Of a stretch of DNA of 54,838 nt, positions 1-54,838 are shown piece after piece. The notes below the pieces were generated by a model. It saw only the letters and a list, made by a program, of their open reading frames with translations. It was not told the origin of the DNA and ran no database searches. The position numbers were made by a program, and so were the translations under genes. How positions within the stretch are numbered: position 1 is the first letter of the stretch; each line of letters begins with the position of its first letter. This stretch comes from a virus (taxonomy: Duplodnaviria > Caudoviricetes): IMG/VR virus record IMGVR_UViG_3300032285_003295, positions 1 through 54,838 of that record. The stretch is one strand, 5' to 3'.

Positions 1-472
1 AGTGGAATATGATTTCACAGATGAGGACAGAGGAAATTTAGAGCCATTCGGTATCAATCCAATTATCAAGAGAAAAGGAATCGGTGTGGTTATATTCGGT
101 AACCAAACTGCTTATCAACAAGTTAATTCAGCTTTTAACCTACTGCACGTTAGAGATCTTCTTATCAGTATAGAAAGCGATGTTAATACAATTCTTGCTA
201 ACTACTTATTTGACTTCAATGACGATTCAATAAGATTAGAAATCAAGACACTTGTTGATAATTACTTAGATGGAGTTAGAGCTGGAGGTGGCATTTATGC
301 TTACCAAACTATAATGGACTCTTCTAATAATACCCCGGCTATCATAGATATGAATATGGGTATTATCGATATCATCGTAGAACCAGCGAGAGGAATACAG
401 AAGTTCATTAACAGAATTACTGTTACAAGAACAGGAGGTATAGCTGCAGGAGGATTTATTCAATTCGTTTAA
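1..472 (+). CDS. Tail sheath protein, C-terminal part (T4 gp18-like), 5' truncated by window
   Basis: GINPII...GVVIFGNQT...LHVRDLL...FDFND..IR...Y..IMDSSNNTPAIID...DIIVEPARGI matches the sheath C-terminal domain; directly upstream of tube genes. Confidence 0.9.
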   Translation, partial: VEYDFTDEDRGNLEPFGINPIIKRKGIGVVIFGNQTAYQQVNSAFNLLHVRDLLISIESDVNTILANYLFDFNDDSIRLEIKTLVDNYLDGVRAGGGIYAYQTIMDSSNNTPAIIDMNMGIIDIIVEPARGIQKFINRITVTRTGGIAAGGFIQFV

Positions 473-498
473 TGAATTGGATCCTTTTTAAAGCTTAA

Positions 499-506
499 GA
501 TAAATA
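499..506 (+). promoter_or_regulatory. Late-class promoter (GATAAATA)
   Basis: Same motif as other virion-gene leaders; resembles T4 late TATAAATA; just upstream of tube 1 ATG. Confidence 0.55.
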
Positions 507-515
507 TAATAAGAT

Positions 516-1070
516 ATGGCAGGATTATCACATTATCAAAACTCACTTTCTGCGATAAACAAGTTTGAACCTGTTTATCTCAATCAGTTTGAGGTTACTA
601 TTTTACCACCAGCAGCAGTTGCAGGCGGTGAAATATTACTTCAGCACGTTACCAAAGTAAGTGGACTTTCTCTAGACAAAAACCCAGGCATTACAACTCA
701 GAAGTACAAATTTGCTAAAAGAAACTATGCCGGTGCTAAGCCAGAGAATACCTATATGGATTTGAATTTAAGTTTCACAGTCAACCTGAATGATGATAAT
801 TCAATGTATGTTTTTAAAACATTAAGACAGTGGAGTGACCTTATTTATAACCCTCTAACCGGTGCAATGGGATTGAAAAGGGATTACACAGGAACTATTG
901 TTATCTCTGTTTTTAACAAATCAGGAGATGTACACAGAAGAGTAACTTGTAGGGACACATACCCATCAAAGCCAATAAATGCCATGAATTTAAATTACGG
1001 ATCTACCGATATTTTTAAAATCAATGACATGACTTGGGCGGTTGATTACTGGGAGGATCTATTCCTATAA
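516..1070 (+). CDS. Tail tube protein 1 (gp19-like)
   Basis: 184 aa after sheath; NQFEV, LRQWSDLIYNPLTG, W-x-x-DYW C-terminus typical of gp19-like tubes. Confidence 0.8.
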   Translation: MAGLSHYQNSLSAINKFEPVYLNQFEVTILPPAAVAGGEILLQHVTKVSGLSLDKNPGITTQKYKFAKRNYAGAKPENTYMDLNLSFTVNLNDDNSMYVFKTLRQWSDLIYNPLTGAMGLKRDYTGTIVISVFNKSGDVHRRVTCRDTYPSKPINAMNLNYGSTDIFKINDMTWAVDYWEDLFL

Positions 1071-1086
1071 AAATATTAAAGAATAA

Positions 1087-1662
1087 ATGGCAGGTTTACC
1101 ACATTTTAAGAATTCAAGGGCAGCAATAAACAACTTTGAACCGGTTTATTTAAACCAGTTTGAAGTTTTAATAAACACACCTGCAGGTATAGCGGATGCT
1201 AATACCACATTTAAAGGTGAGAGTATACTAACCCAACAAGTGAAATCTATTACTGGATTAGCTGTTGATATATTGCCAAACGATTCAGTTAAACAGACCT
1301 ACAAATTCGCGGATAGAAGATATGCCGGGGGTGAACCATCAACAAGTGATATGACTCTAACCATGGAGTTTGAAGTTAACCTTAATGATGCTAACTCAAT
1401 GAGCGTTTATAAGATACTTAGACAGTGGTCAGATCTTATTTATAATCCTTTAACCGGTGCAATGGGAATCAAGAATGACTATGTAGGTTCTATGGTTATT
1501 TCAGTTTTTAATAAGAGAGGGGATGTTTTCAGAAGAATTAGAATCCCATCTTGCTTTATAAGTACAGCGATAAATCCAATGGAGCTTGACTATGAAAATG
1601 CTTCAATTTACACTTTGTCTACAAGTTGGATATGTGATTACTGGGAAGACACATTCCTATAA
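1087..1662 (+). CDS. Tail tube protein 2 (gp19-like paralog)
   Basis: Clear paralog of 516..1070 (FEPVYLNQFEV, LRQWSDLIYNPLTGAMG, VISVFNK, DYWED). Confidence 0.8.
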   Translation: MAGLPHFKNSRAAINNFEPVYLNQFEVLINTPAGIADANTTFKGESILTQQVKSITGLAVDILPNDSVKQTYKFADRRYAGGEPSTSDMTLTMEFEVNLNDANSMSVYKILRQWSDLIYNPLTGAMGIKNDYVGSMVISVFNKRGDVFRRIRIPSCFISTAINPMELDYENASIYTLSTSWICDYWEDTFL

Positions 1663-1682
1663 TTTAAAATATTTTTTTAATC

Positions 1683-1711
1683 AAAAAGAGGTCATTTTGG
1701 CCTCTTTTTTT
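1683..1711 (+). terminator. Rho-independent terminator after tube genes
   Basis: AAAAAGAGGTC-ATTTT-GGCCTCTTTTTTT hairpin (one G-U pair) plus T-run. Confidence 0.75.
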
Positions 1712-1745
1712 GTCTTTGGTTATATAATGCATAAAATCATTAAGA

Positions 1746-2834
1746 ATGAGCACCATAAATCTTTCACCTGAGGAAATCCTCAAAAGAAGAGAATTAGAAG
1801 GGGGTTTAAGTTACGATGATCCAGTAATGGAGCAATCCCAGATTATCCTAGATACCCCACCCCAGCAGGAGCAGATACAAACTCCAGTTGAGAAAATATC
1901 AGAACCTGTTATTCCTAAACCAATTGAGCCTTCTGTTTATCCCGAAGCAGCTCCTGCTTCTTTAGGTAAAGCCCAGAGTTATTCTAGCGGATTAGCTTCA
2001 GACGAGGGCTGGAAAAATCTACCAGTTTCTATACTTCCTACCGAGGGTCTTTATTACCCTGATGGAACTAGCATGGCTATCCGTGCGGCCGAAGTTAGGG
2101 AGATTAGACACTTCTCTACCATCGACGAAGATGATAGGCTGGATATAGAGGAAAAGCTAAGCTACGTGCTCGATAGGTGTCTAAGAATTGATTTTCCAGG
2201 CGAGGGTGTAGTTTCATATAAGGATCTAAAGCAGGAGGATCGCTTCTTTATTGTGATGGCAATCAGGGATCTTACTTTTGTAAAGGGAGAGAACTCCATA
2301 CTTCTAAAAACAAAGAAAAAATGTAATCAAACTCCTGAGTGTCCTTTTAATAACGGTATAGAGCTTAGAACAGGAGTTTTAAGTGCATATGAAATTGAGG
2401 AGAATGTATTAAAGTATTACAATCCACAAACCAGATCTTTTATTTTTACTATTAAGAAAACTGGAAAAAGAGTGGAGATGTTTATTCCTAGTATAGGTGT
2501 GTCACAGGCTATAGCTTCTTTCATAAGAGAAGCTGCAATAAAGAGCAAAACAATCGACGAGGGATTTCTACAGATTTCTCCTTTTATCTTTGACGAGTGG
2601 AGAACACTCACGTTTGATCAGTTTATCAATAAGATGAGGGAGTGTGATTACTGGACTAAAGAGGAATATAGCGTATATTTTGAACTTTCGGAAAGAATAA
2701 AAGTTGGAACTAAAATGGAGGCTAAACAGAATTGCCCTGTGTGCGGTGGAATGGAGGTCACCGCTGATATCACATTTCCCGGAGGGATACGATCTCTTTT
2801 CCTTATTTCAGATATCTTTGGACAACTTCTTTGA
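1746..2834 (+). CDS. Baseplate hub assembly / tail chaperone protein (T4 gp26-like)
   Basis: LPTEGLYY motif, DRFFIVMAIR, Cys pairs (C-x4-C, CPVCG) and position after tube genes; Pro/Glu-rich N-terminal extension. Confidence 0.6.
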   Translation: MSTINLSPEEILKRRELEGGLSYDDPVMEQSQIILDTPPQQEQIQTPVEKISEPVIPKPIEPSVYPEAAPASLGKAQSYSSGLASDEGWKNLPVSILPTEGLYYPDGTSMAIRAAEVREIRHFSTIDEDDRLDIEEKLSYVLDRCLRIDFPGEGVVSYKDLKQEDRFFIVMAIRDLTFVKGENSILLKTKKKCNQTPECPFNNGIELRTGVLSAYEIEENVLKYYNPQTRSFIFTIKKTGKRVEMFIPSIGVSQAIASFIREAAIKSKTIDEGFLQISPFIFDEWRTLTFDQFINKMRECDYWTKEEYSVYFELSERIKVGTKMEAKQNCPVCGGMEVTADITFPGGIRSLFLISDIFGQLL

Positions 2835-3015
2835 GATTAAATTTAGACTCTGGAAGGAGCACGGATTAAACCCCGAATGGGTAGAATCTATTCCCTTCTA
2901 TGAATATCAGATCTGGATAGATAAATTGAATGATCTAATAGAGAAACAAAATGCAGAAGCTCTAGAAACAGATGGTAAGAAGCAGGTCTTCAATTTCACA
3001 AAGAATTCCCCGTGA
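2818..3015 (+). CDS. Small gp51-like baseplate/tail assembly protein; start uncertain (TTG 2818 or reached by +1 frameshift)
   Basis: LDNFFEIKFRLWKEHGLNPEWVESIPFYEYQIWIDKL resembles the short gp51-like ORF that follows gp26 in T4-like phages; no ATG in the plausible part. Confidence 0.55.
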   Translation: MDNFFEIKFRLWKEHGLNPEWVESIPFYEYQIWIDKLNDLIEKQNAEALETDGKKQVFNFTKNSP

Positions 3016-3043
3016 AATATATAAGAAAGAACTAAACACCTAA

Positions 3044-4756
3044 ATGGCAAACGATAACCAAAAACTAACTGCCCAAATGATCGATCTTAACCGTAGCATG
3101 GATAAGCTTGCAGGTGAGATCAAAAAGAATACAACCGCCACACAGGAAATTTCCGAATCCCAACAAGATGCAGACAAAGCTAAATCTCAAGATCTTAAAT
3201 CTTTAATAGACTCTTTAAGCAGTCTAAAAGATTTGAAAGGTCTAACAGACGAGATAAAAAAATTAGATCTTGGAAATCTATCTAAAACATTAGGAGATTT
3301 GCCGGGTGCTCTATCTGGACTCACCAAAGGACCTTTATCCTCTTTAATTGGTAAGGGAACTGGTGAAAAAATAGGAAATATTCTCGGCGGAGCAGGAAAG
3401 GGTTTTAATGTTGGTAAAATTCTAGGTGGATTTCAGGAAGGCGGAGTTGCTAAAAAAGAGGGGCAGTATGTTGTTGGTGAAAACGGACCTGAAGTTGTAA
3501 AGCTTCCAGCGGGAGCTGCAGTTATACCTTTGGATATAAAAGATTTCATTACCGGATTAGCTAAAGTTCCAGAATTGGCAGATCTTGTTAAGAATAAGGA
3601 GATTAATTTTTATGGTGATAGAGATGAGGCTTCTATAGTAAAGGGTGACGGCAAGGATTTAAAGAACAGAATATCTCTAGAAAAATTAAAAGACAAATAT
3701 GAGGATGCTTTAGACGATCAGGAATCTCTAGATAAAGCTAAGCAAGACCCTACTGTTTTAGCAAGTCTTAAAGAGCAGAATAAAATAATAAGGGATCTTA
3801 TCGGTAAAGGAAATTCTAAAGTCCAAGATTCTATCCAGGCTAATGACTCGGAGTACTATAAAATATGGAACTCTAGTATAAAGTGGATGGATAAAGATCA
3901 ACTTAAAACCTTTAATTCAATATGGGACAAGGCAATTGCAAGCTTACCTAAAGAAGCAGTTAATGATTTAACAATATCAAGAACCAAACTTTTAGCGTTA
4001 GAAAGTTTATCCAAGTTAAATAAGCCTTCTGAATCAAAAGAAACCGCTAAAACTGTAGATCTTGCACCAAAAGCGGAGACAAAGAATGTAGATGCTAAGA
4101 AAAAAGAGGCAGGATCGGGTCCAACAGTTGAAGCAAAACCAGAAGTACTTAAGACAGCAACTGAATCAATAAAAGGTGCAGCCACTGAGGGTATCAAGAA
4201 TAATATACCTAAAATAGGTGATATTTTTTCCGCTGTGGGAGGCGATAGTGCATTAGGAAAAAAAGGGTCTGATATAGTTAAAAAAGCAGGTGGATTACTC
4301 AGTAGTGAACTTGGCAAAAATCTAGGCGGAATAGGTGGGGCTGGAAATAAGATAACTGATTTTCTAGGAAAAGGTACAGTACCAGGAGGTACAGAATTTA
4401 AGAAAACAATAACCTCATTGGGATCATTTGCGAAAAATCCACAGACTGGTATAGAGAAGAATATAGAAAAATTCACTTCCGATATATCGGGACTTTTGAA
4501 ATCTAAATCCCCGTTACCTCCTTCTAAAACAGCTGATTCCACATCTGAGCAATCTGGTGGATTAACTCCTGGGGCATCCGAAGGTTCTGTGAAAAAGGAT
4601 GAATCAGGTAAAGACGAGAAAGGAAAGCCAAAAGACATGCAATCTGAGATAGATGCTATTAAGGGACTCTTAGCTAGGGTAGCTTCCGCATTAGAAGGAA
4701 CACTTGATGTGTCAATGATGGAAAATCCATTCAGACCTGATTCAAGAAAGGTCTAA
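3044..4756 (+). CDS. Putative tape measure / baseplate hub protein (gp29-like)
   Basis: 570 aa, helical and Gly/Lys-rich, FQEGG...VVGENGPEVV motif common in tape-measure proteins; follows the chaperone pair; AATATATA late-like motif at 3016-3023. Confidence 0.5.
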   Translation: MANDNQKLTAQMIDLNRSMDKLAGEIKKNTTATQEISESQQDADKAKSQDLKSLIDSLSSLKDLKGLTDEIKKLDLGNLSKTLGDLPGALSGLTKGPLSSLIGKGTGEKIGNILGGAGKGFNVGKILGGFQEGGVAKKEGQYVVGENGPEVVKLPAGAAVIPLDIKDFITGLAKVPELADLVKNKEINFYGDRDEASIVKGDGKDLKNRISLEKLKDKYEDALDDQESLDKAKQDPTVLASLKEQNKIIRDLIGKGNSKVQDSIQANDSEYYKIWNSSIKWMDKDQLKTFNSIWDKAIASLPKEAVNDLTISRTKLLALESLSKLNKPSESKETAKTVDLAPKAETKNVDAKKKEAGSGPTVEAKPEVLKTATESIKGAATEGIKNNIPKIGDIFSAVGGDSALGKKGSDIVKKAGGLLSSELGKNLGGIGGAGNKITDFLGKGTVPGGTEFKKTITSLGSFAKNPQTGIEKNIEKFTSDISGLLKSKSPLPPSKTADSTSEQSGGLTPGASEGSVKKDESGKDEKGKPKDMQSEIDAIKGLLARVASALEGTLDVSMMENPFRPDSRKV

Positions 4757-4777
4757 TCTTATAATAATTTTTTTTAA

Positions 4778-4799
4778 CCGTAGTAATTCTTTATATTTG
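4778..4799 (+). promoter_or_regulatory. Early/host-type promoter CCGTA-N9-TATATTTG
   Basis: TAnnTTTG is the Bacteroidota housekeeping -7 element; same layout at 18981 and 25425; about 15 nt upstream of ATG. Confidence 0.65.
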
Positions 4800-4813
4800 T
4801 TAAAAATATAGAA

Positions 4814-5407
4814 ATGTGGAATAAATCCATCTCCGGATCTTTAAGGCATCCATTAAAAATATTAGAGGACCCCGAATTTTTAGCAATCCCTAATTGGAGC
4901 ATAATCGAAGATCCTTCTGATCTATTTAGGGTTAACTGGGACTCCGCAGATTCACTAGATCCAAACAATCTCACGATACACTCAGACGAAAAGTCATTAA
5001 GAATGGATCTGATCTATTTAAGAATGGCAAAAACATGGGGCGAGAATTCATATTGTAAAAGAATGCAAGTTGGATGCCTGATGGTTAGGGATAAGCTAAT
5101 CATCTCTGACGGATACAACGGATCACCTTCGGGATTTCCAAATGCCTGTGAGGATGAAGATATGAACACACTCCCGTATGTTCTACATGCTGAAGCCAAT
5201 GCTATTACTAAACTAGCTAAGAGCACTCAAAGTTCGGATGGAGCAACCCTATATGTAACCCTATCGCCCTGTTTTGAATGCTCTAAATTAATCATACAAT
5301 CTGGGATCAGAAGGGTAGTATTTTCAGAAGTTTATAGAAAACCTGAATCCCTCCCATTTCTGGCCGAAGCAGGGGTTGAATTAGTAAAAATAAGTAAACC
5401 ATTATAA
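4814..5407 (+). CDS. dCMP deaminase
   Basis: IISDGYNG, HAEANA and PCFEC zinc motifs; about 60 aa N-terminal extension. Confidence 0.93.
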   Translation: MWNKSISGSLRHPLKILEDPEFLAIPNWSIIEDPSDLFRVNWDSADSLDPNNLTIHSDEKSLRMDLIYLRMAKTWGENSYCKRMQVGCLMVRDKLIISDGYNGSPSGFPNACEDEDMNTLPYVLHAEANAITKLAKSTQSSDGATLYVTLSPCFECSKLIIQSGIRRVVFSEVYRKPESLPFLAEAGVELVKISKPL

Positions 5408-5409
5408 TT

Positions 5410-6045
5410 ATGATAGAATTAACGCAGGATTTAAAAAGTAAACAAAAGGAGAAGAACATTCAAAAATTAGCAGAGGAGTTCATTTTAACAAGGAGTGATA
5501 AATCTTTTAAAATGCTATTTGAGAGATTAAGACCGGGGGTATCAAACCATTGCTTTTTGATTCTGAAAGACCAGGAACTTGCTGAGGATGCCTTTCTTAA
5601 CACTATGTCTAAGATTTGGAGTAAGATTGATCAATATGATCTAATCAGAGGTAACTTTTCAACTTGGTGTTATAATATAGCTAGGAATGAATCCCTCCTA
5701 CTTATAAAATCAAGAAAAAGGTATAGTAGCCACCTAGATTCTGATCTAGAGTACCTTTCTTCTAAAAATTCTATAGGTGATCTTGGAGGCCATTATACTT
5801 TAGAAGAAGATCCAAATTATGCTTTTTATGGTGAGGAAAACAAGACAGATGCTGTTTACGAGTCTGTTTTAGATGAGATCAGAACCCTTCCTGAGCTATA
5901 TAGGGATATCATGATAGATCGTGAGATTAATGGGATGAAATACAAGGATATTGCAGAAAAGTATAACATCAAGAAAAGATCAATAGCCACTAGGATAAGA
6001 AGAGCTAGAGGGAGAATACGTAAAAAAATGGACAAGAAACAATAA
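5410..6045 (+). CDS. ECF-type RNA polymerase sigma factor
   Basis: Region 2 LAEDAFLNT..KIW..IDQYD..RGNFSTWCYNIARN; region 4 LPELYRD...GMKYKDIAEKYNI....IATRIRRAR. Confidence 0.88.
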   Translation: MIELTQDLKSKQKEKNIQKLAEEFILTRSDKSFKMLFERLRPGVSNHCFLILKDQELAEDAFLNTMSKIWSKIDQYDLIRGNFSTWCYNIARNESLLLIKSRKRYSSHLDSDLEYLSSKNSIGDLGGHYTLEEDPNYAFYGEENKTDAVYESVLDEIRTLPELYRDIMIDREINGMKYKDIAEKYNIKKRSIATRIRRARGRIRKKMDKKQ

Positions 6046-6063
6046 TCCTTTCTGGCAGTATAA
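6036..6063 (+). promoter_or_regulatory. Middle-class promoter GAAAC-N18-TATAA
   Basis: Bipartite motif with fixed 18-nt spacer shared with 7316, 13075, 20350, 38576. Confidence 0.6.
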
Positions 6064-6077
6064 AAATAAAAGGAGAA

Positions 6078-6506
6078 ATGTTAAGACTTCTTAAAGTTAT
6101 AAAGGAGATAAGACTTTACCGCGAATATCTTAAAACGGTTAAGCAAAAATCTGAAGAATCCCCGTTTTTCACTAGAATGAATTTACGCGTGGATTGGGTA
6201 GGTAGAGTTTATACCGTTGTGAATCTACCCCAACAGGTTATTCAATCTCCGGATCTTCCGAAAGAGGCAAGACCCTCTTTTGTGATGAATGAGATAAAAC
6301 CAATCAATGAGTATTTTAAATCTCTGAACCTAGAGGAGCTAATGACACTTTCGATGGAGTCAGTTAAGGGTACAAACGATGAATCTTATCTGATCGTTTA
6401 TCAATATGTTTTTAGGAATCTTACTATTCTTTGGATCCTTAGATTTTTAGGGGAGTTAGCTATTATTATTTTTGCCCTCGTGAAGTGGGGTCATTTTATT
6501 TTTTAA
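6078..6506 (+). CDS. Hypothetical protein with C-terminal membrane anchor
   Basis: 142 aa ORF; hydrophobic C-terminus ILWILRFLGELAIIIFALV. Confidence 0.7.
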   Translation: MLRLLKVIKEIRLYREYLKTVKQKSEESPFFTRMNLRVDWVGRVYTVVNLPQQVIQSPDLPKEARPSFVMNEIKPINEYFKSLNLEELMTLSMESVKGTNDESYLIVYQYVFRNLTILWILRFLGELAIIIFALVKWGHFIF

Positions 6507-6509
6507 ATT

Positions 6510-7316
6510 ATGGATCAAAGATTACAGTCGGCAAAATCTGATATAGAGAGGAAATTAGAAGTATTTAAAGATAGAAATTTTACTTTTGATGAGCCTACAC
6601 ACACGTACAGGTACGCTGGTAAAAAATTCGATTCTGTAACAACTTTTATCAAAACCTTTAAAGTTCCTTTTGACAGGGAGTATTGGTCAAGAAAAAAAGC
6701 GGATGAAAGAGGTGTAGATCCCTCAGTTATTCTAGAGGAATGGAGTCAGAAGTCAACTAAGGCTATGGGCATAGGGACTAAAGTTCATAAATTTATAGAG
6801 GATTATTTAAGCGGGGATAATCCACCGATGCCCGAAGAGTCTGAAGTAAAAGAGAGGGTTGATAAATTCCTAGAATTTCATAATAGGAAATTAAACGTTT
6901 TCCATCCGTTAAAATCTGAGCTTAAAGTTTTTTCTAAAAGATGGAGATTATCAGGTACGATAGATCAGCCTTTTTTATTCTGGGACGAAAAAAAGAATCT
7001 TCCTTTCCTAGTTATTGGAGATTGGAAAACTAACGGAGAATTTAAAGATGATAATCATCCTAAAGGGAAATATAAAAAACTATTAAGACCTTTTACGCAT
7101 CTGTATGAGAATAACCATAATGAATATTCAATACAGATTAGTTTATACAGATTGATATTAGAGGAAGAGGCAGGGATAGAAACAGAAAGCGGATTTCTAT
7201 GCCATATCGGTCCAGACGGACCCCCTAAATTATACCCAACCAAAGATTTAAGAGAACCACTAAGAGCCTATTTGGAAAATAACAGGACAGAATTTGATAT
7301 TTTTGATATTTCTTAG
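6510..7316 (+). CDS. PD-(D/E)XK exonuclease (RecB/Cas4-like fold, no Fe-S cysteines)
   Basis: FDEPTHTY, SVTTFI, GTKVH, SGTID, IGDWKT, YSIQISLY motifs. Confidence 0.85.
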   Translation: MDQRLQSAKSDIERKLEVFKDRNFTFDEPTHTYRYAGKKFDSVTTFIKTFKVPFDREYWSRKKADERGVDPSVILEEWSQKSTKAMGIGTKVHKFIEDYLSGDNPPMPEESEVKERVDKFLEFHNRKLNVFHPLKSELKVFSKRWRLSGTIDQPFLFWDEKKNLPFLVIGDWKTNGEFKDDNHPKGKYKKLLRPFTHLYENNHNEYSIQISLYRLILEEEAGIETESGFLCHIGPDGPPKLYPTKDLREPLRAYLENNRTEFDIFDIS

Positions 7317-7343
7317 AAACAATTTCTTTATTATAAACTAAAA
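7316..7343 (+). promoter_or_regulatory. Middle-class promoter GAAAC-N18-TAAAA
   Basis: Same bipartite motif and spacing; upstream of ATG 7360. Confidence 0.6.
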
Positions 7344-7359
7344 ATTAAAAAATAAAAAT

Positions 7360-7902
7360 ATGTCAACGAGTAAAACTGAAATCGAATCAACGATTGGACC
7401 TGGGGGTTCAAATGAAACAGAATTTAAGACAATGGAACAAATGGAGGTTCCCGAAAGTCCATTCCCATCCAATGTTGATGTCAATAAAGTTAATTTATTG
7501 GAGGAGCAAATCGCTTCTAAAAAAGAGGAGATAAAAACAAAGGTTTATGCCATAACCATGACAAAGGAAATCTTTGAAAGATATGCAGATTTTATGGAGA
7601 ATAAAGCTGAATGGGCAGGAACTGAGGCTTTGGGGGTTAGAGAGGTAAATAAGCAGATTCAGAAAATAAAGACAGACGGTGGGGTTAAAAATTCTGTTAT
7701 CTTCTTGAGCGCTTTACCTCTAGAAGCTAGCCATTATTTTATATCTAAATCAAGAGGAAGCGGTTTGAAGGAAGCTGAAGATTTTTTAAGCATTTATAAG
7801 GCGATCGATCAGGCCCTTGGAGATGCTAAAAAGGATGCAACTGCAATAAAGGACTTAGAAAAAGAACTTGCTGCAGCTATGCAAGGAATCGAGCTTGAAT
7901 AA
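7360..7902 (+). CDS. Hypothetical acidic helical protein
   Basis: 180 aa ORF with A-rich leader and downstream terminator. Confidence 0.7.
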   Translation: MSTSKTEIESTIGPGGSNETEFKTMEQMEVPESPFPSNVDVNKVNLLEEQIASKKEEIKTKVYAITMTKEIFERYADFMENKAEWAGTEALGVREVNKQIQKIKTDGGVKNSVIFLSALPLEASHYFISKSRGSGLKEAEDFLSIYKAIDQALGDAKKDATAIKDLEKELAAAMQGIELE

Positions 7903-7926
7903 TTCGAAACCCGTCGATATACATTT

Positions 7927-7949
7927 AGCCAGGACCTCCTGGCTTTTTT
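7927..7949 (+). terminator. Rho-independent terminator
   Basis: AGCCAGG-ACCT-CCTGGCT-TTTTT. Confidence 0.8.
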
Positions 7950-7966
7950 ATTGCCCCAAAAGCAAA

Positions 7967-7974
7967 GATATATA
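7967..7974 (+). promoter_or_regulatory. Late-class promoter GATATATA
   Basis: Intergenic, just after terminator, upstream of ATG 7991. Confidence 0.6.
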
Positions 7975-7990
7975 AACAAAAAGTAAAAAT

Positions 7991-8299
7991 ATGAAAGCTT
8001 TAGAAAAAATTAAAAACAATTCTTTAACTATTGTATTGGTCCTTTCCCTGATTCTATTCCTTAGACAATGCGGGATAAACAGGAACCTTGACAAAATGGC
8101 CAAGGATTTAAAGGAAATGAACCAGAAAATGGATTCAATCCCAAACACGGTTGAGATTAACAAGATGATTCAAATAGAGGGTCTTAAATCTTCTAAAAGA
8201 GTTCTTTACGATTGGAACTCTGTTGTGAGAACAGCAGTTAGACCCGACGATAGAATGAATCAATATGATAAAGAGATTGAATTATTAGAGAAAAAATGA
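7991..8299 (+). CDS. Membrane-anchored or lipoprotein-like coiled-coil protein
   Basis: N-terminal hydrophobic stretch ending LFLRQC, then coiled-coil. Confidence 0.65.
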   Translation: MKALEKIKNNSLTIVLVLSLILFLRQCGINRNLDKMAKDLKEMNQKMDSIPNTVEINKMIQIEGLKSSKRVLYDWNSVVRTAVRPDDRMNQYDKEIELLEKK

Positions 8300-9024
8300 A
8301 AAATAAATTAATACATTGGTTTATAATATCTACGTTTGTTAGTCTGTATTTGATCGTTTCGGTCATTTCAACTATCCACGTGATAGAATTTTTCGAGCTA
8401 TCTAATCCCAAGTGGTTAGCGGTTTCACTTGCTCTAGCATTCGAGGTTGGCGCTGCAGCTTCGCTATCCTCTCTAATTATTATGGAGAAGATGAATAAAT
8501 TTATGGTGTGGTCTCTATTTATAATACTCACAGCTATGCAGGCTATGGGCAATACATATTATGCGTATACACATTTGACCCATTTTCAATCCTGGATCGA
8601 ACTTTTTGGTCTGGTTGATGAAGACCTCATTTACCAAAAAAGGATGCTATCTATTATAAGCGGTGCTATACTTCCACTAGTTTCCCTTGGGTTTATCAAA
8701 TCGCTTGTTGATTATATCAAGCCTAGCAAACCCAGTGATAGCCCATCCGACCCTGAAGTAAAACACGAGACTGATGAGCCTATAGAAGTTAATGAAATAC
8801 CTACTAGTGAATCTTTATCGGGGAATTCAGAGATGCTAGAAGATGGAAATACTGAGGGATCCGATATGGAGTCCCTGCCGGAGGAGCCACAGCCAGAACC
8901 TGAATCAGTTAGCACGAATATACAGGAGCAAGCTACCACGGAGAACATTATTGTAAATGCTAACTCAAATAGAATCGTTAGTCAGGATCCAATCTCTGAT
9001 TATAGGAGAAGATTAAATGGGTAA
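8296..9024 (+). CDS. Integral membrane protein (about 4 TM) with acidic C-terminal tail
   Basis: Four hydrophobic segments in the first 140 aa; Pro/Glu/Ser-rich tail. Confidence 0.7.
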   Translation: MKNKLIHWFIISTFVSLYLIVSVISTIHVIEFFELSNPKWLAVSLALAFEVGAAASLSSLIIMEKMNKFMVWSLFIILTAMQAMGNTYYAYTHLTHFQSWIELFGLVDEDLIYQKRMLSIISGAILPLVSLGFIKSLVDYIKPSKPSDSPSDPEVKHETDEPIEVNEIPTSESLSGNSEMLEDGNTEGSDMESLPEEPQPEPESVSTNIQEQATTENIIVNANSNRIVSQDPISDYRRRLNG

Positions 9025-9043
9025 TAAAAATAATTTGTAAAAA

Positions 9044-9721
9044 TTGGCAGATCAAGACATAACATCGATACCTGATTATGACGGTGGATCCTCCGGCGGA
9101 GGTGGATTAGACTTTTCAGGTGGTAGTTCATTCTATCCCTCGTCTCCGATTCAGGGAGCTTCAGGGGCAACATTCACTACAAGATATAGAAACGTTGCAT
9201 TAACTAGAGATCAATTCTCGATAATAAACGCAACCTTTAAAGATTTTAATGATCCATCTGAGCTCAGATTTATAGGAGACTCCCTGAGAGTCACCAAAAA
9301 AGCCGATACTTTAGATTTTCTTAGTTTGGCTGAGTTCTTCCATCCTCTCCAAGATTTTTCCGACTATCAAAAACAAACCTTTGTAATAAGTCCAAGAACA
9401 ACTGTTAATTTGGATCCTGCGGGGTTTCCTAATACTAATGGCGAGGTCTCTATGATAATTGCCAGAGCCTATTATTTGCCAGAATCTTCTAAGGATCAAA
9501 GAATTATTTTCTGGGAGTATGAGGGTTCAGGGAGAAACCCAATGGGACAATTTATGGTTTTAACAGGTGCGGTTAAAAATGGTTATTCGTGGCAGGGGTG
9601 GGATTTAAACCCATTCTCAACGGTGGACAATTCAGATCCTGCAAATATTTCCATGGGTGGAATTTTCTTTACCAATCCTGGTGATATGGATGTAAAAATC
9701 ACAATAATAACAGCGAACTAA
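9044..9721 (+). CDS. Hypothetical (probable virion) protein, paralog of 9723..10208
   Basis: TTG start; shares MG..MVL.G, GW.L and GGI.F.NP motifs with the next ORF. Confidence 0.65.
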   Translation: MADQDITSIPDYDGGSSGGGGLDFSGGSSFYPSSPIQGASGATFTTRYRNVALTRDQFSIINATFKDFNDPSELRFIGDSLRVTKKADTLDFLSLAEFFHPLQDFSDYQKQTFVISPRTTVNLDPAGFPNTNGEVSMIIARAYYLPESSKDQRIIFWEYEGSGRNPMGQFMVLTGAVKNGYSWQGWDLNPFSTVDNSDPANISMGGIFFTNPGDMDVKITIITAN

Positions 9722-9722
9722 A

Positions 9723-10208
9723 ATGGCAACACAACCGATAACATGTCCATATACACAGCCAGCTGGATTTAACTTCTTTAGAGGTAATCTAGTTTTGGAT
9801 GATGGATCTAAATCTACTCCTCCTATTTACATGGAGCTTTCTGATATTTTAGAGGAGGTTCAGGCTTTCTCTAAGAGCAGATCAAGTATTAGATCTGGAC
9901 AATGCTATATCTTAACCCAAACCGATATAGGGGATGAGCTAGGCTACGTCTCTTTTATTGCGGTTAAAGCAACATTTCCTGCAGGAACTTTAGAAAGCAA
10001 AAAGTATTTAAACTGGACATATCAGGGAAATACTTATACGATGGGGACATTAATGGTTCTGTCTGGCAAAAGACTATCTGCTGTAAGCTCTATTTATGAG
10101 GGCTGGCTTCTATCTAAACCGGGAGCATATTCCCAGAATGGTGGCATACTTTTTTGCAATCCACACCTAGATATTGATATAAAATTGGAAATATTGGTGG
10201 CTAGGTGA
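9723..10208 (+). CDS. Hypothetical (probable virion) protein, paralog of 9044..9721
   Basis: MGTLMVLSG, EGWLL, GGILFCNP. Confidence 0.65.
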   Translation: MATQPITCPYTQPAGFNFFRGNLVLDDGSKSTPPIYMELSDILEEVQAFSKSRSSIRSGQCYILTQTDIGDELGYVSFIAVKATFPAGTLESKKYLNWTYQGNTYTMGTLMVLSGKRLSAVSSIYEGWLLSKPGAYSQNGGILFCNPHLDIDIKLEILVAR

Positions 10209-10259
10209 TAAAACCATCACATTTTTAAATATATACTAAAAAGTTTCCGTCTCTATTCG

Positions 10260-10267
10260 GATATATA
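10260..10267 (+). promoter_or_regulatory. Late-class promoter GATATATA
   Basis: Abuts ATG 10268, suggesting the true start is ATG 10292. Confidence 0.6.
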
Positions 10268-10291
10268 ATGAGATCAAAAAAAATAAAAACT

Positions 10292-12865
10292 ATGGACTTT
10301 ATAAACCAAGTTAAACAACTAAAAGAGCAAACTAAATCTCCTGAGGTTAGACAAATATGCGAAAACTACCTTAATGGTGGAAGCAATGCTTCTAAAGAAG
10401 CTATTACAGATGCAATCAATGAGCATTTTTCTAAGGCTCCTGAGAGTTTGAATGTCCAGAACTACAGGGACGTTATTAAAAATGAAGAGATGCAAACAGC
10501 TAAAAGAATGGCTGATTCTTTAATGGAATCATGGGGTTCTACCTCAAAGTCTTCTTTGAATAACTCAGGCTCGTACATTTCTAATGTGAATGATGACAAT
10601 GCTCAAAGAATGTTAACTGAAAGCATGGAGAGTCTTTCTAACGAGGATCCTACAGCAAAAGCTTTCGTTGAAGCTCAGGGTTTAAATAATATGGGTGTAA
10701 TGGAAGCAATTTCAACAATTAGAAATTCTTCTATCTACGATCATCCTGGTGTTAAAATAGTTTGTGAAAAATACGCTGGACTTATACAGGCTAAGAGAGT
10801 CCCAGAATTTTCTTTGATCAATAATTTCGTAGCAGAGACTGCACCTTTCAAATGGGATACTACCATCGGATCTGTTGTAGAAGAGCTTAGCGAGAAAGCA
10901 AGTAAATATTCTAGAGAAATAGAAGTTTCTATAGTTTTAGAAAGAATCAAATCTAGTGGAAGCTATGGATTCTATTCAGAGCTTACAGAGTCATTAAACT
11001 CTTGGTTAGTTTCTGAAAACAGATCATCTGGTCTTTTAGCTAAAAATATATCTAAATGGTCTTTTAATCCGGTTGTTAGAAATCTAATTAACTACTTAAA
11101 TGTTAACGAGGCTAAATCTACTAATAAATTAGAAATCCCTATGAATGCTCAGGGAGAATCTACTGTTTCTAGAGTATACTCTCCAGTATTGGTAGAAAGT
11201 GAAAGAACACTATTCGCTATAGGTTCAACAATATTTGAGATGACAGAAGATACTTTTGAAAAAGTTTCTCCTAAGTCTTTTTCTAAAATTCCTGCTGATT
11301 ATTTACAACTTGTTTCTATAGCAAATGATAAATCTGTTAAAATCAACGAAAGCGGAATATCGGTTAGATTCGGTAAAAAATCAGTTAGATTGATAGAAGA
11401 AAACTCAGATATTTCAGTTTATTTGGATAGATCTAAATTGAAATTCAGATCTCTTGGCGAATTAGGAAAATTGCTAAGCTTAGAAACAGGATCTTATCTA
11501 GGAGTTAATGAGAGTCAAACTATAAACAATATTATCTCTCTTTACAGAGGATATAACGATATTGTAGAATTAGATTTTGCTAAATCTATAACTTCTAACA
11601 TCTATGAGGGATTAGGAATTAATCTTATCAAAGCTAACGGTAAAATATATTTACACCGTATAAATGAGGCAATGAGAGAAAATTCTCTATTCCAAGTTAA
11701 TGGAACACAGGCTGTTAAAGCTGTTAAGGATGTACTAAGATATGACATATCTGAAGGATTAACTGAATTCTTAGAAGGCGAGCAAAAGGTTAAATCTGTA
11801 ATGGTAAACGATAGAACTAAAGTTCTTGAAAACATTTCAAAGGTTGAATCCGAAATTAACAAATTGGAGACATTAATGGAAAGCAATCCTCTTTACTCTA
11901 ATTCTAAAGAGATAAAATCAGCTCACTCCCTTTTGAATAACGAACTATCAGTTCTTAAAGAAAAATGGAATCAAATAAATCTAGAATTATCTAAGATAGA
12001 ATCTGAGCCTCAGGCAGAAGCGGATCTTTTAGAGGATAGCGCATTTAATATCGGATCTTATATCAAAGTAAAGGAATCGGGTGAAACTGGAAAGATCATA
12101 TCTGTAGATGGAACATCTGGAAGATACACAGTTCTTTTAGATAACGGAAAAACCACAGATTTATTGGTTAATGAAATAGTTGATCTAGAGCAGGCTTTAA
12201 ATCAAGCATCTGAGGAAAATCCAGAAACGAATGATGCAGATGAAGACGGTCAAGAAGAAATGAAGGAGTCTAACAATTTCAATAAGTCAAATTTAAAAAT
12301 ATCAGAGCAAAAGAAAATATTAAAAACACTTGCTACAAATCATGGATTTGCAAAAGCACCAGGAGAGAATAAAGACGAAATAGAAATGGGAATGGATAGC
12401 GTTCATGGCTACAACATTACAATGAATGAAGCTAAAGCAAAGGCAGAAAAACCAGTCTTAGCTAAAGCACCTGGGGATAGCAAACTTAATAAAGGTAAAG
12501 AGGGTAATCCAAAAGGATCATTAGAAACTGCTCCTGGAAATGATAAAATGGCTAAAGGAAAAGTAGCGGGAGCGAAAGATCTAGAAGAAGCTCCTGGGGC
12601 TAAAGGAAAAACAGACTTTGATGGACACGATGGAGCTGAAAATGGATATGAAATAGGATACAACCTAAGAGAGCAAGAGAATGGCAAATTAGCAGAAGCA
12701 CCAGAAAACGGGAAGGGAGCTAAAGAAACTAAATCAACATCATCAGCATTAGTATCTAAACAAAATTTAGCTAAAGCACCCGGTAAAGGTAAAGAAGTTG
12801 ATTTTGAAGCTAATGATGACAATGGATATAATTTGGCCGAATCTGAGGATTTAAAAAAAAACTAA
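10292..12865 (+). CDS. Large putative prohead core/internal head protein with (K/E)APG repeats; probable -1 frameshift extension to 13023
   Basis: Late promoter; many L/I/M-x-E sites; coiled-coil; SH3/KOW-like segment FNIGSYIKVKESGETGKIISVD; C-terminal LAKAPG and GYNxxE repeats. Confidence 0.6.
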   Translation: MDFINQVKQLKEQTKSPEVRQICENYLNGGSNASKEAITDAINEHFSKAPESLNVQNYRDVIKNEEMQTAKRMADSLMESWGSTSKSSLNNSGSYISNVNDDNAQRMLTESMESLSNEDPTAKAFVEAQGLNNMGVMEAISTIRNSSIYDHPGVKIVCEKYAGLIQAKRVPEFSLINNFVAETAPFKWDTTIGSVVEELSEKASKYSREIEVSIVLERIKSSGSYGFYSELTESLNSWLVSENRSSGLLAKNISKWSFNPVVRNLINYLNVNEAKSTNKLEIPMNAQGESTVSRVYSPVLVESERTLFAIGSTIFEMTEDTFEKVSPKSFSKIPADYLQLVSIANDKSVKINESGISVRFGKKSVRLIEENSDISVYLDRSKLKFRSLGELGKLLSLETGSYLGVNESQTINNIISLYRGYNDIVELDFAKSITSNIYEGLGINLIKANGKIYLHRINEAMRENSLFQVNGTQAVKAVKDVLRYDISEGLTEFLEGEQKVKSVMVNDRTKVLENISKVESEINKLETLMESNPLYSNSKEIKSAHSLLNNELSVLKEKWNQINLELSKIESEPQAEADLLEDSAFNIGSYIKVKESGETGKIISVDGTSGRYTVLLDNGKTTDLLVNEIVDLEQALNQASEENPETNDADEDGQEEMKESNNFNKSNLKISEQKKILKTLATNHGFAKAPGENKDEIEMGMDSVHGYNITMNEAKAKAEKPVLAKAPGDSKLNKGKEGNPKGSLETAPGNDKMAKGKVAGAKDLEEAPGAKGKTDFDGHDGAENGYEIGYNLREQENGKLAEAPENGKGAKETKSTSSALVSKQNLAKAPGKGKEVDFEANDDNGYNLAESEDLKKN

Positions 12866-13023
12866 GTCGTAACTTTTACTTTGCACCAAAGGGTGAAAAT
12901 CAAAATGCGCCAGGCAAAAAGTTCGTAGATTCTCTAGAGGGTAAACTTAGTAAAGCCCCTACAGGTAAAGAAAATAAACCTGAAGATACAGAGGATTCAG
13001 AAGGACACGAAGATTCTAAATAA
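12862..13023 (+). other. -1 frame extension of 10292..12865 (53 aa: LSRNFYFAPKGENQNAPGKKFVDSLEGKLSKAPTGKENKPEDTEDSEGHEDSK)
   Basis: Open frame with no ATG, entered by -1 slip at TTAAAAAAAAAC; continues the AP repeats; terminator lies after its stop. Confidence 0.7.
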
Positions 13024-13039
13024 TAGCATCATAAAATAT

Positions 13040-13071
13040 AAAGAGAACACAAATTAAGTGTTCTCTTTTTT
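13040..13071 (+). terminator. Rho-independent terminator
   Basis: AAAGAGAACAC-AAATTAA-GTGTTCTCTTT plus T-run. Confidence 0.85.
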
Positions 13072-13074
13072 ATT

Positions 13075-13102
13075 GAAATTTTTTGATGTGTTTGAACTAA
13101 AA
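13075..13102 (+). promoter_or_regulatory. Middle-class promoter GAAAT-N18-TAAAA upstream of late sigma gene
   Basis: Same bipartite motif and spacing, immediately after terminator. Confidence 0.6.
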
Positions 13103-13136
13103 TAGAACAGTAATCTCTAAATAATAAAAAACTTTA

Positions 13137-13496
13137 ATGGCAAAAGACTATGTTAAAAACAGTGACCTCATGGCAGCTGTTGTAGAATCCAAAAAGCAAG
13201 GAAAGCTAACCCCTGAAACTATTGCAATGTTTACCCTAATGATACAGGGGATTTCCAAAAAAATGGCCTACAAGGATCCTGATGATAAAGATGACTGCAT
13301 GGCTTTTGCTATGGAGGATTTGTGCAAGTATTGGGATAGATTCAATCCTGCAAAATCAAATAACCCATTTGCATACTTTACCCAGATTGCAAAGAATGGA
13401 TTTGCCAAAGGATGGAAAAAACTACATCCACCTAAAAGTCCTAAAACTATTCCGTTTAGCCATATAACTGGAGACGATAACACATACAATGTTTAA
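13137..13496 (+). CDS. Late-transcription sigma factor (T4 gp55-like), minimal 119 aa
   Basis: YVKNSDL N-terminus and RFNPAKSNNPFAYFTQIA signature. Confidence 0.85.
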   Translation: MAKDYVKNSDLMAAVVESKKQGKLTPETIAMFTLMIQGISKKMAYKDPDDKDDCMAFAMEDLCKYWDRFNPAKSNNPFAYFTQIAKNGFAKGWKKLHPPKSPKTIPFSHITGDDNTYNV

Positions 13497-13978
13497 TGAC
13501 TGATATCAAAAAAATAAAGCCTAATGGCGAGTATAAATCAGGTTTATATGAGCCCACCAATTCCGATAAGTATATAGGTGATATTCATAACATTATATAC
13601 AGATCTTCATGGGAGTATAGGTTTTGTATGTATTGCGATAATAATGATTCTATAGTAAAATGGTCATCTGAGCCAATCACGATAAAATATTATAATCCTT
13701 TAGATAAGAAAGAACATGATTATCATGTAGATTTTTATATCAAGGTTCAAAACGGTGATGAGTTTCAGGAGTGGATAATAGAGATAAAACCAGAGAAGCA
13801 AACTAAAAAGCCTTTATATGAGGGCAATATGACACTATCAAAGCTAAAGTCATACAATAGAAATATGCAGATTTGGATTACAAACCAGGCTAAATTTAAA
13901 GCGGCTAGGGAATGGGCAGAAAAAAGAGATTTTAAATTTGGTGTGGTTGATGAGAATTTTTTATTTAAAAGCCGATGA
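13496..13978 (+). CDS. Head completion nuclease (T4 gp4-like, TnsA fold)
   Basis: KYIGD..NIIYRSSWE, WSSEP, Y.VDF, IEIKP, NQAKF.AA. Confidence 0.88.
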   Translation: MTDIKKIKPNGEYKSGLYEPTNSDKYIGDIHNIIYRSSWEYRFCMYCDNNDSIVKWSSEPITIKYYNPLDKKEHDYHVDFYIKVQNGDEFQEWIIEIKPEKQTKKPLYEGNMTLSKLKSYNRNMQIWITNQAKFKAAREWAEKRDFKFGVVDENFLFKSR

Positions 13979-14586
13979 AAAAGTACTCTGAATCTGTTTT
14001 AGAATATAAAAATAGTTTTAAAAATACTGCTGACCTAGTTTCTAATACAGATAAAATATTTAAGGAAAAGTACTTCCCACAGGGATCTTCTAATAAAAAA
14101 TTTACCCCTCCGTTCATACCCGGACAAATCTACTCGTTCTACTACAGCACCGAATCTAAATTAGGAAAGGATCGACTTTTTATAAATAGAAATCCTATAG
14201 TTCTTTGCACGGATGTTTTTAAAAACCAAGATTCAGGGACAATTTTAAAGGGGATAGACATAATAACTATACCTCCCGCATATAGAGTTCAGATAATAGC
14301 TAAGATTTTTGATAGCTTCTCTAATACAATAGAGAAAAACGATACATCCTATGATAAAGGAGGAAAAATAGAACCTATATTGCTGAAAGATCAATTTCTG
14401 GAGAGAGCTTTAGCTGGAACTGGGTATAAGAAATCCCTTTTTGGATTTAAAGCTATTTTTATGGAAAAAATAAAGATTCTGGATCTAGAGGATTGGTATA
14501 AACTACCATATCTAAAAGAGTCCTTGATAGAGGGCTTAGATCAGGAGGGGATATATAAGGAATACAAGTCGAAATTAATCGCCTAG
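13975..14586 (+). CDS. DNA end protector-like protein (T4 gp2-like)
   Basis: PGQIYSFYY...NRNPIVL...GID...IPPAYR pattern; adjacent to gp4-like gene. Confidence 0.55.
   Translation: MKKYSESVLEYKNSFKNTADLVSNTDKIFKEKYFPQGSSNKKFTPPFIPGQIYSFYYSTESKLGKDRLFINRNPIVLCTDVFKNQDSGTILKGIDIITIPPAYRVQIIAKIFDSFSNTIEKNDTSYDKGGKIEPILLKDQFLERALAGTGYKKSLFGFKAIFMEKIKILDLEDWYKLPYLKESLIEGLDQEGIYKEYKSKLIA
14550..14557 (+). promoter_or_regulatory. Late-class promoter GATATATA for the portal pair
   Basis: In 3' end of gp2-like gene, about 60 nt upstream of portal ATG. Confidence 0.5.
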
Positions 14587-14616
14587 AAAATACTAAAATA
14601 ATTCAAAGAGAAGTAA

Positions 14617-16227
14617 ATGGCAGGTTTTACAGATAGTACCCCGTCGGGTTCACCGGTAGTTCAGAGAATCAGAGATTCCCTGAAAAAACTGAGCACATTC
14701 GGGATGAAGTATGATGACATGGTTATCAGAAACTCTCAGGCTGTGGGTGTATCTGAAGCTGCTTTTTTGAATAAGAATAAATCGAATGTTGAGGACGAGA
14801 CGATGCTTTGGACCCTAGCCAAGCAGGACATCACCACTAAACAATTCATATCTTATTTTGATAAAGATTACAAGGGAAAAAGAGATTACCTTAGGAAATT
14901 CTCACTAAATCCAGAGGTTGAATGGGTTCTTGATACAATCTGCGATGAATCTATTTCGTATGATCCGTCTAATTTCTTTGCTTATCCTGATTTCCTTGAC
15001 CTAACTGATATTAACGAGAAGGTTAAAGACGAGCTTTATGATATCTATAAAAAGCTATATGATATTTGGGGCTTCTGTGACGATATCACTGCATGGCAAT
15101 ACTTCCGCCAGCTCTTGGTTGATGGATTTCTTTGTTTTGAGATCATATACGATAACACAGGAAAGGAAATAATAGGATTCAAGGAATTGGATCCTGTTAC
15201 AATAATACCTAGCGTTGAAAAGCAAGTAGATGGGTCTTTTTTAAACACATGGATGCAATTCCCCCAAGATCCTAAAAGAAGAAGAATTCTTTATGATCCA
15301 CAAGTAATCTATATTTCTTATGCTAAGGGTAATGCCATATCAAGAGTAAGCTATGTTGAGAGATTAATTAGACCTTATAATATACTTAGAATAATCGAGC
15401 ACACTAGGGTTATTTGGTCCGTAATGAATGCTTCCTTTAGGTTAAAGATGACCGTTCCTATAGGAACTAAATCCCAGCAGAAAGGGATGCAGACGCTTGG
15501 AGAGCTTATGAGTGTGTACAAGGAGGATATGCAACTTAATGATGACACTGGTGAACTCCTTGTAGATGGAAGACCCAAAATTCAATTTTACAAGAACTAT
15601 CTAATGCCTTCCGGTGTTAATGGTACCCCTAGAATAGAGCCTATAACCAATGAAGGACCAAATCTGAATGACACTACCCCTTTAAATTACTTCTTCGATA
15701 AATTTGTTCAGGAATCAAAAGTACCTTCCTCTAGATTCCATGGACCTGATGGCGGAACATCATCCACATATGCTAATGCTGCAGAGGGATTAGATAAAGA
15801 AGAGATTAGATTTTTTAAATTTATATCTAGGCTTAGATCTCTATTTCAAGAGATCCTAACTAAGCCTATGTGGATTCAGATGGTTAAGAAATATCCAAAT
15901 CTGGAAAAAGACTTTATGTTTAAAAGCCAACTTGGTCTTGATTATTTTTCAGATAATCCATTCCGTGTTAATCAGGAGATGGATATTATAAACAAAAGAA
16001 AAGAATCGGTTACCTCTATGCAAGCATTAGTTGGTGATGACGAAAAACCTTTTTTCTCTACTGCTTTTCTTATTGAAAATTTTCTAGGTCTTTCTAATCA
16101 GGATATACAGGCAAACAAAGAAGCAATTAAGAGGAAGGAAGAAGAAAAGAAAAAGGAAGAAAAGAAAGCAGGTAAAGAAGGTGGTGAAGAAGGAGGAGAA
16201 GCAGCAGGGGGAGGAGTAACATTATAA
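14617..16227 (+). CDS. Portal protein 1 (T4 gp20-like)
   Basis: 536 aa; PEVEWVLDTICDE, LLVDG, ELDP, SYVERLIRPYNILRIIE, YFFDKF...VPSSR, EEIRFFKFISRLR. Confidence 0.85.
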   Translation: MAGFTDSTPSGSPVVQRIRDSLKKLSTFGMKYDDMVIRNSQAVGVSEAAFLNKNKSNVEDETMLWTLAKQDITTKQFISYFDKDYKGKRDYLRKFSLNPEVEWVLDTICDESISYDPSNFFAYPDFLDLTDINEKVKDELYDIYKKLYDIWGFCDDITAWQYFRQLLVDGFLCFEIIYDNTGKEIIGFKELDPVTIIPSVEKQVDGSFLNTWMQFPQDPKRRRILYDPQVIYISYAKGNAISRVSYVERLIRPYNILRIIEHTRVIWSVMNASFRLKMTVPIGTKSQQKGMQTLGELMSVYKEDMQLNDDTGELLVDGRPKIQFYKNYLMPSGVNGTPRIEPITNEGPNLNDTTPLNYFFDKFVQESKVPSSRFHGPDGGTSSTYANAAEGLDKEEIRFFKFISRLRSLFQEILTKPMWIQMVKKYPNLEKDFMFKSQLGLDYFSDNPFRVNQEMDIINKRKESVTSMQALVGDDEKPFFSTAFLIENFLGLSNQDIQANKEAIKRKEEEKKKEEKKAGKEGGEEGGEAAGGGVTL

Positions 16228-16236
16228 AAATTAAAA

Positions 16237-17904
16237 ATGGCAGGATTTTTAGACGCATTTAAACCAAACCAGTCCGCTCTTGGAAACATAATCCGGAATA
16301 TTGGAAAAATTTCTAAGTTTGGGATGGAATATGATGATATGGTTGTGAGAAACTCACAAGCAATCGGAAAAACAGAATCTGCTTTTTTTAATCAGCAAGG
16401 AACTGGCTTTACTGAGAATGATGCTTTCTACTGGACTCTTTCATATCAAGACACTAGGGTTAGAAAATACATTGCATACTTTGATAAAGACTATATAGAG
16501 AAAAGAAACTTTCTAAGAAAGTTTTCCCTTAATGGTGAAATAGAATTTATACTAGATACCATAACTGATGAATGTATCTCTTATAACGATAGAAACTTCT
16601 TTGCCACACCTTCTTTTGCCAACCTTAATGATATAAAGGATAAAGTTAAAAACAAAATTACGGACCACTATAATCGTTTATATAACGTCTTTGGATTTCA
16701 GAATGGTGTTTTAGCTTGGCAGTTTTTCAAGCAGTTTTTAGTTGATGGATTTCTTTGCTTTGAGATAATATACGATAACAAGGGTAAGGAGATTATAGGT
16801 TTTAAAGAGCTAGATCCAACCTCAGTGCAACCTGCCGTTGAAAAAATCAGCGAGAGCGAATATGCACAATTTTGGATTCAATATCCAAAGAATCCCCAGA
16901 TGACACGAAAGCTTACCAACGAGCAGATTGTCTATATTTCTTATGCTAAGGGTAATTCAATATCAAGAGTAAGCTACCTGGAAAGACTGGTTAGGTCTTA
17001 TAACATTCTAAGAATAATGGAGAACTCCAGAGTTATTTGGAATGTGATGAATGCCTCTTATAGGCTTAAATTTGTTATTCCAACCGGTAGTCAATCCCAA
17101 CAAAAAGCTTTGCAAACGTTGGGACAATTGATGTCTAATTATAAGGAGGAATATTCACTTAATGATAATTCGGGAGAATTAACGGTTAACGGTAAACCTA
17201 AAGTCCAATTCTATAAAAATTATCTCTTTCCAGAACAAAACGGACAAGCTCCTGATATATCATCTCTAAATCCTGCAGGTCCTGACTTCAATGTAATGGA
17301 CAACGTTCTTTACTTCTTCAATAAATTGAAGATGGATTCTAAAATACCTTATGCTAGATTTGCTTCAAGAGGATCAACTCCTGTAAACTATCAAGCAGGG
17401 ATAGATGCATTAGAAAGAGATGAGGTTAGATTTGAAAAATTCTTAAGAAGACTGAGATCTGTTTTTCAGGAAATCTTAGTTAAACCACTCTATATACAAA
17501 TGTGTTTAGATTTCCCTGAGCTTTCTAAAGATAGAGCATTCAAGGCAAATCTTGGTCTTAATTTCCATAAAGACAGTGAACTTGAGTCTATGATAGAGCT
17601 TGCGAATTATAAAAAGAGAGGAGAATTTATAGCGGGTCTCTTGGAGCTAAAGGTTAAAGTTGGGGAGGAAGAGAAATCTTATTTTGACAATAATTTTTTA
17701 ATTCAGAGATATCTTGGTCTAAATCCAGAACAGACCAGAATTAACGAGGAGTACAAGAAAAGAGAGGCAAAAGAAGCTGAAAAGGCTGGTGCAGCTGGTG
17801 GGGAAGCAGCCGCTGGTGGAGAATCAGCTGCGGGCGGAGAAGCAGCTCCTGCCGCAGGAGAAGCAGCTGCTGGGGGTGGAACAGAAGAAGCTCCTGCCGT
17901 ATAA
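16237..17904 (+). CDS. Portal protein 2 (T4 gp20-like paralog)
   Basis: 555 aa; same motifs (SYLERLVRSYNILRIME, YFFNKL...IPYAR, RDEVRFEKFLRRLR); Ala/Gly/Glu tail. Confidence 0.85.
   Translation: MAGFLDAFKPNQSALGNIIRNIGKISKFGMEYDDMVVRNSQAIGKTESAFFNQQGTGFTENDAFYWTLSYQDTRVRKYIAYFDKDYIEKRNFLRKFSLNGEIEFILDTITDECISYNDRNFFATPSFANLNDIKDKVKNKITDHYNRLYNVFGFQNGVLAWQFFKQFLVDGFLCFEIIYDNKGKEIIGFKELDPTSVQPAVEKISESEYAQFWIQYPKNPQMTRKLTNEQIVYISYAKGNSISRVSYLERLVRSYNILRIMENSRVIWNVMNASYRLKFVIPTGSQSQQKALQTLGQLMSNYKEEYSLNDNSGELTVNGKPKVQFYKNYLFPEQNGQAPDISSLNPAGPDFNVMDNVLYFFNKLKMDSKIPYARFASRGSTPVNYQAGIDALERDEVRFEKFLRRLRSVFQEILVKPLYIQMCLDFPELSKDRAFKANLGLNFHKDSELESMIELANYKKRGEFIAGLLELKVKVGEEEKSYFDNNFLIQRYLGLNPEQTRINEEYKKREAKEAEKAGAAGGEAAAGGESAAGGEAAPAAGEAAAGGGTEEAPAV
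17785..17900 (+). repeat. Low-complexity AAGGE repeats in portal 2 C-terminus
   Basis: AGAAGGEAAAGGESAAGGEAAPAAGEAAAGGG; locally GC-rich. Confidence 0.8.
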
Positions 17905-17929
17905 AGATTAACATCTAAAATGTATAGTC

Positions 17930-18970
17930 TTGAATAAAATCTACAAATCCCTCAGAAACTTCGGGGGTAAAAAATTTAAACAGTTTAAAGACATAAAGAT
18001 CTTAGTGATAGGCGATGTTATGCTAGATCATTATGTCTATGGATCTGTAACAAGAATATCACCAGAGGCTCCGGTTCCTGTTGTTTTAAAGAGTGATGAC
18101 AAATTTTATCTAGGAGGAGCAGGTAACGTGTTCTCTAATATAATATCACTTGGTGGAGATTCCAATTTATTATCTGTAGTTGGGGAGGATTCTAACGGAG
18201 AGACGATTCATTCTCTTATTAAAAATCAGATTAGCGATAAACGAGATTTACTTTTCAGAACAACAACTAGAAAAACAACTACAAAAACGAGAATTATGTC
18301 GGGTCATCATCAGATGCTTAGAATAGATGATGAAACCACAGATCCAATAGAATGTGAAATTGAATCTGGTGTAATATCCGAAATAGATGCTATCATATCC
18401 CAATATGACTGTGTTATTCTTGAGGATTACAATAAAGGATTTTTAACCCCTTTAGTTATAAAGCACGCAATAGAAAAATGTAGGTCACTTTCAATCCCTG
18501 TTATAGTTGATCCTAAAAAGAATAATATAGAATACTATGCTGGGGCAACTATAATAAAACCCAATTTTTCTGAGTTCTGTTCTTTAGTTCAAAAGAGCAT
18601 AGATCCTTCTGATTTTAAATCAATAACAAAATGTGCGAATGAATTTAGAAAAAAATTCAATATCGAAGCCCTTGTAATCACAATGTCTGAAAATGGAATA
18701 TATTTTTCAAGCGATGATATTGACATGCATAGCGAAGGTTTTAAGATTAATGTATCCGATGTATCGGGTGCAGGAGATACTGTTTTAGCAATACTTTCTC
18801 TTTGTTATACAGCTAACACACCAATAGAGAGTATGCTTGAAATCTGTAATCTTGCAGGTTCTATAGCTTGCAGTAAAATAGGTGCGGTCTCTGTCACTTT
18901 AGATGAAATTATAAATCATCCTGTTATGGTCGAAAAAACAAATCCGATAAAAAGATTTATAACCTATTGA
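17930..18970 (+). CDS. rfaE1: D-glycero-D-manno-heptose-7-phosphate kinase (RfaE/HldE kinase domain, PfkB family)
   Basis: ILVIGDVMLDHY.YG...RISPEAPVPV, GGAGNV, DYNKG, VDPK, DVSGAGDTV; no adenylyltransferase domain; TTG start. Confidence 0.9.
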   Translation: MNKIYKSLRNFGGKKFKQFKDIKILVIGDVMLDHYVYGSVTRISPEAPVPVVLKSDDKFYLGGAGNVFSNIISLGGDSNLLSVVGEDSNGETIHSLIKNQISDKRDLLFRTTTRKTTTKTRIMSGHHQMLRIDDETTDPIECEIESGVISEIDAIISQYDCVILEDYNKGFLTPLVIKHAIEKCRSLSIPVIVDPKKNNIEYYAGATIIKPNFSEFCSLVQKSIDPSDFKSITKCANEFRKKFNIEALVITMSENGIYFSSDDIDMHSEGFKINVSDVSGAGDTVLAILSLCYTANTPIESMLEICNLAGSIACSKIGAVSVTLDEIINHPVMVEKTNPIKRFITY

Positions 18971-18980
18971 TTTTTAATCT

Positions 18981-19002
18981 CCGTATTTTTTGTTTATCTT
19001 TG
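18981..19002 (+). promoter_or_regulatory. Early/host-type promoter CCGTA-N9-TATCTTTG
   Basis: Bacteroidota TAnnTTTG with the same upstream CCGTA spacing as at 4778. Confidence 0.65.
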
Positions 19003-19017
19003 TAAAAATAAAGATAA

Positions 19018-20349
19018 ATGATTCAAGAAATTAAAATCCTAAAAAAACTAGAAGATCTAACGGGAGAAGGGTCTCAAAAATCAAAACAGAATCTAATCAA
19101 AGATTCTCTAACTCCGTGCATGGAGTATATCCTTGATATTTGTTTTAATCCCTTCGTTACAACAAAACTCCACAAAATAAATTTCAAAGAATCTCCGGAT
19201 CCCCAAAATCCTGATCTTTGGAAGGACTTCCAAAATTTAATTGAAGATTTAAAAAAAGCCCCAGCAGCAAATGATTTTTTGAGAGGAAGAGGGGAGAAGC
19301 TTATCTCAAGCCGTTTATCGGAAGATACTGCAGAGGATACTGAGCTAAGGAAATTTTTAATGAAAATCCTGACCAAGAGAATGAATATCGGAATAGGAGC
19401 AAAATTAATTAATAAAGCAATAGGTAAAGAATTGATCCCCGATCCGTCTTTAATGCTTGCAACAGATGACCATGAGACTATAGAGAAATGGAATAAAATC
19501 TACTGCGAGGAAAAATATGACGGAGTGAGGGTGATAGCTCTTTATAAAAACGGAGAATTCTCATACTTTACAAGAGCTTTCAATGAATTGGATGCAACTT
19601 GCTTCCCAAAAATTACCTTCGACCTTAAGACATGCATGATTAACAGCGGATTAAAAGGTGATTGGTTTTTTGATGGTGAATTAACCGATCTAAACCGTAA
19701 ATCAGTAAGCGGAAAGGTTACCCAGATCTTAAAAGGTAAAGTTGATGAGAAGATAGAATCAGGAATGCTATTTAATGTTTTTGATTTCGAGGAAGCCGCT
19801 ACCTTAGATAGAGGTGTTGGTGTTCTTGATTATGTAACAAGAAGACACACATTGGAAAAAGTGCTAAGTCCAATATCAGCAGATTCACCGGTTAAGCTTG
19901 CTCAAATGTGGGAACTTTCAGATGCTTCTGAGGTTCCAAGCATATACAAGAAATTAGTAGAAGTGGGCGGGGAAGGAGTTATATGTAAAGATAATGCTTT
20001 CTATGAGTGTAAAAGATCTAAATCTTGGGTTAAGTTTAAAGAGGTTAGCGATTGTGATTTGGAAATAGTTGGATGGTACCCGGGTGAGGGTAAGAGGGAA
20101 GGCTTTATAGGGGGTTTTATCTGCACAGATTCTTCTAAAACTCTTAATGTAAAGATTGGTGCTGGTTTTAGTGATAATGACTTAAAAACATTAAGTGCAG
20201 ATCCTAACTCACACATAGGAAAAATAGCTGCAATACAGTATAATGTACCAATTACGGACAAACACGGGAACAGATCGCTATTTTTACCTAGATTTATAGA
20301 GGTAAGAAATGATAAGGATTCAGCGGACGATCTTTCCAAATTATTTTAA
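19018..20349 (+). CDS. ATP-dependent DNA ligase
   Basis: EEKYDGVR, FDGEL, EGVICK, WVKFK, LFLPRF. Confidence 0.95.
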   Translation: MIQEIKILKKLEDLTGEGSQKSKQNLIKDSLTPCMEYILDICFNPFVTTKLHKINFKESPDPQNPDLWKDFQNLIEDLKKAPAANDFLRGRGEKLISSRLSEDTAEDTELRKFLMKILTKRMNIGIGAKLINKAIGKELIPDPSLMLATDDHETIEKWNKIYCEEKYDGVRVIALYKNGEFSYFTRAFNELDATCFPKITFDLKTCMINSGLKGDWFFDGELTDLNRKSVSGKVTQILKGKVDEKIESGMLFNVFDFEEAATLDRGVGVLDYVTRRHTLEKVLSPISADSPVKLAQMWELSDASEVPSIYKKLVEVGGEGVICKDNAFYECKRSKSWVKFKEVSDCDLEIVGWYPGEGKREGFIGGFICTDSSKTLNVKIGAGFSDNDLKTLSADPNSHIGKIAAIQYNVPITDKHGNRSLFLPRFIEVRNDKDSADDLSKLF

Positions 20350-20377
20350 GAAACAACCTTTAAAAATATCTCTAAAA
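20350..20377 (+). promoter_or_regulatory. Middle-class promoter GAAAC-N18-TAAAA
   Basis: Between ligase stop and clamp-loader ATG 20384. Confidence 0.6.
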
Positions 20378-20383
20378 GCTATT

Positions 20384-21328
20384 ATGATACAAGAATTATT
20401 AACGGAAAAGCTAAGACCAAAAGAGCTAAAACATATGATACTCCCCTCCAGGATATCTAAGCTATTTGAATCTGGATTAAACCATAATGTTTTATTAAGT
20501 GGATCTCCAGGTTGTGGAAAAACAACACTTGCTAAAATCCTAGCATCCCCATTTCCCCATATTTTCATAAATGTTTCGGATGAGAGCTCGGTTGAAACCA
20601 TTAGGGTGAAAATAAATGATTTCTGTTCAACGATATCAGTTTTGGACGGGAAATCTTCTAAGAAGATTGTGGTTCTGGATGAGTTTGACGGTGCTTCCGA
20701 TCAGTTTTATAAAGCATTACGTGGAACCATAGAGAAATTTGCTGGAAATGCTAGATTCATTGCAACATGTAATTACATCAATAAAGTTCCGGACGCTATA
20801 CAAAGCAGATTCGAGGTTATAGATTTCAATCCTGTTAGTTCAGATGAAGAGGATTCTTTAAAGACAGAATGGAATAAGAGGGTTAATCTTATTTTAACAA
20901 AACTGAATATCCAGATTAACGAGGAAGCGTTAAATGAATTTCAAAAAGCATATTATCCAGATTTTAGATCCGCCCTGAATAAAATACAAACCTGGATGAT
21001 AGAGGGTGTTCAGCTAGTTGATTCTAATAAAATAAAAGAGCTTGGATGGTCTTATGAATCTCTCTATAATTTAATTACCACCTCGAAAGATCCTGTTAAA
21101 AACTACGAAGAAATTGCGGGGGAATATCAGGGTAAGGTTGACGAAGTTATGTCAGCTCTGGGCGATGAGTTTATTAAATGGATTATAAAGAATAAACCTG
21201 AACTAAAAAAGATAATTCCCGGTACTATAGTTCTCGTTGCTGACCACCAGTCTCAAAGAACCCAAGTTATAGATCCAATGGTATCTTTGCTTTCTTTAGT
21301 TTTTCAAATTCAAAAAATGATCGAATAG
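20384..21328 (+). CDS. Clamp loader AAA+ subunit (T4 gp44 / RFC-like)
   Basis: TEKLRPK, GSPGCGKT, VLDEFD, IATCN, IQSR, PDFR; start moved from 20309 to 20384. Confidence 0.92.
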   Translation: MIQELLTEKLRPKELKHMILPSRISKLFESGLNHNVLLSGSPGCGKTTLAKILASPFPHIFINVSDESSVETIRVKINDFCSTISVLDGKSSKKIVVLDEFDGASDQFYKALRGTIEKFAGNARFIATCNYINKVPDAIQSRFEVIDFNPVSSDEEDSLKTEWNKRVNLILTKLNIQINEEALNEFQKAYYPDFRSALNKIQTWMIEGVQLVDSNKIKELGWSYESLYNLITTSKDPVKNYEEIAGEYQGKVDEVMSALGDEFIKWIIKNKPELKKIIPGTIVLVADHQSQRTQVIDPMVSLLSLVFQIQKMIE

Positions 21329-21332
21329 TATA

Positions 21333-21851
21333 ATGTCAGCAAATTACAAAAGAATAATATTAATGGGGAAGGGTGGATCTGGCAAGGATTTTTTAAGAAA
21401 ATCTATGGTTAAATCCGGATTTAGATATTGTGCTTCCCACACAACACGTCCTATGAGAGCAGGGGAGATAAATGGGGAGGATTATTATTTTGTTAACGGC
21501 AAGGAGATCTTTATGGATGATTTCAAGGAGCACGTTTATTTTAATGGCTGGTTTTACGGAACATCAAAGGATGAGTTTAATAAGTCTAATTTATTTATAA
21601 TGACACCGTCGGGAATTAAAAAATTAGATACGAGAGACAGAAGAGAGTCTTTTGTTGTTTATCTTGATATAGACGAGGAGACAAGGAGATCCAGATTGAG
21701 CGAAAGAAGGGATGCTGATGATGTGGAGAGAAGATTATCTGCTGATGATTTGGATTTTTCTGATTTTTATGGCTATGATGTTAAAATTACAGACCCTAAT
21801 TTTAAAACAGAGTACGATTGGACAGATTTAAATTTCATAAAAAATGATTAA
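21333..21851 (+). CDS. Guanylate kinase-like NMP kinase
   Basis: GKGGSGKD, SHTTRPMRAGEINGEDYYFV, FYGT. Confidence 0.88.
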   Translation: MSANYKRIILMGKGGSGKDFLRKSMVKSGFRYCASHTTRPMRAGEINGEDYYFVNGKEIFMDDFKEHVYFNGWFYGTSKDEFNKSNLFIMTPSGIKKLDTRDRRESFVVYLDIDEETRRSRLSERRDADDVERRLSADDLDFSDFYGYDVKITDPNFKTEYDWTDLNFIKND

Positions 21852-22983
21852 TATACTAATTGATGGTAATTACATTTTCCATAAAACATTCGGGATTTTT
21901 GCAGGATATGGGAATGTCGATCCGGGGAAGATCTTAAGGGAAAAAAAAGATCAATCCGCTTTTGTTCGTAAGATCACAACAGATCTATGCTCTTCTTTAA
22001 AAATGTTACCTACTGGCGGAAGATTAATATTTACGTCAGATAGCAGAAGTTGGAGAAAGGAGGTTGAAATAGAGAATGGCGGATATAAATCAGGAAGAGT
22101 TAAGGATGAGAATGTTGACTGGTCAATATTTTTCGAACTACTCCAATCTTTGGGACATCATTTGGAAAAAATGGGATTTATTTTTTCAAAAGTGGAGGGA
22201 GCAGAGGGAGATGATTTACTTCTTTTTTGGTCTGAAAAATTTAATAAAAATAGAGAAAGCTGTATTATAATAACAGGGGATAAAGACCTTCACCAATTAG
22301 CTAGAATCGAAAATGGAGCATGGACAGGAATTTGGAGCAGTAATTCTAAAAAAAATATATTGACAGTTCCCGATAATTGGTCTTCTGAGTGGATGAATGA
22401 ACCGGAGGAGGTTAGCATATTTAATATGGGTTTTTCAATTTCTCCAGAGAAGGAAAAACTGAAATCGTTTTTGAAGAAAGTTGAGATTGAGCCGATTGAC
22501 AGCAGACCTTTCTTATTCAAAAAGATATTAATAGGGGATAAGGGAGATTCAGTCCCTAGCGTTTGGGAATTTGAATCAGCTGGGAAAATAAACAGATTCA
22601 CAGAGAAGAAAGCAGAAACTGTATATGAGCATTTTTTAAATACCGAATGGAAAGATATGTCATTTTCAGACCTCATAAAGAACGATGGTTTTTTAAATTG
22701 GATTAGTAGTTTGATTTTAAAGATCGCTAAAGGGGTGGATAGCTCTGAAAATAGAGTAAAAGCAAAATCTAATCTTTTAAGAAATTTTAAGCTTATGTGG
22801 TTAGATCCCGAGGTTATTCCAGATGGGATTAGAAGAAATTGCTATTCTGAAATCGATAGAGGATTTAAACTTGAAAGAAAATCAATTACCCTCGATAGAA
22901 TAAAAATATTAGAAGGAACAGAATGGATAACCCAGGGATACCACCCAAAAGGAATGGATCCATTTGAAAATTTATTAGGATAA
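21844..22983 (+). CDS. 5'-3' exonuclease / RNase H (T4 rnh-like)
   Basis: IDGN, SWRK, EGDD, TGDKDLHQL, IGDKGDSVP. Confidence 0.88.
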   Translation: MINILIDGNYIFHKTFGIFAGYGNVDPGKILREKKDQSAFVRKITTDLCSSLKMLPTGGRLIFTSDSRSWRKEVEIENGGYKSGRVKDENVDWSIFFELLQSLGHHLEKMGFIFSKVEGAEGDDLLLFWSEKFNKNRESCIIITGDKDLHQLARIENGAWTGIWSSNSKKNILTVPDNWSSEWMNEPEEVSIFNMGFSISPEKEKLKSFLKKVEIEPIDSRPFLFKKILIGDKGDSVPSVWEFESAGKINRFTEKKAETVYEHFLNTEWKDMSFSDLIKNDGFLNWISSLILKIAKGVDSSENRVKAKSNLLRNFKLMWLDPEVIPDGIRRNCYSEIDRGFKLERKSITLDRIKILEGTEWITQGYHPKGMDPFENLLG

Positions 22984-22984
22984 T

Positions 22985-23413
22985 ATGCAACTTTTCGATA
23001 TACTAAAACTTTTATTTTCCAATAAGCAGAAGGATTGGGATTCTGTGGGTAATAATGATAAGAACAGGAATTTCTTCATGATTAATAGGATTATGAGCAT
23101 CCAGTTTCCAGTTCAGGCCAATCAATTTAATAAATTGAAAGTTACTCCAACCCCAGTTATTGATTGGTGGCGCGATACCCTCTCTCACAGATTTAATCGA
23201 CCCCCTAAGTGGCTTTATACGAAAGCCAATAAAAAAAGCAAAGATGAAAAGAAGGAAACTAAGGATTTGGAAGAAATAGAAAATTTCATAAGAGATAAAT
23301 ATAGAGTCTCGAAAAGGGATCTCTCCGATTTAAAAAAATTCTATCCCGAAAAATACCTATCCTGGGTTAGCGATGTTTCTGAACAGATAGGTATAAAAAC
23401 TAAGAATATATAG
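22985..23413 (+). CDS. Probable clamp loader small subunit (T4 gp62-like)
   Basis: FFMINRIMS...ANQFN..., KW, IRDKYRVS pattern; same operon as gp44-like gene. Confidence 0.55.
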   Translation: MQLFDILKLLFSNKQKDWDSVGNNDKNRNFFMINRIMSIQFPVQANQFNKLKVTPTPVIDWWRDTLSHRFNRPPKWLYTKANKKSKDEKKETKDLEEIENFIRDKYRVSKRDLSDLKKFYPEKYLSWVSDVSEQIGIKTKNI

Positions 23414-23416
23414 TAA

Positions 23417-23974
23417 ATGGAAAAGAAAAATACCAAACTAATAGACAAAGTAATCTCAGGGCTGGACTGGGATTCTATATTTGAAGTTAATAAATGCTTC
23501 AAGATAGGAGTGGGTGAGGGTACAACTGCTATTGCGGGGGTGAAGAGGAAAGTTTTCAGTGACGAGTTAACCAAAGCTGATATAAAATCTGAATTGAAAG
23601 CCCTGCTTAAATATGTTATAGAGAACGATCTTGCTGAGTTATATTATGGTACTTGGATGATTTTTTGGGTTAATTCAGAGTGGATAGAGATCGAAACAGA
23701 TTCGGATGACCCTGAGAATGATCCCGATAAGGAGGTTCAAATTTCATTAGAAATAGATTCTACATTAGAGGTAATCTACTCGCCCCAAAGAATATGTGTT
23801 GTCGGAGGTGCAGGTAGTAATCCAAAAGATTCAAATAGTGCTAACGAAGACTCTGACATTAATCGTCTAGAATCTATGCTCAAAAAAGCACTAGACTCGG
23901 AAAAATACGAGTTAGCATCAAAAATAAGAGATATCCTCCGTCTACAAAAAGGGGACCCCTCAGAGGATAAATAG
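23417..23974 (+). CDS. Hypothetical protein with C-terminal UVR (UvrB/C) motif
   Basis: LESMLKKALDSEKYELASKIRD. Confidence 0.7.
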   Translation: MEKKNTKLIDKVISGLDWDSIFEVNKCFKIGVGEGTTAIAGVKRKVFSDELTKADIKSELKALLKYVIENDLAELYYGTWMIFWVNSEWIEIETDSDDPENDPDKEVQISLEIDSTLEVIYSPQRICVVGGAGSNPKDSNSANEDSDINRLESMLKKALDSEKYELASKIRDILRLQKGDPSEDK

Positions 23975-23978
23975 ATCG

Positions 23979-24461
23979 ATGAAGCACATTAAAACCCTAA
24001 ACGAGTATTTTGACACTGGCATCTTCGGTGATACCTATGGATACGGAGGAGCCAATGGCGTCCTTAAAATAAACTACAAGCCTTTTAGTGACCTATCGGT
24101 TTCTGTGGGACAAGACCCTAATCTAGAAACAACCGTAAAGGGATCAGAGTTTCAATTAGGAGATGTTGTTATAGCTGCCCCTTTAGATTCTAAAGAAAAA
24201 GTAATCGGTGTCGTTGTTAGAGCTTTTAGAGAGCCAGACAATAAGCAGTATAGATATTTTATTCAAGTTTACAATAAAGGAAAGAAAACAGAGAGGGTTA
24301 TAGAGGTTAAAGGCGACTCTATTGAATTTGCAGAGGGTGGAGATCATGGAAACATGGAAACAAAAGCTAAAGCTAAATTCAATCAAACCCCTGATGATTC
24401 TTATAATTCTAAGACAGTTTACAACGCTTCAGAACTTGGCCTAGAAACAACAGGAGGCTAA
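23979..24461 (+). CDS. Putative capsid-internal protein (SH3-like core)
   Basis: MKHIKTLNEY N-terminal motif; GATAAATA at 23966-23973. Confidence 0.6.
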   Translation: MKHIKTLNEYFDTGIFGDTYGYGGANGVLKINYKPFSDLSVSVGQDPNLETTVKGSEFQLGDVVIAAPLDSKEKVIGVVVRAFREPDNKQYRYFIQVYNKGKKTERVIEVKGDSIEFAEGGDHGNMETKAKAKFNQTPDDSYNSKTVYNASELGLETTGG

Positions 24462-24467
24462 TACCTC

Positions 24468-24494
24468 GGAACATTTTATTCCTTGAAGCTAAAA
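24468..24494 (+). promoter_or_regulatory. Middle-class promoter variant GGAAC-N17-TAAAA
   Basis: Intergenic, upstream of ATG 24509; spacer 1 nt shorter. Confidence 0.45.
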
Positions 24495-24508
24495 TAAAAA
24501 AAGGAATA

Positions 24509-25414
24509 ATGCTTTTCGGTCACAATCCCCCAGAAATAACGTATTTAGGACTACCCAATGAGGTGGTTTCAAAAGGAAAGATCGAGATTAATTCCTATAT
24601 TGATCTTATCACTATTTTTGTGGATACCTGCAAATTTAATTTACCCTTAGATATAAAGACAGTTTGTATAGACACTTCAGAACTGACATTCACCCCTAAT
24701 TTTTTTAAAACTAAGATAGAAGAAGAATCTCCTGAAGCATCTAGTTTGATTTATGAAGCAAATCAAATGATAGCTAAAAACGGAATTAGAATTTGTGTCT
24801 TTATAGGAAAGGATTATTTTTTAGGTAGCCAATTAGAGGATGTAAAAAATTCATCGGTCTCGCTTCTCGATTCTATTTCGGGAGTTCTAGATGCTCTTGG
24901 AATTAATTATCCTTCTATTATGGTGAGAATTGGATCGGCATATGGAAACAGAAAGAACACAATGTCTGAATTTTGTAAAAGACTTAAACTTCTTGACCCT
25001 TCTACTGTTTCTAAATTGTGTGTTGTTAACGACGATAAACCTAGCTTATTTTCTATTACAGATCTTTTAACCGGTGTTTATTATAAATCTGGGATTCCTA
25101 TATCTTTTAGATTACTTCCTCATCAATTTAACGATGGTGGTTTATCAATTAGAGAAGCCTTATTTCTGTCTTGTTCTAGCTGGACTAATGGTAAAAAGCC
25201 TATATTTTTCTATTCAGAATCTAAAGAATATGATCCAAATGGTATACCCTTGACCTCACAGCCCTCTGATTATCTAACCAGAAGGATACCAACATTTGGC
25301 TTATATGCTGACGTTGTTATAGAATCTCCATGCAAAGAAGACGTTTGTCTTAAATATCGGATGGATTATAAATCTCTTCCCCCTATAGTGATAAACAGAA
25401 TAGGTCAGAAGTAA
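24509..25414 (+). CDS. UV-damage endonuclease (UvsE)-like TIM-barrel protein, catalytic motifs degenerate
   Basis: IG.AYG.RK....F..R, NDDKPSLFS..DL, IPI.F, SSW...KP.F.YSES, DVVIE...KE layout. Confidence 0.7.
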   Translation: MLFGHNPPEITYLGLPNEVVSKGKIEINSYIDLITIFVDTCKFNLPLDIKTVCIDTSELTFTPNFFKTKIEEESPEASSLIYEANQMIAKNGIRICVFIGKDYFLGSQLEDVKNSSVSLLDSISGVLDALGINYPSIMVRIGSAYGNRKNTMSEFCKRLKLLDPSTVSKLCVVNDDKPSLFSITDLLTGVYYKSGIPISFRLLPHQFNDGGLSIREALFLSCSSWTNGKKPIFFYSESKEYDPNGIPLTSQPSDYLTRRIPTFGLYADVVIESPCKEDVCLKYRMDYKSLPPIVINRIGQK

Positions 25415-25424
25415 TTTTTTTATT

Positions 25425-25446
25425 CCGTAATTTTATTTTATTTTTA
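25425..25446 (+). promoter_or_regulatory. Early/host-type promoter variant CCGTA-N9-TATTTTTA
   Basis: Same layout as 4778 and 18981 with the last base G>A. Confidence 0.5.
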
Positions 25447-25459
25447 TAAAAAATTAAGA

Positions 25460-26167
25460 ATGTTTAATAAAGAAGAAGTACAGAAGTATTTATATTTTGA
25501 TGTGGAAACTGCTTGTTCTTACCGCTCTCTTTCAGAGTTAAAGGCAGCTGATGAAAGATTATATCACTTGTGGAAGAAAAGGGAGCTTTACTATAAGGGT
25601 GCTTACGAAGAAATGAAAAGCGCATCGGAGGATGAGATCTATTTAGCTAAAGCTGGTCTGGAGCCAGAATTTTCAAGAATAGTTTGCGTTTCATTTGGTT
25701 CTTTTACTGAATCGGGAGAAAAAAGATTTATCTCTTTTTACGGTGATGACGAATCTGATATCTTAAACAAATCATTCAAAGTTTTATCTAATGCTGCTTC
25801 GAAGAACTGGAAACTTTGTGGCCATAACATAAAAGGATTTGATGTCCCTTGCTTAGGTAAAAGAATGATCTATAATGGCATATCACTACCTTCAAATCTA
25901 AATATTTGGAACAAAAAACCATGGGATCTCCCATATATGGACACATCTGAAATATTTGCTTTTGGTAGTTGGATTCAACAAAAATATCTAAGTCTTGATC
26001 TTTTATCCTGCTCCCTTGGTATACAATCTCCCAAGGAGAGTATGGATGGATCATTAGTTACCTCGGCTTATTGGGATAATAAAGATTATGATGGGATAAA
26101 AGAATATTGTGAAGCTGATGTCGATACGGTGATGTCTATTATGTCTAAAATGTGTTTTAGTAGCTAA
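25460..26167 (+). CDS. 3'-5' exonuclease (DEDDy, PolB-exo-like)
   Basis: YFDVET, HNIKGFD, YCEADV. Confidence 0.88.
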   Translation: MFNKEEVQKYLYFDVETACSYRSLSELKAADERLYHLWKKRELYYKGAYEEMKSASEDEIYLAKAGLEPEFSRIVCVSFGSFTESGEKRFISFYGDDESDILNKSFKVLSNAASKNWKLCGHNIKGFDVPCLGKRMIYNGISLPSNLNIWNKKPWDLPYMDTSEIFAFGSWIQQKYLSLDLLSCSLGIQSPKESMDGSLVTSAYWDNKDYDGIKEYCEADVDTVMSIMSKMCFSS

Positions 26168-26191
26168 TTAACAAGTTCTAACAATATAACT

Positions 26192-26228
26192 AAAGCTTTT
26201 CTTTGATATATAAAGAAAAGCTTTTTTT
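26192..26228 (+). terminator. Terminator hairpin with late promoter GATATATA (26205-26212) in its loop
   Basis: AAAGCTTTTCTTT-GATATAT-AAAGAAAAGCTTT-TTTT, perfect 13-bp stem. Confidence 0.7.
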
Positions 26229-27035
26229 GTGGGCATAGTTTTACCTTATTCTGAGTATTTTAACCCGAGTCAGCCTTTAAATGAGGCCCAAATAGGACCT
26301 TTCTATAACGAGGAGCTATCTCCAATTTTCTGGACTAAGAAAATAAAAGACGGCAAGGAAACGTGGGTTTTTGATGAGAGAGTGAGAAAGAAGCTTCTCA
26401 GAATAGCTGATGACTTCTTTTCCAAGTTTGATGATATACTGAAGGAAAAAAATCTGATTGACGTTCAGCTCACAGGTTCTCTAGCTAATTTCAACTATAC
26501 CCCATTATCAGATCTTGATGTCCATTTAATAGTTAATCTTGATGGTGTGGATGACGACAACCCTAAGATTCTTAAAAGTGCTTTGGACGGTATAAGATTC
26601 ATCTGGAATCTGAGACACAATATAAGAATAAGGGGATATGACGTTGAGCTTTATATACAAGACAGAAAAGAACCACATTCAGCTTCTGGTCTATTCTCCC
26701 TGATGAACAACGAATGGATAAAATCTCCAGTCTTCGATCCTCCTGAAATTGATGAGAATGACGTGAATAAAAAAGCAGAGTCTCTATCATACGAAATAGA
26801 AGAACTTCACACTAGGTTATTAACATCAAGTCTTCCATCGAATGCTAAAGCCCTGTATAAAAGGTGTGTCTCCTTAAAGGAGAAGATCCAAAAAATGAGA
26901 AAGGAATCCCTATCAAAAGGTGGTGAATTCTCTGTTGGTAATCTTGCCTTTAAAAAGCTTAGAAATGAAGGATATATAGAAAAGCTGATAGATACAGCTT
27001 CTGAATCTTACGATAAAATTTATAACGAACAATAA
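26229..27035 (+). CDS. Pol-beta-family nucleotidyltransferase
   Basis: LTGSLANFNY...SDLDVH and downstream DVELY; GTG start; N-terminal ...YSEYF...LNE peptide. Confidence 0.8.
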   Translation: MGIVLPYSEYFNPSQPLNEAQIGPFYNEELSPIFWTKKIKDGKETWVFDERVRKKLLRIADDFFSKFDDILKEKNLIDVQLTGSLANFNYTPLSDLDVHLIVNLDGVDDDNPKILKSALDGIRFIWNLRHNIRIRGYDVELYIQDRKEPHSASGLFSLMNNEWIKSPVFDPPEIDENDVNKKAESLSYEIEELHTRLLTSSLPSNAKALYKRCVSLKEKIQKMRKESLSKGGEFSVGNLAFKKLRNEGYIEKLIDTASESYDKIYNEQ

Positions 27036-27038
27036 GAT

Positions 27039-29699
27039 ATGCTAGTATTATACCCAACCGCCGGAGATTATAAAAAAGGTGGTGAGATACCTATAATCAC
27101 ACTACCCACCTCATTACCAGGGGGTAAGAATGTTGAGTTGAATGATTTTCAATGGTGGGCTTACTCTAAAGATTTCGATCAATGGCTAAAGGCAAATCCT
27201 AGAAGCTGGCAAGCCGAATCTGTTGATTATTCTAAATTTCCTGACTGGGTTCAGCTTTTAAAGGAGAGCCAAAATTCAAGACTTCTTGGATCACTTAAGT
27301 CTAAGGGAAGGGTTTCCAGTTTTAATGATTATCTTAACGAGGAAACAAAACAGGGGGATGATCCTAATCACTTAGGAGCGGATGCCCTTAAGCTTCACTA
27401 TGCATATCAGAAATTAATTGCGGATAAGAAGATAGCGGAGGAGTTTAAGGTTAGTGTTGCTAACGAGGGAGATGACAAAGCTATATTCACAGTAATAAAA
27501 GATCCTAAAACCGGAAACGATTTAGACCCCAGCCTTTATGCTTTAAGGTTAAAATCGGTATCCACTCCAGAAAGTGCAAAGGTTAGAATTTTCACTATTG
27601 ATGAGACATTGCCTGGCGGTAATCTTCCAGATAACGCAAACGGAGAGTCTCTTTTTAAATCAATGGCAGAGACAGGAGCTCAGGTCCTTAAATATGGAGC
27701 AGCTGGAGCAGCAGTATGGGGTGGACTTAAAGCAGTGGAGTATGTAGGAGGAGGTATTTTTGCTCTTAGAACACTTAACAAAACTGTTAAAGGTTTTATG
27801 ACAAGAGGCGCTGCTAATCAGATCGCAAAGAAAGTGACTGTTAGCGGATTTGGTGGTTCAACTGAAGAAGTTGTAGCAGCAGAATCTGGAATTTTCAGTA
27901 AACTTCTGGCTAGTCCGACCGGTGTTTTTGTTAAAAGCGCAATTGGATGGCCTTATTATGTGGGCAAAGGACTTTATATGGGGGTTAAAGCTGCTACCTT
28001 TGCAGGTGAGGCTGCCGAGGGAGCTAGTATATTCTCAAGATTCTCCGGAGGATTTGCTGGCGCTTTAGAGGGAACCAATCCTATAGGTATTATTATAGGT
28101 GCAGTTACTTCCATTGAGAAATTATGGAATTGGTTTAGCAGCAATCAAGCACCAAGATTGGGAGAGGTTGATTCTTTCGCTTTTGGAAACTTCAGACCCA
28201 AAGATATAAAAATAGGTATTCCCATAACAGTATGCTGGACTCAGGAAGCTGGCGGTGTATGGGGGGTTTTAAGTTTTGTTGGACTGAGCAATGACACAAG
28301 AACCACGATGGAGATAATGAAAATTGCGGACGAAGGTGGCAATAGCCTTTTTATACTACTCCAGGTAAATTCTAAACAAATGCAGAAAGAACTTCAGGAT
28401 CACGAGCTGACCCTAATATCTTTTGCTGATAGCGAGAATTTCGAGAGAGGATTTTTTGATAATGATGATCTTGAGCTAACAATGCAATCTATAGACCATT
28501 TGGATAAGCTCGGAGCTGTTTATGGCTTCAAAGGAATGTGCGATTGGAATGAACTCGTAACTGCATACCAGGCATCTTCTAGTCAATATTTAGTTACTGA
28601 CGATGCTGCTCCTAAAACTTATGATTTCCATTTTACAGATTCTGAGGATAATGTTATCAACGTTTCAGGTAATATAGTTACGTCAGAGGATCTTGCTAAG
28701 TTTAGCGATTCGGATATGGAGGACATTTTTCACATGAAGGATGTTAAATCTGCTTTTACCCCATCTAAGGCTTCTTCGGATGGCGGGGGGACAGAAGTTG
28801 CTGACTCTGATGTTGATGTTTCTACAGAATTAACAGGTGCTGGTGTTAGTGAATCCCATAATTTTAAATTCTCAGGTAATCTTCTTGAGGGTGGATCTAT
28901 AGTTTCTTTTGATTCGTTTAACTCTATTAATGAGGAAGACGTTGATGCTACCATTAAATCCTCTAATGCTGAACTTGCTCCAAAAGCATCGACGGAAGCC
29001 GAAAATTCGAAGGAGATAGAATTAAGCCCAGAGCAGAAAAGCGGACCTGCTAAAATAGCGGTCTATTTGGTTCAGAGCAAGGAATACGCAGATTCTAAAC
29101 TCAGAGGAAAATTTTCAACAGGTAAATTTACTAATTTTACTGTTCCAACTGTTGCTTATACTGCAGAGCCTGAAACCCCAATCGATGTTCAGCCTAACAC
29201 AGTAGAACAGCTAGATAATGCTAAAGCTGGAATCTTCACATTCAAGGAAGAACAGGATGCCCCAGTGGTAGATAAACCAAAAGAGGAGCCAAAGAAGGAT
29301 GACGATACAGACAAAAAAGAGACTGGTAAAGACGATAAAACAGACAAAAAAGAGATTGATAAGGACTACTACGTTTCTGTTAAACCTGATGACGTAAACA
29401 TTAAGAATAAAAGGCATTCCACAAATATTATAGATAATTCAGAGGAGGGTGGTGTTAATCTTTTTGATAAGTTTTTAACCAATGTTCAAAAGGAGACCCT
29501 AAAAATAGAGAATTGGAAGTCTATCACATCTGCAAAAGCCTTCTATGATAACAAGGGGGATGTAATAGAGGTTAAGCTAATGAACAGATATGCACCATGG
29601 GGTGATAGGAAAAGACGCTATAAAGTGACCGACGGAGAGTCTTTCCAGGTGGCTAAACAGTTCATAGAAGACACTAAAGACAGGATAAAATACGAGTAA
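27039..29699 (+). CDS. Large putative internal/ejection protein with Gly/Ala-rich hydrophobic core
   Basis: 886 aa; GATATATA at 26971; internal SFNDYLNEE and SFDSFNSINEE motifs; several TM-like Gly/Ala helices. Confidence 0.6.
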   Translation: MLVLYPTAGDYKKGGEIPIITLPTSLPGGKNVELNDFQWWAYSKDFDQWLKANPRSWQAESVDYSKFPDWVQLLKESQNSRLLGSLKSKGRVSSFNDYLNEETKQGDDPNHLGADALKLHYAYQKLIADKKIAEEFKVSVANEGDDKAIFTVIKDPKTGNDLDPSLYALRLKSVSTPESAKVRIFTIDETLPGGNLPDNANGESLFKSMAETGAQVLKYGAAGAAVWGGLKAVEYVGGGIFALRTLNKTVKGFMTRGAANQIAKKVTVSGFGGSTEEVVAAESGIFSKLLASPTGVFVKSAIGWPYYVGKGLYMGVKAATFAGEAAEGASIFSRFSGGFAGALEGTNPIGIIIGAVTSIEKLWNWFSSNQAPRLGEVDSFAFGNFRPKDIKIGIPITVCWTQEAGGVWGVLSFVGLSNDTRTTMEIMKIADEGGNSLFILLQVNSKQMQKELQDHELTLISFADSENFERGFFDNDDLELTMQSIDHLDKLGAVYGFKGMCDWNELVTAYQASSSQYLVTDDAAPKTYDFHFTDSEDNVINVSGNIVTSEDLAKFSDSDMEDIFHMKDVKSAFTPSKASSDGGGTEVADSDVDVSTELTGAGVSESHNFKFSGNLLEGGSIVSFDSFNSINEEDVDATIKSSNAELAPKASTEAENSKEIELSPEQKSGPAKIAVYLVQSKEYADSKLRGKFSTGKFTNFTVPTVAYTAEPETPIDVQPNTVEQLDNAKAGIFTFKEEQDAPVVDKPKEEPKKDDDTDKKETGKDDKTDKKEIDKDYYVSVKPDDVNIKNKRHSTNIIDNSEEGGVNLFDKFLTNVQKETLKIENWKSITSAKAFYDNKGDVIEVKLMNRYAPWGDRKRRYKVTDGESFQVAKQFIEDTKDRIKYE

Positions 29700-29724
29700 A
29701 ACTAAAAAAATAAAAAATCTTTTC

Positions 29725-29732
29725 GATATATA
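29725..29732 (+). promoter_or_regulatory. Late-class promoter GATATATA
   Basis: Intergenic, upstream of protease ATG 29760. Confidence 0.6.
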
Positions 29733-29759
29733 AGAAATAGATAAAACTATTAAAGAAAA

Positions 29760-31742
29760 ATGCCAAGTAATTTACAGAATACTACCCTTAACGAGCAAAT
29801 GGTTTTCATCCTAGAAAAGCAAGACTTTGTTTTAGAATCAAAGAAGAGCGACAATGGAAACTATATCCTAGAGGGTATAGCTGCTGTCTTCGGTAAAGAG
29901 AACAACAATCACAGAATCTATGAGGAAGCAGAATATCTTCCGCATCTTGATTATCTGAAAGATAAGATCTCTCAAAACAGACTTTTAGGTGAATTAGATC
30001 ACCCTGAGAAATTTGATGTTTCACTTAAGAACATCTCTCACATGATTACCGATCTAAACTACGATAAGTCAGGAAGAAAGCTAGGTATAAAGGTTCAGAT
30101 CTTAGATACCCCAGCAGGTCAAATAGCTAAAAATCTAATCGACGCTGGAATTCCACTTTCTATATCTTCAAGAGCAGCTGGATCTGTGGGATCAGACAAG
30201 AAGGTACAGATCAAAAAAATCTTTACCTATGATCTAGTAGCTGATCCTGGATTTCAGGATGCTCAGCTTAAAAGAGTCTATGAGTCTGCAGGTTTCACCG
30301 AAGAAGAATTCACAATCTATAAGAATAACAGCGTAACAAGCGGTCTTGAGTGTGTAAATGAATCATTTGGTTTAGAAAATGAATCTTCACTGAAGATATA
30401 TAAGATAGAAAACAACGAAGAGTTTAACAACATCATAAACAAAAACGACAACAAAAATAAGAAATTCCTTATGGAGAATAAAGAATTTGTTACTTCAGAC
30501 GAGCTTAATCAATATTCCATCTTCTTGAAGAAAGAGATGGATGCTATGAGAGCTGCAATCACAGAAGTCAAAGAAGAAAAAGCCGCATTAAGTGAGTCTA
30601 ATGAAATTTCAAGCTCATATTCTGCAAAGCTAGAAGAAAGAGTTGCTAAGTTAGAGAAATACACAGAGTATCTAGCTGAGAATCTTGAAAACAGTATCTC
30701 TTATGGAGAATACTTAGCAGAGAATTTAGATCAAAGCATCAGCTACAGTAAATACTTAGCTGAGAACCTTGATAAGAACATCTCTTACTCTAAGTACATA
30801 GCAGAGAACGTTGACAAGTCAATCTCTTATTCTGAGTATGTAGCAGAGAGCGTAGATAAGAATATCGAATACTCTAAGTATCTAGCTGAGAAATTGGATG
30901 ACAATATCCAATATTCAGAATACATAGCTGAAAACTTAGACAAAGGTATTTCTTATGCTGAGTATCTTGGTGAGAACCTAGATAAAGGAATTGCTTACAC
31001 TGAATATGTTGCCGAAAAACTAAATGATGGTATTGAATATACAGAATATGTTGCTGAAAGCCTAAATAAAGGAATTGAATATTCTGACTACTTAGCAGAA
31101 AGCATCAATAAAGGTATAGACTACTCTGAATATCTTGCAGAGAAATTAACAAGATCAATTTCTTACAGCGAATATATAGCAGAGTCTATGCAATCGAAAT
31201 TAACAAACTCAAATCCAGCGAAAGAAGAATCATTAAGAGAAAGTGCAGAGCTTAGTGCAAGTGCTAATCTAAATGAATCAGGATTTGCAGGTAACTATGA
31301 TGATCTTTCATCAAAAATCAATTCACTAATTGAATCAGTTAACACACAAAAAACTGAGTCGAATATAAACGAAGCAGCTAAGAAATTTGCAGCTCCGGCC
31401 GAAACACAAAAGGCAGAAGAAGTTCTTAACGAGTCTGAGAACACCAACAAAACAGGTCTTAAATTCATCGACGAAATTCCTGAAGAATATGCTCAGGTTT
31501 GGGAATCACTGAACGAAGGTCACAAGCAATCAATTATTGCTCAGTCAAACTTCTACAGATTGGATACACCTTACCAGATCAAAAATTTCTGGTCAACACG
31601 TCAACTTGGAGCTAAACCAGTTGGATTACAGAAACTTGAAGAGAACGAAAACATTTCAGAAAGCTCAAACACACAGGGTTATTCAAATGATTATATGAAT
31701 CACATAGCTTCAATGTTAGAGCAGAAATTCACAAAAAGATAA
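29760..31742 (+). CDS. Prohead protease (gp21-like) fused to scaffold/core protein (gp22-like)
   Basis: NNNHRIY, GELDHP, ISH, DTPAG, ISSRAAGSV, TYDLVADPGF; C-terminal coiled-coil with 14-aa repeats; directly upstream of MCP. Confidence 0.9.
   Translation: MPSNLQNTTLNEQMVFILEKQDFVLESKKSDNGNYILEGIAAVFGKENNNHRIYEEAEYLPHLDYLKDKISQNRLLGELDHPEKFDVSLKNISHMITDLNYDKSGRKLGIKVQILDTPAGQIAKNLIDAGIPLSISSRAAGSVGSDKKVQIKKIFTYDLVADPGFQDAQLKRVYESAGFTEEEFTIYKNNSVTSGLECVNESFGLENESSLKIYKIENNEEFNNIINKNDNKNKKFLMENKEFVTSDELNQYSIFLKKEMDAMRAAITEVKEEKAALSESNEISSSYSAKLEERVAKLEKYTEYLAENLENSISYGEYLAENLDQSISYSKYLAENLDKNISYSKYIAENVDKSISYSEYVAESVDKNIEYSKYLAEKLDDNIQYSEYIAENLDKGISYAEYLGENLDKGIAYTEYVAEKLNDGIEYTEYVAESLNKGIEYSDYLAESINKGIDYSEYLAEKLTRSISYSEYIAESMQSKLTNSNPAKEESLRESAELSASANLNESGFAGNYDDLSSKINSLIESVNTQKTESNINEAAKKFAAPAETQKAEEVLNESENTNKTGLKFIDEIPEEYAQVWESLNEGHKQSIIAQSNFYRLDTPYQIKNFWSTRQLGAKPVGLQKLEENENISESSNTQGYSNDYMNHIASMLEQKFTKR
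30395..30402 (+). promoter_or_regulatory. Internal late-class promoter GATATATA upstream of in-frame ATG 30471
   Basis: Exact motif after the protease domain, followed by an A-rich leader. Confidence 0.55.
30471..31742 (+). CDS. Putative nested in-frame scaffold protein (MENKEFVTSDELNQY...)
   Basis: In-frame ATG preceded by AAACAAAAACGACAACAAAAATAAGAAATTCCTT and an internal late promoter. Confidence 0.55.
   Translation: MENKEFVTSDELNQYSIFLKKEMDAMRAAITEVKEEKAALSESNEISSSYSAKLEERVAKLEKYTEYLAENLENSISYGEYLAENLDQSISYSKYLAENLDKNISYSKYIAENVDKSISYSEYVAESVDKNIEYSKYLAEKLDDNIQYSEYIAENLDKGISYAEYLGENLDKGIAYTEYVAEKLNDGIEYTEYVAESLNKGIEYSDYLAESINKGIDYSEYLAEKLTRSISYSEYIAESMQSKLTNSNPAKEESLRESAELSASANLNESGFAGNYDDLSSKINSLIESVNTQKTESNINEAAKKFAAPAETQKAEEVLNESENTNKTGLKFIDEIPEEYAQVWESLNEGHKQSIIAQSNFYRLDTPYQIKNFWSTRQLGAKPVGLQKLEENENISESSNTQGYSNDYMNHIASMLEQKFTKR
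30660..31187 (+). repeat. About 12.5 x 42-bp (14-aa) tandem repeat, consensus YSEYLAENLDKSIS
   Basis: Read directly; first Tyr codon 30660, thirteenth 31164 (12 x 42 nt). Confidence 0.95.
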
Positions 31743-31766
31743 AAACAAAAAAAATAACAAACAATC

Positions 31767-33527
31767 ATGAAATTGATTAACGAACAAGAAATCTATAATA
31801 CTTGGGCGCCTCTAATCGAGAGCAAGGCTGGTATTACAGATGAAAGCAAAAAAGGATGGTTGACTAAATATTGTCACTACCATTCATTAAATGAATCTGC
31901 TGGTGCTTACAACTCACTAGGTGTAGTAAACGGTATGGGTGCTGTACAAGCTCCTTTATTCCCAGGTGCTAGCTATGCTGGTGCTTTAACTGGTACTGCT
32001 TCTACAAGCGCTAACGCAAACTTCTACAACACTGGATATCAAGGTTCAGGCGATAAATTCCCTTCATTACTTCCTTTAGCTATTCAGGTAGCTGCGAAGA
32101 CTGTTGGTTTTGATATCGTTCCTGTTATCCCAATGTCTGGTCCTACTGGTATCTTGTCTTACTTAGACTATGTATACGCTGGTGGTAAAATCTCTGGTGC
32201 TACTTCAGGTACTTCTGGTGCTGATCTAGCTGATGCTCCTACAATGATTAAATTCGGAGCTGGTTTAACTGGTTCTACTACTACACCAGTTGGTGGTGGT
32301 ACTGCAGGATTTGGTAGCACAAACGTAGGTACACTTTACTACATCGGTGCTACTGGAACTGTTACAACAGGATCTGGCCACATCACTGCTAAGTTTGTAG
32401 GTCTTTCAAGAATCGATGGTAGCCCAATCTACCAAATCACAAACATCGGTGATGGTTGGAACGTTGCTTCTATCGTTGCTGCTGGTGCCCTTATCTCTAC
32501 AAGCACTACAGTAAGTACAGCTAACGCAGTTGGTACTGTTACTACTACAGCTTCATTGGTTAAAGGTCTTGAAGATCATATCCAAGGTTTCTCTGGTGCT
32601 GGTTTTAACAATGATAAAGATTGGCAAGGACCATTCGTTGATGGTACTAAAACTTACAACCCAATGTTAAGAGCGGTTGGAGAGTCTACATACTACAATT
32701 CAATGGGTCTTTCTACCTTCACTAAATTCGTTGAAGCTGAAACTTTCCAAGTTGCTGCTTCTGTGACAACTGAGCAAATTCAAGATTTGAACAAACAATT
32801 CGGTATCGATGTTATTTCAATGATCGAAAACGCTCTTGTTAACGAGGTTTCTCAATCTATCAACAAGCACATCCTTTCTAGAGCATTTGCTTTAGGCTGG
32901 TCAAACCATCTTCAATTCTACAACGTTGAAAATCAAAACTTAAACCTTAACTTAAACATTAATGGTTCTGTAGGTACAACTTCAGCTTACGTAGGTAAGG
33001 ATGACGTGGGTGCAACTATGCCAATTCCTCAAGGTCCAACTAGCACTAGCTTCGAGAACTTGTCAACTCTACAAAGAAGACTATTCTCAAGAATTCTTGC
33101 TGCTGCTAACGTGGTTGCTAACAGAGGTAGAAGAGGTCCTGCTAACTTCATCGTTACTAATGCTAACGTTGCAAGTGCTTTGCAAGATATTTCTCAATTC
33201 ACTTTTGCTCCATTCTCTAACACCTTAACTCAAAACAACGGAACACTTTATCCAGTAGGTTCACTTGCTGGTATGACAGTATACGTTGACCAAAACATGG
33301 CTTTCAGTGATACTAGAATCTGTGTTGGTAGAAAAGGTGGTGACGACGAACCAGGTCTTAAGTTCATGCCTTACATGATGGCTGAGTCAATCCAGACTAT
33401 CTCAGAAGGTACAATGTCTCCTAAAATCGCGGTTAAATCTAGATATGCTCTAGTAGAAGCTGGTTTCTTACCAGAAACTTTGTATCTTACATTCTATGTA
33501 AGTGTACCTGCTGGCGGTATCGCTTAA
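31767..33527 (+). CDS. Major capsid protein (T4 gp23-like)
   Basis: W.PLIE, VPVIPMSGPTG, TTEQIQDL, NEVSQSINK, ANRGRRGPANF, VGSLAG..VYVD, FMPY, KSRYAL; strong codon bias. Confidence 0.95.
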   Translation: MKLINEQEIYNTWAPLIESKAGITDESKKGWLTKYCHYHSLNESAGAYNSLGVVNGMGAVQAPLFPGASYAGALTGTASTSANANFYNTGYQGSGDKFPSLLPLAIQVAAKTVGFDIVPVIPMSGPTGILSYLDYVYAGGKISGATSGTSGADLADAPTMIKFGAGLTGSTTTPVGGGTAGFGSTNVGTLYYIGATGTVTTGSGHITAKFVGLSRIDGSPIYQITNIGDGWNVASIVAAGALISTSTTVSTANAVGTVTTTASLVKGLEDHIQGFSGAGFNNDKDWQGPFVDGTKTYNPMLRAVGESTYYNSMGLSTFTKFVEAETFQVAASVTTEQIQDLNKQFGIDVISMIENALVNEVSQSINKHILSRAFALGWSNHLQFYNVENQNLNLNLNINGSVGTTSAYVGKDDVGATMPIPQGPTSTSFENLSTLQRRLFSRILAAANVVANRGRRGPANFIVTNANVASALQDISQFTFAPFSNTLTQNNGTLYPVGSLAGMTVYVDQNMAFSDTRICVGRKGGDDEPGLKFMPYMMAESIQTISEGTMSPKIAVKSRYALVEAGFLPETLYLTFYVSVPAGGIA

Positions 33528-33547
33528 TCGTAACGATTAATAATCTT

Positions 33548-33574
33548 AAAACCCCTGAAACTCAGGGGTTTTTT
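33548..33574 (+). terminator. Rho-independent terminator after MCP
   Basis: AAAACCCCTGA-AAC-TCAGGGGTTTTTT. Confidence 0.9.
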
Positions 33575-33608
33575 GTTGCTCCTTGCTAAGGATATAATTT
33601 GCTCCGAG

Positions 33609-33616
33609 GATATATA
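33609..33616 (+). promoter_or_regulatory. Late-class promoter GATATATA
   Basis: Intergenic, upstream of ATG 33641. Confidence 0.6.
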
Positions 33617-33640
33617 CAAAGTAAAATAGAATAGTATAGC

Positions 33641-34786
33641 ATGAAAAATCTACCAAGCTTTAATGAATTCAGAAAATATGATTCTCTTATGGAATCGGTA
33701 GATCCTGAATTGATTAACGAGTTTAAAAGTCTAGAACAAGCCGATCCTTACCACACGGTAAATGAGGGCCAATTTTTAAATGATGTAAAAAATACTCTTT
33801 CTAAGTTTTTCTTAGGAGCTTTTTCTAGAGTTGGAATGATTGACGAGGCTAGAAAAGTACTTGTTAATCTAGAAATAGATCTAATCGAGGCCAAGCATAA
33901 GTTTGAGAATGCTATGGACGATATGGACGCTCAGGTAAGAAAACTTAGTGGACCAGACGACAAAGAAAAGGCCATTGCTTTAAGAAGAGACATGGACTCT
34001 AAGATAAAAGAATACCAAACCTATGTTAAAACTCAGAAACTTAAAATTAAAAAAGCGGAAGAGTTTGTAGAAAAGGTGATAGACGGTAGCGAGAGAAGAA
34101 AAGAATATTATGAAGTTGGAAGATCTGAAGATGAAATAGCTCTAGCTGAACTCGAGTATAAATTAGCTAAGGATAAAGCTGACTCTTCAGAACTTAAAAA
34201 ATATGAAGATAAGATAGCCCAAGCTAAGGAAGATGCAAAAGAAAAAGCAGAGAAGGTTGAGAACAAGCTAGAGGATGAAGCTAAAGAGGAAGGTGACGAT
34301 AAAAAATTAGACACTTCTATAGATCCGGAGAAGGAGAAGAAAAAAATATCAGGCAGAAGGGGAAAGGATATCATACATAGAAAGAATTCTTTGGCAAAAG
34401 AAATAGCAGATCTTAAATCTGAATTGGAAAGAAAATTGAAATCTCTTCAGAGTAAATCAGAGAAGGGTAAGCTAACTGAGAAAGCAATTAAGTCTTATAT
34501 GATAGAGCTTTTAGATCTTAGTTCTGCTTTAGATGCCAAAAAGAATCTTCTTAAAAATCTAAATGATTTAGGCCAATCAGAATCTGACATTTCAAGTAAG
34601 GTTAGAAAGGAAAGTGAATTTACACAATTGACTAATAAAATAAACCAAAGCATTACTGATGGTCAGGATGCTAATACCGGAACTAAAAAAGTTGTTTCTG
34701 ACATATTCTCATCTGTTGCTAAAGGAGCAAAGGGAGAAATAAAGCCAGAGAAAATAAAAGATGCTATTAAAAAAATAAACAAATAA
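33641..34786 (+). CDS. Putative capsid-internal coiled-coil protein
   Basis: MKNLPSFNEF..., LME and VNE sites; K/E-rich helices. Confidence 0.65.
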   Translation: MKNLPSFNEFRKYDSLMESVDPELINEFKSLEQADPYHTVNEGQFLNDVKNTLSKFFLGAFSRVGMIDEARKVLVNLEIDLIEAKHKFENAMDDMDAQVRKLSGPDDKEKAIALRRDMDSKIKEYQTYVKTQKLKIKKAEEFVEKVIDGSERRKEYYEVGRSEDEIALAELEYKLAKDKADSSELKKYEDKIAQAKEDAKEKAEKVENKLEDEAKEEGDDKKLDTSIDPEKEKKKISGRRGKDIIHRKNSLAKEIADLKSELERKLKSLQSKSEKGKLTEKAIKSYMIELLDLSSALDAKKNLLKNLNDLGQSESDISSKVRKESEFTQLTNKINQSITDGQDANTGTKKVVSDIFSSVAKGAKGEIKPEKIKDAIKKINK

Positions 34787-34788
34787 GA

Positions 34789-35712
34789 ATGTCTTTACTT
34801 AAATTCCAAGAGTGGGAGCATCTCAACGAAGAGAATATATTTAGCAAAATCCAGAATTGGCTTAGCCGTAACTTTGGTGGAGCTCTAGAGAAGCTTGATG
34901 GATTGCTTGGTGCTTATAAAAAACTGGAGATGAGATTTGTTGATGAGTGGGAGGAGATAAAAGTGGATAATGACAAGTTAGAAATCCAGAGAGGACAAGT
35001 TAAAAACGATCCCGCTGAGTTAAAGAAGATAGACAGAATGCTTGAAAGAAATCAATCTTTAATATCTGCAGCAGCTAAGGTTCATGAGAAGAACACAGAT
35101 GAGCTTTTTATGAAGGTTAAGAAATTAATAGAGAGCAATAAGAAGCTACAAACATATTGGGAGACTAATAAAGTAAAGATTGATGCAGAGATATCTGAGG
35201 ATATGTATAAGATAGCTAAGAAGCTTACTGATTCAAAAGAGGCTGATGATTTATACAGCAAGTACAAGAAAACCGCTTTGGCTGCTAGAAAGAAGGATGA
35301 GGAGTTTAGAGAGCTATACGGAAATCTTATTGGCGATAGAGTTCCACCCCCACCTAAATCCACGCACGCAACGGTATCTTCGAAAGGACTTAGCGTTAAG
35401 TCTGTTGGTGGCATGGAGTCTAGCTTTGAATTGCTTTCAAGTGTCTCTTTATTGGAATTTGCAGATGCTGTTAAAGAATTTCCTAGCGATCAAGCTAAGA
35501 AGCTTGTATCGTATTTAACAAGTAAAAGAAACGATCTTTATGTTGCCATGGACATGGAAAGAGATCTTTTAAATACTGAAATAGAAAAAATGCCAAGAGA
35601 TCATGAAACTCGTGATTATGCATCAGCAAAGATCAAAGAGATTAGAGAGAAGTATATGAACCAAATAAGAGATCTAAGATCTAAAATAACAGTTGCTAAG
35701 AAATATGCTTAA
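34789..35712 (+). CDS. Putative capsid-internal coiled-coil protein (distant paralog of 33641..34786)
   Basis: MSLLKFQEWEHLNEE; NEENIFSKIQNWLSRNFGG resembles NEGQFLNDVKNTLSKFFLG. Confidence 0.65.
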   Translation: MSLLKFQEWEHLNEENIFSKIQNWLSRNFGGALEKLDGLLGAYKKLEMRFVDEWEEIKVDNDKLEIQRGQVKNDPAELKKIDRMLERNQSLISAAAKVHEKNTDELFMKVKKLIESNKKLQTYWETNKVKIDAEISEDMYKIAKKLTDSKEADDLYSKYKKTALAARKKDEEFRELYGNLIGDRVPPPPKSTHATVSSKGLSVKSVGGMESSFELLSSVSLLEFADAVKEFPSDQAKKLVSYLTSKRNDLYVAMDMERDLLNTEIEKMPRDHETRDYASAKIKEIREKYMNQIRDLRSKITVAKKYA

Positions 35713-35980
35713 GTTTAAAGAATTTGTCCTTAATGAGGCTGCGCCAGGAAAGGGAACTCAACTTGAAACAATCAAATTGAATTTAGCCAAAAGCTTTGAC
35801 GATATTAAGACAGCTAAGATGTCTAAAAAACCCGGGGATATAAACTCTGAGATTCTTAGCATTAATACTCAAGCAGCAATCTATACTAAGATATCAACTC
35901 TTTTGAAATCACTAGCTGTTGAGTTGAAAAAACCAGTAGCAGTGGACAAGACTAAACCACCAACTAACACTTTATACTAA
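35705..35980 (+). CDS. Small putative capsid-internal protein
   Basis: MLKFKEFVLNE; start moved to ATG 35705, overlapping the previous stop. Confidence 0.65.
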   Translation: MLKFKEFVLNEAAPGKGTQLETIKLNLAKSFDDIKTAKMSKKPGDINSEILSINTQAAIYTKISTLLKSLAVELKKPVAVDKTKPPTNTLY

Positions 35981-35993
35981 AAAAGAGAATTAA

Positions 35994-38519
35994 ATGAATA
36001 TGAAGAATCCTTATCTTTACAATCCAGTAGCTAAATCGCTATTGGAACAGTATGAACAGAAAATTTTTGAAAACGAGAATGTTGATGGACTATTGGCTAA
36101 GATATCCGATAATGCCTTAAATATTTTCAAGGTATTAACTTTCGATCTTGCACCGAAAAGAGATAGAAATCCTGATGTCATCAGAGTTAAATTATCTCAC
36201 ATCTCAGATTCTCAGAGCGTTAAATCTCTAACTGCTAAACTTCTGGATTATGCGGATGATAATGACGTTTCTAATTCTAAATTTGCTGAAGTTAAAAGGC
36301 TGTATTTAGAAAGTCTTAAAAAATACTGTGAGGCTTTAAACAGAGCAGTCGAAATAGGAAAGGATAAAGAGCAGAACATTGTTAAGATCTTTAACATGGG
36401 TGCTATGAAAGCTCAGAGCACGATAGATTTTATAGCTAAAGAAGCAGATGCGGAGGATAAGAGAAAGAAAGAATCCCTTAATGAGTCATTTGCAATAAAT
36501 GAGAACATATTTGAGGGATATAGAGGAAGAGTAAACGATTTGAGAAAAACGTTAACCAATCTTATAACATCAGCGGAGGGGAAAGATCAGAAAAGTGGAT
36601 ACGGCAGAAACTGGAAACAAGTTTTTATAGATCTAGATCAGAAAAGGCAAGCTTTAGATATCACTGAGAATGGAACAGCAAGAAAGAAGGATAAGGATGC
36701 TTTAGAAAAATTGGAGAAAGACGTTCATAAGTTTCAAGATGAATTCAACACTGCTTTAATTAATGCTTCTAATAAATCTATCCAACAGGTTGAGAGCGAT
36801 GATGAGGTGAATACCAAATATCAAGATGTTACTGAATTAACGGATCAGGCCATAATATACCAAACTAAAGCTAAAACCCAATACCTTTTAGCAATGGAAG
36901 AAATCAGGGATGAGATCAAGGCTAAGGAGGATAACGTGAGCAAGGTTTTATTCCCGCTCAAAAGAGGAGACACAGACTCAGATCCTAAGATCAAAGGAAC
37001 AGGACTTATTTTTGCTATCCAAACTGCAATGGCAAATGGCATAACTGCTTTTGGTAAATTGATTAAACAGAAGAAAGGGCCAAATGGCAAATTTGGACCT
37101 GCTACACAATCTGGCGTAATGGCAATCCAAAAGATCAGTGGAAATAAAAATGCTAACGGTGAAATAGATAAAAATCTTTTGCATGATATAATGATCTCAG
37201 ATTGGGTTTCTGATAAAGACAGGAAAACAATACAGAAGGCTTTAGATACCATAAAGGATAAAATGAACGAAGGATTCGGTTCTGGAAATTACGTTTCTAG
37301 AATGAGTGAATTCGTTGGAGCTTTAAATGAAGATAAAATTGTAATTAATCAATCAGAATTCGAGAAGGAATTAAACACCCAATACAAAAGCATAGCGGGG
37401 GATAAAGAAAAATCTTCGGATGAGACAGTTGATCATAGCCACAAGAGCTCTAAAGACGTTCCATCTCTAGCAAAGAGATTAAGAACAGAGTATGGTCTAA
37501 AGGTAGAGGAAGACACTTTCCTTAAATCAGATGGAGCTCTTAAATCTGCTTACACTCACGAGTTCATTAAATCATGGGATAAAGCCATCGATGAAACAAA
37601 TAAATCTGGAAAAAAAGAAGAGACGTCTTATTTTTATTCTAAAGGCGGACTTTATAATATTAATGTTGCATCCTCATCTTTAAGAACACCCTGTAACGCT
37701 CACGCTTGGATGGAGAGCAGAAAGATCAAATCATTCTCTGAAGAAGACACTTTAGATTTTATATCTAATTATCTAAAAGGATGGAAAACATTTGGTATGA
37801 TTAGACCTGAATGGAGATACGAGGGGATAAAAGAATTGATGGGAAAAATAGAGAAGGATGGAGAGTATTCAAAAGAGCATAAGAATGCTTATGATTCTAT
37901 GAGTTCAGCAATTAAAAATAAATCAGTTCCTTTTATAGATTACAGTGATCTTAAAGGTCCAATAGCTATGGCATTTAAGATGGTCTCACAAGCTAATGAG
38001 AAAGATCCAGATCTCACTATGGGAGATGCTATTGCTATTAATAACTTTTTTGTTATAATAGCTAATGCAATTAGTTGCACAGATGAGGGTAAGTTTATAA
38101 GCTGTATTAAATGGATCCATGATAATGCTTTAGGTGAAAAGTCATCAAGAGGGTTTAAGTTTAGAAGCGGATGGCTTGAGGATATTACAGGTAAATCATC
38201 AGGGGAAGGCTCGATCCTCACTTTTGAAAGTAGCAGAATTCCGATTAAGGAAGCTTCTAAAATACAGAGAGTCGATCTTGAATCAATTGATGCGGAGAGA
38301 ATGTCTAAAGAACTTTCTGCATACGCTCAGATAGTAAAAGATCTTCAGAAAGAAGATCCATCTAATAAAGCAATTGCACTTTTTGGCAAAAATCTTTATC
38401 ACATTTTATCCGACATTTATCCAAGTATAAGCTCGCATGTTCAAAGAATGAACGCTAAAACATTTAGTGACGTTCCTCAGAAACCACCTTTCTTATGCGT
38501 TGATATGGACGGTAAATAA
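35994..38519 (+). CDS. Large putative virion protein with peptidoglycan-binding-like domain
   Basis: LKRGD...IFAIQ...NGKFGPATQSGVMAIQK...NGEIDKNL fits the PG_binding_1 pattern; several L/I-x-E sites. Confidence 0.6.
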   Translation: MNMKNPYLYNPVAKSLLEQYEQKIFENENVDGLLAKISDNALNIFKVLTFDLAPKRDRNPDVIRVKLSHISDSQSVKSLTAKLLDYADDNDVSNSKFAEVKRLYLESLKKYCEALNRAVEIGKDKEQNIVKIFNMGAMKAQSTIDFIAKEADAEDKRKKESLNESFAINENIFEGYRGRVNDLRKTLTNLITSAEGKDQKSGYGRNWKQVFIDLDQKRQALDITENGTARKKDKDALEKLEKDVHKFQDEFNTALINASNKSIQQVESDDEVNTKYQDVTELTDQAIIYQTKAKTQYLLAMEEIRDEIKAKEDNVSKVLFPLKRGDTDSDPKIKGTGLIFAIQTAMANGITAFGKLIKQKKGPNGKFGPATQSGVMAIQKISGNKNANGEIDKNLLHDIMISDWVSDKDRKTIQKALDTIKDKMNEGFGSGNYVSRMSEFVGALNEDKIVINQSEFEKELNTQYKSIAGDKEKSSDETVDHSHKSSKDVPSLAKRLRTEYGLKVEEDTFLKSDGALKSAYTHEFIKSWDKAIDETNKSGKKEETSYFYSKGGLYNINVASSSLRTPCNAHAWMESRKIKSFSEEDTLDFISNYLKGWKTFGMIRPEWRYEGIKELMGKIEKDGEYSKEHKNAYDSMSSAIKNKSVPFIDYSDLKGPIAMAFKMVSQANEKDPDLTMGDAIAINNFFVIIANAISCTDEGKFISCIKWIHDNALGEKSSRGFKFRSGWLEDITGKSSGEGSILTFESSRIPIKEASKIQRVDLESIDAERMSKELSAYAQIVKDLQKEDPSNKAIALFGKNLYHILSDIYPSISSHVQRMNAKTFSDVPQKPPFLCVDMDGK

Positions 38520-38539
38520 TAAATAATTAGTAAAAATTT

Positions 38540-38565
38540 AAGGGAGGCTTTGTCCTCCCTTTTTT
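38540..38565 (+). terminator. Rho-independent terminator
   Basis: AAGGGAGG-CTTTGT-CCTCCCTT-TTTT. Confidence 0.85.
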
Positions 38566-38575
38566 ATTAATTGCC

Positions 38576-38603
38576 GAAATTTTGATGTACTTTTGGGATA
38601 TAA
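38576..38603 (+). promoter_or_regulatory. Middle-class promoter GAAAT-N18-TATAA
   Basis: After terminator, upstream of ATG 38619; spacer shares TTTGATGT with the 13075 site. Confidence 0.6.
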
Positions 38604-38618
38604 CCTAATAAATGTATT

Positions 38619-39185
38619 ATGGTCTATATTTTCGAAGGTGCTAGAAATTCAGGAAAGACCTATCTTTCTAACCACATTTCTTCTAAATTTAATACCCCAA
38701 GATTTCAGTTTGATTTTGGAAATCATTTCAATCTTTTAGGTCTGGAAAGCAAGGGCAATAGGGAAGCACATTCATTCTCTATGGGTAAAGAGCTCATGCT
38801 AATGCAGCTTAGTAAGGATCTTTCTAAAAGTTTAGATCACTTTATACACGATAGAGGTATCCTAACCGTTTTAGCTTGGGGTCTTTCCGAGAATAGAATA
38901 TCTAAAAATGATGTGATTGAACAAATAGACTACATAAAATCCAAAAGACTTTTGGATAATTGCATAATCATTTATATTGAAGGGCACAACCCAGATCAAT
39001 CTGATAGAAACAAGGATCAATGGGATTATGCAGATCGAAGCAACTCTGAAAAAGAAGCTTTTGATTTCGTGATCTCTAAATTCAAAGAAGCTGGGTTGAA
39101 TAAGGTTTATGCGTTCGAGAATGGATTTAACGAATCGTCTTTATCTAATATTGAAACACTTTTTGAACATATACTTTTTATATAA
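38619..39185 (+). CDS. Thymidylate-kinase-like P-loop (d)NMP kinase
   Basis: IFEGARNSGKT P-loop, HDRG motif. Confidence 0.75.
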   Translation: MVYIFEGARNSGKTYLSNHISSKFNTPRFQFDFGNHFNLLGLESKGNREAHSFSMGKELMLMQLSKDLSKSLDHFIHDRGILTVLAWGLSENRISKNDVIEQIDYIKSKRLLDNCIIIYIEGHNPDQSDRNKDQWDYADRSNSEKEAFDFVISKFKEAGLNKVYAFENGFNESSLSNIETLFEHILFI

Positions 39186-40603
39186 TGTGCGGAATACTAC
39201 TTACAACTAGGGCCAATGAAATGCCCGAGCTACTTGACTCTATAAAGCATAGAGGAATTGAAATGACCAAAGTTGACCTGGATAATGGAGTTACTCTTTG
39301 TCACCATAGGCTTCCTATTCAAACATTGGATGGTGATGAATGGGCTCAACCTCTAGAGGTTTCACTCGGGGTGTACATGATGTTTAATGGTGAGATCTTT
39401 AATTACGATCAAACCCAATTCTCATCTGATACAGAATATCTCTTTGATCTTTTTTCCAAATGCAAGAGTGTCAATCTTGAATTGTTTTCGGCCCTATATA
39501 CTCCCCACATACAAACATGGGATGGATTTTGGGCAATAGTTCTATATGATTCCAATACTGGATCTGTTATTGCCTTTACCGATCCATTGGGTAAGAAGTG
39601 TTTATATAAAAATGAGCTTGGAGAACTTTGCTCCGAGATTAAAGGTCTAGTAACAGGCCAGAGCGAGTTTGATCAGACTTATATTAGCTCCGTTAGAAAA
39701 TGGGGGTATAATACAGATGATAGAACACCCTACGTTAACGTTAAGAGATTACTCCCGAATAACATATATTCTTACAATATGGGATCACCCCTATTCAATC
39801 AGGTATTCCCCAAATATTATAGAACTTGGGAATCCCCCATTAGAGAGCTAATAGGAGCTGATTACGAGGCTCATATGGAATGGCTTTGGGATAAAATGTT
39901 TGAGAGTGTAAAGCTTCGCCTTGTGTCTAAAAACTATCCAATATCGCTTTTAATCTCAGGTGGACTTGATTCATCTATTATAGCTGCAATTCTAAAGCAA
40001 AGTAACTCAAAAGTGACCTGGTTTAGTATAGAAAACGGGGAGGCAGAATATGTTAAGACCCTTGGCGAACATCTAGGAATCGTTCCCAATTTTCTTGAGT
40101 ATAATATGGATCCAAGCAAGCTCTCTGAAATATATGCAGACTGGAACGAGGGACCTATAGATTTAGGCTCAGTTGTACCGCAGTATCATCTTTTTGAGGC
40201 TGTTAAAAATAACAGCGGATATCGCATAGTCCTAAGCGGTGATGGCTCTGATGAACTTTTCGGGGGATATTCAAGGATTCATGAGTATGACTCCCAACAA
40301 TCTGATGTTTTTGAGGAACTAACTTTCTACCATTTACCTCGTCTGGATAAGATGTCGATGGCACACACTTTAGAACTAAGAAATCCTTTCCTAAATCTAG
40401 ATATTGTTAGATTTGCTCTTCATCTCCCGATAGAGTGGAGAACTGATAAAAAGATTCTCAAGGACACTTTTGGTCCACTTCTTCCTGATAGCATAGTTAA
40501 CCGTAAGAAAGAAGCCTTAAAAAACCCAGAAATCAAGGAGGATAAGCTCAAATATCGTCAAAAAGCTGTGGATTTATTCCTCAGCTCATTCCAGCAAAAT
40601 TAA
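39185..40603 (+). CDS. Asparagine-synthetase-like glutamine amidotransferase (Ntn + PP-loop)
   Basis: MCGI, HRG, HHRL, FNGEIFNY, SGGLDSS, SGDGSDELFGGY, RLDKMSM, ELRNPFL. Confidence 0.9.
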   Translation: MCGILLTTRANEMPELLDSIKHRGIEMTKVDLDNGVTLCHHRLPIQTLDGDEWAQPLEVSLGVYMMFNGEIFNYDQTQFSSDTEYLFDLFSKCKSVNLELFSALYTPHIQTWDGFWAIVLYDSNTGSVIAFTDPLGKKCLYKNELGELCSEIKGLVTGQSEFDQTYISSVRKWGYNTDDRTPYVNVKRLLPNNIYSYNMGSPLFNQVFPKYYRTWESPIRELIGADYEAHMEWLWDKMFESVKLRLVSKNYPISLLISGGLDSSIIAAILKQSNSKVTWFSIENGEAEYVKTLGEHLGIVPNFLEYNMDPSKLSEIYADWNEGPIDLGSVVPQYHLFEAVKNNSGYRIVLSGDGSDELFGGYSRIHEYDSQQSDVFEELTFYHLPRLDKMSMAHTLELRNPFLNLDIVRFALHLPIEWRTDKKILKDTFGPLLPDSIVNRKKEALKNPEIKEDKLKYRQKAVDLFLSSFQQN

Positions 40604-40622
40604 GAATAATCGGAAAGACTAC

Positions 40623-40630
40623 GATATATA
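40623..40630 (+). promoter_or_regulatory. Late-class promoter GATATATA
   Basis: Intergenic, upstream of ATG 40649. Confidence 0.6.
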
Positions 40631-40648
40631 GATAAAAAAGTAGAGGAC

Positions 40649-41317
40649 ATGTCTAAGATTAAAAAACTTGAAGAATTCCAACTGAATGAGGATTTCAGCT
40701 TATCAAATATAGGCAACAGTCTTATGGGCTTAGTAGGAAAGGTTATTCCTGTTCTAGGCGGTGGATTTGTTAAAACCATTAAACAAAAGATAACTGCTAT
40801 CATACTAGAAAAAGTTGGTATCAAAGAGAAATCAACCCTTTCTGTGCTTGTTCAAGAATTTGTAGATCAAATTCCTCCATCGGATCTCCCTGGAATACTA
40901 ACAGGTGAAAAAGCAAATGCTGAATATCTAGCCCCTAAAATGGCTGCTTTCCTACAGGAGTTTATCCAAAGGAAAGGCCTTGATAGTTTGGCTGAGCAGA
41001 TGGGAATAGAAACCACTGGCTGGCTTTACTCAACAATAAGAGAATCTATACAGGGTGAAATTGGTAAGGAAAAATTAACTAAACTTTTCTTAAATCTTTT
41101 TGGCTCTATGCCGCATGTCGGTGGAACTGCAATAAACAGTTTAGATCCTGCGGATAAAAGCAAATTTGAAGACGCTTTGAATCAAAGACTTACCACCTCA
41201 CAAACTGTAGCACCGACATCTAGTGCTTCTCCAAGTACTGGAAATACTACGCAAAGTCCATTCTCTAGCTTCTTTAGTGGTTTGCTTACCGGTGCTAAAG
41301 GTGATCAAAACCAATAA
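40649..41317 (+). CDS. Putative capsid-internal protein
   Basis: MSKIKKLEEFQLNED N-terminal motif; late promoter. Confidence 0.65.
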   Translation: MSKIKKLEEFQLNEDFSLSNIGNSLMGLVGKVIPVLGGGFVKTIKQKITAIILEKVGIKEKSTLSVLVQEFVDQIPPSDLPGILTGEKANAEYLAPKMAAFLQEFIQRKGLDSLAEQMGIETTGWLYSTIRESIQGEIGKEKLTKLFLNLFGSMPHVGGTAINSLDPADKSKFEDALNQRLTTSQTVAPTSSASPSTGNTTQSPFSSFFSGLLTGAKGDQNQ

Positions 41318-41335
41318 AATTAAAATCATTCTAAT

Positions 41336-41680
41336 ATGAATTTACAAAACGTATCACAGAGGGAAGTTTTAGCATTTGACCAATTTCTAAAAAAGGTTCA
41401 TGATAATAACTATAAACCATTAGCCCCTTCAAATCAGTCTCAGGGTGGATTGGAAAAATCAGGTCTCTCCCCTATTAAAAGAGAGCCTGCATACGATCAC
41501 GTTGGATATGCTGATGCCTATTTTGCAGGAACATCTAAGATAAATGTTCCAGGTGTGAGAGTTAATTTTGACGGAAAACAAGGTATGGCAGACTCTTCCA
41601 GTTTTGGAACTACCACCATGACCCAAACTTCTGAATCTGTTGAATCCCCTAAAGGATTAAAGAGACTATGCGATTTTTAA
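41336..41680 (+). CDS. Hypothetical protein
   Basis: 114 aa, A-rich leader; VLAFDQFL and C-terminal LKRLCDF resemble the targeting motif. Confidence 0.65.
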   Translation: MNLQNVSQREVLAFDQFLKKVHDNNYKPLAPSNQSQGGLEKSGLSPIKREPAYDHVGYADAYFAGTSKINVPGVRVNFDGKQGMADSSSFGTTTMTQTSESVESPKGLKRLCDF

Positions 41681-41700
41681 AATATTTTAAATCTAAATAG

Positions 41701-41725
41701 AAAAGGTCCAATAGGACCTTTTTTT
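41701..41725. terminator. Bidirectional terminator between convergent genes
   Basis: AAAAGGTCC-AATA-GGACCTTTTTTT. Confidence 0.85.
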
Positions 41726-42299
41726 ATTGTATAAGAACTCTATCTGTCCAAGTTCTCTCTCGTATAAAAATTATTGCTACATACTTAATCCCTGATATAA
41801 CTGGCATTCCCTCGTGTATACTTGTGTGATCTAGCATTCCACTTTCTGTCATATTATCCCATGTTACTAGTTTTCCTCTCTCCGGTTCTACTCTAATCCC
41901 CAGCTGTGGAAAATCTGTTTCCCCACCTTCGAAATCGTCATTTAAGTAAACTAGGGTTGACATCCTTCTGTTACCGCCCTTTGATAGTTGCTCCTGCGTG
42001 TACGATTGCCCTTCATGGAAGAAGTCGTGATGCGGTTTGTATCTTCCCCCTACTGGGTATCTAACTATGGTCAAATCCTCCATGTTAGTGATGGGAGTCT
42101 TTGTTAATTCAGAAATTGCATTAACTATTTTCTTTACTGTGCCGTGGGCCTCATCTAGCCTAATAAAAGCATTTTCTGCTATTCTATAATCTGAGTCTCC
42201 ATCGCCAAGTGTTGTTGCTATTTGATATTTCGGATCTGCCAGATCTATTAACTCTTGACAATCCTCAGGGGTCAAAACGTCACGATATTGATTTACCAT
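41724..42299 (-). CDS. 2OG-Fe(II) oxygenase, prolyl-4-hydroxylase-like
   Basis: RY..GG.YKPHHD, LVYLNDDFEGGETDFP, HEGMPV..G.K. Confidence 0.92.
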   Translation of the reverse strand: MVNQYRDVLTPEDCQELIDLADPKYQIATTLGDGDSDYRIAENAFIRLDEAHGTVKKIVNAISELTKTPITNMEDLTIVRYPVGGRYKPHHDFFHEGQSYTQEQLSKGGNRRMSTLVYLNDDFEGGETDFPQLGIRVEPERGKLVTWDNMTESGMLDHTSIHEGMPVISGIKYVAIIFIRERTWTDRVLIQ

Positions 42300-42309
42300 T
42301 TGCTAAATT

Positions 42310-43053
42310 TTAGGGTGATTGCAATTTATTTATCTCTTCTATAAATCTCTCTTTAGAAAGTTTATAAATCTCTGATTCCTCATCAAAATTCTCATATATC
42401 TCAATAACATAGAGACTAGGAAAATGCCCACTATTGGGATTGAACTCTTCTAGAATCTCGTGGTATATGTACTCGTAGCTAAGAGAAAAGAATGGATTTT
42501 TTAGATGTATTTTTTTCATCATAATCATCTCTTTTGACTTCTCTCCTGTTTTTATTTTAATGTTTGCTTTGAAGAAGTAGTTCAATAGCTTATCCGTAAT
42601 CATGTTCCTTATTATTAAAATACCTGATCCTTCTTCTTTACTGTGTGATTCGAATTTTGATTGAATTTTAAAGATCTTTATTTTAGACTCTTCCTCTTTT
42701 AGCATCTCTAGACATATCTCGGAGTATCCATACAGTGTTTCTAGAGATTGCTCAACGATGGCATCCAGTGAATCTTTCTCCTCTTTAGTTATTCTTTTAG
42801 CGCTAAACTTCTCAAAAAATGACTTTTCACTTTTTGTTAGGTATTGGTATATTGGATCCCACTTAGTCATACCATTTTCTTTATAGAGATTCAGTGATTT
42901 TACCAGTCTTGATATGTCCTTAAGGATTGAGAAGCAGGTGTCAGAGTTTAGTCCCTTGCTAGCACTTTTTAAATAGTCTAATAAAATGTACTCCTTTTGC
43001 TCCGAATCTAGGGGATCTTTTAGAAACCACAGGGGGCTCAATTTCTTTTTCAT
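42310..43053 (-). CDS. Hypothetical protein
   Basis: Start likely MKKKLSPLWF (43053), with AATATATA late-like motif on the - strand at 43074-43081. Confidence 0.65.
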   Translation of the reverse strand: MKKKLSPLWFLKDPLDSEQKEYILLDYLKSASKGLNSDTCFSILKDISRLVKSLNLYKENGMTKWDPIYQYLTKSEKSFFEKFSAKRITKEEKDSLDAIVEQSLETLYGYSEICLEMLKEEESKIKIFKIQSKFESHSKEEGSGILIIRNMITDKLLNYFFKANIKIKTGEKSKEMIMMKKIHLKNPFFSLSYEYIYHEILEEFNPNSGHFPSLYVIEIYENFDEESEIYKLSKERFIEEINKLQSP

Positions 43054-43099
43054 TGCCCAAATTTTATATAATCTATATATTTTAACTCGTTGGATAAGG

Positions 43100-43107
43100 G
43101 ATATATA
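43100..43107 (+). promoter_or_regulatory. Late-class promoter GATATATA (back to back with a - strand motif)
   Basis: Upstream of ATG 43126. Confidence 0.55.
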
Positions 43108-43125
43108 CAAGAAAAAGAACTCAGA

Positions 43126-43557
43126 ATGCCAAGAATTTACGACTATAGCTCATTTTCCTCATCAAATACTGGATCTAGTAGAGGCGAATATTCATTCGGT
43201 CTTCCTTTGAAATATGTTGATATCGACATTTACAATAGACCTGAGGAATATGCAAATATAGAGGATGCTAAGGTTTTTATAGAATACTCTGTTAGTCTTG
43301 ATGTTGAAAAAGATGGTATATCTGGAGTAAATTTCTTAGTGAATAGTGTGGAAGTTGAATTCTCTGTGGATGATTATCCAAATCCAGTTAAGCAATTTGA
43401 TATCGACCTAATTCCTGGCAAAACTATAGATATAGGTCAGATGAAATCTGATGTTGGCGAAAATCCAATTCCGACAAATCCAACGGGGATAAAGATAAAC
43501 ATGAACATGTCAACTGACCCCAAGAAATTTGATGTCATCGTTTCATTCGGTTCCTAA
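43126..43557 (+). CDS. Hypothetical protein
   Basis: Start moved to MPRIYDYSSF (43126), downstream of the promoter motif. Confidence 0.65.
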   Translation: MPRIYDYSSFSSSNTGSSRGEYSFGLPLKYVDIDIYNRPEEYANIEDAKVFIEYSVSLDVEKDGISGVNFLVNSVEVEFSVDDYPNPVKQFDIDLIPGKTIDIGQMKSDVGENPIPTNPTGIKINMNMSTDPKKFDVIVSFGS

Positions 43558-43571
43558 TATTTAATATTAAA

Positions 43572-44534
43572 ATGTCAATACTAAACTTTTCCGATTTTTC
43601 CAGAATAAATGAGTCAGAGGACCATTACAATATCCCTGGGGTTATTTCCACTGATGAGGGTGGATACGAATTTCATGTTTGTGATTCAACGTCCGGTGGT
43701 GCTGACGATGATAAGATAGTTGTATCTAAGATTAATGGAAATTCAATCTGTCTTACGTATTTAAAAGACGATGGTGAAGATGCGGATTCTTTATGGATCC
43801 CTTTAGATGCAATGGATATACAGAAAGATTCGGATAATAAGATAACTAAAATTGTTTTAAGCCCTTATAATCGTTGGTTCTCAGATCCTTCTAATTCTGT
43901 AAAGGTAGATGACTTTATTGAGTCATTTGCAGATAGCATAGAAACCACTAAAATGAGACAAGATCCTTCTATGGGTGATTTTGCCAAAGATGATGTTGAA
44001 ATGGTTTTAGATATTCTAGATCTTCCCCTGAAGGTGGCTGAATTTTCTAAAACCGATGATAATACTTGGGAAGCTGTTTTAGATAATGGATCTTTAATAG
44101 AAATAAAGAAGAGAAGCAAGGATGATCTAATGGGATCTTTTAAAATCTACACTAATAAATCTGATTACCTTCCATCTATTTTTATAAAGAATAATTCAGG
44201 TAAAAAATCAACAACCTTTAATTTGGGTGATGCGGAAATCCCTGAGATGGAGGAGGAGATAGGATTTTCAGATTTAAAGAACGGTTCACCATATCATAAA
44301 TATCTTATCAAGAAGTGCTTCGGCATAGGTTCTGAAGGGGATAAAGACAACTTGGTTAATTACTTTAAAGATGTTGTAGGTACACACAGTAATGACTATA
44401 AAAATTCAGAAGACGCTAATATCAAAAAATCAGGCGAACAAAAATCTGAATACATTAAAAGAATGGCTAAGGTTCTCACCACATTTTTGCCATTTAATGA
44501 TGTCCAGGAGATGTCAAGGGTTGAATTAAAGTAG
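43572..44534 (+). CDS. Putative capsid-internal acidic protein
   Basis: MSILNFSDFSRINESE N-terminal motif. Confidence 0.65.
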   Translation: MSILNFSDFSRINESEDHYNIPGVISTDEGGYEFHVCDSTSGGADDDKIVVSKINGNSICLTYLKDDGEDADSLWIPLDAMDIQKDSDNKITKIVLSPYNRWFSDPSNSVKVDDFIESFADSIETTKMRQDPSMGDFAKDDVEMVLDILDLPLKVAEFSKTDDNTWEAVLDNGSLIEIKKRSKDDLMGSFKIYTNKSDYLPSIFIKNNSGKKSTTFNLGDAEIPEMEEEIGFSDLKNGSPYHKYLIKKCFGIGSEGDKDNLVNYFKDVVGTHSNDYKNSEDANIKKSGEQKSEYIKRMAKVLTTFLPFNDVQEMSRVELK

Positions 44535-44540
44535 GCATCC

Positions 44541-44569
44541 GAAACAATTCCGTATAATTTTTTCTACAA
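44541..44569 (+). promoter_or_regulatory. Middle-class promoter variant GAAAC-N19-TACAA
   Basis: Intergenic, upstream of ATG 44576; spacer 1 nt longer. Confidence 0.4.
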
Positions 44570-44575
44570 TCCATA

Positions 44576-44851
44576 ATGGAGATGCACAAAGATTTTTGTT
44601 TGGAGGTGGGTAGTTCTATCATAATTAAGAAGAATAGTGGTAATAAGTGCATGGAGTTTTCTAGACACACTGATCCGGTTTTAGATAACATAGTGGAAAT
44701 GTGGACCTATGACATAAAGAAGGGTAAATCGGGAAAGCCTACATGGTTAATATTAAAAGATCTTCCAGTTTTCTTGAATTCATATTTAGCTTATGGTGAA
44801 TATACAATAGTTGAACCTGGAACAAAACCTATTAAAAAGAGTAAAAAATAA
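44576..44851 (+). CDS. Hypothetical protein
   Basis: 91 aa ORF filling the gap between genes. Confidence 0.6.
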   Translation: MEMHKDFCLEVGSSIIIKKNSGNKCMEFSRHTDPVLDNIVEMWTYDIKKGKSGKPTWLILKDLPVFLNSYLAYGEYTIVEPGTKPIKKSKK

Positions 44852-44856
44852 ATAGA

Positions 44857-45507
44857 ATGGGGAATTTACTAAAGTCCCTATTTGGGACAAAAAAAGATAA
44901 AAAAATGACATCCAACGAACAATCCACTCAAGATCTTCATAGTAAATACTCAAATCTAGATTTCCAGTGGATTAAAGGGGAAAATCTATCTGCAAATGAA
45001 GTCTTTAAAGGGGTAAGCACAAATGGTGATTTTACTTTTATAGAGTTTCAAAGTGGAAGAAGAATTAATATAGATTTGCTTGATGAATACATGGTGAGTT
45101 TTCCAGCTCTACCTCCGGAGCAGCCTAAGAATCTTCCCGCTCCCAATAAGGAAATCCCAGTATCTAAACCAGACTCTTCAGTAACTGATATAGTTTATGA
45201 AGATGCTAAATCCCCACAAAATGACTCTCCGATATATAAGTTACTAAAGAAGCAGAAAAAGAACATGGTAGAGGTTTCAATTAAGATAAAATTGAATCTT
45301 CCTCCGAAGGATCTTTATAGTGTTCTCCTGAGTTCTTTTGAAGATGCGGAAAGGGAAATAACTGAGTTTGTGTTAGACGGTGTTGATATAGAAAATATTA
45401 AAAATTCTTTGGCTGAGTCTGTGAAAAAATCATATTATACAGATTCACCAAAGCCTTCCTCCGATAAAACTTCTTCTAAGAAAATTAATAAAATAGAAAC
45501 CCCTTAA
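44857..45507 (+). CDS. Hypothetical protein
   Basis: 216 aa, operonic spacing. Confidence 0.7.
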   Translation: MGNLLKSLFGTKKDKKMTSNEQSTQDLHSKYSNLDFQWIKGENLSANEVFKGVSTNGDFTFIEFQSGRRINIDLLDEYMVSFPALPPEQPKNLPAPNKEIPVSKPDSSVTDIVYEDAKSPQNDSPIYKLLKKQKKNMVEVSIKIKLNLPPKDLYSVLLSSFEDAEREITEFVLDGVDIENIKNSLAESVKKSYYTDSPKPSSDKTSSKKINKIETP

Positions 45508-45508
45508 G

Positions 45509-46093
45509 ATGAGCGAAAAAGATAAAGTAGTATCTTCAAACCAATGGTTTGATGTAATTGAAAGAAATGGTATTATTGGGGTTAAACCAAATTCTGATTC
45601 TGTTATTATACTTCCTTTTATATGTGACGATCAGGGATTACCCTTAATGATTGGTGTCCTAAAGGAGAGGAATCAATTCAGAGAAGGCGGATATTCGCTA
45701 AGTCTTATATCAGGAACTTGCGAAGATACAGATTCGAGTTTTTTAGAAACCGCCAAGAGAGAATTAAAGGAGGAATCAGGATTTACTGTTGATGATAATG
45801 ACAAATGGTTCTTTTTAGGAACAGTAACAGCTTCTAAGTTTGTTGATAATGAACACCCCTGTTTTGCAGTTAATGTAACAGGAATAGAGAAAGGAGAAGC
45901 AACAACAGACGGATCTGAGCATGAAAGACTTTCACAGTTTATGTTCATTCCAGCAAATGATGTAGTTAAATCTAAAGATGTTTTTATCCCGGCTTTATTT
46001 TTAAAGCTTTTTAAATATGTTGTTGGAATGGATCTCTATAATAGAGAGGATTCTGTTTTTGGCAAACCCAAGGGATTTACTAGTGAAATTTAA
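45509..46093 (+). CDS. Nudix hydrolase
   Basis: GTCEDTDSSFLETAKRELKEESGF Nudix box. Confidence 0.88.
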   Translation: MSEKDKVVSSNQWFDVIERNGIIGVKPNSDSVIILPFICDDQGLPLMIGVLKERNQFREGGYSLSLISGTCEDTDSSFLETAKRELKEESGFTVDDNDKWFFLGTVTASKFVDNEHPCFAVNVTGIEKGEATTDGSEHERLSQFMFIPANDVVKSKDVFIPALFLKLFKYVVGMDLYNREDSVFGKPKGFTSEI

Positions 46094-46105
46094 AATTGAA
46101 ATATA

Positions 46106-46408
46106 ATGGCTAGAAATTCTATGACGAAGAAGGAAGAGGCTAAGATGTTAAATGATCTAGGTCTTCCTACAGATTTTCTTAAAAAACAAGGCGACTTAGA
46201 CTCTAGAATTGAACAGGGTAAAAATAAGCACAGAACTTTTGTGCAGGAAATGAAAAATCAAGAAATCAAGGCAAAGCTATCAAAAAATCCTTTCTCTGTT
46301 GATAGACCAGAGATTTTTTTCTACCGAGGTCAAGAAAATTCTGAATATTCAAACCTTAGCTCCCTACTTATGAATAGGAAATGGGAGGACGATGAAAACG
46401 ACATGTAA
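46106..46408 (+). CDS. Hypothetical protein
   Basis: 100 aa ORF, operonic spacing. Confidence 0.65.
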   Translation: MARNSMTKKEEAKMLNDLGLPTDFLKKQGDLDSRIEQGKNKHRTFVQEMKNQEIKAKLSKNPFSVDRPEIFFYRGQENSEYSNLSSLLMNRKWEDDENDM

Positions 46409-46745
46409 ACCTGAAATGGGAAAAAATACCATTGCTAATATCTATATCTCCAAATACTCCCCCAAGGAGGCTAAAAAGAGGTCCTGTCTGGACTGTGATT
46501 TTTATATTGTAGACATCTCCAAAATTATAAGAGATCTGGGCTATGAAATAGACGATCTGACCAGTGAATCTGAGTTTATCCTTAATTACACCATTCGCAA
46601 GAAAATTATACATGGAATATATAGTACGAAGTGTGATAGCATACTCGTTTGCTATAGAAATGCAACCCCGGAATTTGTTGAAAATTTGGACAATTTCCTA
46701 GGAGAACTTTCCGGATCTGTCGAGTACACTATCCACGAATTGTAA
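46392..46745 (+). CDS. Hypothetical protein
   Basis: 117 aa ORF; start may be ATG 46416. Confidence 0.6.
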   Translation: MKTTCKPEMGKNTIANIYISKYSPKEAKKRSCLDCDFYIVDISKIIRDLGYEIDDLTSESEFILNYTIRKKIIHGIYSTKCDSILVCYRNATPEFVENLDNFLGELSGSVEYTIHEL

Positions 46746-46761
46746 AAATTAGGATAGTTTA

Positions 46762-48594
46762 ATGCCAGGATTTGATAGACCCTCTACGGGATTACTCCAG
46801 GAAGCTTTATTTCAGAGTAACGCAAATAGTATAGTTTCTAGATATAGCAATCTCGGGGCCAATAACCCAAACAAAGGTCCTACTGCTAGGTCCCTCTTCT
46901 ATGAGGCTGCTAAGAGAATTCCTAGCAAATATGGGCAGTTTCTATTTTACTCTTTAGGCAGTTATCAGAATGATTTTATAGACGCATACTACCGTTCAGA
47001 ATCTAGAGATTATAACCTCGCTGTTTCATCTTTGGCTTCTAAGAACCCATCTGCCGGATTTTTAGTAAGGGAAACACTGAATAATGAGATGGCTTCATCC
47101 AATGGTATTCTTGGTGGAATTCAGGCTTCATATACTGGTAATATAGTTGGTGGTCTCTCCGCTCCGTACTATTGGAAAGATTTTTTATATTGTAAATATT
47201 ACGGAACAATTCCTAATAACTATATGATTACTCTAAGGAGATTTCCAACACCTGTTTTAGATAACCTTAGCGTGCCTTCAGCTATTACAAGCTCAGAGTC
47301 TTACCATAAAGAGGGTGTTGGACGTCCTGTTGCCCAAGCAGTAACGTGGTACGGTGGTAACACATCAAATACCTTAAATACTCTCTTAACTTTTACAACC
47401 GGAATAGAGTGGGAATCTAAACCTCAAGATATAACCAAAACCCAACAGGCTTTCTCGCAAGGATTCTTCCAGGATGGTCCTATTAGTTTTTTAACACGAG
47501 CATTAGGCGCAGGATCCAATGGAACCGCTGATGGTGTGCTTGCACTCATAGATGGTACTGCAAATGCATCGGACGTTAGATCTGCAAATACAAATGCAAT
47601 TAGAGCCGCCAAACTTAGAGATAGAGCTAAAGATCCAAATGGTCTTGGATTGCTGAGCGAGTACATTTGGGTGCCTGTTGATTTTGTTAAGAGTACACAG
47701 ATAAGAGCACCGGGCTTGAGTTTCACTTGGTCTGACCTTAGTGTTGTTTTTGAATATGAGCTTTCTTCTGTTGGTGAAGTGAATACCAAAGCTGCTATGC
47801 TAGATATATTAGGTAATCTTTTATCAATAGGAACAAACTATGGCAATTTCCTAACCCCTGATATCAGATATGACTCCAGATTTCCACCCATTGGATTTCC
47901 CGGAGGCGACTCTGGACTTGAGATGTACTACAAAGATCCTCTAGGATGGATTATACAATACGCCGATGAAATCTCTGGAATTGCGAATTTTTCCGACGGA
48001 AAGGGAAGTAGCGGGGATAGTGGAGAATCGACAAGTACACTAGAATCAGTAAGAGCTAAATTAGCACAGCTTCTTAATGGAGGTGGATCCACTTCAGCTG
48101 ACCTTATTAAAATGGCTAAAGATTTGGGAAAGGAACTCGGAGCAGCTGGAGGAAGGCTTTTCAGGCAAGCTGTAACCGCGGAGTTTATTGAAAAATTTCA
48201 AGCCCCCATATCTTTGCTAACAGGAGCTCCTGTAGGCGAGTGGCATCTTACCATAGGAAATCCATGTAATCCTATAGCTATGATAGGAAATCTAGTTTGC
48301 ACAGGGGTGAGCATATCTTTTTCTGAAAAATTAGGACCTGATGATTTTCCCACCGGTATAAAAGCAACTTTCACTCTAAGACACGGAAGAGAAAGAGAAA
48401 GAGGTGAGATTGAAAGTATATTTAATAGGGGTGATGGAAGATTGTATCAATCTTCTCTTTCAACTTCTGCATCTTCTCAGTCATTTGCTTCTACTGCAGA
48501 TATCAACGGTCAGATATTAAGCGAGAATACCCCGACTAATTTCAATAACCAATCAGTCTGGACAAATGATATAGGAGCCCAAATACCAAGATAA
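46762..48594 (+). CDS. Putative baseplate/tail-tube junction protein
   Basis: First gene of baseplate block; tube-like segments (VFEYEL, WHLTIGNP...GNLVC..VSISFS...GPDDFP..IKATFTLRH); AATATATA at 46616. Confidence 0.45.
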   Translation: MPGFDRPSTGLLQEALFQSNANSIVSRYSNLGANNPNKGPTARSLFYEAAKRIPSKYGQFLFYSLGSYQNDFIDAYYRSESRDYNLAVSSLASKNPSAGFLVRETLNNEMASSNGILGGIQASYTGNIVGGLSAPYYWKDFLYCKYYGTIPNNYMITLRRFPTPVLDNLSVPSAITSSESYHKEGVGRPVAQAVTWYGGNTSNTLNTLLTFTTGIEWESKPQDITKTQQAFSQGFFQDGPISFLTRALGAGSNGTADGVLALIDGTANASDVRSANTNAIRAAKLRDRAKDPNGLGLLSEYIWVPVDFVKSTQIRAPGLSFTWSDLSVVFEYELSSVGEVNTKAAMLDILGNLLSIGTNYGNFLTPDIRYDSRFPPIGFPGGDSGLEMYYKDPLGWIIQYADEISGIANFSDGKGSSGDSGESTSTLESVRAKLAQLLNGGGSTSADLIKMAKDLGKELGAAGGRLFRQAVTAEFIEKFQAPISLLTGAPVGEWHLTIGNPCNPIAMIGNLVCTGVSISFSEKLGPDDFPTGIKATFTLRHGRERERGEIESIFNRGDGRLYQSSLSTSASSQSFASTADINGQILSENTPTNFNNQSVWTNDIGAQIPR

Positions 48595-48603
48595 TTTAAA
48601 CAA

Positions 48604-49191
48604 ATGGCACTACTAATAGACACAATATCGAAAAATAAATCAGTCTTCAATCCATCGCCGGATTTGAATTCATCAAGATATGGAATATGGGATTTAACAA
48701 AGGCTTCAGTCTCTTTTAATGGTGTTGATCCACAGATTAGTAGTTTTGCTATAGTTCCTGATTATTTTGCAATGAGACCTGATTTGGTGGCAACTCTTAA
48801 AATGGGTGATCAAAATAGAATGGGTGGTCTTTTAAAGTTCAACGGAATAAGCAATCCTTTTGCTGTGGCTCCTGGACAGATCTTAGCCATTCCCACTAAT
48901 CAAACGATTGATGAGATTTTTAGAGCTAAGAAAATAGATGAGCAGAAAGCTCCTGCCTCTAATACTAACACAAATCCTCTTCAGGCTTTCAAGAAAAATC
49001 AAGAGCAGAAGAAGTTTCAGGTTAGTCCTGGTAGAAAAAAATTCTTAGAGGACAAGATTAAAAACAAACCTGATTTAAGTTTGCCTCCTAACGTAGCACA
49101 GCCGAACGATAAACCCGTTCTCAAGAAAGAAGGATTTATTGTCTTTGCTCCTAACTCAGGTGGTGGAGGATTTAATGTACCAATTCAATAA
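48604..49191 (+). CDS. Baseplate wedge protein, LysM-like (T4 gp53-like)
   Basis: MRPDLVA...G...LLKFNGISNPF...GQILAIP. Confidence 0.7.
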   Translation: MALLIDTISKNKSVFNPSPDLNSSRYGIWDLTKASVSFNGVDPQISSFAIVPDYFAMRPDLVATLKMGDQNRMGGLLKFNGISNPFAVAPGQILAIPTNQTIDEIFRAKKIDEQKAPASNTNTNPLQAFKKNQEQKKFQVSPGRKKFLEDKIKNKPDLSLPPNVAQPNDKPVLKKEGFIVFAPNSGGGGFNVPIQ

Positions 49192-49199
49192 TCTGATCT

Positions 49200-50759
49200 A
49201 TGGCAATTGATAAAATACAAATAGTTTCTTCTGCTTTAAATAACATTAAACTTGATGAACTAGTTCAGGTTGATAGAGCTAATGGTTCTTCTGATGTTGA
49301 AACACTTAGGGATAAGGGGGAAACGAGTGAAAAATCTACTGGTCTTTACGTTCCTTTTATTGTTGTAAATGGCTATAATATTACTAAATATTTAACTAAA
49401 TTTTATTTAGACCTTAGTGGGTTTCTTCCCACCGTTAGATTTTCTTTTATAGCGGCAGAGAGTGTTTTCATTTCTGTTAACTACCCAAAAGATGGCGATA
49501 TAGTTTCTGTTTATCTTAGAGCACCTGGTGATTTTTACAAACCATTCCGAATGGATTTTAATGTACTTAGCGTAGCTAGTGAGCCAACCAGTAGATACGC
49601 AGAAGGAGGTGTAGATCATAAAGCTAAAGGAATTAATTTAAGATTCACGATAACTGGGGAATGTAGAATTCCTGGTCTATATACGCAAAGGATTAAATCA
49701 TTCAGCAACCTGTCCTCGAATGATTGCTTGCTGGAGGTTTCACAAGATCTCAATTTAGGATTTGCCTCTAACGAAAAGACAACAGATGATAAAATGACAT
49801 GGATTTGTCCATCTTACTCCTATTATGACTTTATTCAGGAAGTTGCTATCAGAGCTTATAAGGATGATCATTCAAGCTTCTTCGATTGCTGGATAGATTC
49901 ATATTACACTTTAAATTTTGTGAATCTGGGTAACCAATTTTCATATACCAAATCACCTGATCAGAAGGCGGTCTTCCTTCCTGGAAACAGCCAAGCAGGT
50001 CTTAGCGTTAGTAATGCGATACCAGGAACACCCGACACCGACCCTGTAGAAATGTCACTATTGATAACAAATCTAACTGGATATGGTACAGTACCATATT
50101 TTCCAATCGGATATACTCTAACATCAAGAGCGGGGAATAACACTAATAGGATGGGGTACGTTAACGAGATTGGATTTTACGATGAAACATCAGATAAAAA
50201 AGATCCATCCCAAAAATATGTAAAGTATGACGTAGAGACTCAAACTCCTGAAAGTGTTTCAACAGGTATGATACTTCAGAAAGGAAGAGCTAGAGAAAAC
50301 AACTACAAGGACGAGAAGAGAATAGAATGGCACGGAGTTTTAAACACGAGAACATCGGATACCTCCGGGGGAGTTCACGAAAACTTTCTTCATGCTAAAG
50401 TTCAAAATCTAATCAATGTAAATGATGTTACTAAGATGACCCTAGAAGTTGAGCTTATGAATTATTTTCCTGGGATCTATAGAGGACAAGTTCTTCCTGT
50501 CCAACTCTATGCTTTTGATAACGATGTGAGAGCTCAGAATGTTGGAGCTCAGGGAAACAAGCAGACCAACACTAGCGGACAGCCAACGCTTGATGTTTTT
50601 CTTTCTGGAAATTACGTGGTAATGGGAATGAGCGTTTATTGGAGCTATGGAGGAGTAATGAGGCAGAGTTTAACTCTCGCTAAAAGAGAATGGACCGCTA
50701 ATTCATCCGGATCTCTTCCGAAAGCTTTCCCCGTTTCTTTAACCAAGGGGATATTCTAA
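49200..50759 (+). CDS. Baseplate hub protein (gp27/GpD-like)
   Basis: 519 aa between gp53-like and gp5-like genes; C-terminal LSGNYVVMGM...QSLTLAKREW typical of hubs. Confidence 0.55.
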   Translation: MAIDKIQIVSSALNNIKLDELVQVDRANGSSDVETLRDKGETSEKSTGLYVPFIVVNGYNITKYLTKFYLDLSGFLPTVRFSFIAAESVFISVNYPKDGDIVSVYLRAPGDFYKPFRMDFNVLSVASEPTSRYAEGGVDHKAKGINLRFTITGECRIPGLYTQRIKSFSNLSSNDCLLEVSQDLNLGFASNEKTTDDKMTWICPSYSYYDFIQEVAIRAYKDDHSSFFDCWIDSYYTLNFVNLGNQFSYTKSPDQKAVFLPGNSQAGLSVSNAIPGTPDTDPVEMSLLITNLTGYGTVPYFPIGYTLTSRAGNNTNRMGYVNEIGFYDETSDKKDPSQKYVKYDVETQTPESVSTGMILQKGRARENNYKDEKRIEWHGVLNTRTSDTSGGVHENFLHAKVQNLINVNDVTKMTLEVELMNYFPGIYRGQVLPVQLYAFDNDVRAQNVGAQGNKQTNTSGQPTLDVFLSGNYVVMGMSVYWSYGGVMRQSLTLAKREWTANSSGSLPKAFPVSLTKGIF

Positions 50760-50763
50760 AAGA

Positions 50764-50771
50764 GATAAATA
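50764..50771 (+). promoter_or_regulatory. Late-class promoter GATAAATA
   Basis: AGATAAATATAATAA, identical to the context at 498-512. Confidence 0.6.
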
Positions 50772-50785
50772 TAATAAATTTTTAA

Positions 50786-53194
50786 ATGGGATTAGGAGCA
50801 ACAGATCAGCAAAGGAGTCTCTTCCTAAAGGGATTTAAACTTTCCAAACAAGGAAACTTCGAGGATCCAACTTATCTTGGGTTTAAGGTTGTTTTTGATT
50901 TTGGAACTCTCCCACTTGGTACTGAGGATGGATTACCCCCTAGCCCTCTTTTAAAGCAACAGAATTACGCCTCCGATACCGGATTTAACACTTTAGTTGG
51001 TACCAATCCATTCGGACAGGCCCAGTATGATTACAAGAAGCCAAATCCTGACGGTCCTGTTGCTTTCTACTCTGCAGCCGGGTATTTAAGGGAAAGAGAA
51101 GCACAATATGCTCTAGGCGGAAAAAGAGCAGATATGCTTCTTCAATTTCAAAACACCCTTAAAGATGTAGTGAACAATTCCCCTTGGTTTTTTCAATCAA
51201 TTACCGGACTTGACGCTCTGTCAAAAGTTGCAAGAGGCGATTATCCTGATACTTCAGACTCAACTTTCAGTCCACAGAGAACACAGGGAAAGGTTTTAGA
51301 GTTTAAAACACTTGAAGCTCTGAATCTGAGAATGACAGCTTTAGCAACTTTGTACAACCAGGCAACTTTTGATTATGATAACATGCGTGAACTTGTTCCT
51401 AGGAATTTAAGAAGATTCACAATGTATATTTTTGTTTCGGAGATCAGAAATTTCTTTAAAACATCGAGACTTGTTGGTGCATCAACTGCTTTACAAACAA
51501 TAGATAACCTATCAGCAATGTTAGGCTCTGGAAATAATCCAGGATCTAATATAGGGGTAGCATCAACTGTGGCTGGTGAACAGAATAAGGAATATAGTTC
51601 TGAAAGTTCAAACACAAATCCTGCGAGTGGATTTAACTCATTTGTTGGGAATGTTCTAAACCAATCCGGATTGGATAACGATTTCTCTCTTTTAAGAAAT
51701 CAGCAAGATCAATCTGGTATTAAACCTGTTATAGTATTCGAATGTAAAAATTGTGAATTTGATTTTTCAGACAGCACACCAATTCAAAACACAATCTCCC
51801 AGGGTTCCGAAACCCCTTCCATAACAACACAAGGATTTAAGATCCATGTTGGCAAGGTGAGAATGAGGTCTCAGTTTCCTAATATCAGACAGGACGGTAA
51901 ACCACTAATACTTGCAGATAGTTGGGATGGAGCAAGATCCTCTGTTCAGGCTAATCCCAGAAGTACTGATGATATATTATCGATTGGTGGGGAACTTCTA
52001 ACAAACTTTATCAGCAACTCTTTAAATGATCTGATCAACGAGGGTGTATCAAATCTTACCAATAATATAAAAGGAATAGATCAAGCTATTTTGGGTAATG
52101 CTTATAGCTTTAATCCAAGTCAGGTTCTAAGTAATCTCTCATATAATAGCGCTCAGAGTTTTCTGGATGGTCTAGGTAATGTGAATATAAGCGCAGGTAA
52201 AGCAAATCTACCTAATCCGCAAACCGCTGGATTAGGAGGACCTCCTCAGAGAGTTTATACACAGCCTAAGGGAGACGCTTATGTTAAAGTTCCAGGTAGC
52301 GATCTCGGTGTTCCTCAAAGGGTTTATCCTGCACCGAGTGGAGATGCTTATGCGGAAGTTCCAGGAACTGATCTTGGTGTTCCTCAGAGGGTTTATAATG
52401 CTCCTAATGGGGATGCCTATGATCAAGTTCCAGGAGCAGATCTTGGTGTTCCTCAGAGAGTTTACGCTCAGCCAAACGGTGACGCATACGCGGATGTTCC
52501 GGGAGCAGATCTTGGCGTTCCCCAGAGGGTTTATCCAGCTCCAACTGGAGATGAGTACGCACAAGTTCCAGGTAGTGATTTAGGTGTTCCCCAAAGAGTT
52601 TATCCTGGTATAGCTGATGATGTTTATGCTAAAGTACCTGGCGAAGATTTGGGTGTTCCTCAAAGAGTTTATCCTGGGATAGCTGATGATGTTTACAATA
52701 AAGTTCCAGGTGAGGATCTAGGAGTACCGCAAAGAGCTTATAAAGGAGTGAAGGATGATGTTTACAAGAAAGTTCCAGGCGAAGATTTAGGAGTGCCTGA
52801 AAGAAAATATCCTCCGAGTCAGGGAAAGGTCTACTCTGAAAAGGATCTTAAGTCACATCCAGCAGCAGAGAATTTTCAAAAGGTTTACCCCGAACATCAA
52901 TCAGCAGATGGAATGAAGCTTGATTCCAAAAGTGTTTATCCAGAATCTCAGAAAGTCAATGTCAACGGAGAGGTTAGAGATTCGTCTAATGCGTTCTCTC
53001 AAAAGCCAACCCCCGTTTATCCGGTGGACCTTTTGAGTCAAAGTAAATCTAGAGGTGATATTGGGAAAGTTTATCCAACAACTAATGGTGATTTTATTGT
53101 GGAAAAACCTCTAAATCTTGGAAATCTGAAGCCTCCAGATAAGTATAATATAAGTGTAGGAGGATTTAATACACCTCAATCTAATTTTAAATAA
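50786..53194 (+). CDS. Baseplate/tail structural protein with 21-aa repeat region
   Basis: 802 aa in baseplate block; N-terminal EDPTYLGF...PWFFQSITGLD...VPRNLRRF.M.I.V.E domain, possibly tube-like. Confidence 0.6.
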   Translation: MGLGATDQQRSLFLKGFKLSKQGNFEDPTYLGFKVVFDFGTLPLGTEDGLPPSPLLKQQNYASDTGFNTLVGTNPFGQAQYDYKKPNPDGPVAFYSAAGYLREREAQYALGGKRADMLLQFQNTLKDVVNNSPWFFQSITGLDALSKVARGDYPDTSDSTFSPQRTQGKVLEFKTLEALNLRMTALATLYNQATFDYDNMRELVPRNLRRFTMYIFVSEIRNFFKTSRLVGASTALQTIDNLSAMLGSGNNPGSNIGVASTVAGEQNKEYSSESSNTNPASGFNSFVGNVLNQSGLDNDFSLLRNQQDQSGIKPVIVFECKNCEFDFSDSTPIQNTISQGSETPSITTQGFKIHVGKVRMRSQFPNIRQDGKPLILADSWDGARSSVQANPRSTDDILSIGGELLTNFISNSLNDLINEGVSNLTNNIKGIDQAILGNAYSFNPSQVLSNLSYNSAQSFLDGLGNVNISAGKANLPNPQTAGLGGPPQRVYTQPKGDAYVKVPGSDLGVPQRVYPAPSGDAYAEVPGTDLGVPQRVYNAPNGDAYDQVPGADLGVPQRVYAQPNGDAYADVPGADLGVPQRVYPAPTGDEYAQVPGSDLGVPQRVYPGIADDVYAKVPGEDLGVPQRVYPGIADDVYNKVPGEDLGVPQRAYKGVKDDVYKKVPGEDLGVPERKYPPSQGKVYSEKDLKSHPAAENFQKVYPEHQSADGMKLDSKSVYPESQKVNVNGEVRDSSNAFSQKPTPVYPVDLLSQSKSRGDIGKVYPTTNGDFIVEKPLNLGNLKPPDKYNISVGGFNTPQSNFK
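52229..52810 (+). repeat. About 9 x 63-bp (21-aa) tandem repeat, consensus DLGVPQRVYPAPxGDAYAxVPGx-like
   Basis: 8 DLGVP units plus a leading GLGGPPQRVY; synonymous divergence between copies. Confidence 0.95.
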
Positions 53195-53196
53195 CC

Positions 53197-53898
53197 ATGC
53201 CAAGTGAAAAAACGTACCTTGGTAAAGTGGTAGATAATAAAGATCCCCTTTATCAAGGAAGAGCAAAAATAGAAGTGTTTGGAGTTTTAGATAAAATTCC
53301 GGTTGAAGATCTTCCATGGGCCGAACAAATATCAGGTCTTTCTTTTGGTGGAACATTTGGAAGTGGAAACCTTTCCATTCCCAGAATAGGTACTGTTGTG
53401 GGGGTTCATTTCGAGGAGAGCAATTACTATAAGATGAACTTCCAATCCATCAAAGAGATATCTGAGGACTTGCTTAAGGAGCTCAAGGAGGAGAATTCGT
53501 ACGAAGGCACACAAGCTTTAATCTATGACTCTGAAGCTCAGCCAGGCACGCTTAAAATGATCTATACGAGGAAAAATGGACTTGTATTCCAGCTTGGTGA
53601 TGCTACTATACAATTAGACACACAGAATGGAGGAACTGACAAGGAGAAGCTCAGGGTTAAGATAAAAATGAATGATGATGAGTTCAGGATGGAGAAGAGC
53701 GGGGGAAAACAAAAGGTTATTATAAAATCTCAAAATATAGAGTTAGGTGAAGGTGCAGTTGAAAAAGTAATATTTGGAAATAAATTTTTACAACTGTATA
53801 ATCAACATACACATCCGACAGGAGTTGGTCCTTCTGGTGTCCCAGTTGTTCCGATGGTTGATCAACAGCACTTAAGTCAAGTATCTAAAACTAAATAA
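53197..53898 (+). CDS. Baseplate central spike (gp5/gpV-like OB fold, no lysozyme domain)
   Basis: YLGKVVDNKDPLYQGRAKI...LPWA...IPRIG..V.V.F; C-terminal HTH (HxH) metal-binding tip. Confidence 0.85.
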   Translation: MPSEKTYLGKVVDNKDPLYQGRAKIEVFGVLDKIPVEDLPWAEQISGLSFGGTFGSGNLSIPRIGTVVGVHFEESNYYKMNFQSIKEISEDLLKELKEENSYEGTQALIYDSEAQPGTLKMIYTRKNGLVFQLGDATIQLDTQNGGTDKEKLRVKIKMNDDEFRMEKSGGKQKVIIKSQNIELGEGAVEKVIFGNKFLQLYNQHTHPTGVGPSGVPVVPMVDQQHLSQVSKTK

Positions 53899-53900
53899 CT

Positions 53901-54838
53901 ATGCCAGCGAAGTGGGACAATTTCATAGATGCTGTTGCAACCAAACTTGCTAGCCAGACAATAAAGAGCAATCAGGAGCTAGCAGATCTTATAGCGGATC
54001 AATACTATCTTGCAACTGTGGGGAAGGCACAGAATCCCTTCGGTGATTTCCACCAGGCGGGAAATAAACAAAAAATATCTCAGGCTTTTAAGGAAGGATT
54101 TGATAAACTTTTTAATGGACCACATCCAACATTCTCTGAAAAGGAGACGAATCCTTTATTTAGAGATCTTACCGGGGATCTTCCTTCAGCTCCAGCTAGC
54201 GACTATGACACGGTAGCTGAATTTCTTAAGTGGGCGAATAAGAATTCTAGCACAACCCCAAATTACACTTACTTTCAGCTATTCGAGGATTATAAGAACT
54301 ATCCGAAAAACATGAAAGATGCTATCCCCTTTTTAGCTAAGAGACTCCTTTTCATGCATGAGAACACGGAGCAATTTAGGGATTGGACAGAATCTTTAGC
54401 ATATGGGCCATATTCAGGTATAGGAAAAAAAGTTTATGATCTTTATTATAATGAAGTTACCTACGGTAATCCTATACCAAAAAATGGAGCTTATGTTAGA
54501 GGGGTCGCTTTGCATAACAATGCTAATCCTGGATTAAACTCAAGGAATTCAACTTATGCAGATCGCGGGGATTATAACTATTCTTTTGGTAGAGTTTCGG
54601 CTGATTCTATAAACCTAGATTCTAAGTACACCTCATGGGACTATAGAGCTAAACCTGAAACCATAGAGGGCAGACTTATTATTAAAAACTATAATAAGTC
54701 ATCTGCTGAGTATTATAAACCACAATATGGTTGGTTCGGAAAGCAGCTTCCATATGACCCTAAGACATATGATCCCAAATATGATCAATATTATTATTTC
54801 ATTCAGTATGTTCAGAATGGCGCCAGAGTAAATAGGGA
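53901..54838 (+). CDS. Probable virion protein, 3' truncated by window (absent from ORF track)
   Basis: ATG 2 nt after the spike stop; MPAKWDNFIDAVATKLASQTIKSNQELADLIADQY... stays open to the window end. Confidence 0.8.
   Translation, partial: MPAKWDNFIDAVATKLASQTIKSNQELADLIADQYYLATVGKAQNPFGDFHQAGNKQKISQAFKEGFDKLFNGPHPTFSEKETNPLFRDLTGDLPSAPASDYDTVAEFLKWANKNSSTTPNYTYFQLFEDYKNYPKNMKDAIPFLAKRLLFMHENTEQFRDWTESLAYGPYSGIGKKVYDLYYNEVTYGNPIPKNGAYVRGVALHNNANPGLNSRNSTYADRGDYNYSFGRVSADSINLDSKYTSWDYRAKPETIEGRLIIKNYNKSSAEYYKPQYGWFGKQLPYDPKTYDPKYDQYYYFIQYVQNGARVNR

Follow-up and report, generated by a model that had tools for sequence, protein, structure and literature searches.

Three classes of conserved, promoter-like motifs, each with a characteristic geometry, lie ahead of the genes in the 54,838-nt window, the whole stretch of viral DNA analysed here, which represents one part of the very large genome of a T4-like 'huge' phage that infects Bacteroidota. 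As a whole, the explanation that these classes form a three-stage sigma relay has slightly better than even prospects. In such a relay, host RNA polymerase with host sigma-A would initiate at class I through a Bacteroidota housekeeping -7 element, switching on early genes that comprise many small ORFs, nucleotide metabolism and two phage sigma genes, one for an ECF-type factor in the window and one for a sigma-A-like factor elsewhere in the genome. Class II would be a -35/-10 promoter, G(A/G)AAC-N17-18-TAnAAt, read most likely by the ECF-type sigma and directing replication and recombination genes as well as the gene for a gp55-like factor, and class III, a -10-only TATA-type box, would be read by this truncated gp55-like sigma to express the virion genes, some of them from boxes embedded within ORFs. 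So arranged, each motif class could turn on the sigma for the following stage.

Conservation and spacing of the motifs

Five complete relatives have genomes of 319-434 kb, and the window corresponds to roughly one sixth of such a genome. Conservation was scored as the number of distinct upstream sequences with the motif among n orthologues, window counts were compared with 200 dinucleotide shuffles, and spacing peaks were counted in three of the complete relatives (G001, G002 and G005) and in a coding control. Each of the three motifs recurs ahead of orthologous genes, in as many as 63 distinct relatives, and persists where the flanking sequences have diverged; random 150-nt windows from the same loci contain class I, II and III motifs in 0.7%, 7.2% and 4.8% of cases, respectively. 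The distance from motif to start codon has a median of 26-33 nt, and strong terminators stand immediately 5' of promoter-like sites at 7927, 13040, 26192, 33548 and 38540. Shine-Dalgarno-like sequences precede 6 of 54 genes and the leaders are 55% A, features that favour a Bacteroidota host. The sequence comparison shows the motifs, with their spacing and conservation, how they are placed with respect to genes and terminators, and what the sigma genes encode. The three classes proposed by the initial annotation are real, and its motif strings occur at all 23 coordinates that it gave, although its list omitted seven conserved sites and overlooked that 38576 also fits class I. All sites and genes located below are on the plus strand.

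Class I sites follow the consensus A-T7-atcC-CG-N11-TAhhTTT(G/A). The N11 spacing accounts for 24, 35 and 34 sites in G001, G002 and G005, whereas any other spacing yields 0-6 and the coding control for the same relatives 0.2-2.1. The T7 tract, which the search pattern did not demand, is 91-97% T over 91 sites. In the window, CCGTA-N9-TAnnTTT[GA] occurs three times on the plus strand and never on the minus strand (shuffle mean 0.01, maximum 1), each time as a T-tract, CCG and N11 followed by a -7 element. The site at 4778 (4766-4799; CG at 4779, TATATTTG at 4792-4799) lies 35 nt before a dCMP deaminase gene and is found at exactly N11 in 36/60 orthologues, and at N10-13 in a fraction of 0.84 of 61. 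That at 18981 (18971-19002, TATCTTTG) precedes a DNA ligase gene by 36 nt and is shared by 31/45 orthologues, while the one at 25425 (25415-25446, TATTTTTA), 34 nt ahead of a 3'-5' exonuclease gene, was seen only in three close relatives among the 15 examined. A fourth site overlaps a class II motif at 38562-38603, directly after a terminator (38540-38561) and upstream of a thymidylate-kinase-like gene. Here, a T-tract, CG at 38575, N11 and TACTTTTG are combined with GAAAT-N18-TATAA; class I is present in 14/49 orthologues and class II in 36/49, and several relatives carry class I followed by class II at this locus.

The identification of class I with the Bacteroidota housekeeping element holds for the -7 box, which matches TAHHTTTG, but not for the -33 TTTG, in place of which the phage sites have a T7 tract together with the invariable CG; TTTG-N18-21-TAnnTTTG matches only once in G001. 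Furthermore, the fixed CG shows no N11 peak (6; range 4-13) in 219 kb of sequence surrounding 80 rpoD genes of Bacteroidota, a small sample of mostly non-promoter DNA. Together, these two observations suggest that host sigma-A may not be the main reader of class I. Tentatively, class I might instead be read mainly by the phage sigma-A-like factor, with the T7 tract and CG, the latter fixed at N11 in 24-35 sites per genome, discriminating phage from host promoters and with host sigma-A providing only a weak first round; we consider this possible rather than probable, and it fits either reading of class II. Since the sigma-A-like gene itself usually lies behind class I, such a scheme would mean positive feedback. 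The distant, cultured Chryseobacterium phage MA9V-1 has the same CG-N11-TAhhTTT architecture (7 sites at N11 versus 0-2 elsewhere) and a large sigma gene behind one such site, yet this sigma shows no more than marginal similarity to the roughly 300-residue sigma-A-like factor (E 0.001). Moreover, the first transcripts need host holoenzyme unless a sigma is injected, and Flavobacterium johnsoniae promoters, too, are reported to have a weak -33 and AT-rich sequence upstream (PMC6847099).

Class II sites follow G(A/G)AAC-N17-19-TAnA(A/T), with a peak at N18 of 13, 17 and 18 sites in G001, G002 and G005; the adjacent N17 reaches 11 at most, the majority of the remaining spacings have 1-9, and the coding control gives 1-5. 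GAAA[CT]-N18-TA[AT]AA, a pattern fitted to the data, occurs 11 times on the plus strand of the window and twice on the minus strand (shuffle mean 1.76, maximum 6). The site at 6036-6063 (GAAAC-N18-TATAA; 54/63 orthologues) begins within the last codons of the ECF sigma gene, 42 nt before ORF 6078. GAAAC-N17-CTAAAA recurs at 7316-7343, 44 nt before ORF 7360 (58/60), and at 20350-20377, 33 nt before the clamp-loader gene, whose start we revise to about 20383 (42/47); GAAAT-N17-CTAAAA at 13075-13102 is 62 nt from the gp55-like gene (46/50), and GGAAC-N16-CTAAAA at 24468-24494 is 41 nt from a UvdE-like endonuclease gene (Pfam UvdE, 4.7e-10; 11/18). Further sites are GAAAC-N18-TACAA at 44541-44569, 35 nt before ORF 44576 (10/10), and two class II-like sites absent from the original list: GGAAC-N18-TAAAA at 44819-44846, 38 nt before ORF 44857 (40/43), and GAAAT-N18-TAAAA at 14571 (43/53). 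Among 10 of 20 class II genes sampled in G005 are those for UvsX-like, DNA polymerase, topoisomerase II and ssDNA-binding proteins.

Class II might also be a by-product of composition at gene ends and in leaders, a stop codon joined to GAAAC and TAnAA drawn from A-rich untranslated leader, in which case promoters would be confined to classes I and III. GAAAC does frequently abut or overlap the stop codon of the preceding gene (TAGAAAC, TAAGAAAC), and part of its conservation could reflect coding or termination context; TAnAA is common in the A-rich leaders, the logo holds little information outside the imposed positions, and the broader pattern G[AG]AAC-N17-19-TAnA[AT] is only weakly enriched in the window (12 versus a mean of 7.3, with 19/300 shuffles reaching 12). 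Conversely, composition would not be expected to give an N18 peak in three genomes, the 13075 site follows a terminator and is far from any stop codon, the motif persists amid diverged flanks (as at 7316, 13075 and 44541), and GAAAC-N17 is also joined to GATATATA in G001 and G002. A compositional origin is thus very improbable.

Boxes ahead of the virion genes

The class III box is GATATATA, present 11 times on the plus strand of the window and never on the minus strand (shuffle mean 2.25, maximum 6); the relaxed GATA[TA]ATA occurs 15 times and once, respectively (mean 6.0, maximum 15). In G001, GATATATA is the most enriched of all upstream 8-mers (42 observed, 0.8 expected), and a gene on the same strand begins no more than 80 nt downstream of 34/43 plus-strand and 10/12 minus-strand copies, although such upstream zones make up only 9.7% of that genome. 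T4's own TATAAATA is not enriched in the window (one on the plus strand, five on the minus strand, shuffle mean 4.1).

As had been proposed, virion genes stand behind class III boxes. GATAAATA at 499-506 (35/39 orthologues) is 17 nt from the first tail-tube paralogue, and AATATATA at 3016-3023 (28/29), missed originally, is 28 nt from a tape-measure-like ORF. A terminator-like hairpin with a T run on the plus strand (7927-7944), found at the equivalent place in relatives too, precedes GATATATA at 7967-7974 (55/55), 24 nt before ORF 7991. The pair at 10228-10267 comprises the previously missed AATATATA at 10228 and GATATATA at 10260 (54/54), with a conserved AAAGTTTC between them, ahead of an 865-aa ORF with a likely revised start near 10292. 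At 14550-14598, GATATATA at 14550 (50/53; 43/44 by projection) and the class II-like site at 14571 stand ahead of the gene at 14617 for the first portal paralogue; this box falls inside the final part of the preceding ORF, and its counterpart in two relatives, L080 and L146, lies in an intergenic spacer rather than inside that ORF. AATATATA at 23405-23412 (39/43), also newly recognised, and GATAAATA at 23966-23973 (24/33) are 12 and 13 nt from ORFs 23417 and 23979. Another GATAAATA, at 23294, lacks conservation (GATATATA in 0/40, the relaxed pattern in 7/40).

A plus-strand hairpin of 14 pairs with a T run at 26192-26224 carries GATATATA (26205; 17/17) in its loop, directly before ORF 26229, and the end of that ORF contains the next GATATATA at 26971-26978 (16/16, or 14/14 by another count), 68 nt from an 886-aa ORF. 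The prohead protease gene (phrog_207) has GATATATA 35 nt upstream, at 29725-29732 (34/34), and a second box within its ORF at 30395-30402. This internal box is present in 43/43 orthologues, against 0/49, 0/48 and 0/47 at three intra-ORF control positions, and initiation at the in-frame ATG 30471 would yield a nested 423-aa product. Similarly, GATATATA at 45231-45238 (43/45), another omission from the list, lies within ORF 44857 and is followed by an in-frame ATG at 45265. The remaining boxes are GATATATA at 33609-33616 (44/48), downstream of a terminator (33548-33572) and 32 nt from ORF 33641; at 40623-40630 (43/43), 26 nt from ORF 40649; and at 43100-43107 (45/45), 26 nt from ATG 43126, to which the start of the ORF at 43090 is revised; and GATAAATA at 50764-50771 (18/25), 22 nt from an 802-aa ORF. 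Ten class III genes sampled in G005 are mostly of unknown function, one encoding a nucleotide pyrophosphohydrolase.

Sigma factors and their candidate promoters

The ECF-type sigma gene (5410-6045, 211 aa) begins 2 nt past the dCMP deaminase gene (4814-5407; PF00383, 8.8e-24; phrog_174, 2.4e-51), the first gene behind class I site 4778, and its assignment to a class I operon is therefore supported. Its product contains Sigma70_r2 and r4_2 domains (Pfam, 1.3e-10 and 2e-11) and passes the cutoff of one model alone, the superfamily model TIGR02937 (69.3 bits; cutoff 42.9); its best family match, the Bacteroides family TIGR02985 (Sig70_bacteroi1), falls under that model's cutoff. The closest solved homologue in the PDB is SigW (8e-10), and the nearest families of both this sigma and the sigma-A-like factor are from Bacteroidota. 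Unlike in most ECF systems, the gene lacks an upstream promoter of its own class. Directly 3' of it lies a conserved 142-aa ORF (6078-6506) with a C-terminal hydrophobic tail (alignment A3) and no match in Pfam, PHROG or NCBIfam. The gp55-like gene (13137-13496, 119 aa; phrog_234, 4.1e-16) is placed as described earlier, behind class II site 13075 and a plus-strand, terminator-like hairpin of 11 pairs and a T run (13040-13068) that is conserved in relatives.

The third phage sigma, of about 300 residues, is encoded outside the window and is present in all five complete relatives. It contains regions 1.2, 2, 3 and 4, is a diverged copy of Bacteroidota sigma-A (35-41% identity to this primary sigma), and is preceded by class I in 4/5 relatives and by a class II-like site in 1/5. 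The cascade from host sigma through ECF sigma to gp55 is thus upheld in its motifs and wiring, but host and phage together supply four sigmas for three motif classes, and the pairing of the ECF sigma with class II consequently faces a serious competitor: the sigma-A-like factor is a possible reader of either class I or class II.

That the motifs act as promoters, the order in which they would fire and the pairing of sigmas with classes are what we infer from sequence comparison. For class II, the region 4.2 helix of the ECF sigma, ATRIRRAR, is SigW-like, invariant in alignment A2 and at least 95% conserved over 60 distinct orthologues. This invariant helix matches the invariant GAAAC, which links the ECF sigma to class II, and on balance the ECF-type sigma is slightly more likely than not to be its reader. 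ECF promoters typically have an AAC in the -35 box, and tGAAAC is the sequence read by sigma-W (PMC5758882). The sigma-A-like helix, by comparison, varies among genomes in which G(A/G)AAC is invariant (SSERIRQI, SLETVRSR, TGETVRIR and SGENIRVK).

The competing relay, from host sigma-A through the phage sigma-A-like factor to gp55, is in our estimation rather unlikely. It draws on the class II geometry GAAACA-N17-TAnAAt, which resembles that of classical group 1-3 promoters; the -10 box looks more like a sigma-70-type hexamer than like the short CGT-type -10 known from well-studied ECFs, and the sigma-A-like factor is therefore a credible reader. This factor has exchanged W434 for H and Q437 for K and has an altered 4.2 helix, changes at positions that in E. 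coli sigma-70 touch the -12 base and the -35 box. The ECF sigma would then serve another task, transcribing host genes or a small unrecognised regulon, or competing with host ECFs. No fourth conserved motif was found as a candidate target for it, however, the sole additional repeat being specific to G001.

Comparison with T4 and its jumbo relatives

Class III would be read by the gp55-like factor, whose sole PDB match is T4 gp55 (7d7c_F, 2.2e-4, residues 9-128 of 185). While the gp55-like identity stands, the C-terminal third of T4 gp55, including the clamp-binding part, is missing from the phage protein, and a Pfam search of the five complete relatives, run without a positive control, gave no gp45 match; the T4 late mechanism therefore cannot simply be assumed. 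The proposal that an ECF sigma replaces T4 middle control agrees with our finding that neither AsiA nor MotA was detected in any of the five, by a search that recovers both in T4, but the sigma-A-like factor competes with the ECF sigma for that role. RpoD-like sigmas have themselves been reported from T4-like jumbo phages by Iyer et al. 2021 (PMC7824862).

Gene content and conserved promoter-like motif classes

The window, at 54,838 bases, is the whole of its record, has a G+C content of approximately 35%, and carries nearly all of its genes on the + strand. PHROG and Pfam scans reveal a T4-like myovirus module, in which the structural genes (the end of a tail sheath gene, two tail-tube paralogues, a tape-measure-like ORF, two portal paralogues, a prohead protease, the major capsid protein and a gp5-like baseplate hub) are interleaved with genes for a dCMP deaminase, DNA ligase, clamp loader, guanylate kinase, exonucleases and a UvdE-like nuclease. 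The tail-tube paralogues are adjacent to one another (516-1662; both phrog_32623), as are the portal paralogues (14617-17904; both phrog_213, 4e-59 and 1.5e-64). Just 5' of the tape-measure-like gene, an ORF at 2704-3015 overlaps the end of a 362-aa ORF in another frame, and this overlap (2704-3043) is possibly a tail-chaperone frameshift arrangement. Approximately 160 nt past the stop codon of an 865-aa ORF (12866-13030) are open in another frame, low-complexity and coding-like with no start codon, and could be either an extension reached by frameshifting or an end in decay. Scans for Rfam families and tRNAs detected none in the window.

A 10 kb megablast against a phage collection gave no match, and no cultured phage of this clade turned up in that collection. 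Hundreds of relatives closer than the nearest named phages are found in IMG/VR, with ECF-type sigmas that are 67-98% identical and gp55-like proteins that are 82-96% identical to those of the window. Among their contigs, which extend to as much as 434 kb, five carry a rating of complete; because these complete relatives span 320-430 kb, the window represents about one sixth of a genome. Stop-codon recoding of the Lak type was ruled out, since the ORFs are open under table 11 and end in 45 TAA, 6 TAG and 5 TGA codons. The genetic code of the window is standard.

The initial annotation described three classes of promoter-like motif, and all 23 of the sites that it listed bear the strings attributed to them. 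In 200 dinucleotide shuffles of the window, GATATATA, the class III box, averages 2.25 copies (maximum 6), versus 11 copies on the + strand and none on the - strand of the window itself, and the class I pattern occurs three times where 0.01 would be expected. For class II, the pattern as first drawn was enriched (11 versus 1.76), whereas a broader form was not clearly above chance, with 12 occurrences versus 7.3 and 19 of 300 shuffles reaching that count. As these patterns had been fitted to the window, they were tested on independent DNA. A tblastn search with 57 window proteins identified their orthologues in 262 loci, and the 130-150 nt upstream of each were scanned after being collapsed to distinct sequences; duplicates were excluded, as were hits that lay at the end of a locus or began past query residue 70. 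In random windows of the same loci, the three classes appear at background frequencies of 0.7% (class I), 7.2% (class II) and 4.8% (class III).

All 13 of the originally listed class III sites are kept upstream of orthologues, at frequencies from 18/25 to 55/55. Six of seven class II sites are kept as class II in most orthologues (11/18 to 58/60); the seventh, at 38576, fits two classes. It matches class I too, with a T-tract, a CG at 38575, an N11 spacing and TACTTTTG, and its place in relatives is taken by class I, by class II, or by class I followed by class II. The class I site before the deaminase-sigma unit is present at exactly N11 in 36/60 orthologues (at N10-13, in a fraction of 0.84 of 61), that before the ligase gene in 31/45, and that at 25425 is common only to 3 close relatives of 15. 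Orthologue conservation also brought to light sites that the initial annotation had missed: class III at 3016 (28/29), 10228, 23405 (39/43) and 45231 (43/45), and class II-like sites at 14571 (43/53) and 44819 (40/43). Conservation of GATAAATA at 23294 was not found in orthologues.

Strong hairpin terminators at 7927, 13040, 26192, 33548 and 38540 lie immediately 5' of putative promoters. The one at 26192-26224, a 14-pair hairpin followed by a T run, holds a class III GATATATA in its loop, where the box is kept in 17/17 orthologues; a terminator is here superimposed on a putative late promoter. A divergent arrangement is present at 43040-43126, from which AATATATA (43081) and a class II-like site (43045), both on the - strand, face two - strand genes (42310-43110, and a 2OG-Fe oxygenase-like gene at 41724-42299), and GATATATA at 43100 points to a + strand gene.

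The architecture of the motifs was examined in three fetched complete relatives, G001 (319 kb), G002 (373 kb) and G005 (348 kb), with genes called by a simple ORF rule. The class I pattern, CG-N(n)-TAhhTTT[GA], peaks sharply at n = 11, occurring in 24, 35 and 34 upstream regions, respectively, versus 0-6 at other spacings and a coding control of 0.2-2.1. In the alignment of 91 sites from the three relatives, a run of seven T residues that the search had not imposed (91-97% T) is preceded by an A (84%), and the last base is a G in 79%, for a full logo of A-T7-a-t-c-C-CG-N11-TA-t-a-TTT-G-c. The class II pattern, G[AG]AAC-N(n)-TAnA[AT], peaks at n = 18 (13, 17 and 18 regions), flanked by smaller rises at 17 and 19; counts are 1-9 at most of the remaining spacings and 1-5 in the coding control. 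Its logo holds little information past the imposed bases. Given this poor logo and the near-chance count of the broad pattern in the window, the case for class II comes from spacing, position and conservation. Enrichment of class III upstream of genes genome-wide was borne out in G001, where GATATATA is the top 8-mer, with 42 observed versus 0.8 expected, and where 34/43 copies on the + strand and 10/12 on the - strand lie at most 80 nt upstream of a same-strand gene, in zones that make up 9.7% of the genome. The median distance to the start codon is 33 nt for class I, 26.5 nt for class II and 31 nt for class III.

A scan of the window for TTGACA/TATAAT showed no enrichment (73 versus 68.1, 60 versus 63.5, and 37 versus 44.7), and k-mer and dyad enrichment, with 212 upstream regions of G001 read, found no fourth conserved promoter class. 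The sole extra motif from that search is a G001-specific repeat, TAAAACTTCCCACTTGTAGTAAGTGG, which has 8 copies and is absent from G002, G005 and the window. It is hairpin-bearing, lies at approximately 91.7-102.2 kb of G001 (the region of fetched loci L272-L273), and stands mostly 32-37 nt (in one case 144 nt) before small ORFs. Composite sites, in which a class II -35 element is joined to a class III box as GAAAC-N17-GATATATAA, were observed at 165723 in G001 and at 203097, 204725 and 213684 in G002; these may be active in both the middle and late phases.

Class III boxes and the gp55-like sigma

The gp55-like protein (13137-13496; 119 aa) matches phrog_234 at 4.1e-16, and its only PDB match is T4 gp55 itself (7d7c_F, 2.2e-4), over gp55 residues 9-128 of 185. 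In T4, the C-terminal segment of gp55 binds the sliding clamp (PMC2988020). As the alignment of the shorter protein ends at residue 128, this clamp-binding segment is missing from it. Furthermore, models for a gp45-type clamp (PF09116 and PF02916), which were run without a positive control, found none in the five complete relatives.

The GATATATA box spans 8 bp, is TATA-type, and consists of a -10 element only, with no conserved upstream positions. In the window, it is found ahead of the tail tube, tape-measure-like and portal genes, the protease gene (with the capsid gene behind it) and large ORFs of unknown function. The resemblance of the box to T4 late promoters, together with its place before virion genes, makes it very probable that class III is read by the gp55-like sigma. 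Among 10 of 38 class III genes sampled in G005 were an endolysin-like, a tail-fibre-like, a membrane-protein and a nucleotide pyrophosphohydrolase gene and six unknowns; since this sample is mostly unknown, the late label is less backed by annotation outside the window.

Two class III boxes lie deep within ORFs, and are kept in 43/43 (30395) and 43/45 (45231) orthologues, versus 0/49, 0/48 and 0/47 at control positions inside ORFs. An in-frame ATG at 30471, after the first box, would let the last 423 aa of the 660-aa protease ORF be made separately (box and nested frame, 30395-31742), and one at 45265, after the second, would yield an 80-aa C-terminal product of a 216-aa ORF (box and nested frame, 45231-45507). 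By analogy with the arrangement of C and Nu3 in lambda, the nested protease product may serve as a scaffold that is expressed from a late promoter within the gene. Boxes in ORFs may be preserved through selection on the DNA itself.

Candidate readers of classes I and II

The ECF sigma (5410-6045; 211 aa) contains Sigma70_r2 and Sigma70_r4_2 only, with neither r1.2 nor r3 in the Pfam scan, in keeping with the size and regions of group 4 sigmas. The superfamily model TIGR02937 is the sole one whose cutoff it passes (69.3 versus 42.9). It is nearest to TIGR02985 (Sig70_bacteroi1), the Bacteroides expansion family, and to sigma_PG0214, and falls below the cutoffs of both curated subfamilies (78.9 bits versus 126.4, and 73.5 versus 130). 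Its closest solved homologue is SigW from B. subtilis (8e-10), whose recognition helix, KTRIHRGR, corresponds to ATRIRRAR in the phage protein. This helix is invariant in the alignment of the ECF sigma and is at least 95% conserved among 60 distinct orthologues with identities down to 33%. The class II sites carry G(A/G)AAC at N17-19 from their -10 box; a -35 element with AAC is typical of ECF promoters, and the sigma-W box is tGAAAC (PMC5758882).

Class II sites in the window precede the ORFs at 6078, 7360, 44576 and 44857, the clamp loader unit, the UvdE-like nuclease gene, and the gp55-like gene together with the adjacent gp4- and gp2-like genes. Ten of 20 class II genes sampled in G005 include those for a UvsX-like recombinase, a DNA polymerase, the topoisomerase II large subunit, an ssDNA-binding protein, a clamp-loader-like ATPase, a methyltransferase-like protein and a glycosyltransferase, and also a minor coat protein. 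The ECF gene itself was placed behind class I by the initial annotation, as both the site strings and the orthologues confirm; it is not behind class II, and is thus not autoregulated. No recognisable anti-sigma lies beside it. Straight after the ECF gene and behind a class II site, 6078-6506 encodes a protein of 142 aa that is conserved, matches no known family and ends in a hydrophobic C-terminal tail, and which could be a membrane-anchored partner or an anti-sigma.

The original reading of a relay with only two phage sigmas did not hold: all five complete relatives possess three sigma-like genes, encoding an ECF-type sigma, a gp55-like sigma, and a sigma-A-like protein of approximately 300 aa with regions 1.2, 2, 3 and 4. 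More than 100 homologues of this third sigma were found. Its 80 best matches among cellular proteins, for which the scan patterns came from motifs shared by Bacteroidota sigma-A, are almost all from Bacteroidota, over the full length and at 35-41% identity. With six Bacteroidota primary sigmas it has in common the N-terminus MRQ(F/L)KI and the block GFKFIS(F/Y)AVW. In the -10 recognition helix, H and K replace the host W and Q, which we take to be W434 and Q437 in E. coli numbering. The region 4.2 helix, TRERVRQI in the host, reads SSERIRQI, SLETVRSR, TGETVRIR and SGENIRVK in four phage genomes. The gene stands behind class I in four of the five genomes and behind a class II-like site in the other. 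A relative that encodes just one of these two larger sigmas was looked for and not found, and the Lak phages and LR756500 have all three types. Minimal and RpoD-like sigmas, together with gp33, were reported in T4-like jumbo phages by Iyer et al. 2021 (PMC7824862), in whose text the term ECF does not occur.

The presence of a third sigma raises the question as to which protein reads class II. The -10 box of this class (TAnAAt, N17 after GAAACA) looks like a hexamer of group 1-3 sigmas, and the ECF gene lacks both autoregulation and a recognisable anti-sigma; these points count against the ECF sigma. Yet the 4.2 helix of the sigma-A-like protein differs from genome to genome even though G(A/G)AAC is used in each, and no fourth conserved motif was found for a sigma left spare, which makes reading by the sigma-A-like protein unlikely. 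The GAAAC-type -35 box and the invariant, SigW-like helix, set beside the varying helix of the sigma-A-like protein, instead give the ECF sigma a reasonable though not strong claim to be the reader of class II.

All four class I sites of the window fit TAhhTTT[GA] at -7, three of them ending in G. This element equals the Bacteroidota housekeeping TAHHTTTG, and for F. johnsoniae a weak -33 element and AT-rich upstream DNA are described (PMC6847099). The -33 TTTG was not found in class I, where the T7 tract takes its place, and TTTG-N18-21-TAnnTTTG occurs once on the + strand of G001. Class I sites of the window precede the deaminase and ECF sigma genes, the ligase gene, a 3'-5' exonuclease gene and a thymidylate-kinase-like gene. 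In the complete relatives, class I also stands before arrays of small ORFs (approximately 20 sites in one G001 region; in G005, 31 genes with a median of about 140 aa), and 10 of 14 longer class I genes in G005 comprise those for a Lon-like protease, an endonuclease and a nucleotidase-like protein and seven unknowns. The small-ORF arrays and the position of both larger sigma genes behind class I argue for an early class, started by some host holoenzyme.

The fixed CG complicates the identity of its reader. No peak at N11 was found in 219 kb around Bacteroidota rpoD genes (6; range 4-13), but CG-N11 does peak in the distant Chryseobacterium phage MA9V-1 (7 versus 0-2 at other spacings). Together, these observations raise the possibility of a phage-specific reader or helper for class I. 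MA9V-1 (OR050627; fetched loci L402 and L403) is a cultured phage of C. indologenes, and 40 kb of it contain the 7 CG-N11-TAhhTTT sites. One of these sites stands before a gene for a sigma of 387 aa, and the phage also has a gp55 homologue; the large sigma differs from that of the present clade. The phage has no GATATATA, and its late boxes, by eye, read GTATA(A/C)(A/T)A.

Proposed sigma relay and comparison with known systems

The gp55-like gene was proposed to lie behind class II, and both the strings and orthologue conservation agree. The wiring is therefore of the SPO1 type, with the ECF gene behind class I and the gp55-like gene behind class II. MotA and AsiA, whose middle control the ECF sigma was proposed to replace, were not found in the five complete relatives at E <= 0.1, with T4 positive at 2.3e-43 and 3.2e-63. 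The original observation is thus confirmed and extended, and a relay of sigmas is likely, with three phage sigmas rather than two.

In such a relay, host sigma-A would start class I, and the phage copy of sigma-A, with its -12 contact and -35 helix rebuilt, would take over class I with its T7 tract and fixed CG. The ECF-type sigma, in the absence of an anti-sigma, would then read the GAAAC-N17-TAnAAt middle promoters, and the truncated, clamp-independent gp55 would read GATATATA, including the ORF-embedded boxes, so that nested proteins would be made, among them one from the protease gene that resembles a scaffold. Taken with all of its steps jointly, this four-sigma relay in a clade of 320-430 kb Bacteroidota phages is a tentative and rather doubtful proposal.

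To our knowledge, transcription programmes of huge phages have been described only for phiKZ-like and AR9-like phages, which bring their own polymerases, and only gene lists exist for the T4-like huge phages of Bacteroidota, the Lak clade included. Each of the ingredients is known, namely phage sigma cascades, gp55 late boxes and their variants, phage RpoD-like sigmas, and ECF sigmas. In a literature search of main texts, no published description of promoter classes or of a sigma relay in Bacteroidota huge phages was found, nor of this combination of ingredients, nor of the three logos, an early promoter with a fixed CG, a gp55 truncated in this way or late boxes embedded in ORFs. The three classes provide conserved promoter logos, with approximately 25-65 sites each per genome, and a testable wiring diagram that pairs them with three phage sigma genes. 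Across hundreds of uncultured genomes, the logos would permit genes to be predicted as early, middle or late, and the sigma/promoter pairs are candidate orthogonal tools for Bacteroidota genetics. They also raise the question of how a gp55 without its clamp-binding end works. As the class I architecture is common to a cultured Chryseobacterium phage, part of the scheme may be testable at the bench.

Among named records, LR756500, a huge phage, and the Lak megaphages of Prevotella (Al-Shayeb et al. 2020) come closest; they possess all three sigma types, with identities of 41-42% for the major capsid protein, 27-34% for the ECF-type sigma and 42-50% for the gp55-like protein. The window differs in its standard code. 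The three motifs are not evident in 40 kb around gp55 of LR756500, and they therefore appear to belong to this clade and not to all Lak-like phages. The sigma-A promoters of Bacteroidota resemble class I in their -7 TAhhTTTG and in leaders without a Shine-Dalgarno sequence (PMC6847099), whereas class I has the T7 tract in place of TTTG and carries an extra CG, fixed at 11 nt before the -7 element. The closest solved homologue of the ECF sigma, sigma-W of Bacillus subtilis (tGAAAC / CGTA), has a similar helix and a -35 GAAAC; the phage-encoded system differs in its -10 TAnAAt, its gene that is not autoregulated, and the want of a recognisable anti-sigma.

T4 middle transcription, in which MotA and AsiA appropriate sigma-70, is alike in that the middle class serves replication and recombination genes and the late sigma gene. 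In the present phages, AsiA and MotA were not found in the five complete relatives, and the middle class has a -35 box of its own, GAAAC, which is presumably read by a dedicated phage sigma. T4 late transcription, by gp55, gp33 and the gp45 clamp on the 8-bp TATAAATA box, shares the gp55 homologue and an 8-bp, TATA-type, -10-only late box before virion genes with no conserved -35; variant late boxes have been identified in silico in other T4-like phages (PMC2988020). Here, by contrast, the box is GATATATA, the T4 TATAAATA is not enriched in the window (1 on the + strand, 5 on the - strand), and the protein has 119 aa and no clamp-binding C-terminus.

In SPO1, host sigma-A is followed by gp28 and then by gp33/34 (PMC13401047 and PMC9429907), and as proposed here, successive phage sigmas redirect the host core polymerase, with each next sigma gene behind a promoter of the preceding class. 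The relay proposed here from sequence differs in that the late factor is a homologue of T4 gp55 and not gp33/34, that the host is a member of the Bacteroidota with a -7 TAnnTTTG, and that a sigma-A-like third sigma is added. Its logic would be that of an SPO1 sigma relay combined with late control of the T4 kind, in a host phylum whose promoters follow a grammar of their own.

What the first reader, a model, noticed from the sequence alone, without database searches (positions are those of the whole stretch)
12850..13071. Candidate programmed -1 frameshift extending a large head-type protein
The ORF ends GAT TTA AAA AAA AAC TAA with A9 at 12853-12861, which gives overlapping X XXY YYZ heptamers (T TTA AAA, A AAA AAA, A AAA AAC). 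The -1 frame stays open for 53 more codons to TAA 13021-13023. It encodes the same repeat as the zero-frame tail (FAPKG, NAPGK, LSKAPTGK versus LAKAPG), has no ATG, and the terminator lies after this second stop. This suggests two isoforms at a set ratio, by ribosomal or transcriptional slippage. A homopolymer assembly error is the alternative.
Basis: partly seen in the sequence, partly recalled or inferred. Interest (0 to 1): 0.7.

Follow-up and report, generated by a model that had tools for sequence, protein, structure and literature searches.

The report
Conserved poly-A recoding site in phage gene
A run of nine A's at the end of a large gene of unknown function in a T4-like phage looks like a conserved signal that makes a second, 53-residue-longer version of the protein, and the same arrangement is kept across a wide group of large environmental phages.

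Summary
ORF 10268-12865 (865 aa) ends TTA AAA AAA AAC TAA, with A9 at 12853-12861. The -1 frame stays open for 53 codons to TAA 13021-13023, has no start codon, and is followed by a terminator-like hairpin.

This is not an assembly error. In 81 related places (80 IMG/VR loci plus the window), 66 need the same -1 shift at an A9 or A10 run, giving 36 distinct site sequences. None has a run shorter than 9, down to about 40% protein identity. The -1 peptide ([LV]SRN[FY]YFAP...KAP..., acidic end) is under purifying selection: pN/pS is 0.35, against 1.15 and 1.55 in the other two phases. Four loci carry the extension in frame and three carry it as a separate small gene; both kinds keep the A9.

No conserved downstream RNA structure was found. 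Half of the distinct sites have A_AAA_AAC, a poor shifter in E. coli. The run is always at least 9, the length at which bacterial RNA polymerase slips efficiently. I therefore put transcriptional slippage (+1 A) slightly ahead of ribosomal -1 frameshifting. No RNA or protein data were available.

The protein matches no known family, so the "head-type" label is unproven. This is a new member of a known kind of recoding.

The parts
10268..12865 (+). Zero-frame ORF, 865 aa (short isoform), ending ...SEDLKKN-stop. The model shows a helical N-terminal domain (about residues 1-283), a beta-rich domain (299-477), a coiled-coil hairpin (498-578), an SH3/Tudor-like barrel (598-639) and a disordered tail (about 650-865).
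   Evidence: ORF. AlphaFold2 model (mean pLDDT 66.8). No family: no PHROG hit at E <= 0.01 and only sub-threshold Pfam hits. 292 homologs.
12218..12862 (+). Disordered C-terminal tail of the zero-frame protein. It carries six of the protein's seven hydrophobic-x-x-A-P motifs (FAKAP, LAKAP, LETAP, LEEAP, LAEAP, LAKAP). Its length varies widely among homologs (proteins of 675-988 aa).
   Evidence: Motif list. pLDDT below 50. Length range.
12853..12861 (+). A9 tract, the recoding site. It forms the in-phase slippery heptamers A_AAA_AAA and A_AAA_AAC, and matches the run length at which bacterial RNA polymerase slips efficiently.
   Evidence: only A9/T9 in the window. All 36 distinct -1 site sequences have A9 or A10. 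Codon-usage control.
12863..12865 (+). Zero-frame stop TAA, directly after the last codon of the shift site. It ends the short isoform.
   Evidence: The stop follows the run directly in 63 of 66 places that need the shift.
12862..13023 (+). -1-frame extension: 53 codons (LSRNFYFAP...KAPTGK...acidic end) plus TAA 13021-13023. It has no start codon. Joined to the upstream ORF it gives a 918-aa long isoform.
   Evidence: Conserved in related loci. pN/pS 0.35 in this frame against 1.15 and 1.55 in the other phases. Differences by codon position 10450/7533/19865.
13040..13076 (+). Terminator-like hairpin (11-bp stem, 7-nt loop) plus T tract, after the second stop.
13137..13496 (+). Context: gp55-like late sigma factor gene directly downstream. 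It is followed by head-completion (gp4-like), gp2-like and portal genes.
   Evidence: The same order is seen in the distant phage record LR756500.1.

Best explanation
The A9 tract at 12853-12861 is a conserved, programmed recoding site. Most expression ends at TAA 12863-12865 and gives the 865-aa protein. A set fraction continues in the -1 frame and gives a 918-aa isoform with 53 extra residues: two further, highly conserved hydrophobic-x-x-A-P motifs and an acidic end. The step I think most likely is slippage of the transcribing RNA polymerase on the nine-A run, presumably the host enzyme with the phage gp55-type late sigma. Slippage would add one A to part of the mRNAs, so that ordinary translation reads ...L K K K L S R N F Y F.... 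What is shown: the site, its conservation, and coding-type selection on the -1 frame. What is inferred: that the long form is made, its proportion, and the polymerase as the slipping machine. My odds are about 0.88 that recoding of some kind is real and functional, and about 0.5 for transcriptional slippage as the main route.
For: (1) Conservation of the arrangement. Of 81 related places (80 IMG/VR loci plus the window), 66 need a -1 shift at an A9/A10 run, with 36 distinct site sequences (29 A9, 7 A10, none shorter). This holds down to 40-43% protein identity. 25 of 25 metagenome contigs matching the site pattern have exactly A9.
(2) The -1 frame is coding. Across 48 distinct 96-nt extension cores, pN/pS is 0.348, against 1.147 and 1.547 in the other phases, and third-position differences dominate. 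Synonymous CGT/CGC/AGG Arg changes appear three codons after the run. On the same loci, an SH3-like block of the main ORF gives 0.174.
(3) The run is kept longer than a ribosomal heptamer needs. Both Lys codons are always AAA, and the preceding codon always ends in A whether it encodes L, V, E, Q or S. Inside the same ORFs, KK pairs are AAAAAA in only 170 of 327 cases, and the preceding third base is A in 99 of 324.
(4) Nine A/T is the length at which bacterial RNA polymerase slips with high efficiency in vivo, and Thermus dnaX uses such a run (PMC5009743, passages).
(5) No conserved 3' structure. RNAalifold predicts 0 pairs on 41 sequences, and the window's 100 nt after the run fold no better than shuffles (z +0.42).
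(6) The base after the run is C in 19, G in 15 and T in 2 of the 36 distinct sites. A_AAA_AAC is much less shift-prone than A_AAA_AAG in E. coli (PMC5009743).
(7) The A9 is retained where no shift is needed. In the in-frame form (L058, L059, L063, L090) one added A would give a short product, reading. It is also kept in the split form (L061, L062, L065).
(8) A9/T9 runs are otherwise depleted: 1 in the window against 9.4 expected, and only 5 runs of 9 in 134.8 kb of upstream ORF sequence.
Against: There is no RNA, raw-read or proteomic evidence. The only runs found are assembled contigs, and no RNA holder was listed. The run is always in phase as A_AAA_AAA plus A_AAA_AAN, so A9 also amounts to two tandem ribosomal slippery heptamers. 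That could explain why 9 is kept. A stop codon directly after the shift site (63 of 66 places) is a feature of some ribosomal sites, and slippage does not require it. The E. coli ranking of heptamers may not hold in the unknown host. Slippage propensity of the host polymerase is unknown. Many of the 81 places are close relatives, so the counts overstate the number of independent lineages. Two database proteins on short contigs (P0121, P0122) carry the in-frame A10-type junction ...KKKLSRNFYF.... These may be DNA variants or homopolymer errors rather than a trace of RNA slippage.
Confidence: 0.5

Rival explanations
1. Ribosomal -1 programmed frameshifting. With tRNA-Lys in the P site on AAA and tRNA-Asn or tRNA-Lys in the A site on AAC/AAG, both slip back one base on A_AAA_AAN. 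Alternatively the P-site tRNA slips alone before the next codon or the stop is decoded. Translation then continues in the -1 frame.
For: An in-phase X_XXY_YYZ heptamer is present at every -1 site, and A9 gives two tandem heptamers. 15 of the 36 distinct sites have G after the run. [quoted passage not shown] The zero-frame stop lies directly after the site in 63 of 66 places. dnaX variants with the stop directly after the shift site are mentioned in PMC5009743. The conserved -1 product fits equally well.
Against: No conserved downstream stem-loop or pseudoknot was found (0 predicted pairs on 41 sequences; z +0.42). No conserved Shine-Dalgarno-like element is seen upstream: the 9-12 nt before the run vary, read by eye. 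19 of 36 distinct sites are A_AAA_AAC, weak in E. coli. The preceding A and the first AAA are conserved beyond what one heptamer needs. The A9 is kept in the in-frame and split forms.
Confidence: 0.35
2. Heterogeneity at the DNA level. Replication slippage at the tract would give sub-populations of genomes with A10 (fused gene) and A9 (short gene), as in phase variation.
For: Homopolymers are prone to replication slippage. Two database proteins on contigs of about 1.5 kb have the fused A10-type junction (P0121, P0122). P0122 otherwise matches the reading of locus L092, which has A9.
Against: No assembled locus has the run length changed so as to fuse the frames. 66 of 66 frameshift-type places keep the out-of-frame length, and 25 of 25 metagenome contigs have A9. 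None of the 120 listed homologous proteins has the extension in frame. No insertion or deletion was listed in contigs of 4 runs, though contigs drop rare variants.
Confidence: 0.05
3. The extension is not joined to the big protein. It would be either a separate small protein started in some non-standard way, or conserved for a reason other than coding.
For: In three loci (L061, L062, L065) and in two small database proteins (P0124, P0125) the peptide stands as a small ORF with its own start.
Against: In the window and in most loci the -1 frame has no ATG, GTG or TTG before the most conserved part (NFYFAP), which begins 4 codons after the run. Conservation is of coding type and starts right at the run. 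Four loci have it fused in frame to the large ORF.
Confidence: 0.05
4. Homopolymer assembly or sequencing error, or a recently broken gene.
For: Homopolymers are error-prone. The window is a single metagenomic contig (54838 bases).
Against: The same out-of-frame arrangement recurs in 36 distinct site sequences from many assemblies, down to about 40% identity. Selection acts on both frames.
Confidence: 0.01

Closest known systems
dnaX tau/gamma recoding (E. coli: ribosomal -1 shift on A_AAA_AAG; Thermus thermophilus: RNA polymerase slippage on a run of nine)
   Same: One gene gives two products with a common N-terminal part and different C-termini, from a run of A's that needs either a -1 ribosomal shift or an added A in the mRNA. 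Related genes vary in which product is the 'shifted' one, as here between the frameshift-type and in-frame loci (PMC5009743 passages).
   Different: The protein is unrelated and the gene is a phage gene. Here the zero frame gives the short form in most lineages. No 3' stem-loop or upstream Shine-Dalgarno-like stimulator like those of E. coli dnaX was found.
Shigella spa13 (PMC5009743 passage) and Citrobacter rodentium tssM (PMC4256274, search listing and start of abstract only): transcriptional slippage
   Same: Slippage by bacterial RNA polymerase yields two length variants of one protein. For spa13, 25-30% of the product carries a C-terminal extension.
   Different: Those are bacterial secretion-system genes. 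Neither record as I read it shows a site conserved over such sequence divergence, or natural in-frame and split versions.
Phage tail assembly chaperone G/GT -1 frameshift (lambda and many tailed phages)
   Same: A conserved -1 shift near the 3' end of a phage late gene extends a fraction of the product (PMC5009743, PMC10885494 passages).
   Different: Those proteins are small and sit directly upstream of the tape measure gene. This one is 865 aa, sits upstream of the gp55-like sigma gene, and has no match to chaperone families.
T7 gene 10A/10B capsid protein frameshift (recalled; not checked in any call)
   Same: A -1 shift close to the stop extends a minor fraction of a phage late protein by some tens of residues.
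   Different: This protein is not a capsid protein by any search made here. The major head protein gene is at 31767-33527.

Membership tests
-1 programmed ribosomal frameshift cassette | In-phase slippery heptamer X_XXY_YYZ | tested here: met
   A_AAA_AAA and A_AAA_AAC are in phase in the window. A_AAA_AAN is present in all 36 distinct -1 sites.
-1 programmed ribosomal frameshift cassette | Stimulatory RNA structure a few nucleotides downstream (or an upstream Shine-Dalgarno-like element in bacteria) | tested here: not met
   RNAalifold predicts 0 pairs on 41 sequences. The single-sequence fold has z +0.42. The upstream 9-12 nt are not conserved (by eye). Pseudoknots and long-range pairings were not searched.
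-1 programmed ribosomal frameshift cassette | Conserved, selected trans-frame ORF without its own start | tested here: met
   pN/pS 0.35 in the -1 frame against more than 1 in the other phases. No start codon.
-1 programmed ribosomal frameshift cassette | Trans-frame protein made from unaltered mRNA | not testable with these tools
   No RNA or proteome data.
Programmed transcriptional slippage | Homopolymeric A or T run of about 9 or more (the length of the RNA:DNA hybrid) | tested here: met
   A9 in the window. A9 in 29 and A10 in 7 of 36 distinct sites, none shorter. Threshold from PMC5009743 passages.
Programmed transcriptional slippage | Run length conserved beyond what the encoded residues require | tested here: met
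   Site codons are always NNA AAA AAA AAN or NAA AAA AAA AAN. Internal KK pairs are AAAAAA in 170 of 327 cases, and the preceding third base is A in 99 of 324.
Programmed transcriptional slippage | Heterogeneous mRNA population with added or lost A's | not testable with these tools
   Only assembled contigs were on hand and no RNA holder was listed.
Phage tail assembly chaperone (G/GT type) | Small chaperone ORF directly upstream of the tape measure gene | tested here: not met
   The ORF is 865 aa and is followed by the gp55-like, gp4-like, gp2-like and portal genes. No family hit.
   No PHROG hit at E <= 0.01 and no Pfam hit above its cut-off. Fold matches are only to uncharacterised phage proteins and to generic coiled coils. 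The gene sits beside head-completion and portal genes. It has 14 [LIM]-x-E-[AGS] motifs in 865 aa, a density like that of the protease's own C-terminal part. Virion presence is not testable here.

The most novel reading that the evidence does not exclude
A whole clade of large and huge T4-like environmental phages (contigs up to 434 kb) uses programmed RNA-polymerase slippage on an invariant run of at least nine A's to set the ratio of two isoforms of a conserved late protein. The clade has also moved repeatedly between frameshift-dependent, in-frame (slippage then truncates) and split-gene layouts while always keeping the run. This would be a deeply conserved case of productive transcriptional slippage in a dsDNA phage. 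It would also be a natural series for studying how such sites evolve.
Probability: 0.45. Interest if true: 0.7.

Novelty: new member of a known kind. Interest (0 to 1): 0.6.

Why it matters
Gene callers end this gene at the first stop, so the long isoform is missing from nearly all database records: none of the 120 listed homologs has it. The site is a clean, deeply conserved recoding signal in an uncultivated but widespread group of large freshwater and marine phages. Natural in-frame and split variants serve as built-in controls. The AAC-type sites allow a junction-peptide test that can tell ribosomal from transcriptional slippage. The site also marks the extension (NFYFAP...KAP motifs plus an acidic end) as a functional module of a core protein of unknown function next to the head-completion genes. 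That gives a handle for finding its partner. In my searches of the held library none of the papers listed described this site. The searches were by words only, and supplements were closed.

Tried and rejected
Family searches of the 865-aa protein gave no PHROG hit at E <= 0.01. The only Pfam hits were sub-threshold: DUF7902 at 17.5 bits and the MutS2/Smr-associated SH3 domain at 16.1 bits, against cut-offs of about 26. The ESM Atlas gave one unnamed viral cluster at 0.77, which is a lead only.

Fold searches of the AlphaFold2 model were also uninformative. In PDB by Foldseek the best hit had E 6.7e-4 and TM of 0.13 or less, to RqcH-type chains, so I do not trust it. The SH3/Tudor-like barrel matched small Tudor and PWWP domains. 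VIA-align wide matched only the coiled-coil hairpin 495-582. BFVD gave uncharacterised phage proteins, including one of Tenacibaculum phage PTm1.

The phage collection gave one distant tblastn hit (LR756500.1, 25% identity) and no megablast hit.

Sequencing runs: no RNA holder was listed. The four runs laid are assembled contigs, so they give no read pile-up. Only X1 record 4 bridges the run by the tool's 31-letter rule, with 0 differences. X1 may be the window's own sample.

Ribosome 'sliding' on poly(A) is unlikely as the mechanism. It was robust at A11 but weak at A9 and A10 in PMC4363877 (passages).

A tandem DNA repeat in the tail was not found by TRF (0 rows). Homology between the extension and the tail is not significant.

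No tRNA genes are in the window. I recall the T4 prohead protease motif as L/I-x-E. The passages read say only that these proteases cut after glutamate (PMC5694885; the motif is not in PMC9958956).
Full report
**1. The observation.** The ORF 10268..12865 (+, 865 aa) ends GAT TTA AAA AAA AAC TAA, with nine A's at 12853-12861. The -1 frame reads KKK LSRNFYFAPKGENQNAPGKKFVDSLEGKLSKAPTGKENKPEDTEDSEGHEDSK and stops at TAA 13021-13023, 53 codons after the run. The third frame has stops throughout. The -1 stretch has no ATG, GTG or TTG (read; no ORF is listed there). A terminator-like hairpin with 11 pairs and a T tract lies at 13040-13068, after the second stop. An A9 is not rare in principle in DNA of about 33% G+C. 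But it is the only A9 or T9 in the whole window, where shuffles give a mean of 9.4 (sd 5.4).

**2. Context.** The window is a T4-like phage contig. Directly downstream lie a gp55-like late sigma factor (13137-13496), a head-completion gp4-like gene, a gp2-like gene and a portal gene. Further on lie a second portal paralog, replication genes, a 660-aa prohead protease and a 586-aa major head protein. Relatives sit on contigs of up to 434 kb. A distant homolog in the 462-kb record LR756500.1 is also followed by gp55-like and gp4-like genes. The gene is therefore a conserved neighbour of the late sigma gene in a broad group of large phages. Coded run descriptions for small-share holders are freshwater, reservoir, river and lake metagenomes. 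I did not lay most of these, so I name no habitat firmly.

**3. Homologs end the same way.** A protein search gave 292 hits with E <= 0.001 among the 8000 candidates scored, and 120 were listed. Of those 120, 114 end in KK[NK] (92 KKN, 22 KKK). One ends KKKA, and five end otherwise, probably cut by contig ends. None has the extension motif in frame. Their lengths run from 675 to 988 aa, because the disordered tail varies.

**4. The DNA of related loci.** A first scan of IMG/VR gave 13 loci. In 9 of the 9 for which the script located the 3' end (L012 gave none), the ORF ended in A9 plus a stop with a conserved -1 peptide. A profile scan used alignment A1, built from 70 of the 120 proteins chosen by eye for spread. 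It gave 80 loci. I dropped L001-L013 from all counts because they are the same contigs as loci in the second set. I also left L094 out.

The tally over the 80 loci plus the window comes. The script misfiled L061/62/65 and L090, and I corrected these by hand.
- 63 places need a -1 shift, with the stop directly after the run.
- 2 places (L051, L052) have the stop one codon later.
- 1 place (L053) has a zero frame that runs on for 12 codons.
- 4 places (L058, L059, L063, L090) have the extension in frame with the large ORF, with the A9 still present.
- 3 places (L061, L062, L065) have the large ORF ending earlier and the extension as a small ORF with its own ATG, again with the A9 inside it.
- 4 places (L082, L083, L087, L091; 39-47% identity) lack both the repeat tail and the extension, and end in an acidic stretch.
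- 4 places (L014, L050, L054, L069) run off the contig before the 3' end.

The 66 frameshift-type places have 36 distinct site sequences: 29 with A9 and 7 with A10, none shorter. The next base is C in 19, G in 15 and T in 2. The zero-frame stop is TAA or TAG. Many places are near-identical copies from different samples, so lineages are fewer than places. L092 also has an unrelated frame break inside the ORF. A pattern scan of the metagenome collection found 25 stretches. All 25 have exactly A9 and an immediate zero-frame stop.

**5. The -1 frame is a coding frame.** 73 loci carry the motif, giving 48 distinct 96-nt cores that start at N-[FY]-Y-F. Pairwise differences fall 10450, 7533 and 19865 on codon positions 1, 2 and 3 of the -1 frame. 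pN/pS is 0.348 in that frame, against 1.147 and 1.547 in the other two phases. On the 47 loci with distinct pairs, the extension core has 63% mean amino-acid identity and pN/pS 0.35. The best-folded block of the main ORF has 81% and 0.17. NFYFAP and KAP are nearly invariant. The constraint starts right at the run: the Arg three codons after it is CGT, CGC or AGG. This rules out an assembly error or a fresh pseudogene.

**6. Which machine slips?** Four points favour the polymerase.
- The run is never below 9, although one ribosomal heptamer needs only 7. Both Lys codons are always AAA, and the preceding codon always ends in A whatever it encodes. Inside the same ORFs, KK pairs are AAAAAA in 170 of 327 cases and the preceding third base is A in 99 of 324. 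Nine is the length at which bacterial RNA polymerase slips efficiently in vivo, and it is the length used by Thermus dnaX (PMC5009743, passages).
- No conserved structure follows the site. RNAalifold gave 0 pairs on 41 of the 48 distinct sequences; I left out 7 near-duplicates. The window's own 100 nt fold no better than shuffles. No conserved Shine-Dalgarno-like element precedes it (by eye).
- Half of the distinct sites are A_AAA_AAC, which is much weaker than A_AAA_AAG in E. coli.
- The run is kept in the in-frame and split versions, where reading one search shows that one added A would give a short product. That mirrors how dnaX genes differ in which product needs the shift.

Three points favour the ribosome. 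The run is always in phase, and A9 amounts to two tandem heptamers. The stop sits directly after the site in 63 of 66 places. The E. coli ranking may not hold in the unknown host.

Ribosome sliding is unlikely at A9 or A10 (PMC4363877, passages).

DNA-level variation is not supported. No assembled locus fuses the frames by changing the run length. Only two database proteins on contigs of about 1.5 kb carry the ...KKKLSRNFYF... junction (P0121, P0122).

A search of all 1.84 billion representatives with the 53-residue peptide found three small predicted proteins and no other family.

My odds are: recoding real, about 0.88; within that, transcription 0.5, ribosome 0.35 and the rest 0.03. The remaining 0.12 or so covers DNA-level heterogeneity, a separately made or untranslated extension, and error.

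**7. What the protein is.** It belongs to no known family. The model has mean pLDDT 66.8 and pTM 0.33. It shows a helical N-terminal domain, a beta-rich domain, a long coiled-coil hairpin, a small SH3/Tudor-like barrel and a disordered tail from about residue 650. Fold matches are only to uncharacterised phage proteins, including one of Tenacibaculum phage PTm1, to generic hairpins and to Tudor/PWWP barrels. The zero-frame protein carries seven hydrophobic-x-x-A-P motifs, six of them in the tail. The extension adds FYFAP and LSKAP, the two best conserved copies, then an acidic end like that of the distant homologs without a tail. In the shortest homologs (723 aa) the zero-frame tail has one such motif, so the extension there supplies most of them. 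I infer that the long isoform differs in how many partner-binding motifs it presents. The partner is unknown.

The 'head-type' label rests only on neighbourhood and on 14 [LIM]-x-E-[AGS] motifs in 865 aa. The protease's own C-terminal part and the major head protein's N-terminus carry such motifs too. Proteases of this class cut after glutamate (PMC5694885, passages). The exact T4 motif is recalled, not checked.

**8. Comparison and novelty.** In working principle this matches dnaX, Shigella spa13 and Citrobacter tssM (the last from a listing only), and the phage cases G/GT and T7 10A/10B (the last recalled). It is not a member of the tail-chaperone or capsid families. Word searches of the held library listed no paper on this site. 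Supplements were closed, so lists of predicted recoding clusters could not be checked.

**Verdict.** This is a real, conserved recoding site and a new member of a known kind. The mechanism is still open between polymerase and ribosome, and expression of the long form has not yet been shown.

Noticed in passing
window 14617-16227 and 16237-17904: Two tandem portal-protein paralogs (536 and 555 aa). Both match phrog_213 strongly (E 4e-59 and 1.5e-64). Most tailed phages have a single portal gene.
   Followed up: no
window 516-1070 and 1087-1662: Two tandem paralogs matching phrog_32623 and, more weakly, tail-tube families.
   Followed up: no
window 29760-31742, 31767-33527, 33641-34786: The prohead protease is long (660 aa; the family match covers residues 21-377). 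Its C-terminal part holds most of its 11 [LIM]-x-E-[AGS] motifs. The major head protein (LIES at 16, LNES at 41) and the next ORF (LMES at 16) have such motifs near their N-termini. These are possible maturation cleavage sites.
   Followed up: partly
whole window, both strands: Runs of nine A or T are strongly depleted: 1 found against 9.4 expected from shuffles. Inside 134.8 kb of homologous ORF sequence upstream of the site there are only 5 runs of nine A's. I did not look at where those five lie.
   Followed up: partly
window 12689-12843: Contigs of runs X1, X3 and X10 'go back' 142-155 bases here (tables 5 and 5c). This suggests strains with an extra copy of a unit of about 150 nt in the disordered tail. 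It fits the 675-988 aa length range of homologs.
   Followed up: no
L061, L062, L065 (about 5800-6050): The large ORF ends early (...STMNNEE-stop). After a short spacer, a small ORF with its own ATG carries the A9 and the extension in frame. A matching 74-aa predicted protein is in the database (P0124).
   Followed up: partly
L092 (about 4400): A homolog with an additional frame break in the middle of the ORF, not at a long A run. It may be an assembly error or a broken copy.
   Followed up: no
L094 (LR756500.1) 972-2207 and 4540-6153: In the distant 462-kb phage, a 411-aa ORF lies just upstream of the homolog, and a 537-aa ORF is inserted between the gp55-like and gp4-like genes. I did not scan either against families.
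   Followed up: no
window 12862-12873 and the same place in the loci: The 12 nt after the run ([CG]TAAG[TC]CG[TC]AAC) are more uniform at the DNA level than the rest of the extension (conservation line). Whether this is only coding constraint (L/V-S-R-N) or a context element for slippage is open.
   Followed up: no

Follow-up and report, generated by a model that had tools for sequence, protein, structure and literature searches.

Many otherwise unrelated late proteins of an uncultured huge phage begin with a putative T4-like head-loading and cleavage tag, which suggests a large protein cargo

Main

Why would a series of otherwise unrelated late phage proteins begin with nearly the same short peptide? 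The question is raised by a stretch of DNA of 54,838 nucleotides (the window, analysed here at its full length), which covers part of the genome of a very large, T4-related phage that has not been cultured. In T4, the prohead protease gp21 cuts at (L/I)-x-E sites, the internal proteins IPIII and IPII begin MKTYQEFIAE and IPI begins MKTFKEF...ITE. How proteins are selected for the T4 prohead core was still called mysterious in the sections of a 2023 review available to us (PMC9958956). An earlier note on this DNA had read a peptide shared by about ten of its proteins as an expanded cargo-loading code. Here we document the motifs and show that they are enriched and conserved, that they go with a late-promoter-like motif and that the protease and capsid protein are homologues of T4 gp21 and gp23. 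Many otherwise unrelated late proteins begin with a short tag closely like the signal that loads T4 proteins into the head and is then clipped off, which suggests that the phage carries a large protein cargo, putatively packaged and cut as in T4.

For the window, 57 genes encoding 50 aa or more were called greedily as ORFs, with starts taken from a mechanical ORF caller. Orthologues were compared across 80 related viral contigs, and G002 (496 ORFs) and G004 (354 ORFs) served as near-complete relatives. All window features described below lie on the + strand.

Results

Every one of the eight N-terminal and three internal peptides quoted in the earlier note was found where it had been placed. 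Within the first 27 residues, [LI]NE occurs in 9 of the 57 window genes, against 1.68 expected from the motif's frequency in the remainder of the protein sequences (Poisson p = 6.5e-5) and approximately 1 expected from composition. All nine fall among the 19 genes starting between 23979 and 44534; the motif might have been equally common in early and middle proteins, as the earlier note had considered, and it is carried by none of the 38 genes elsewhere in the window, outside this head region. A pair of aromatic residues three apart (i,i+3) precedes the site in six of the nine tags, and the complete combination of Met, aromatic pair and [LI]NE is present in 6/57 genes (mean 0.2 and maximum 2 in 200 shuffles) and in none of 255 internal Met-started windows. 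Taken by itself, the pair shows an enrichment of marginal significance within the window ([FYW].[DE][FYW] in 5/57 genes versus 1.7 expected, p = 0.027), and its enrichment is clear only in the complete relatives: [LIV]K.[FY]..[FYW] in the first 16 aa is found in 15 genes of G002 (0.7 expected) and 10 of G004 (0.5 expected), with no enrichment in either genome for spacings of i+2, i+4 or i+5. A loose tag expression has a high false-positive rate (10 found versus 3.3–3.8 expected by chance in the window, 70 versus 29–37 in G002), so that the approximately 25–40 tagged genes per genome in the two near-complete relatives are an estimate, and the G002 list of 40 is partly hand-curated, with 8 expression hits dropped and 17 added by eye.

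Leu, Asn and Glu codons differ from tag to tag, and BLASTP comparison of the mature parts of the tagged proteins with one another gave no match at E 0.01 or better; to judge from these sequences, the signal acts at the protein level and is modular. Judged by inspection of their sequences, the tags are acidic, amphipathic peptides that lack a hydrophobic stretch; on this ground a Sec/Tat-type signal peptide, with a hydrophobic core of about 10–15 residues after a basic N-terminus, was considered and rejected.

The tags are conserved across the related contigs. In four tagged families [LI]NE is retained in the first 35 aa by 45/55 (23979), 49/62, 72/77 (the capsid protein, 31767) and 56/65 (34789) orthologues, compared with 0/52, 0/54 and 0/52 for untagged neighbours. 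Where the Asn is lost, the variants are ILE, ISE, LTE, VDE and IQE, and hence the motif remains (L/I/V)-x-E. When the first match in each sequence is taken as the site, which is a crude choice, Asn occupies P2 at 170 of 327 sites (9.6% background) and P3 is I at 121, L at 117, F at 71, V at 14 and M at 4, in a search for L, I, V, M or F alone that could not return Ala, Ser or Gly; the quoted tags of the window genes and their orthologues have L, I or V at P3.

Two carriers overlooked in the earlier note, whose quoted peptides are real, are the protease and the capsid protein. The 660-aa product of 29760..31742 is a prohead protease fused to a scaffold, with the N-terminus MPSNLQNTTLNE (29760–29795) and a protease domain at approximately residues 21–190. 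It matches Pfam Peptidase_S77 (PF03420) at 35.5 bits (cut-off 27) and S80 at 31.3 bits (cut-off 23.4), PHROG 207 head maturation protease at E 1.3e-39, and T4 gp21 by BLASTP (29% over 111 aa, E 1e-6), with the ...HP and SSR stretches retained. Four more (L/I)NE sites lie at residues 504–586. The adjacent major capsid protein (31767..33527) belongs to the gp23 family (Pfam Gp23, E 9.3e-41) and aligns with T4 gp23 by BLASTP from residue 1 (22% over 577 aa, E 3e-14). It starts MKLINE, with sites ending at residues 6 (LINE) and 43 (SLNE in HYHSLNE), and its predicted propeptide is residues 1–43 (31767–31895). Homologues of both gp21 and gp23 thus stand among the tagged genes with the same cleavage motif, which ties the motif to the T4-family protease.

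The remaining carriers are diverse. The 160-aa protein at 23979..24461 has the tag MKHIKTLNE (23979–24005) and, like the protease and capsid protein, possesses the cleavage half without the aromatic pair. The 268-aa protein at 26229..27035 carries MGIVLPYSEYFNPSQPLNE (26229–26285; [LI]NE in 24/55 orthologues, a broader motif in 34/55) before a probable Pol-beta-type nucleotidyltransferase fold: its AF2 model has a mean pLDDT of 82, the top Foldseek matches are ANT(9)/AadA and CdnE/CdnC (best E 5.6e-4, TM 0.23), and Pfam NTP_transf_2 scores 19.2 bits, under the cut-off of 21. Residues 1–20 have pLDDT 47–55, and in the model the tag is a low-confidence flexible extension. Two Lys/Glu-rich proteins, of 381 aa (33641..34786, tag MKNLPSFNEFRKYDSLME, 33641–33694) and 307 aa (34789..35712, tag MSLLKFQEWEHLNE, 34789–34830), have 7 and 8 additional (L/I/V)-x-E sites and are probably core or scaffold parts. 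The 33641 tag quoted in the earlier note is present, ending in LME rather than LNE, with more sites at residues 25–27 (in ELINE, residues 23–27) and 40–42 (in TVNE, residues 39–42). The 91-aa basic protein at 35705..35980 carries MLKFKEFVLNE (35705–35737), starts at an ATG within a longer TTG-started frame, and has a mature part with net charge +6 and no (L/I/V)-x-E, resembling a T4 internal protein (T4 IPI starts MKTFKEF...). A 222-aa protein (40649..41317) has the tag MSKIKKLEEFQLNE (40649–40690) followed by a Gly-rich hydrophobic stretch, and a 320-aa acidic protein (43572..44534), tagged MSILNFSDFSRINE (43572–43613), had no family match in Pfam, PHROGs or Atlas. For the 143-aa protein at 43126..43557, listed earlier as a weak carrier, the aromatic half stands (it starts MPRIYDYSSF, and the family keeps M-x-R-I-Y-D-Y-x-x-F); the family has no conserved (L/I/V)-x-E, so this is at most half a tag. 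With three proteins carrying the cleavage half alone and one family the aromatic half alone, the code is not uniform.

New here are cleavage-tag-cleavage cassettes within two large proteins. The 886-aa protein at 27039..29699 has no N-terminal tag and two internal ones, VSSFNDYLNE at residues 92–101 (27312–27341) and LLE-GGSIVSFDSFNSINE at residues 615–632 (28881–28934), the latter with cleavage motifs at both flanks; in an alignment of 52 sequences both are conserved as (V/I)-x-S-F-x-(D/E)-(F/Y)...(L/I/V/M/F)-x-E. In the 841-aa protein at 35994..38519 (alignment of 41 sequences), the N-terminus finishes in (L/I/F)-x-E-N-E, LNE-S/INE is conserved at residues 162–170 (36477–36503), and the cassette MNE-GFGSGNYVSRMSEFVGALNE occupies residues 424–446 (37263–37331).

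The motif GATATATA occurs 11 times in the window, always on the + strand (26205..26212, with the others starting at 7967, 10260, 14550, 26971, 29725, 30395, 33609, 40623, 43100 and 45231), against 3.56 expected and with 0/100 shuffles reaching 11, and it is conserved upstream of orthologues. From T4 analogy and the gp55-like late sigma factor gene at 13137..13496 (PHROG 234 late sigma transcription factor, E 4.1e-16) we infer that it is a late promoter, and the gp55-like factor likely reads it. The earlier statement that nearly all tagged genes lie behind late motifs is correct at the operon level only: GATATATA is directly upstream of 26229, 33641, 40649 and 43126 (whose ATG is 26 nt downstream), and the other four of the eight N-terminal carriers are downstream of a same-strand gene headed by the motif. 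In the relatives the late link is borne out, with tagged genes 7- to 10-fold enriched behind GATATATA in both near-complete genomes (directly upstream of 16/32 tagged genes, as picked by regular expression, versus 43/464 others in G002, odds ratio 9.8, p = 3e-8; 11/25 versus 32/329 in G004).

The parallel drawn earlier with the T4 capsid-targeting sequence holds, and it reaches residues at which T4 mutations matter. In T4 that sequence is likewise a short N-terminal peptide (10–19 aa) on unrelated proteins (IPI, IPII, IPIII and Alt), removed by gp21. According to the accessible part of a review, mutations in T4 IPIII show that residues 4 and 7 serve targeting and residues 8 and 10 processing (PMC9026906). 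The conserved tag positions here, the i,i+3 aromatic pair and (L/I/V)-x-E, coincide with IPIII 4, 7, 8 and 10, as in MLKFKEFVLNE (35705). Both systems have the aromatic pair three apart, Lys at -2 and an (L/I)-x-E end (MLKFKEFVLNE here, MEKLKSFSEFLAE in G002), and in both the protease belongs to the gp21 family and the capsid protein to the gp23 family. Unlike T4, this is a distant lineage (capsid protein 22% identical to gp23) in which P2 is mostly Asn, the spacer between aromatic pair and site varies from 0 to approximately 12 residues, internal tags occur as cleavage-flanked cassettes, and carriers number approximately 25–40 per genome in the clade rather than a handful; the system is known here from sequence alone.

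A second comparison is with phiKZ-like phages, in which, in the excerpts available to us, a homologous protease processes many head and ejection proteins after Glu, with propeptides proposed to direct proteins into the prohead (PMC5694885, PMC10052503). The protease here also matches Pfam S80, the family of the phiKZ, 201phi2-1 and SPN3US enzymes. However, phiKZ-like sites are (A/S/G)-x-E, whereas P3 here is L/I/V, as in T4, and the phiKZ-like propeptides in those excerpts are mostly 111–254 aa, compared with tags of 9–19 aa here, again as in T4. Long-propeptide processing of the phiKZ type was rejected, given the 9–19-aa tags, a capsid propeptide of 43 aa rather than more than 100, and L/I/V at P3 of the quoted tags.

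Discussion

We consider it likely that the window comes from a huge, uncultured myovirus within the T4 superfamily and that the late head proteins of this virus carry a two-part, T4-like peptide code, with a cleavage half and a targeting half. The C-terminal half, (L/I/V)-N/x-E, would be cut after Glu by the phage's gp21-type serine prohead protease; the same motif would direct trimming of the capsid precursor behind its residues 6 and 43, and recurs at the protease N-terminus, in its C-terminal tail and once in each of 13 scaffold repeats. The N-terminal half, two aromatics three apart and often (L/I)-K-x-F-x-(D/E)-F, would act like the T4 capsid-targeting sequence and keep the precursor in the scaffolding core during shell closure. 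After cleavage, tags and scaffold pieces would exit the head, and the mature proteins would remain with the DNA, probably to be ejected into the host: the NTase-like enzyme, the small basic protein, pieces of the two large polyproteins and several functionally unassigned proteins. We infer these steps, from targeting and cleavage to retention and ejection, by analogy with T4 throughout. The cargo-code interpretation of the earlier note survives in part: the gp21-family protease and gp23-family capsid protein with the motif, and conserved tags on mutually unrelated mature parts, argue for it, but 33641, 34789, the scaffold part of 29760 and the capsid protein more probably serve in assembly, to be trimmed or destroyed, than as cargo for delivery.

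An unlikely reading, though the strongest of the three rivals weighed here, is that the tags are propeptides for cleavage alone: (L/I)NE would be a protease site, proteins would enter by other contacts, and the aromatic pair would have no part in loading and might be an exosite for the protease, an element for folding or inhibition, or a relic. The 23979 protein, the protease and the capsid protein, with the cleavage half only, would fit it, as does the figure of approximately 80% uncleaved head proteins in SPN3US, given in the portions of the SPN3US papers at hand, from which it follows that loading without tags exists. Against this stand the 20-fold enrichment at N-termini of the i,i+3 pair with its K-x context (other spacings are not enriched), the retention of the pair in the cassettes inside both large proteins (52 and 41 sequences aligned), and its match to the residues that mutation showed to be needed for targeting in T4, according to the accessible part of the review (PMC9026906). 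We regard as quite improbable that every tagged protein belongs to the scaffold or core and shares the fate of T4 gp22, gp67 and gp68, degradation and expulsion, with no host-delivered cargo. The Lys/Glu-rich 33641 and 34789 proteins, with their 7 and 8 further sites, and the site in every scaffold repeat favour this, but folded, enzyme-like tagged proteins with few internal sites speak against it (the NTase-like 26229 protein, and in G002 tagged ADK, ATP-grasp, two SLT and CHAP proteins), as does the basic mature part of 35705 with zero sites.

Hardly credible is a shared N-terminus unrelated to capsids, that is, a secretion, degradation or translation-start feature. In AT-rich genomes codons two to five are commonly rich in Lys, and several tagged G002 proteins act on the cell wall; however, the tags are acidic and amphipathic without a hydrophobic core, the codons of conserved residues vary, the motif also stands internally between cleavage motifs, and the capsid protein and protease, which are assembled in the cytoplasm, bear it.

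If the two-part code is read correctly, its retention on dozens of genes in a distant clade would make it old and general across the T4 superfamily, and the many natural tag variants offer material for mapping which residues matter. The proteins brought into the host by a huge, uncultured phage could then be predicted from sequence alone, candidate enzymes for wall piercing and for host takeover or counter-defence among them, and the internal cleavage-flanked cassettes and one-site-per-repeat scaffold are design features for loading foreign proteins into heads. In G002 the tag stands before whole cellular-type domains (ADK from residue 27, RimK ATP-grasp, two SLT, CHAP, OmpA and PG_binding_1); a family was assigned to 7 of the 38 tagged G002 proteins scanned.

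The scaffold is also new here: a 14-residue unit, Y-x-x-Y-(L/I/V)-(A/G)-E-..., is repeated 13 times in tandem at residues 301–482 (30660–31205), and residues 285–499 are predicted by AF2 to form a single long helix. A speculative and rather doubtful extension of the two-part code is that the tag is one borrowed scaffold unit, cargo co-assembling with a bundle of approximately 195-residue helices of 13 Y-x-x-Y-(L/I/V)-A-E-x7 units before the protease, with one cut per unit, dissolves both. Were this true, it would identify the receptor that has long been sought for the capsid-targeting sequence of T4 and make the packaged proteome of any T4-superfamily phage readable from sequence, approximately 8% of genes in this clade, including cell-wall hydrolases, adenylate kinase, an ATP-grasp enzyme and the NTase-like enzyme. 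When the scaffold repeats were turned into a position matrix, it did not clearly single out the N-termini, and no Y-x-x-Y-(L/I/V)-A-E repeat was seen in the first 90 residues of T4 gp22. The T4 core proteins gp22, gp67 and gp68, which gp21 cuts to small pieces, are likewise helical and charged with many (L/I)-x-E sites, and their genes likewise adjoin those of the protease and capsid protein; unlike them, the scaffold here is fused in frame to the protease and consists of 13 near-perfect 14-residue repeats.

Results and discussion

Several proteins of the head region of the window start with a peptide in which an aromatic pair spaced i,i+3 is followed by a putative (L/I/V)-x-E cleavage motif. 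Every peptide quoted for this tag in an earlier note is present where it was reported. Genes and their starts were called mechanically with a greedy ORF caller, giving 57 genes of ≥50 aa (named here by start position), nine of which have [LI]NE inside the first 27 residues, where the internal rate predicts 1.68 (Poisson p 6.5e-5). All nine carriers belong to the group of 19 genes that start at 23979–44534, and the 38 genes elsewhere have none; spread of the motif over other genes, which would have refuted the earlier note, is not seen. Ten of the 19 internal [LI]NE sites fall in four head-module proteins (27039, 29760, 31767 and 35994). The strict pattern (Met, aromatic pair i,i+3, then [LI]NE) is matched by 6 of 57 genes, with a shuffle mean of 0.2 and no match in 255 internal Met windows. 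A looser pattern with any (L/I/V)-x-E end matches 10 of 57 genes (3.3–3.8 expected), including three matches that look false (8296, 20309 and 25460). The most telling carriers are two that the earlier note had overlooked: the prohead protease fused to scaffold (29760–31742, 660 aa), whose N-terminus is MPSNLQNTTLNE, and the gp23-family major capsid protein (31767–33527), with MKLINE and a HYHSLNE ending at residue 43.

The window covers the full 54,838-base record of the virus. Besides the protease/scaffold and the capsid protein, Pfam and PHROG profile searches identified a tail sheath with two tail-tube paralogues, a head-closure protein, a baseplate hub, two adjacent portal paralogues, replication enzymes and a late sigma factor resembling gp55. 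By tblastn, the nearest relatives of the capsid protein are uncultured huge phages and Lak megaphages (41–42% identity), with more distant matches in cultured phages of Flavobacterium, Tenacibaculum, Chryseobacterium and Sphingomonas. IMG/VR contains at least 227 related stretches, and the 80 taken for comparison have capsid proteins 70–87% identical, conserved gene order and contigs of up to 434 kb. Given the capsid matches and the size of these contigs, the window is a piece of a huge T4-superfamily myovirus; its host is probably a member of the Bacteroidota.

For the 80 related loci we counted how many orthologues have [LI]NE among their first 35 aa and, for some families, how many have a broader motif; a naive tripeptide enrichment across all loci was dropped because repeated orthologues dominated the result. 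[LI]NE is found in 45 of 55 orthologues of 23979, 49 of 62 of 29760, 72 of 77 of 31767 and 56 of 65 of 34789. The counts are 24/55 for 26229, 10/68 for 33641, 6/33 for 35705 and 5/45 for 40649, families in which the broader motif occurs in 34, 35, 27 and 22 orthologues, respectively. Untagged families gave 0/52 (22985), 0/54 (23417), 0/52 (39185), 0/45 (41336) and 1/55 (24509). Orthologues lacking the Asn retain (L/I/V)-x-E, as ILE, ISE, LTE, VDE or IQE, and orthologue tags keep the aromatic pair, with a spacer of variable length between the halves. Different tags use different codons for the conserved Leu, Asn and Glu, and no two mature parts of tagged proteins match each other in BLASTP at E 0.01 or better, which together shows that the tag is selected as a peptide and not inherited within a common domain.

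The protease supports a T4-like reading of the cleavage half. The 29760 product scores above cut-off with two Pfam families, Peptidase_S77, to which T4 gp21 belongs, and S80, and its alignment with T4 gp21 spans the ...ELDHP... and ...SSR... stretches, where the catalytic His and Ser lie. The alignment of the capsid protein with T4 gp23 begins at its first residue and takes in the propeptide. Among the T4 substrate sequences compared, propeptides end in (L/I)-x-E: IPIII and IPII begin MKTYQEFIAE, IPI begins MKTFKEF...ITE, and gp22, gp21 and gp24 have akin N-terminal motifs. On these grounds (L/I)NE fits the T4-family cleavage rule, with Asn favoured at P2. Asn occupies P2 in 170 of 327 sites of the tagged families against a background of 9.6%, in a crude first-match pick that restricted P3 to L, I, V, M or F and also caught some F-x-E from the aromatic pair. 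In phiKZ-like giant phages, by contrast, many head proteins are reported to be processed at (A/S/G)-x-E.

According to a review of T4 head assembly, the first 10 residues of IPIII are sufficient for packaging, targeting depends chiefly on residues 4 and 7 (Tyr, Phe) and processing on residues 8 and 10 (Ile, Glu) (PMC9026906). The parallel with T4 internal-protein tags that the earlier note had drawn agrees with that account: MLKFKEFVLNE, MSLLKFQEWEHLNE, MSILNFSDFSRINE, MSKIKKLEEFQLNE, MKNLPSFNEFRKYDSLME and MGIVLPYSEYFNPSQPLNE share the IPIII layout, including a Lys two residues ahead of the first aromatic. Enrichment of the aromatic pair is marginal in the window alone (5 of 57 genes versus 1.7 expected), so we examined two near-complete relatives, G002 (343,544 bp, 496 ORFs) and G004 (270,629 bp, 354 ORFs), chosen from five records examined. 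[LIV]K.[FY]..[FYW] lies within the first 16 residues of 15 genes in G002 (0.7 expected) and 10 in G004 (0.5 expected), and aromatic spacings of i+2, i+4 and i+5 are not enriched in either. Regexes define 32 tagged genes in G002 and 25 in G004, and since loose patterns often match by chance, these figures are estimates of an uncertain true number. Downstream of tagged 40649, a 114-aa family (41336–41680) has a conserved N-terminus, M-N-x-Q-x-V-x-x-R-E-(I/V)-L-D-F-x-x-F, that contains an i,i+3 aromatic pair without a subsequent (L/I/V)-x-E.

Residues 301–482 of the protease-scaffold fusion consist of 13 tandem 14-residue repeats, Y-(S/T/G/A)-(E/K/D)-Y-(L/I/V)-(A/G)-E-(N/K/S)-(L/V)-(D/N)-x-x-I-x. 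Its 62 orthologues have 8–14 units, mostly 13, and among 797 units Tyr fills position 1 in 793 and position 4 in 796, while every unit has Glu at position 7. AlphaFold2 predicts a single continuous helix for residues 285–499 (best model pLDDT 80.4, five models 37 to 80). With one cut in each unit, the scaffold would fall apart into 14-residue peptides. Every unit holds one heptad, Y-x-x-Y-(L/I/V)-A-E, spaced identically to T4 Y-Q-E-F-I-A-E, and this suggests a bolder reading, in which cargo tags would imitate one scaffold unit and co-assemble with the scaffold. All proteins of G002 and the window were scanned with a repeat-derived 9-residue position matrix. The top 80 windows in G002 hold 12 N-terminal ones versus 5.85 expected (p 0.013), and the top 10 hold 1 versus 0.73; in our window, 3 of the top 80 are N-terminal versus 4.06 expected. 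A rigid match between tag and scaffold repeat is therefore weak, the likeness holding at pattern level only, and we do not adopt the tag as a scaffold-unit mimic as the main reading. Complex prediction of the repeat region (38-row alignment) with the tagged 91-aa protein 35705 (22 rows) scored 0.00 in two runs for which controls were not folded, a value that weighs neither for nor against an interaction.

The tag, a putative targeting and cleavage peptide, also occurs internally. Protein 27039 (886 aa) has no N-terminal tag and two internal tags conserved in a 52-sequence alignment, the second with its own (L/I/V)-(L/N)-E-(S/G) motif ahead. In 35994 (841 aa), 41 sequences conserve an LNE-S site close to residue 165 and a cassette at residues 424–446, MNE-...-S-x-S-(D/E)-F-...-(L/I/V)NE. 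Both therefore look like polyproteins whose segments are divided by cleavage-tag-cleavage cassettes, a layout not found in the T4 and SPN3US texts consulted.

Cleavage, packaging and ejection are predicted fates of the tagged proteins, several of which are candidate cargo. Tagged 26229 is a probable nucleotidyltransferase-fold protein, judging from a G-S-x10-D-L-D motif, a Pfam NTP_transf_2 match under the cut-off and an AF2 model (pLDDT 82) whose best Foldseek matches are aminoglycoside nucleotidyltransferases and CD-NTases with weak scores (E 5.6e-4, TM 0.23). VIA-align of the model returned a list filled with generic helical bundles matching residues 171–268, not the N-terminal domain, and a PDB profile search with the 26229 alignment gave DrrA only (E 0.14 and 0.29). 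Protein 35705 is small and basic past its tag, and in this its mature part is like the T4 internal proteins. No Pfam or PHROG family was found for 23979, 40649 or 43572, and an ESM Atlas search with 43572 gave no usable match. When 38 tagged proteins of G002 were scanned with Pfam, seven had domains (adenylate kinase, RimK-type ATP-grasp, OmpA-like, two SLT transglycosylases, CHAP and PG_binding_1), in each case behind the tag, and the other 31 had none above the cut-off. Cell-wall enzymes are expected among ejected proteins, so their presence would fit delivery into the host.

The window has 11 copies of a DNA motif, GATATATA, all of them on the + strand, versus 3.56 expected (0 of 100 shuffles reach 11). 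The motif's resemblance to the T4 late promoter and the gp55-like gene at 13137 lead us to read it as a putative late promoter. Copies lie 8–76 nt upstream of tagged 26229, 29760, 33641 and 40649, of 43126 (which has the aromatic half and no conserved cleavage motif), of 27039 with its internal tags, of untagged 7991 and 10268, of portal gene 14617 (also untagged) and of a Met in frame within the protease gene; the eleventh, at 45231, is within gene 44857–45507, 278 nt ahead of the next start at 45509. The motif is upstream of 55/55 orthologues of 26229, 54/56 of 27039, 58/59 of 29760, 61/68 of 33641, 44/45 of 40649, 25/26 of 43126 and 27/53 of 23417, and of none in the 24509, 25460, 31767, 34789, 35705, 38619, 39185 and 41336 families, which indicates that it heads operons. 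The claim that nearly all tagged genes sit behind late motifs thus stands at the operon level, each being headed by GATATATA or following such a gene, and fails as a motif directly upstream of each (31767, 34789 and 35705 families). In G002, GATATATA is ahead of 16/32 regex-tagged genes and 43/464 others (odds ratio 9.8, p 3e-8), or of 24/40 and 35/456 with a partly hand-curated tagged set; in G004 the counts are 11/25 and 32/329 (p 3e-5).

In the stretch 30395–30491, the copy within the protease gene is 76 nt ahead of the in-frame Met (residue 238, MENKEFV...), and in 58 of 61 orthologues GATATATA is 70–79 nt ahead of an in-frame Met starting ME-x-N-x-E-F-V-T-A. This conservation suggests a nested scaffold-only product with its own expression. 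Nested scaffold-only products occur in some other phages.

The principle of tag-based loading is already in print: the T4 capsid-targeting sequence has been proposed as a general route by which T4-like phages load varied proteins (PMC9026906; PMC3012670). In the open-access literature, the term 'capsid targeting' is used in papers on T4, P1 and SPN3US and in none of the 15 papers listed on jumbo, huge or megaphage metagenomes, and we found no paper there applying the principle to metagenomic huge phages or Bacteroidota phages. Features specific here are the preference for Asn at P2, a spacer of variable length between tag halves, internal cassettes flanked by cleavage motifs, a protease-fused scaffold with one site per repeat, and the scale, roughly 7–8% of genes in complete relatives, a figure obtained with regexes whose chance rates are known. 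The distant relative LR756500 shares with the window a capsid protein that has MIKLINE, and a few starts of the M...INE type, and lacks the 13-repeat scaffold; in Lak-A1, with TAG decoded as a sense codon, the picture of tags is not clear. Virion mass spectrometry of the cultured Flavobacterium phage MaF61 was not found in the passages of PMC13269007 consulted. MaF61 and PTm1, a cultured phage of Tenacibaculum, are rich in (L/I/M/V)NE sites in their protease/scaffold and capsid proteins, including at least 15 (L/I/M)NE sites in a 1,404-aa MaF61 protease-scaffold fusion (ORF140; locus L101, 3121–7335) and TINE and IINE close to the N-terminus of the PTm1 capsid protein (locus L102), and are possible bench systems for the (L/I/V)NE cleavage rule.

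Several neighbouring genes are of interest. The 865-aa protein at 10268–12865 has no family, and GATATATA ends one base before its ATG, so its true start may be a downstream Met; with three INE sites (residues 50, 359 and 465), it may be an additional late protein of the head or virion. A thymidylate-kinase-like protein (38619–39185) and a 472-aa protein starting MCGI... (39185–40603; PHROG 16728, unknown function) are encoded on the same strand between tagged head genes, neither with its own GATATATA. Class-II glutamine amidotransferases typically have a Cys right after the N-terminal Met. On the minus strand the window has just two genes (41724–43110), also between tagged late genes; one product resembles 2OG-Fe(II) oxygenases (PHROG 61, E 6e-27) and the other is a 266-aa protein of no assigned function. 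The adjacent portal paralogues (14617–16227 and 16237–17904; PHROG 213, E 4e-59 and 1.5e-64) and the adjacent tail-tube paralogues (516–1070 and 1087–1662) each have, within the pair, a near-identical N-terminus starting MAG....
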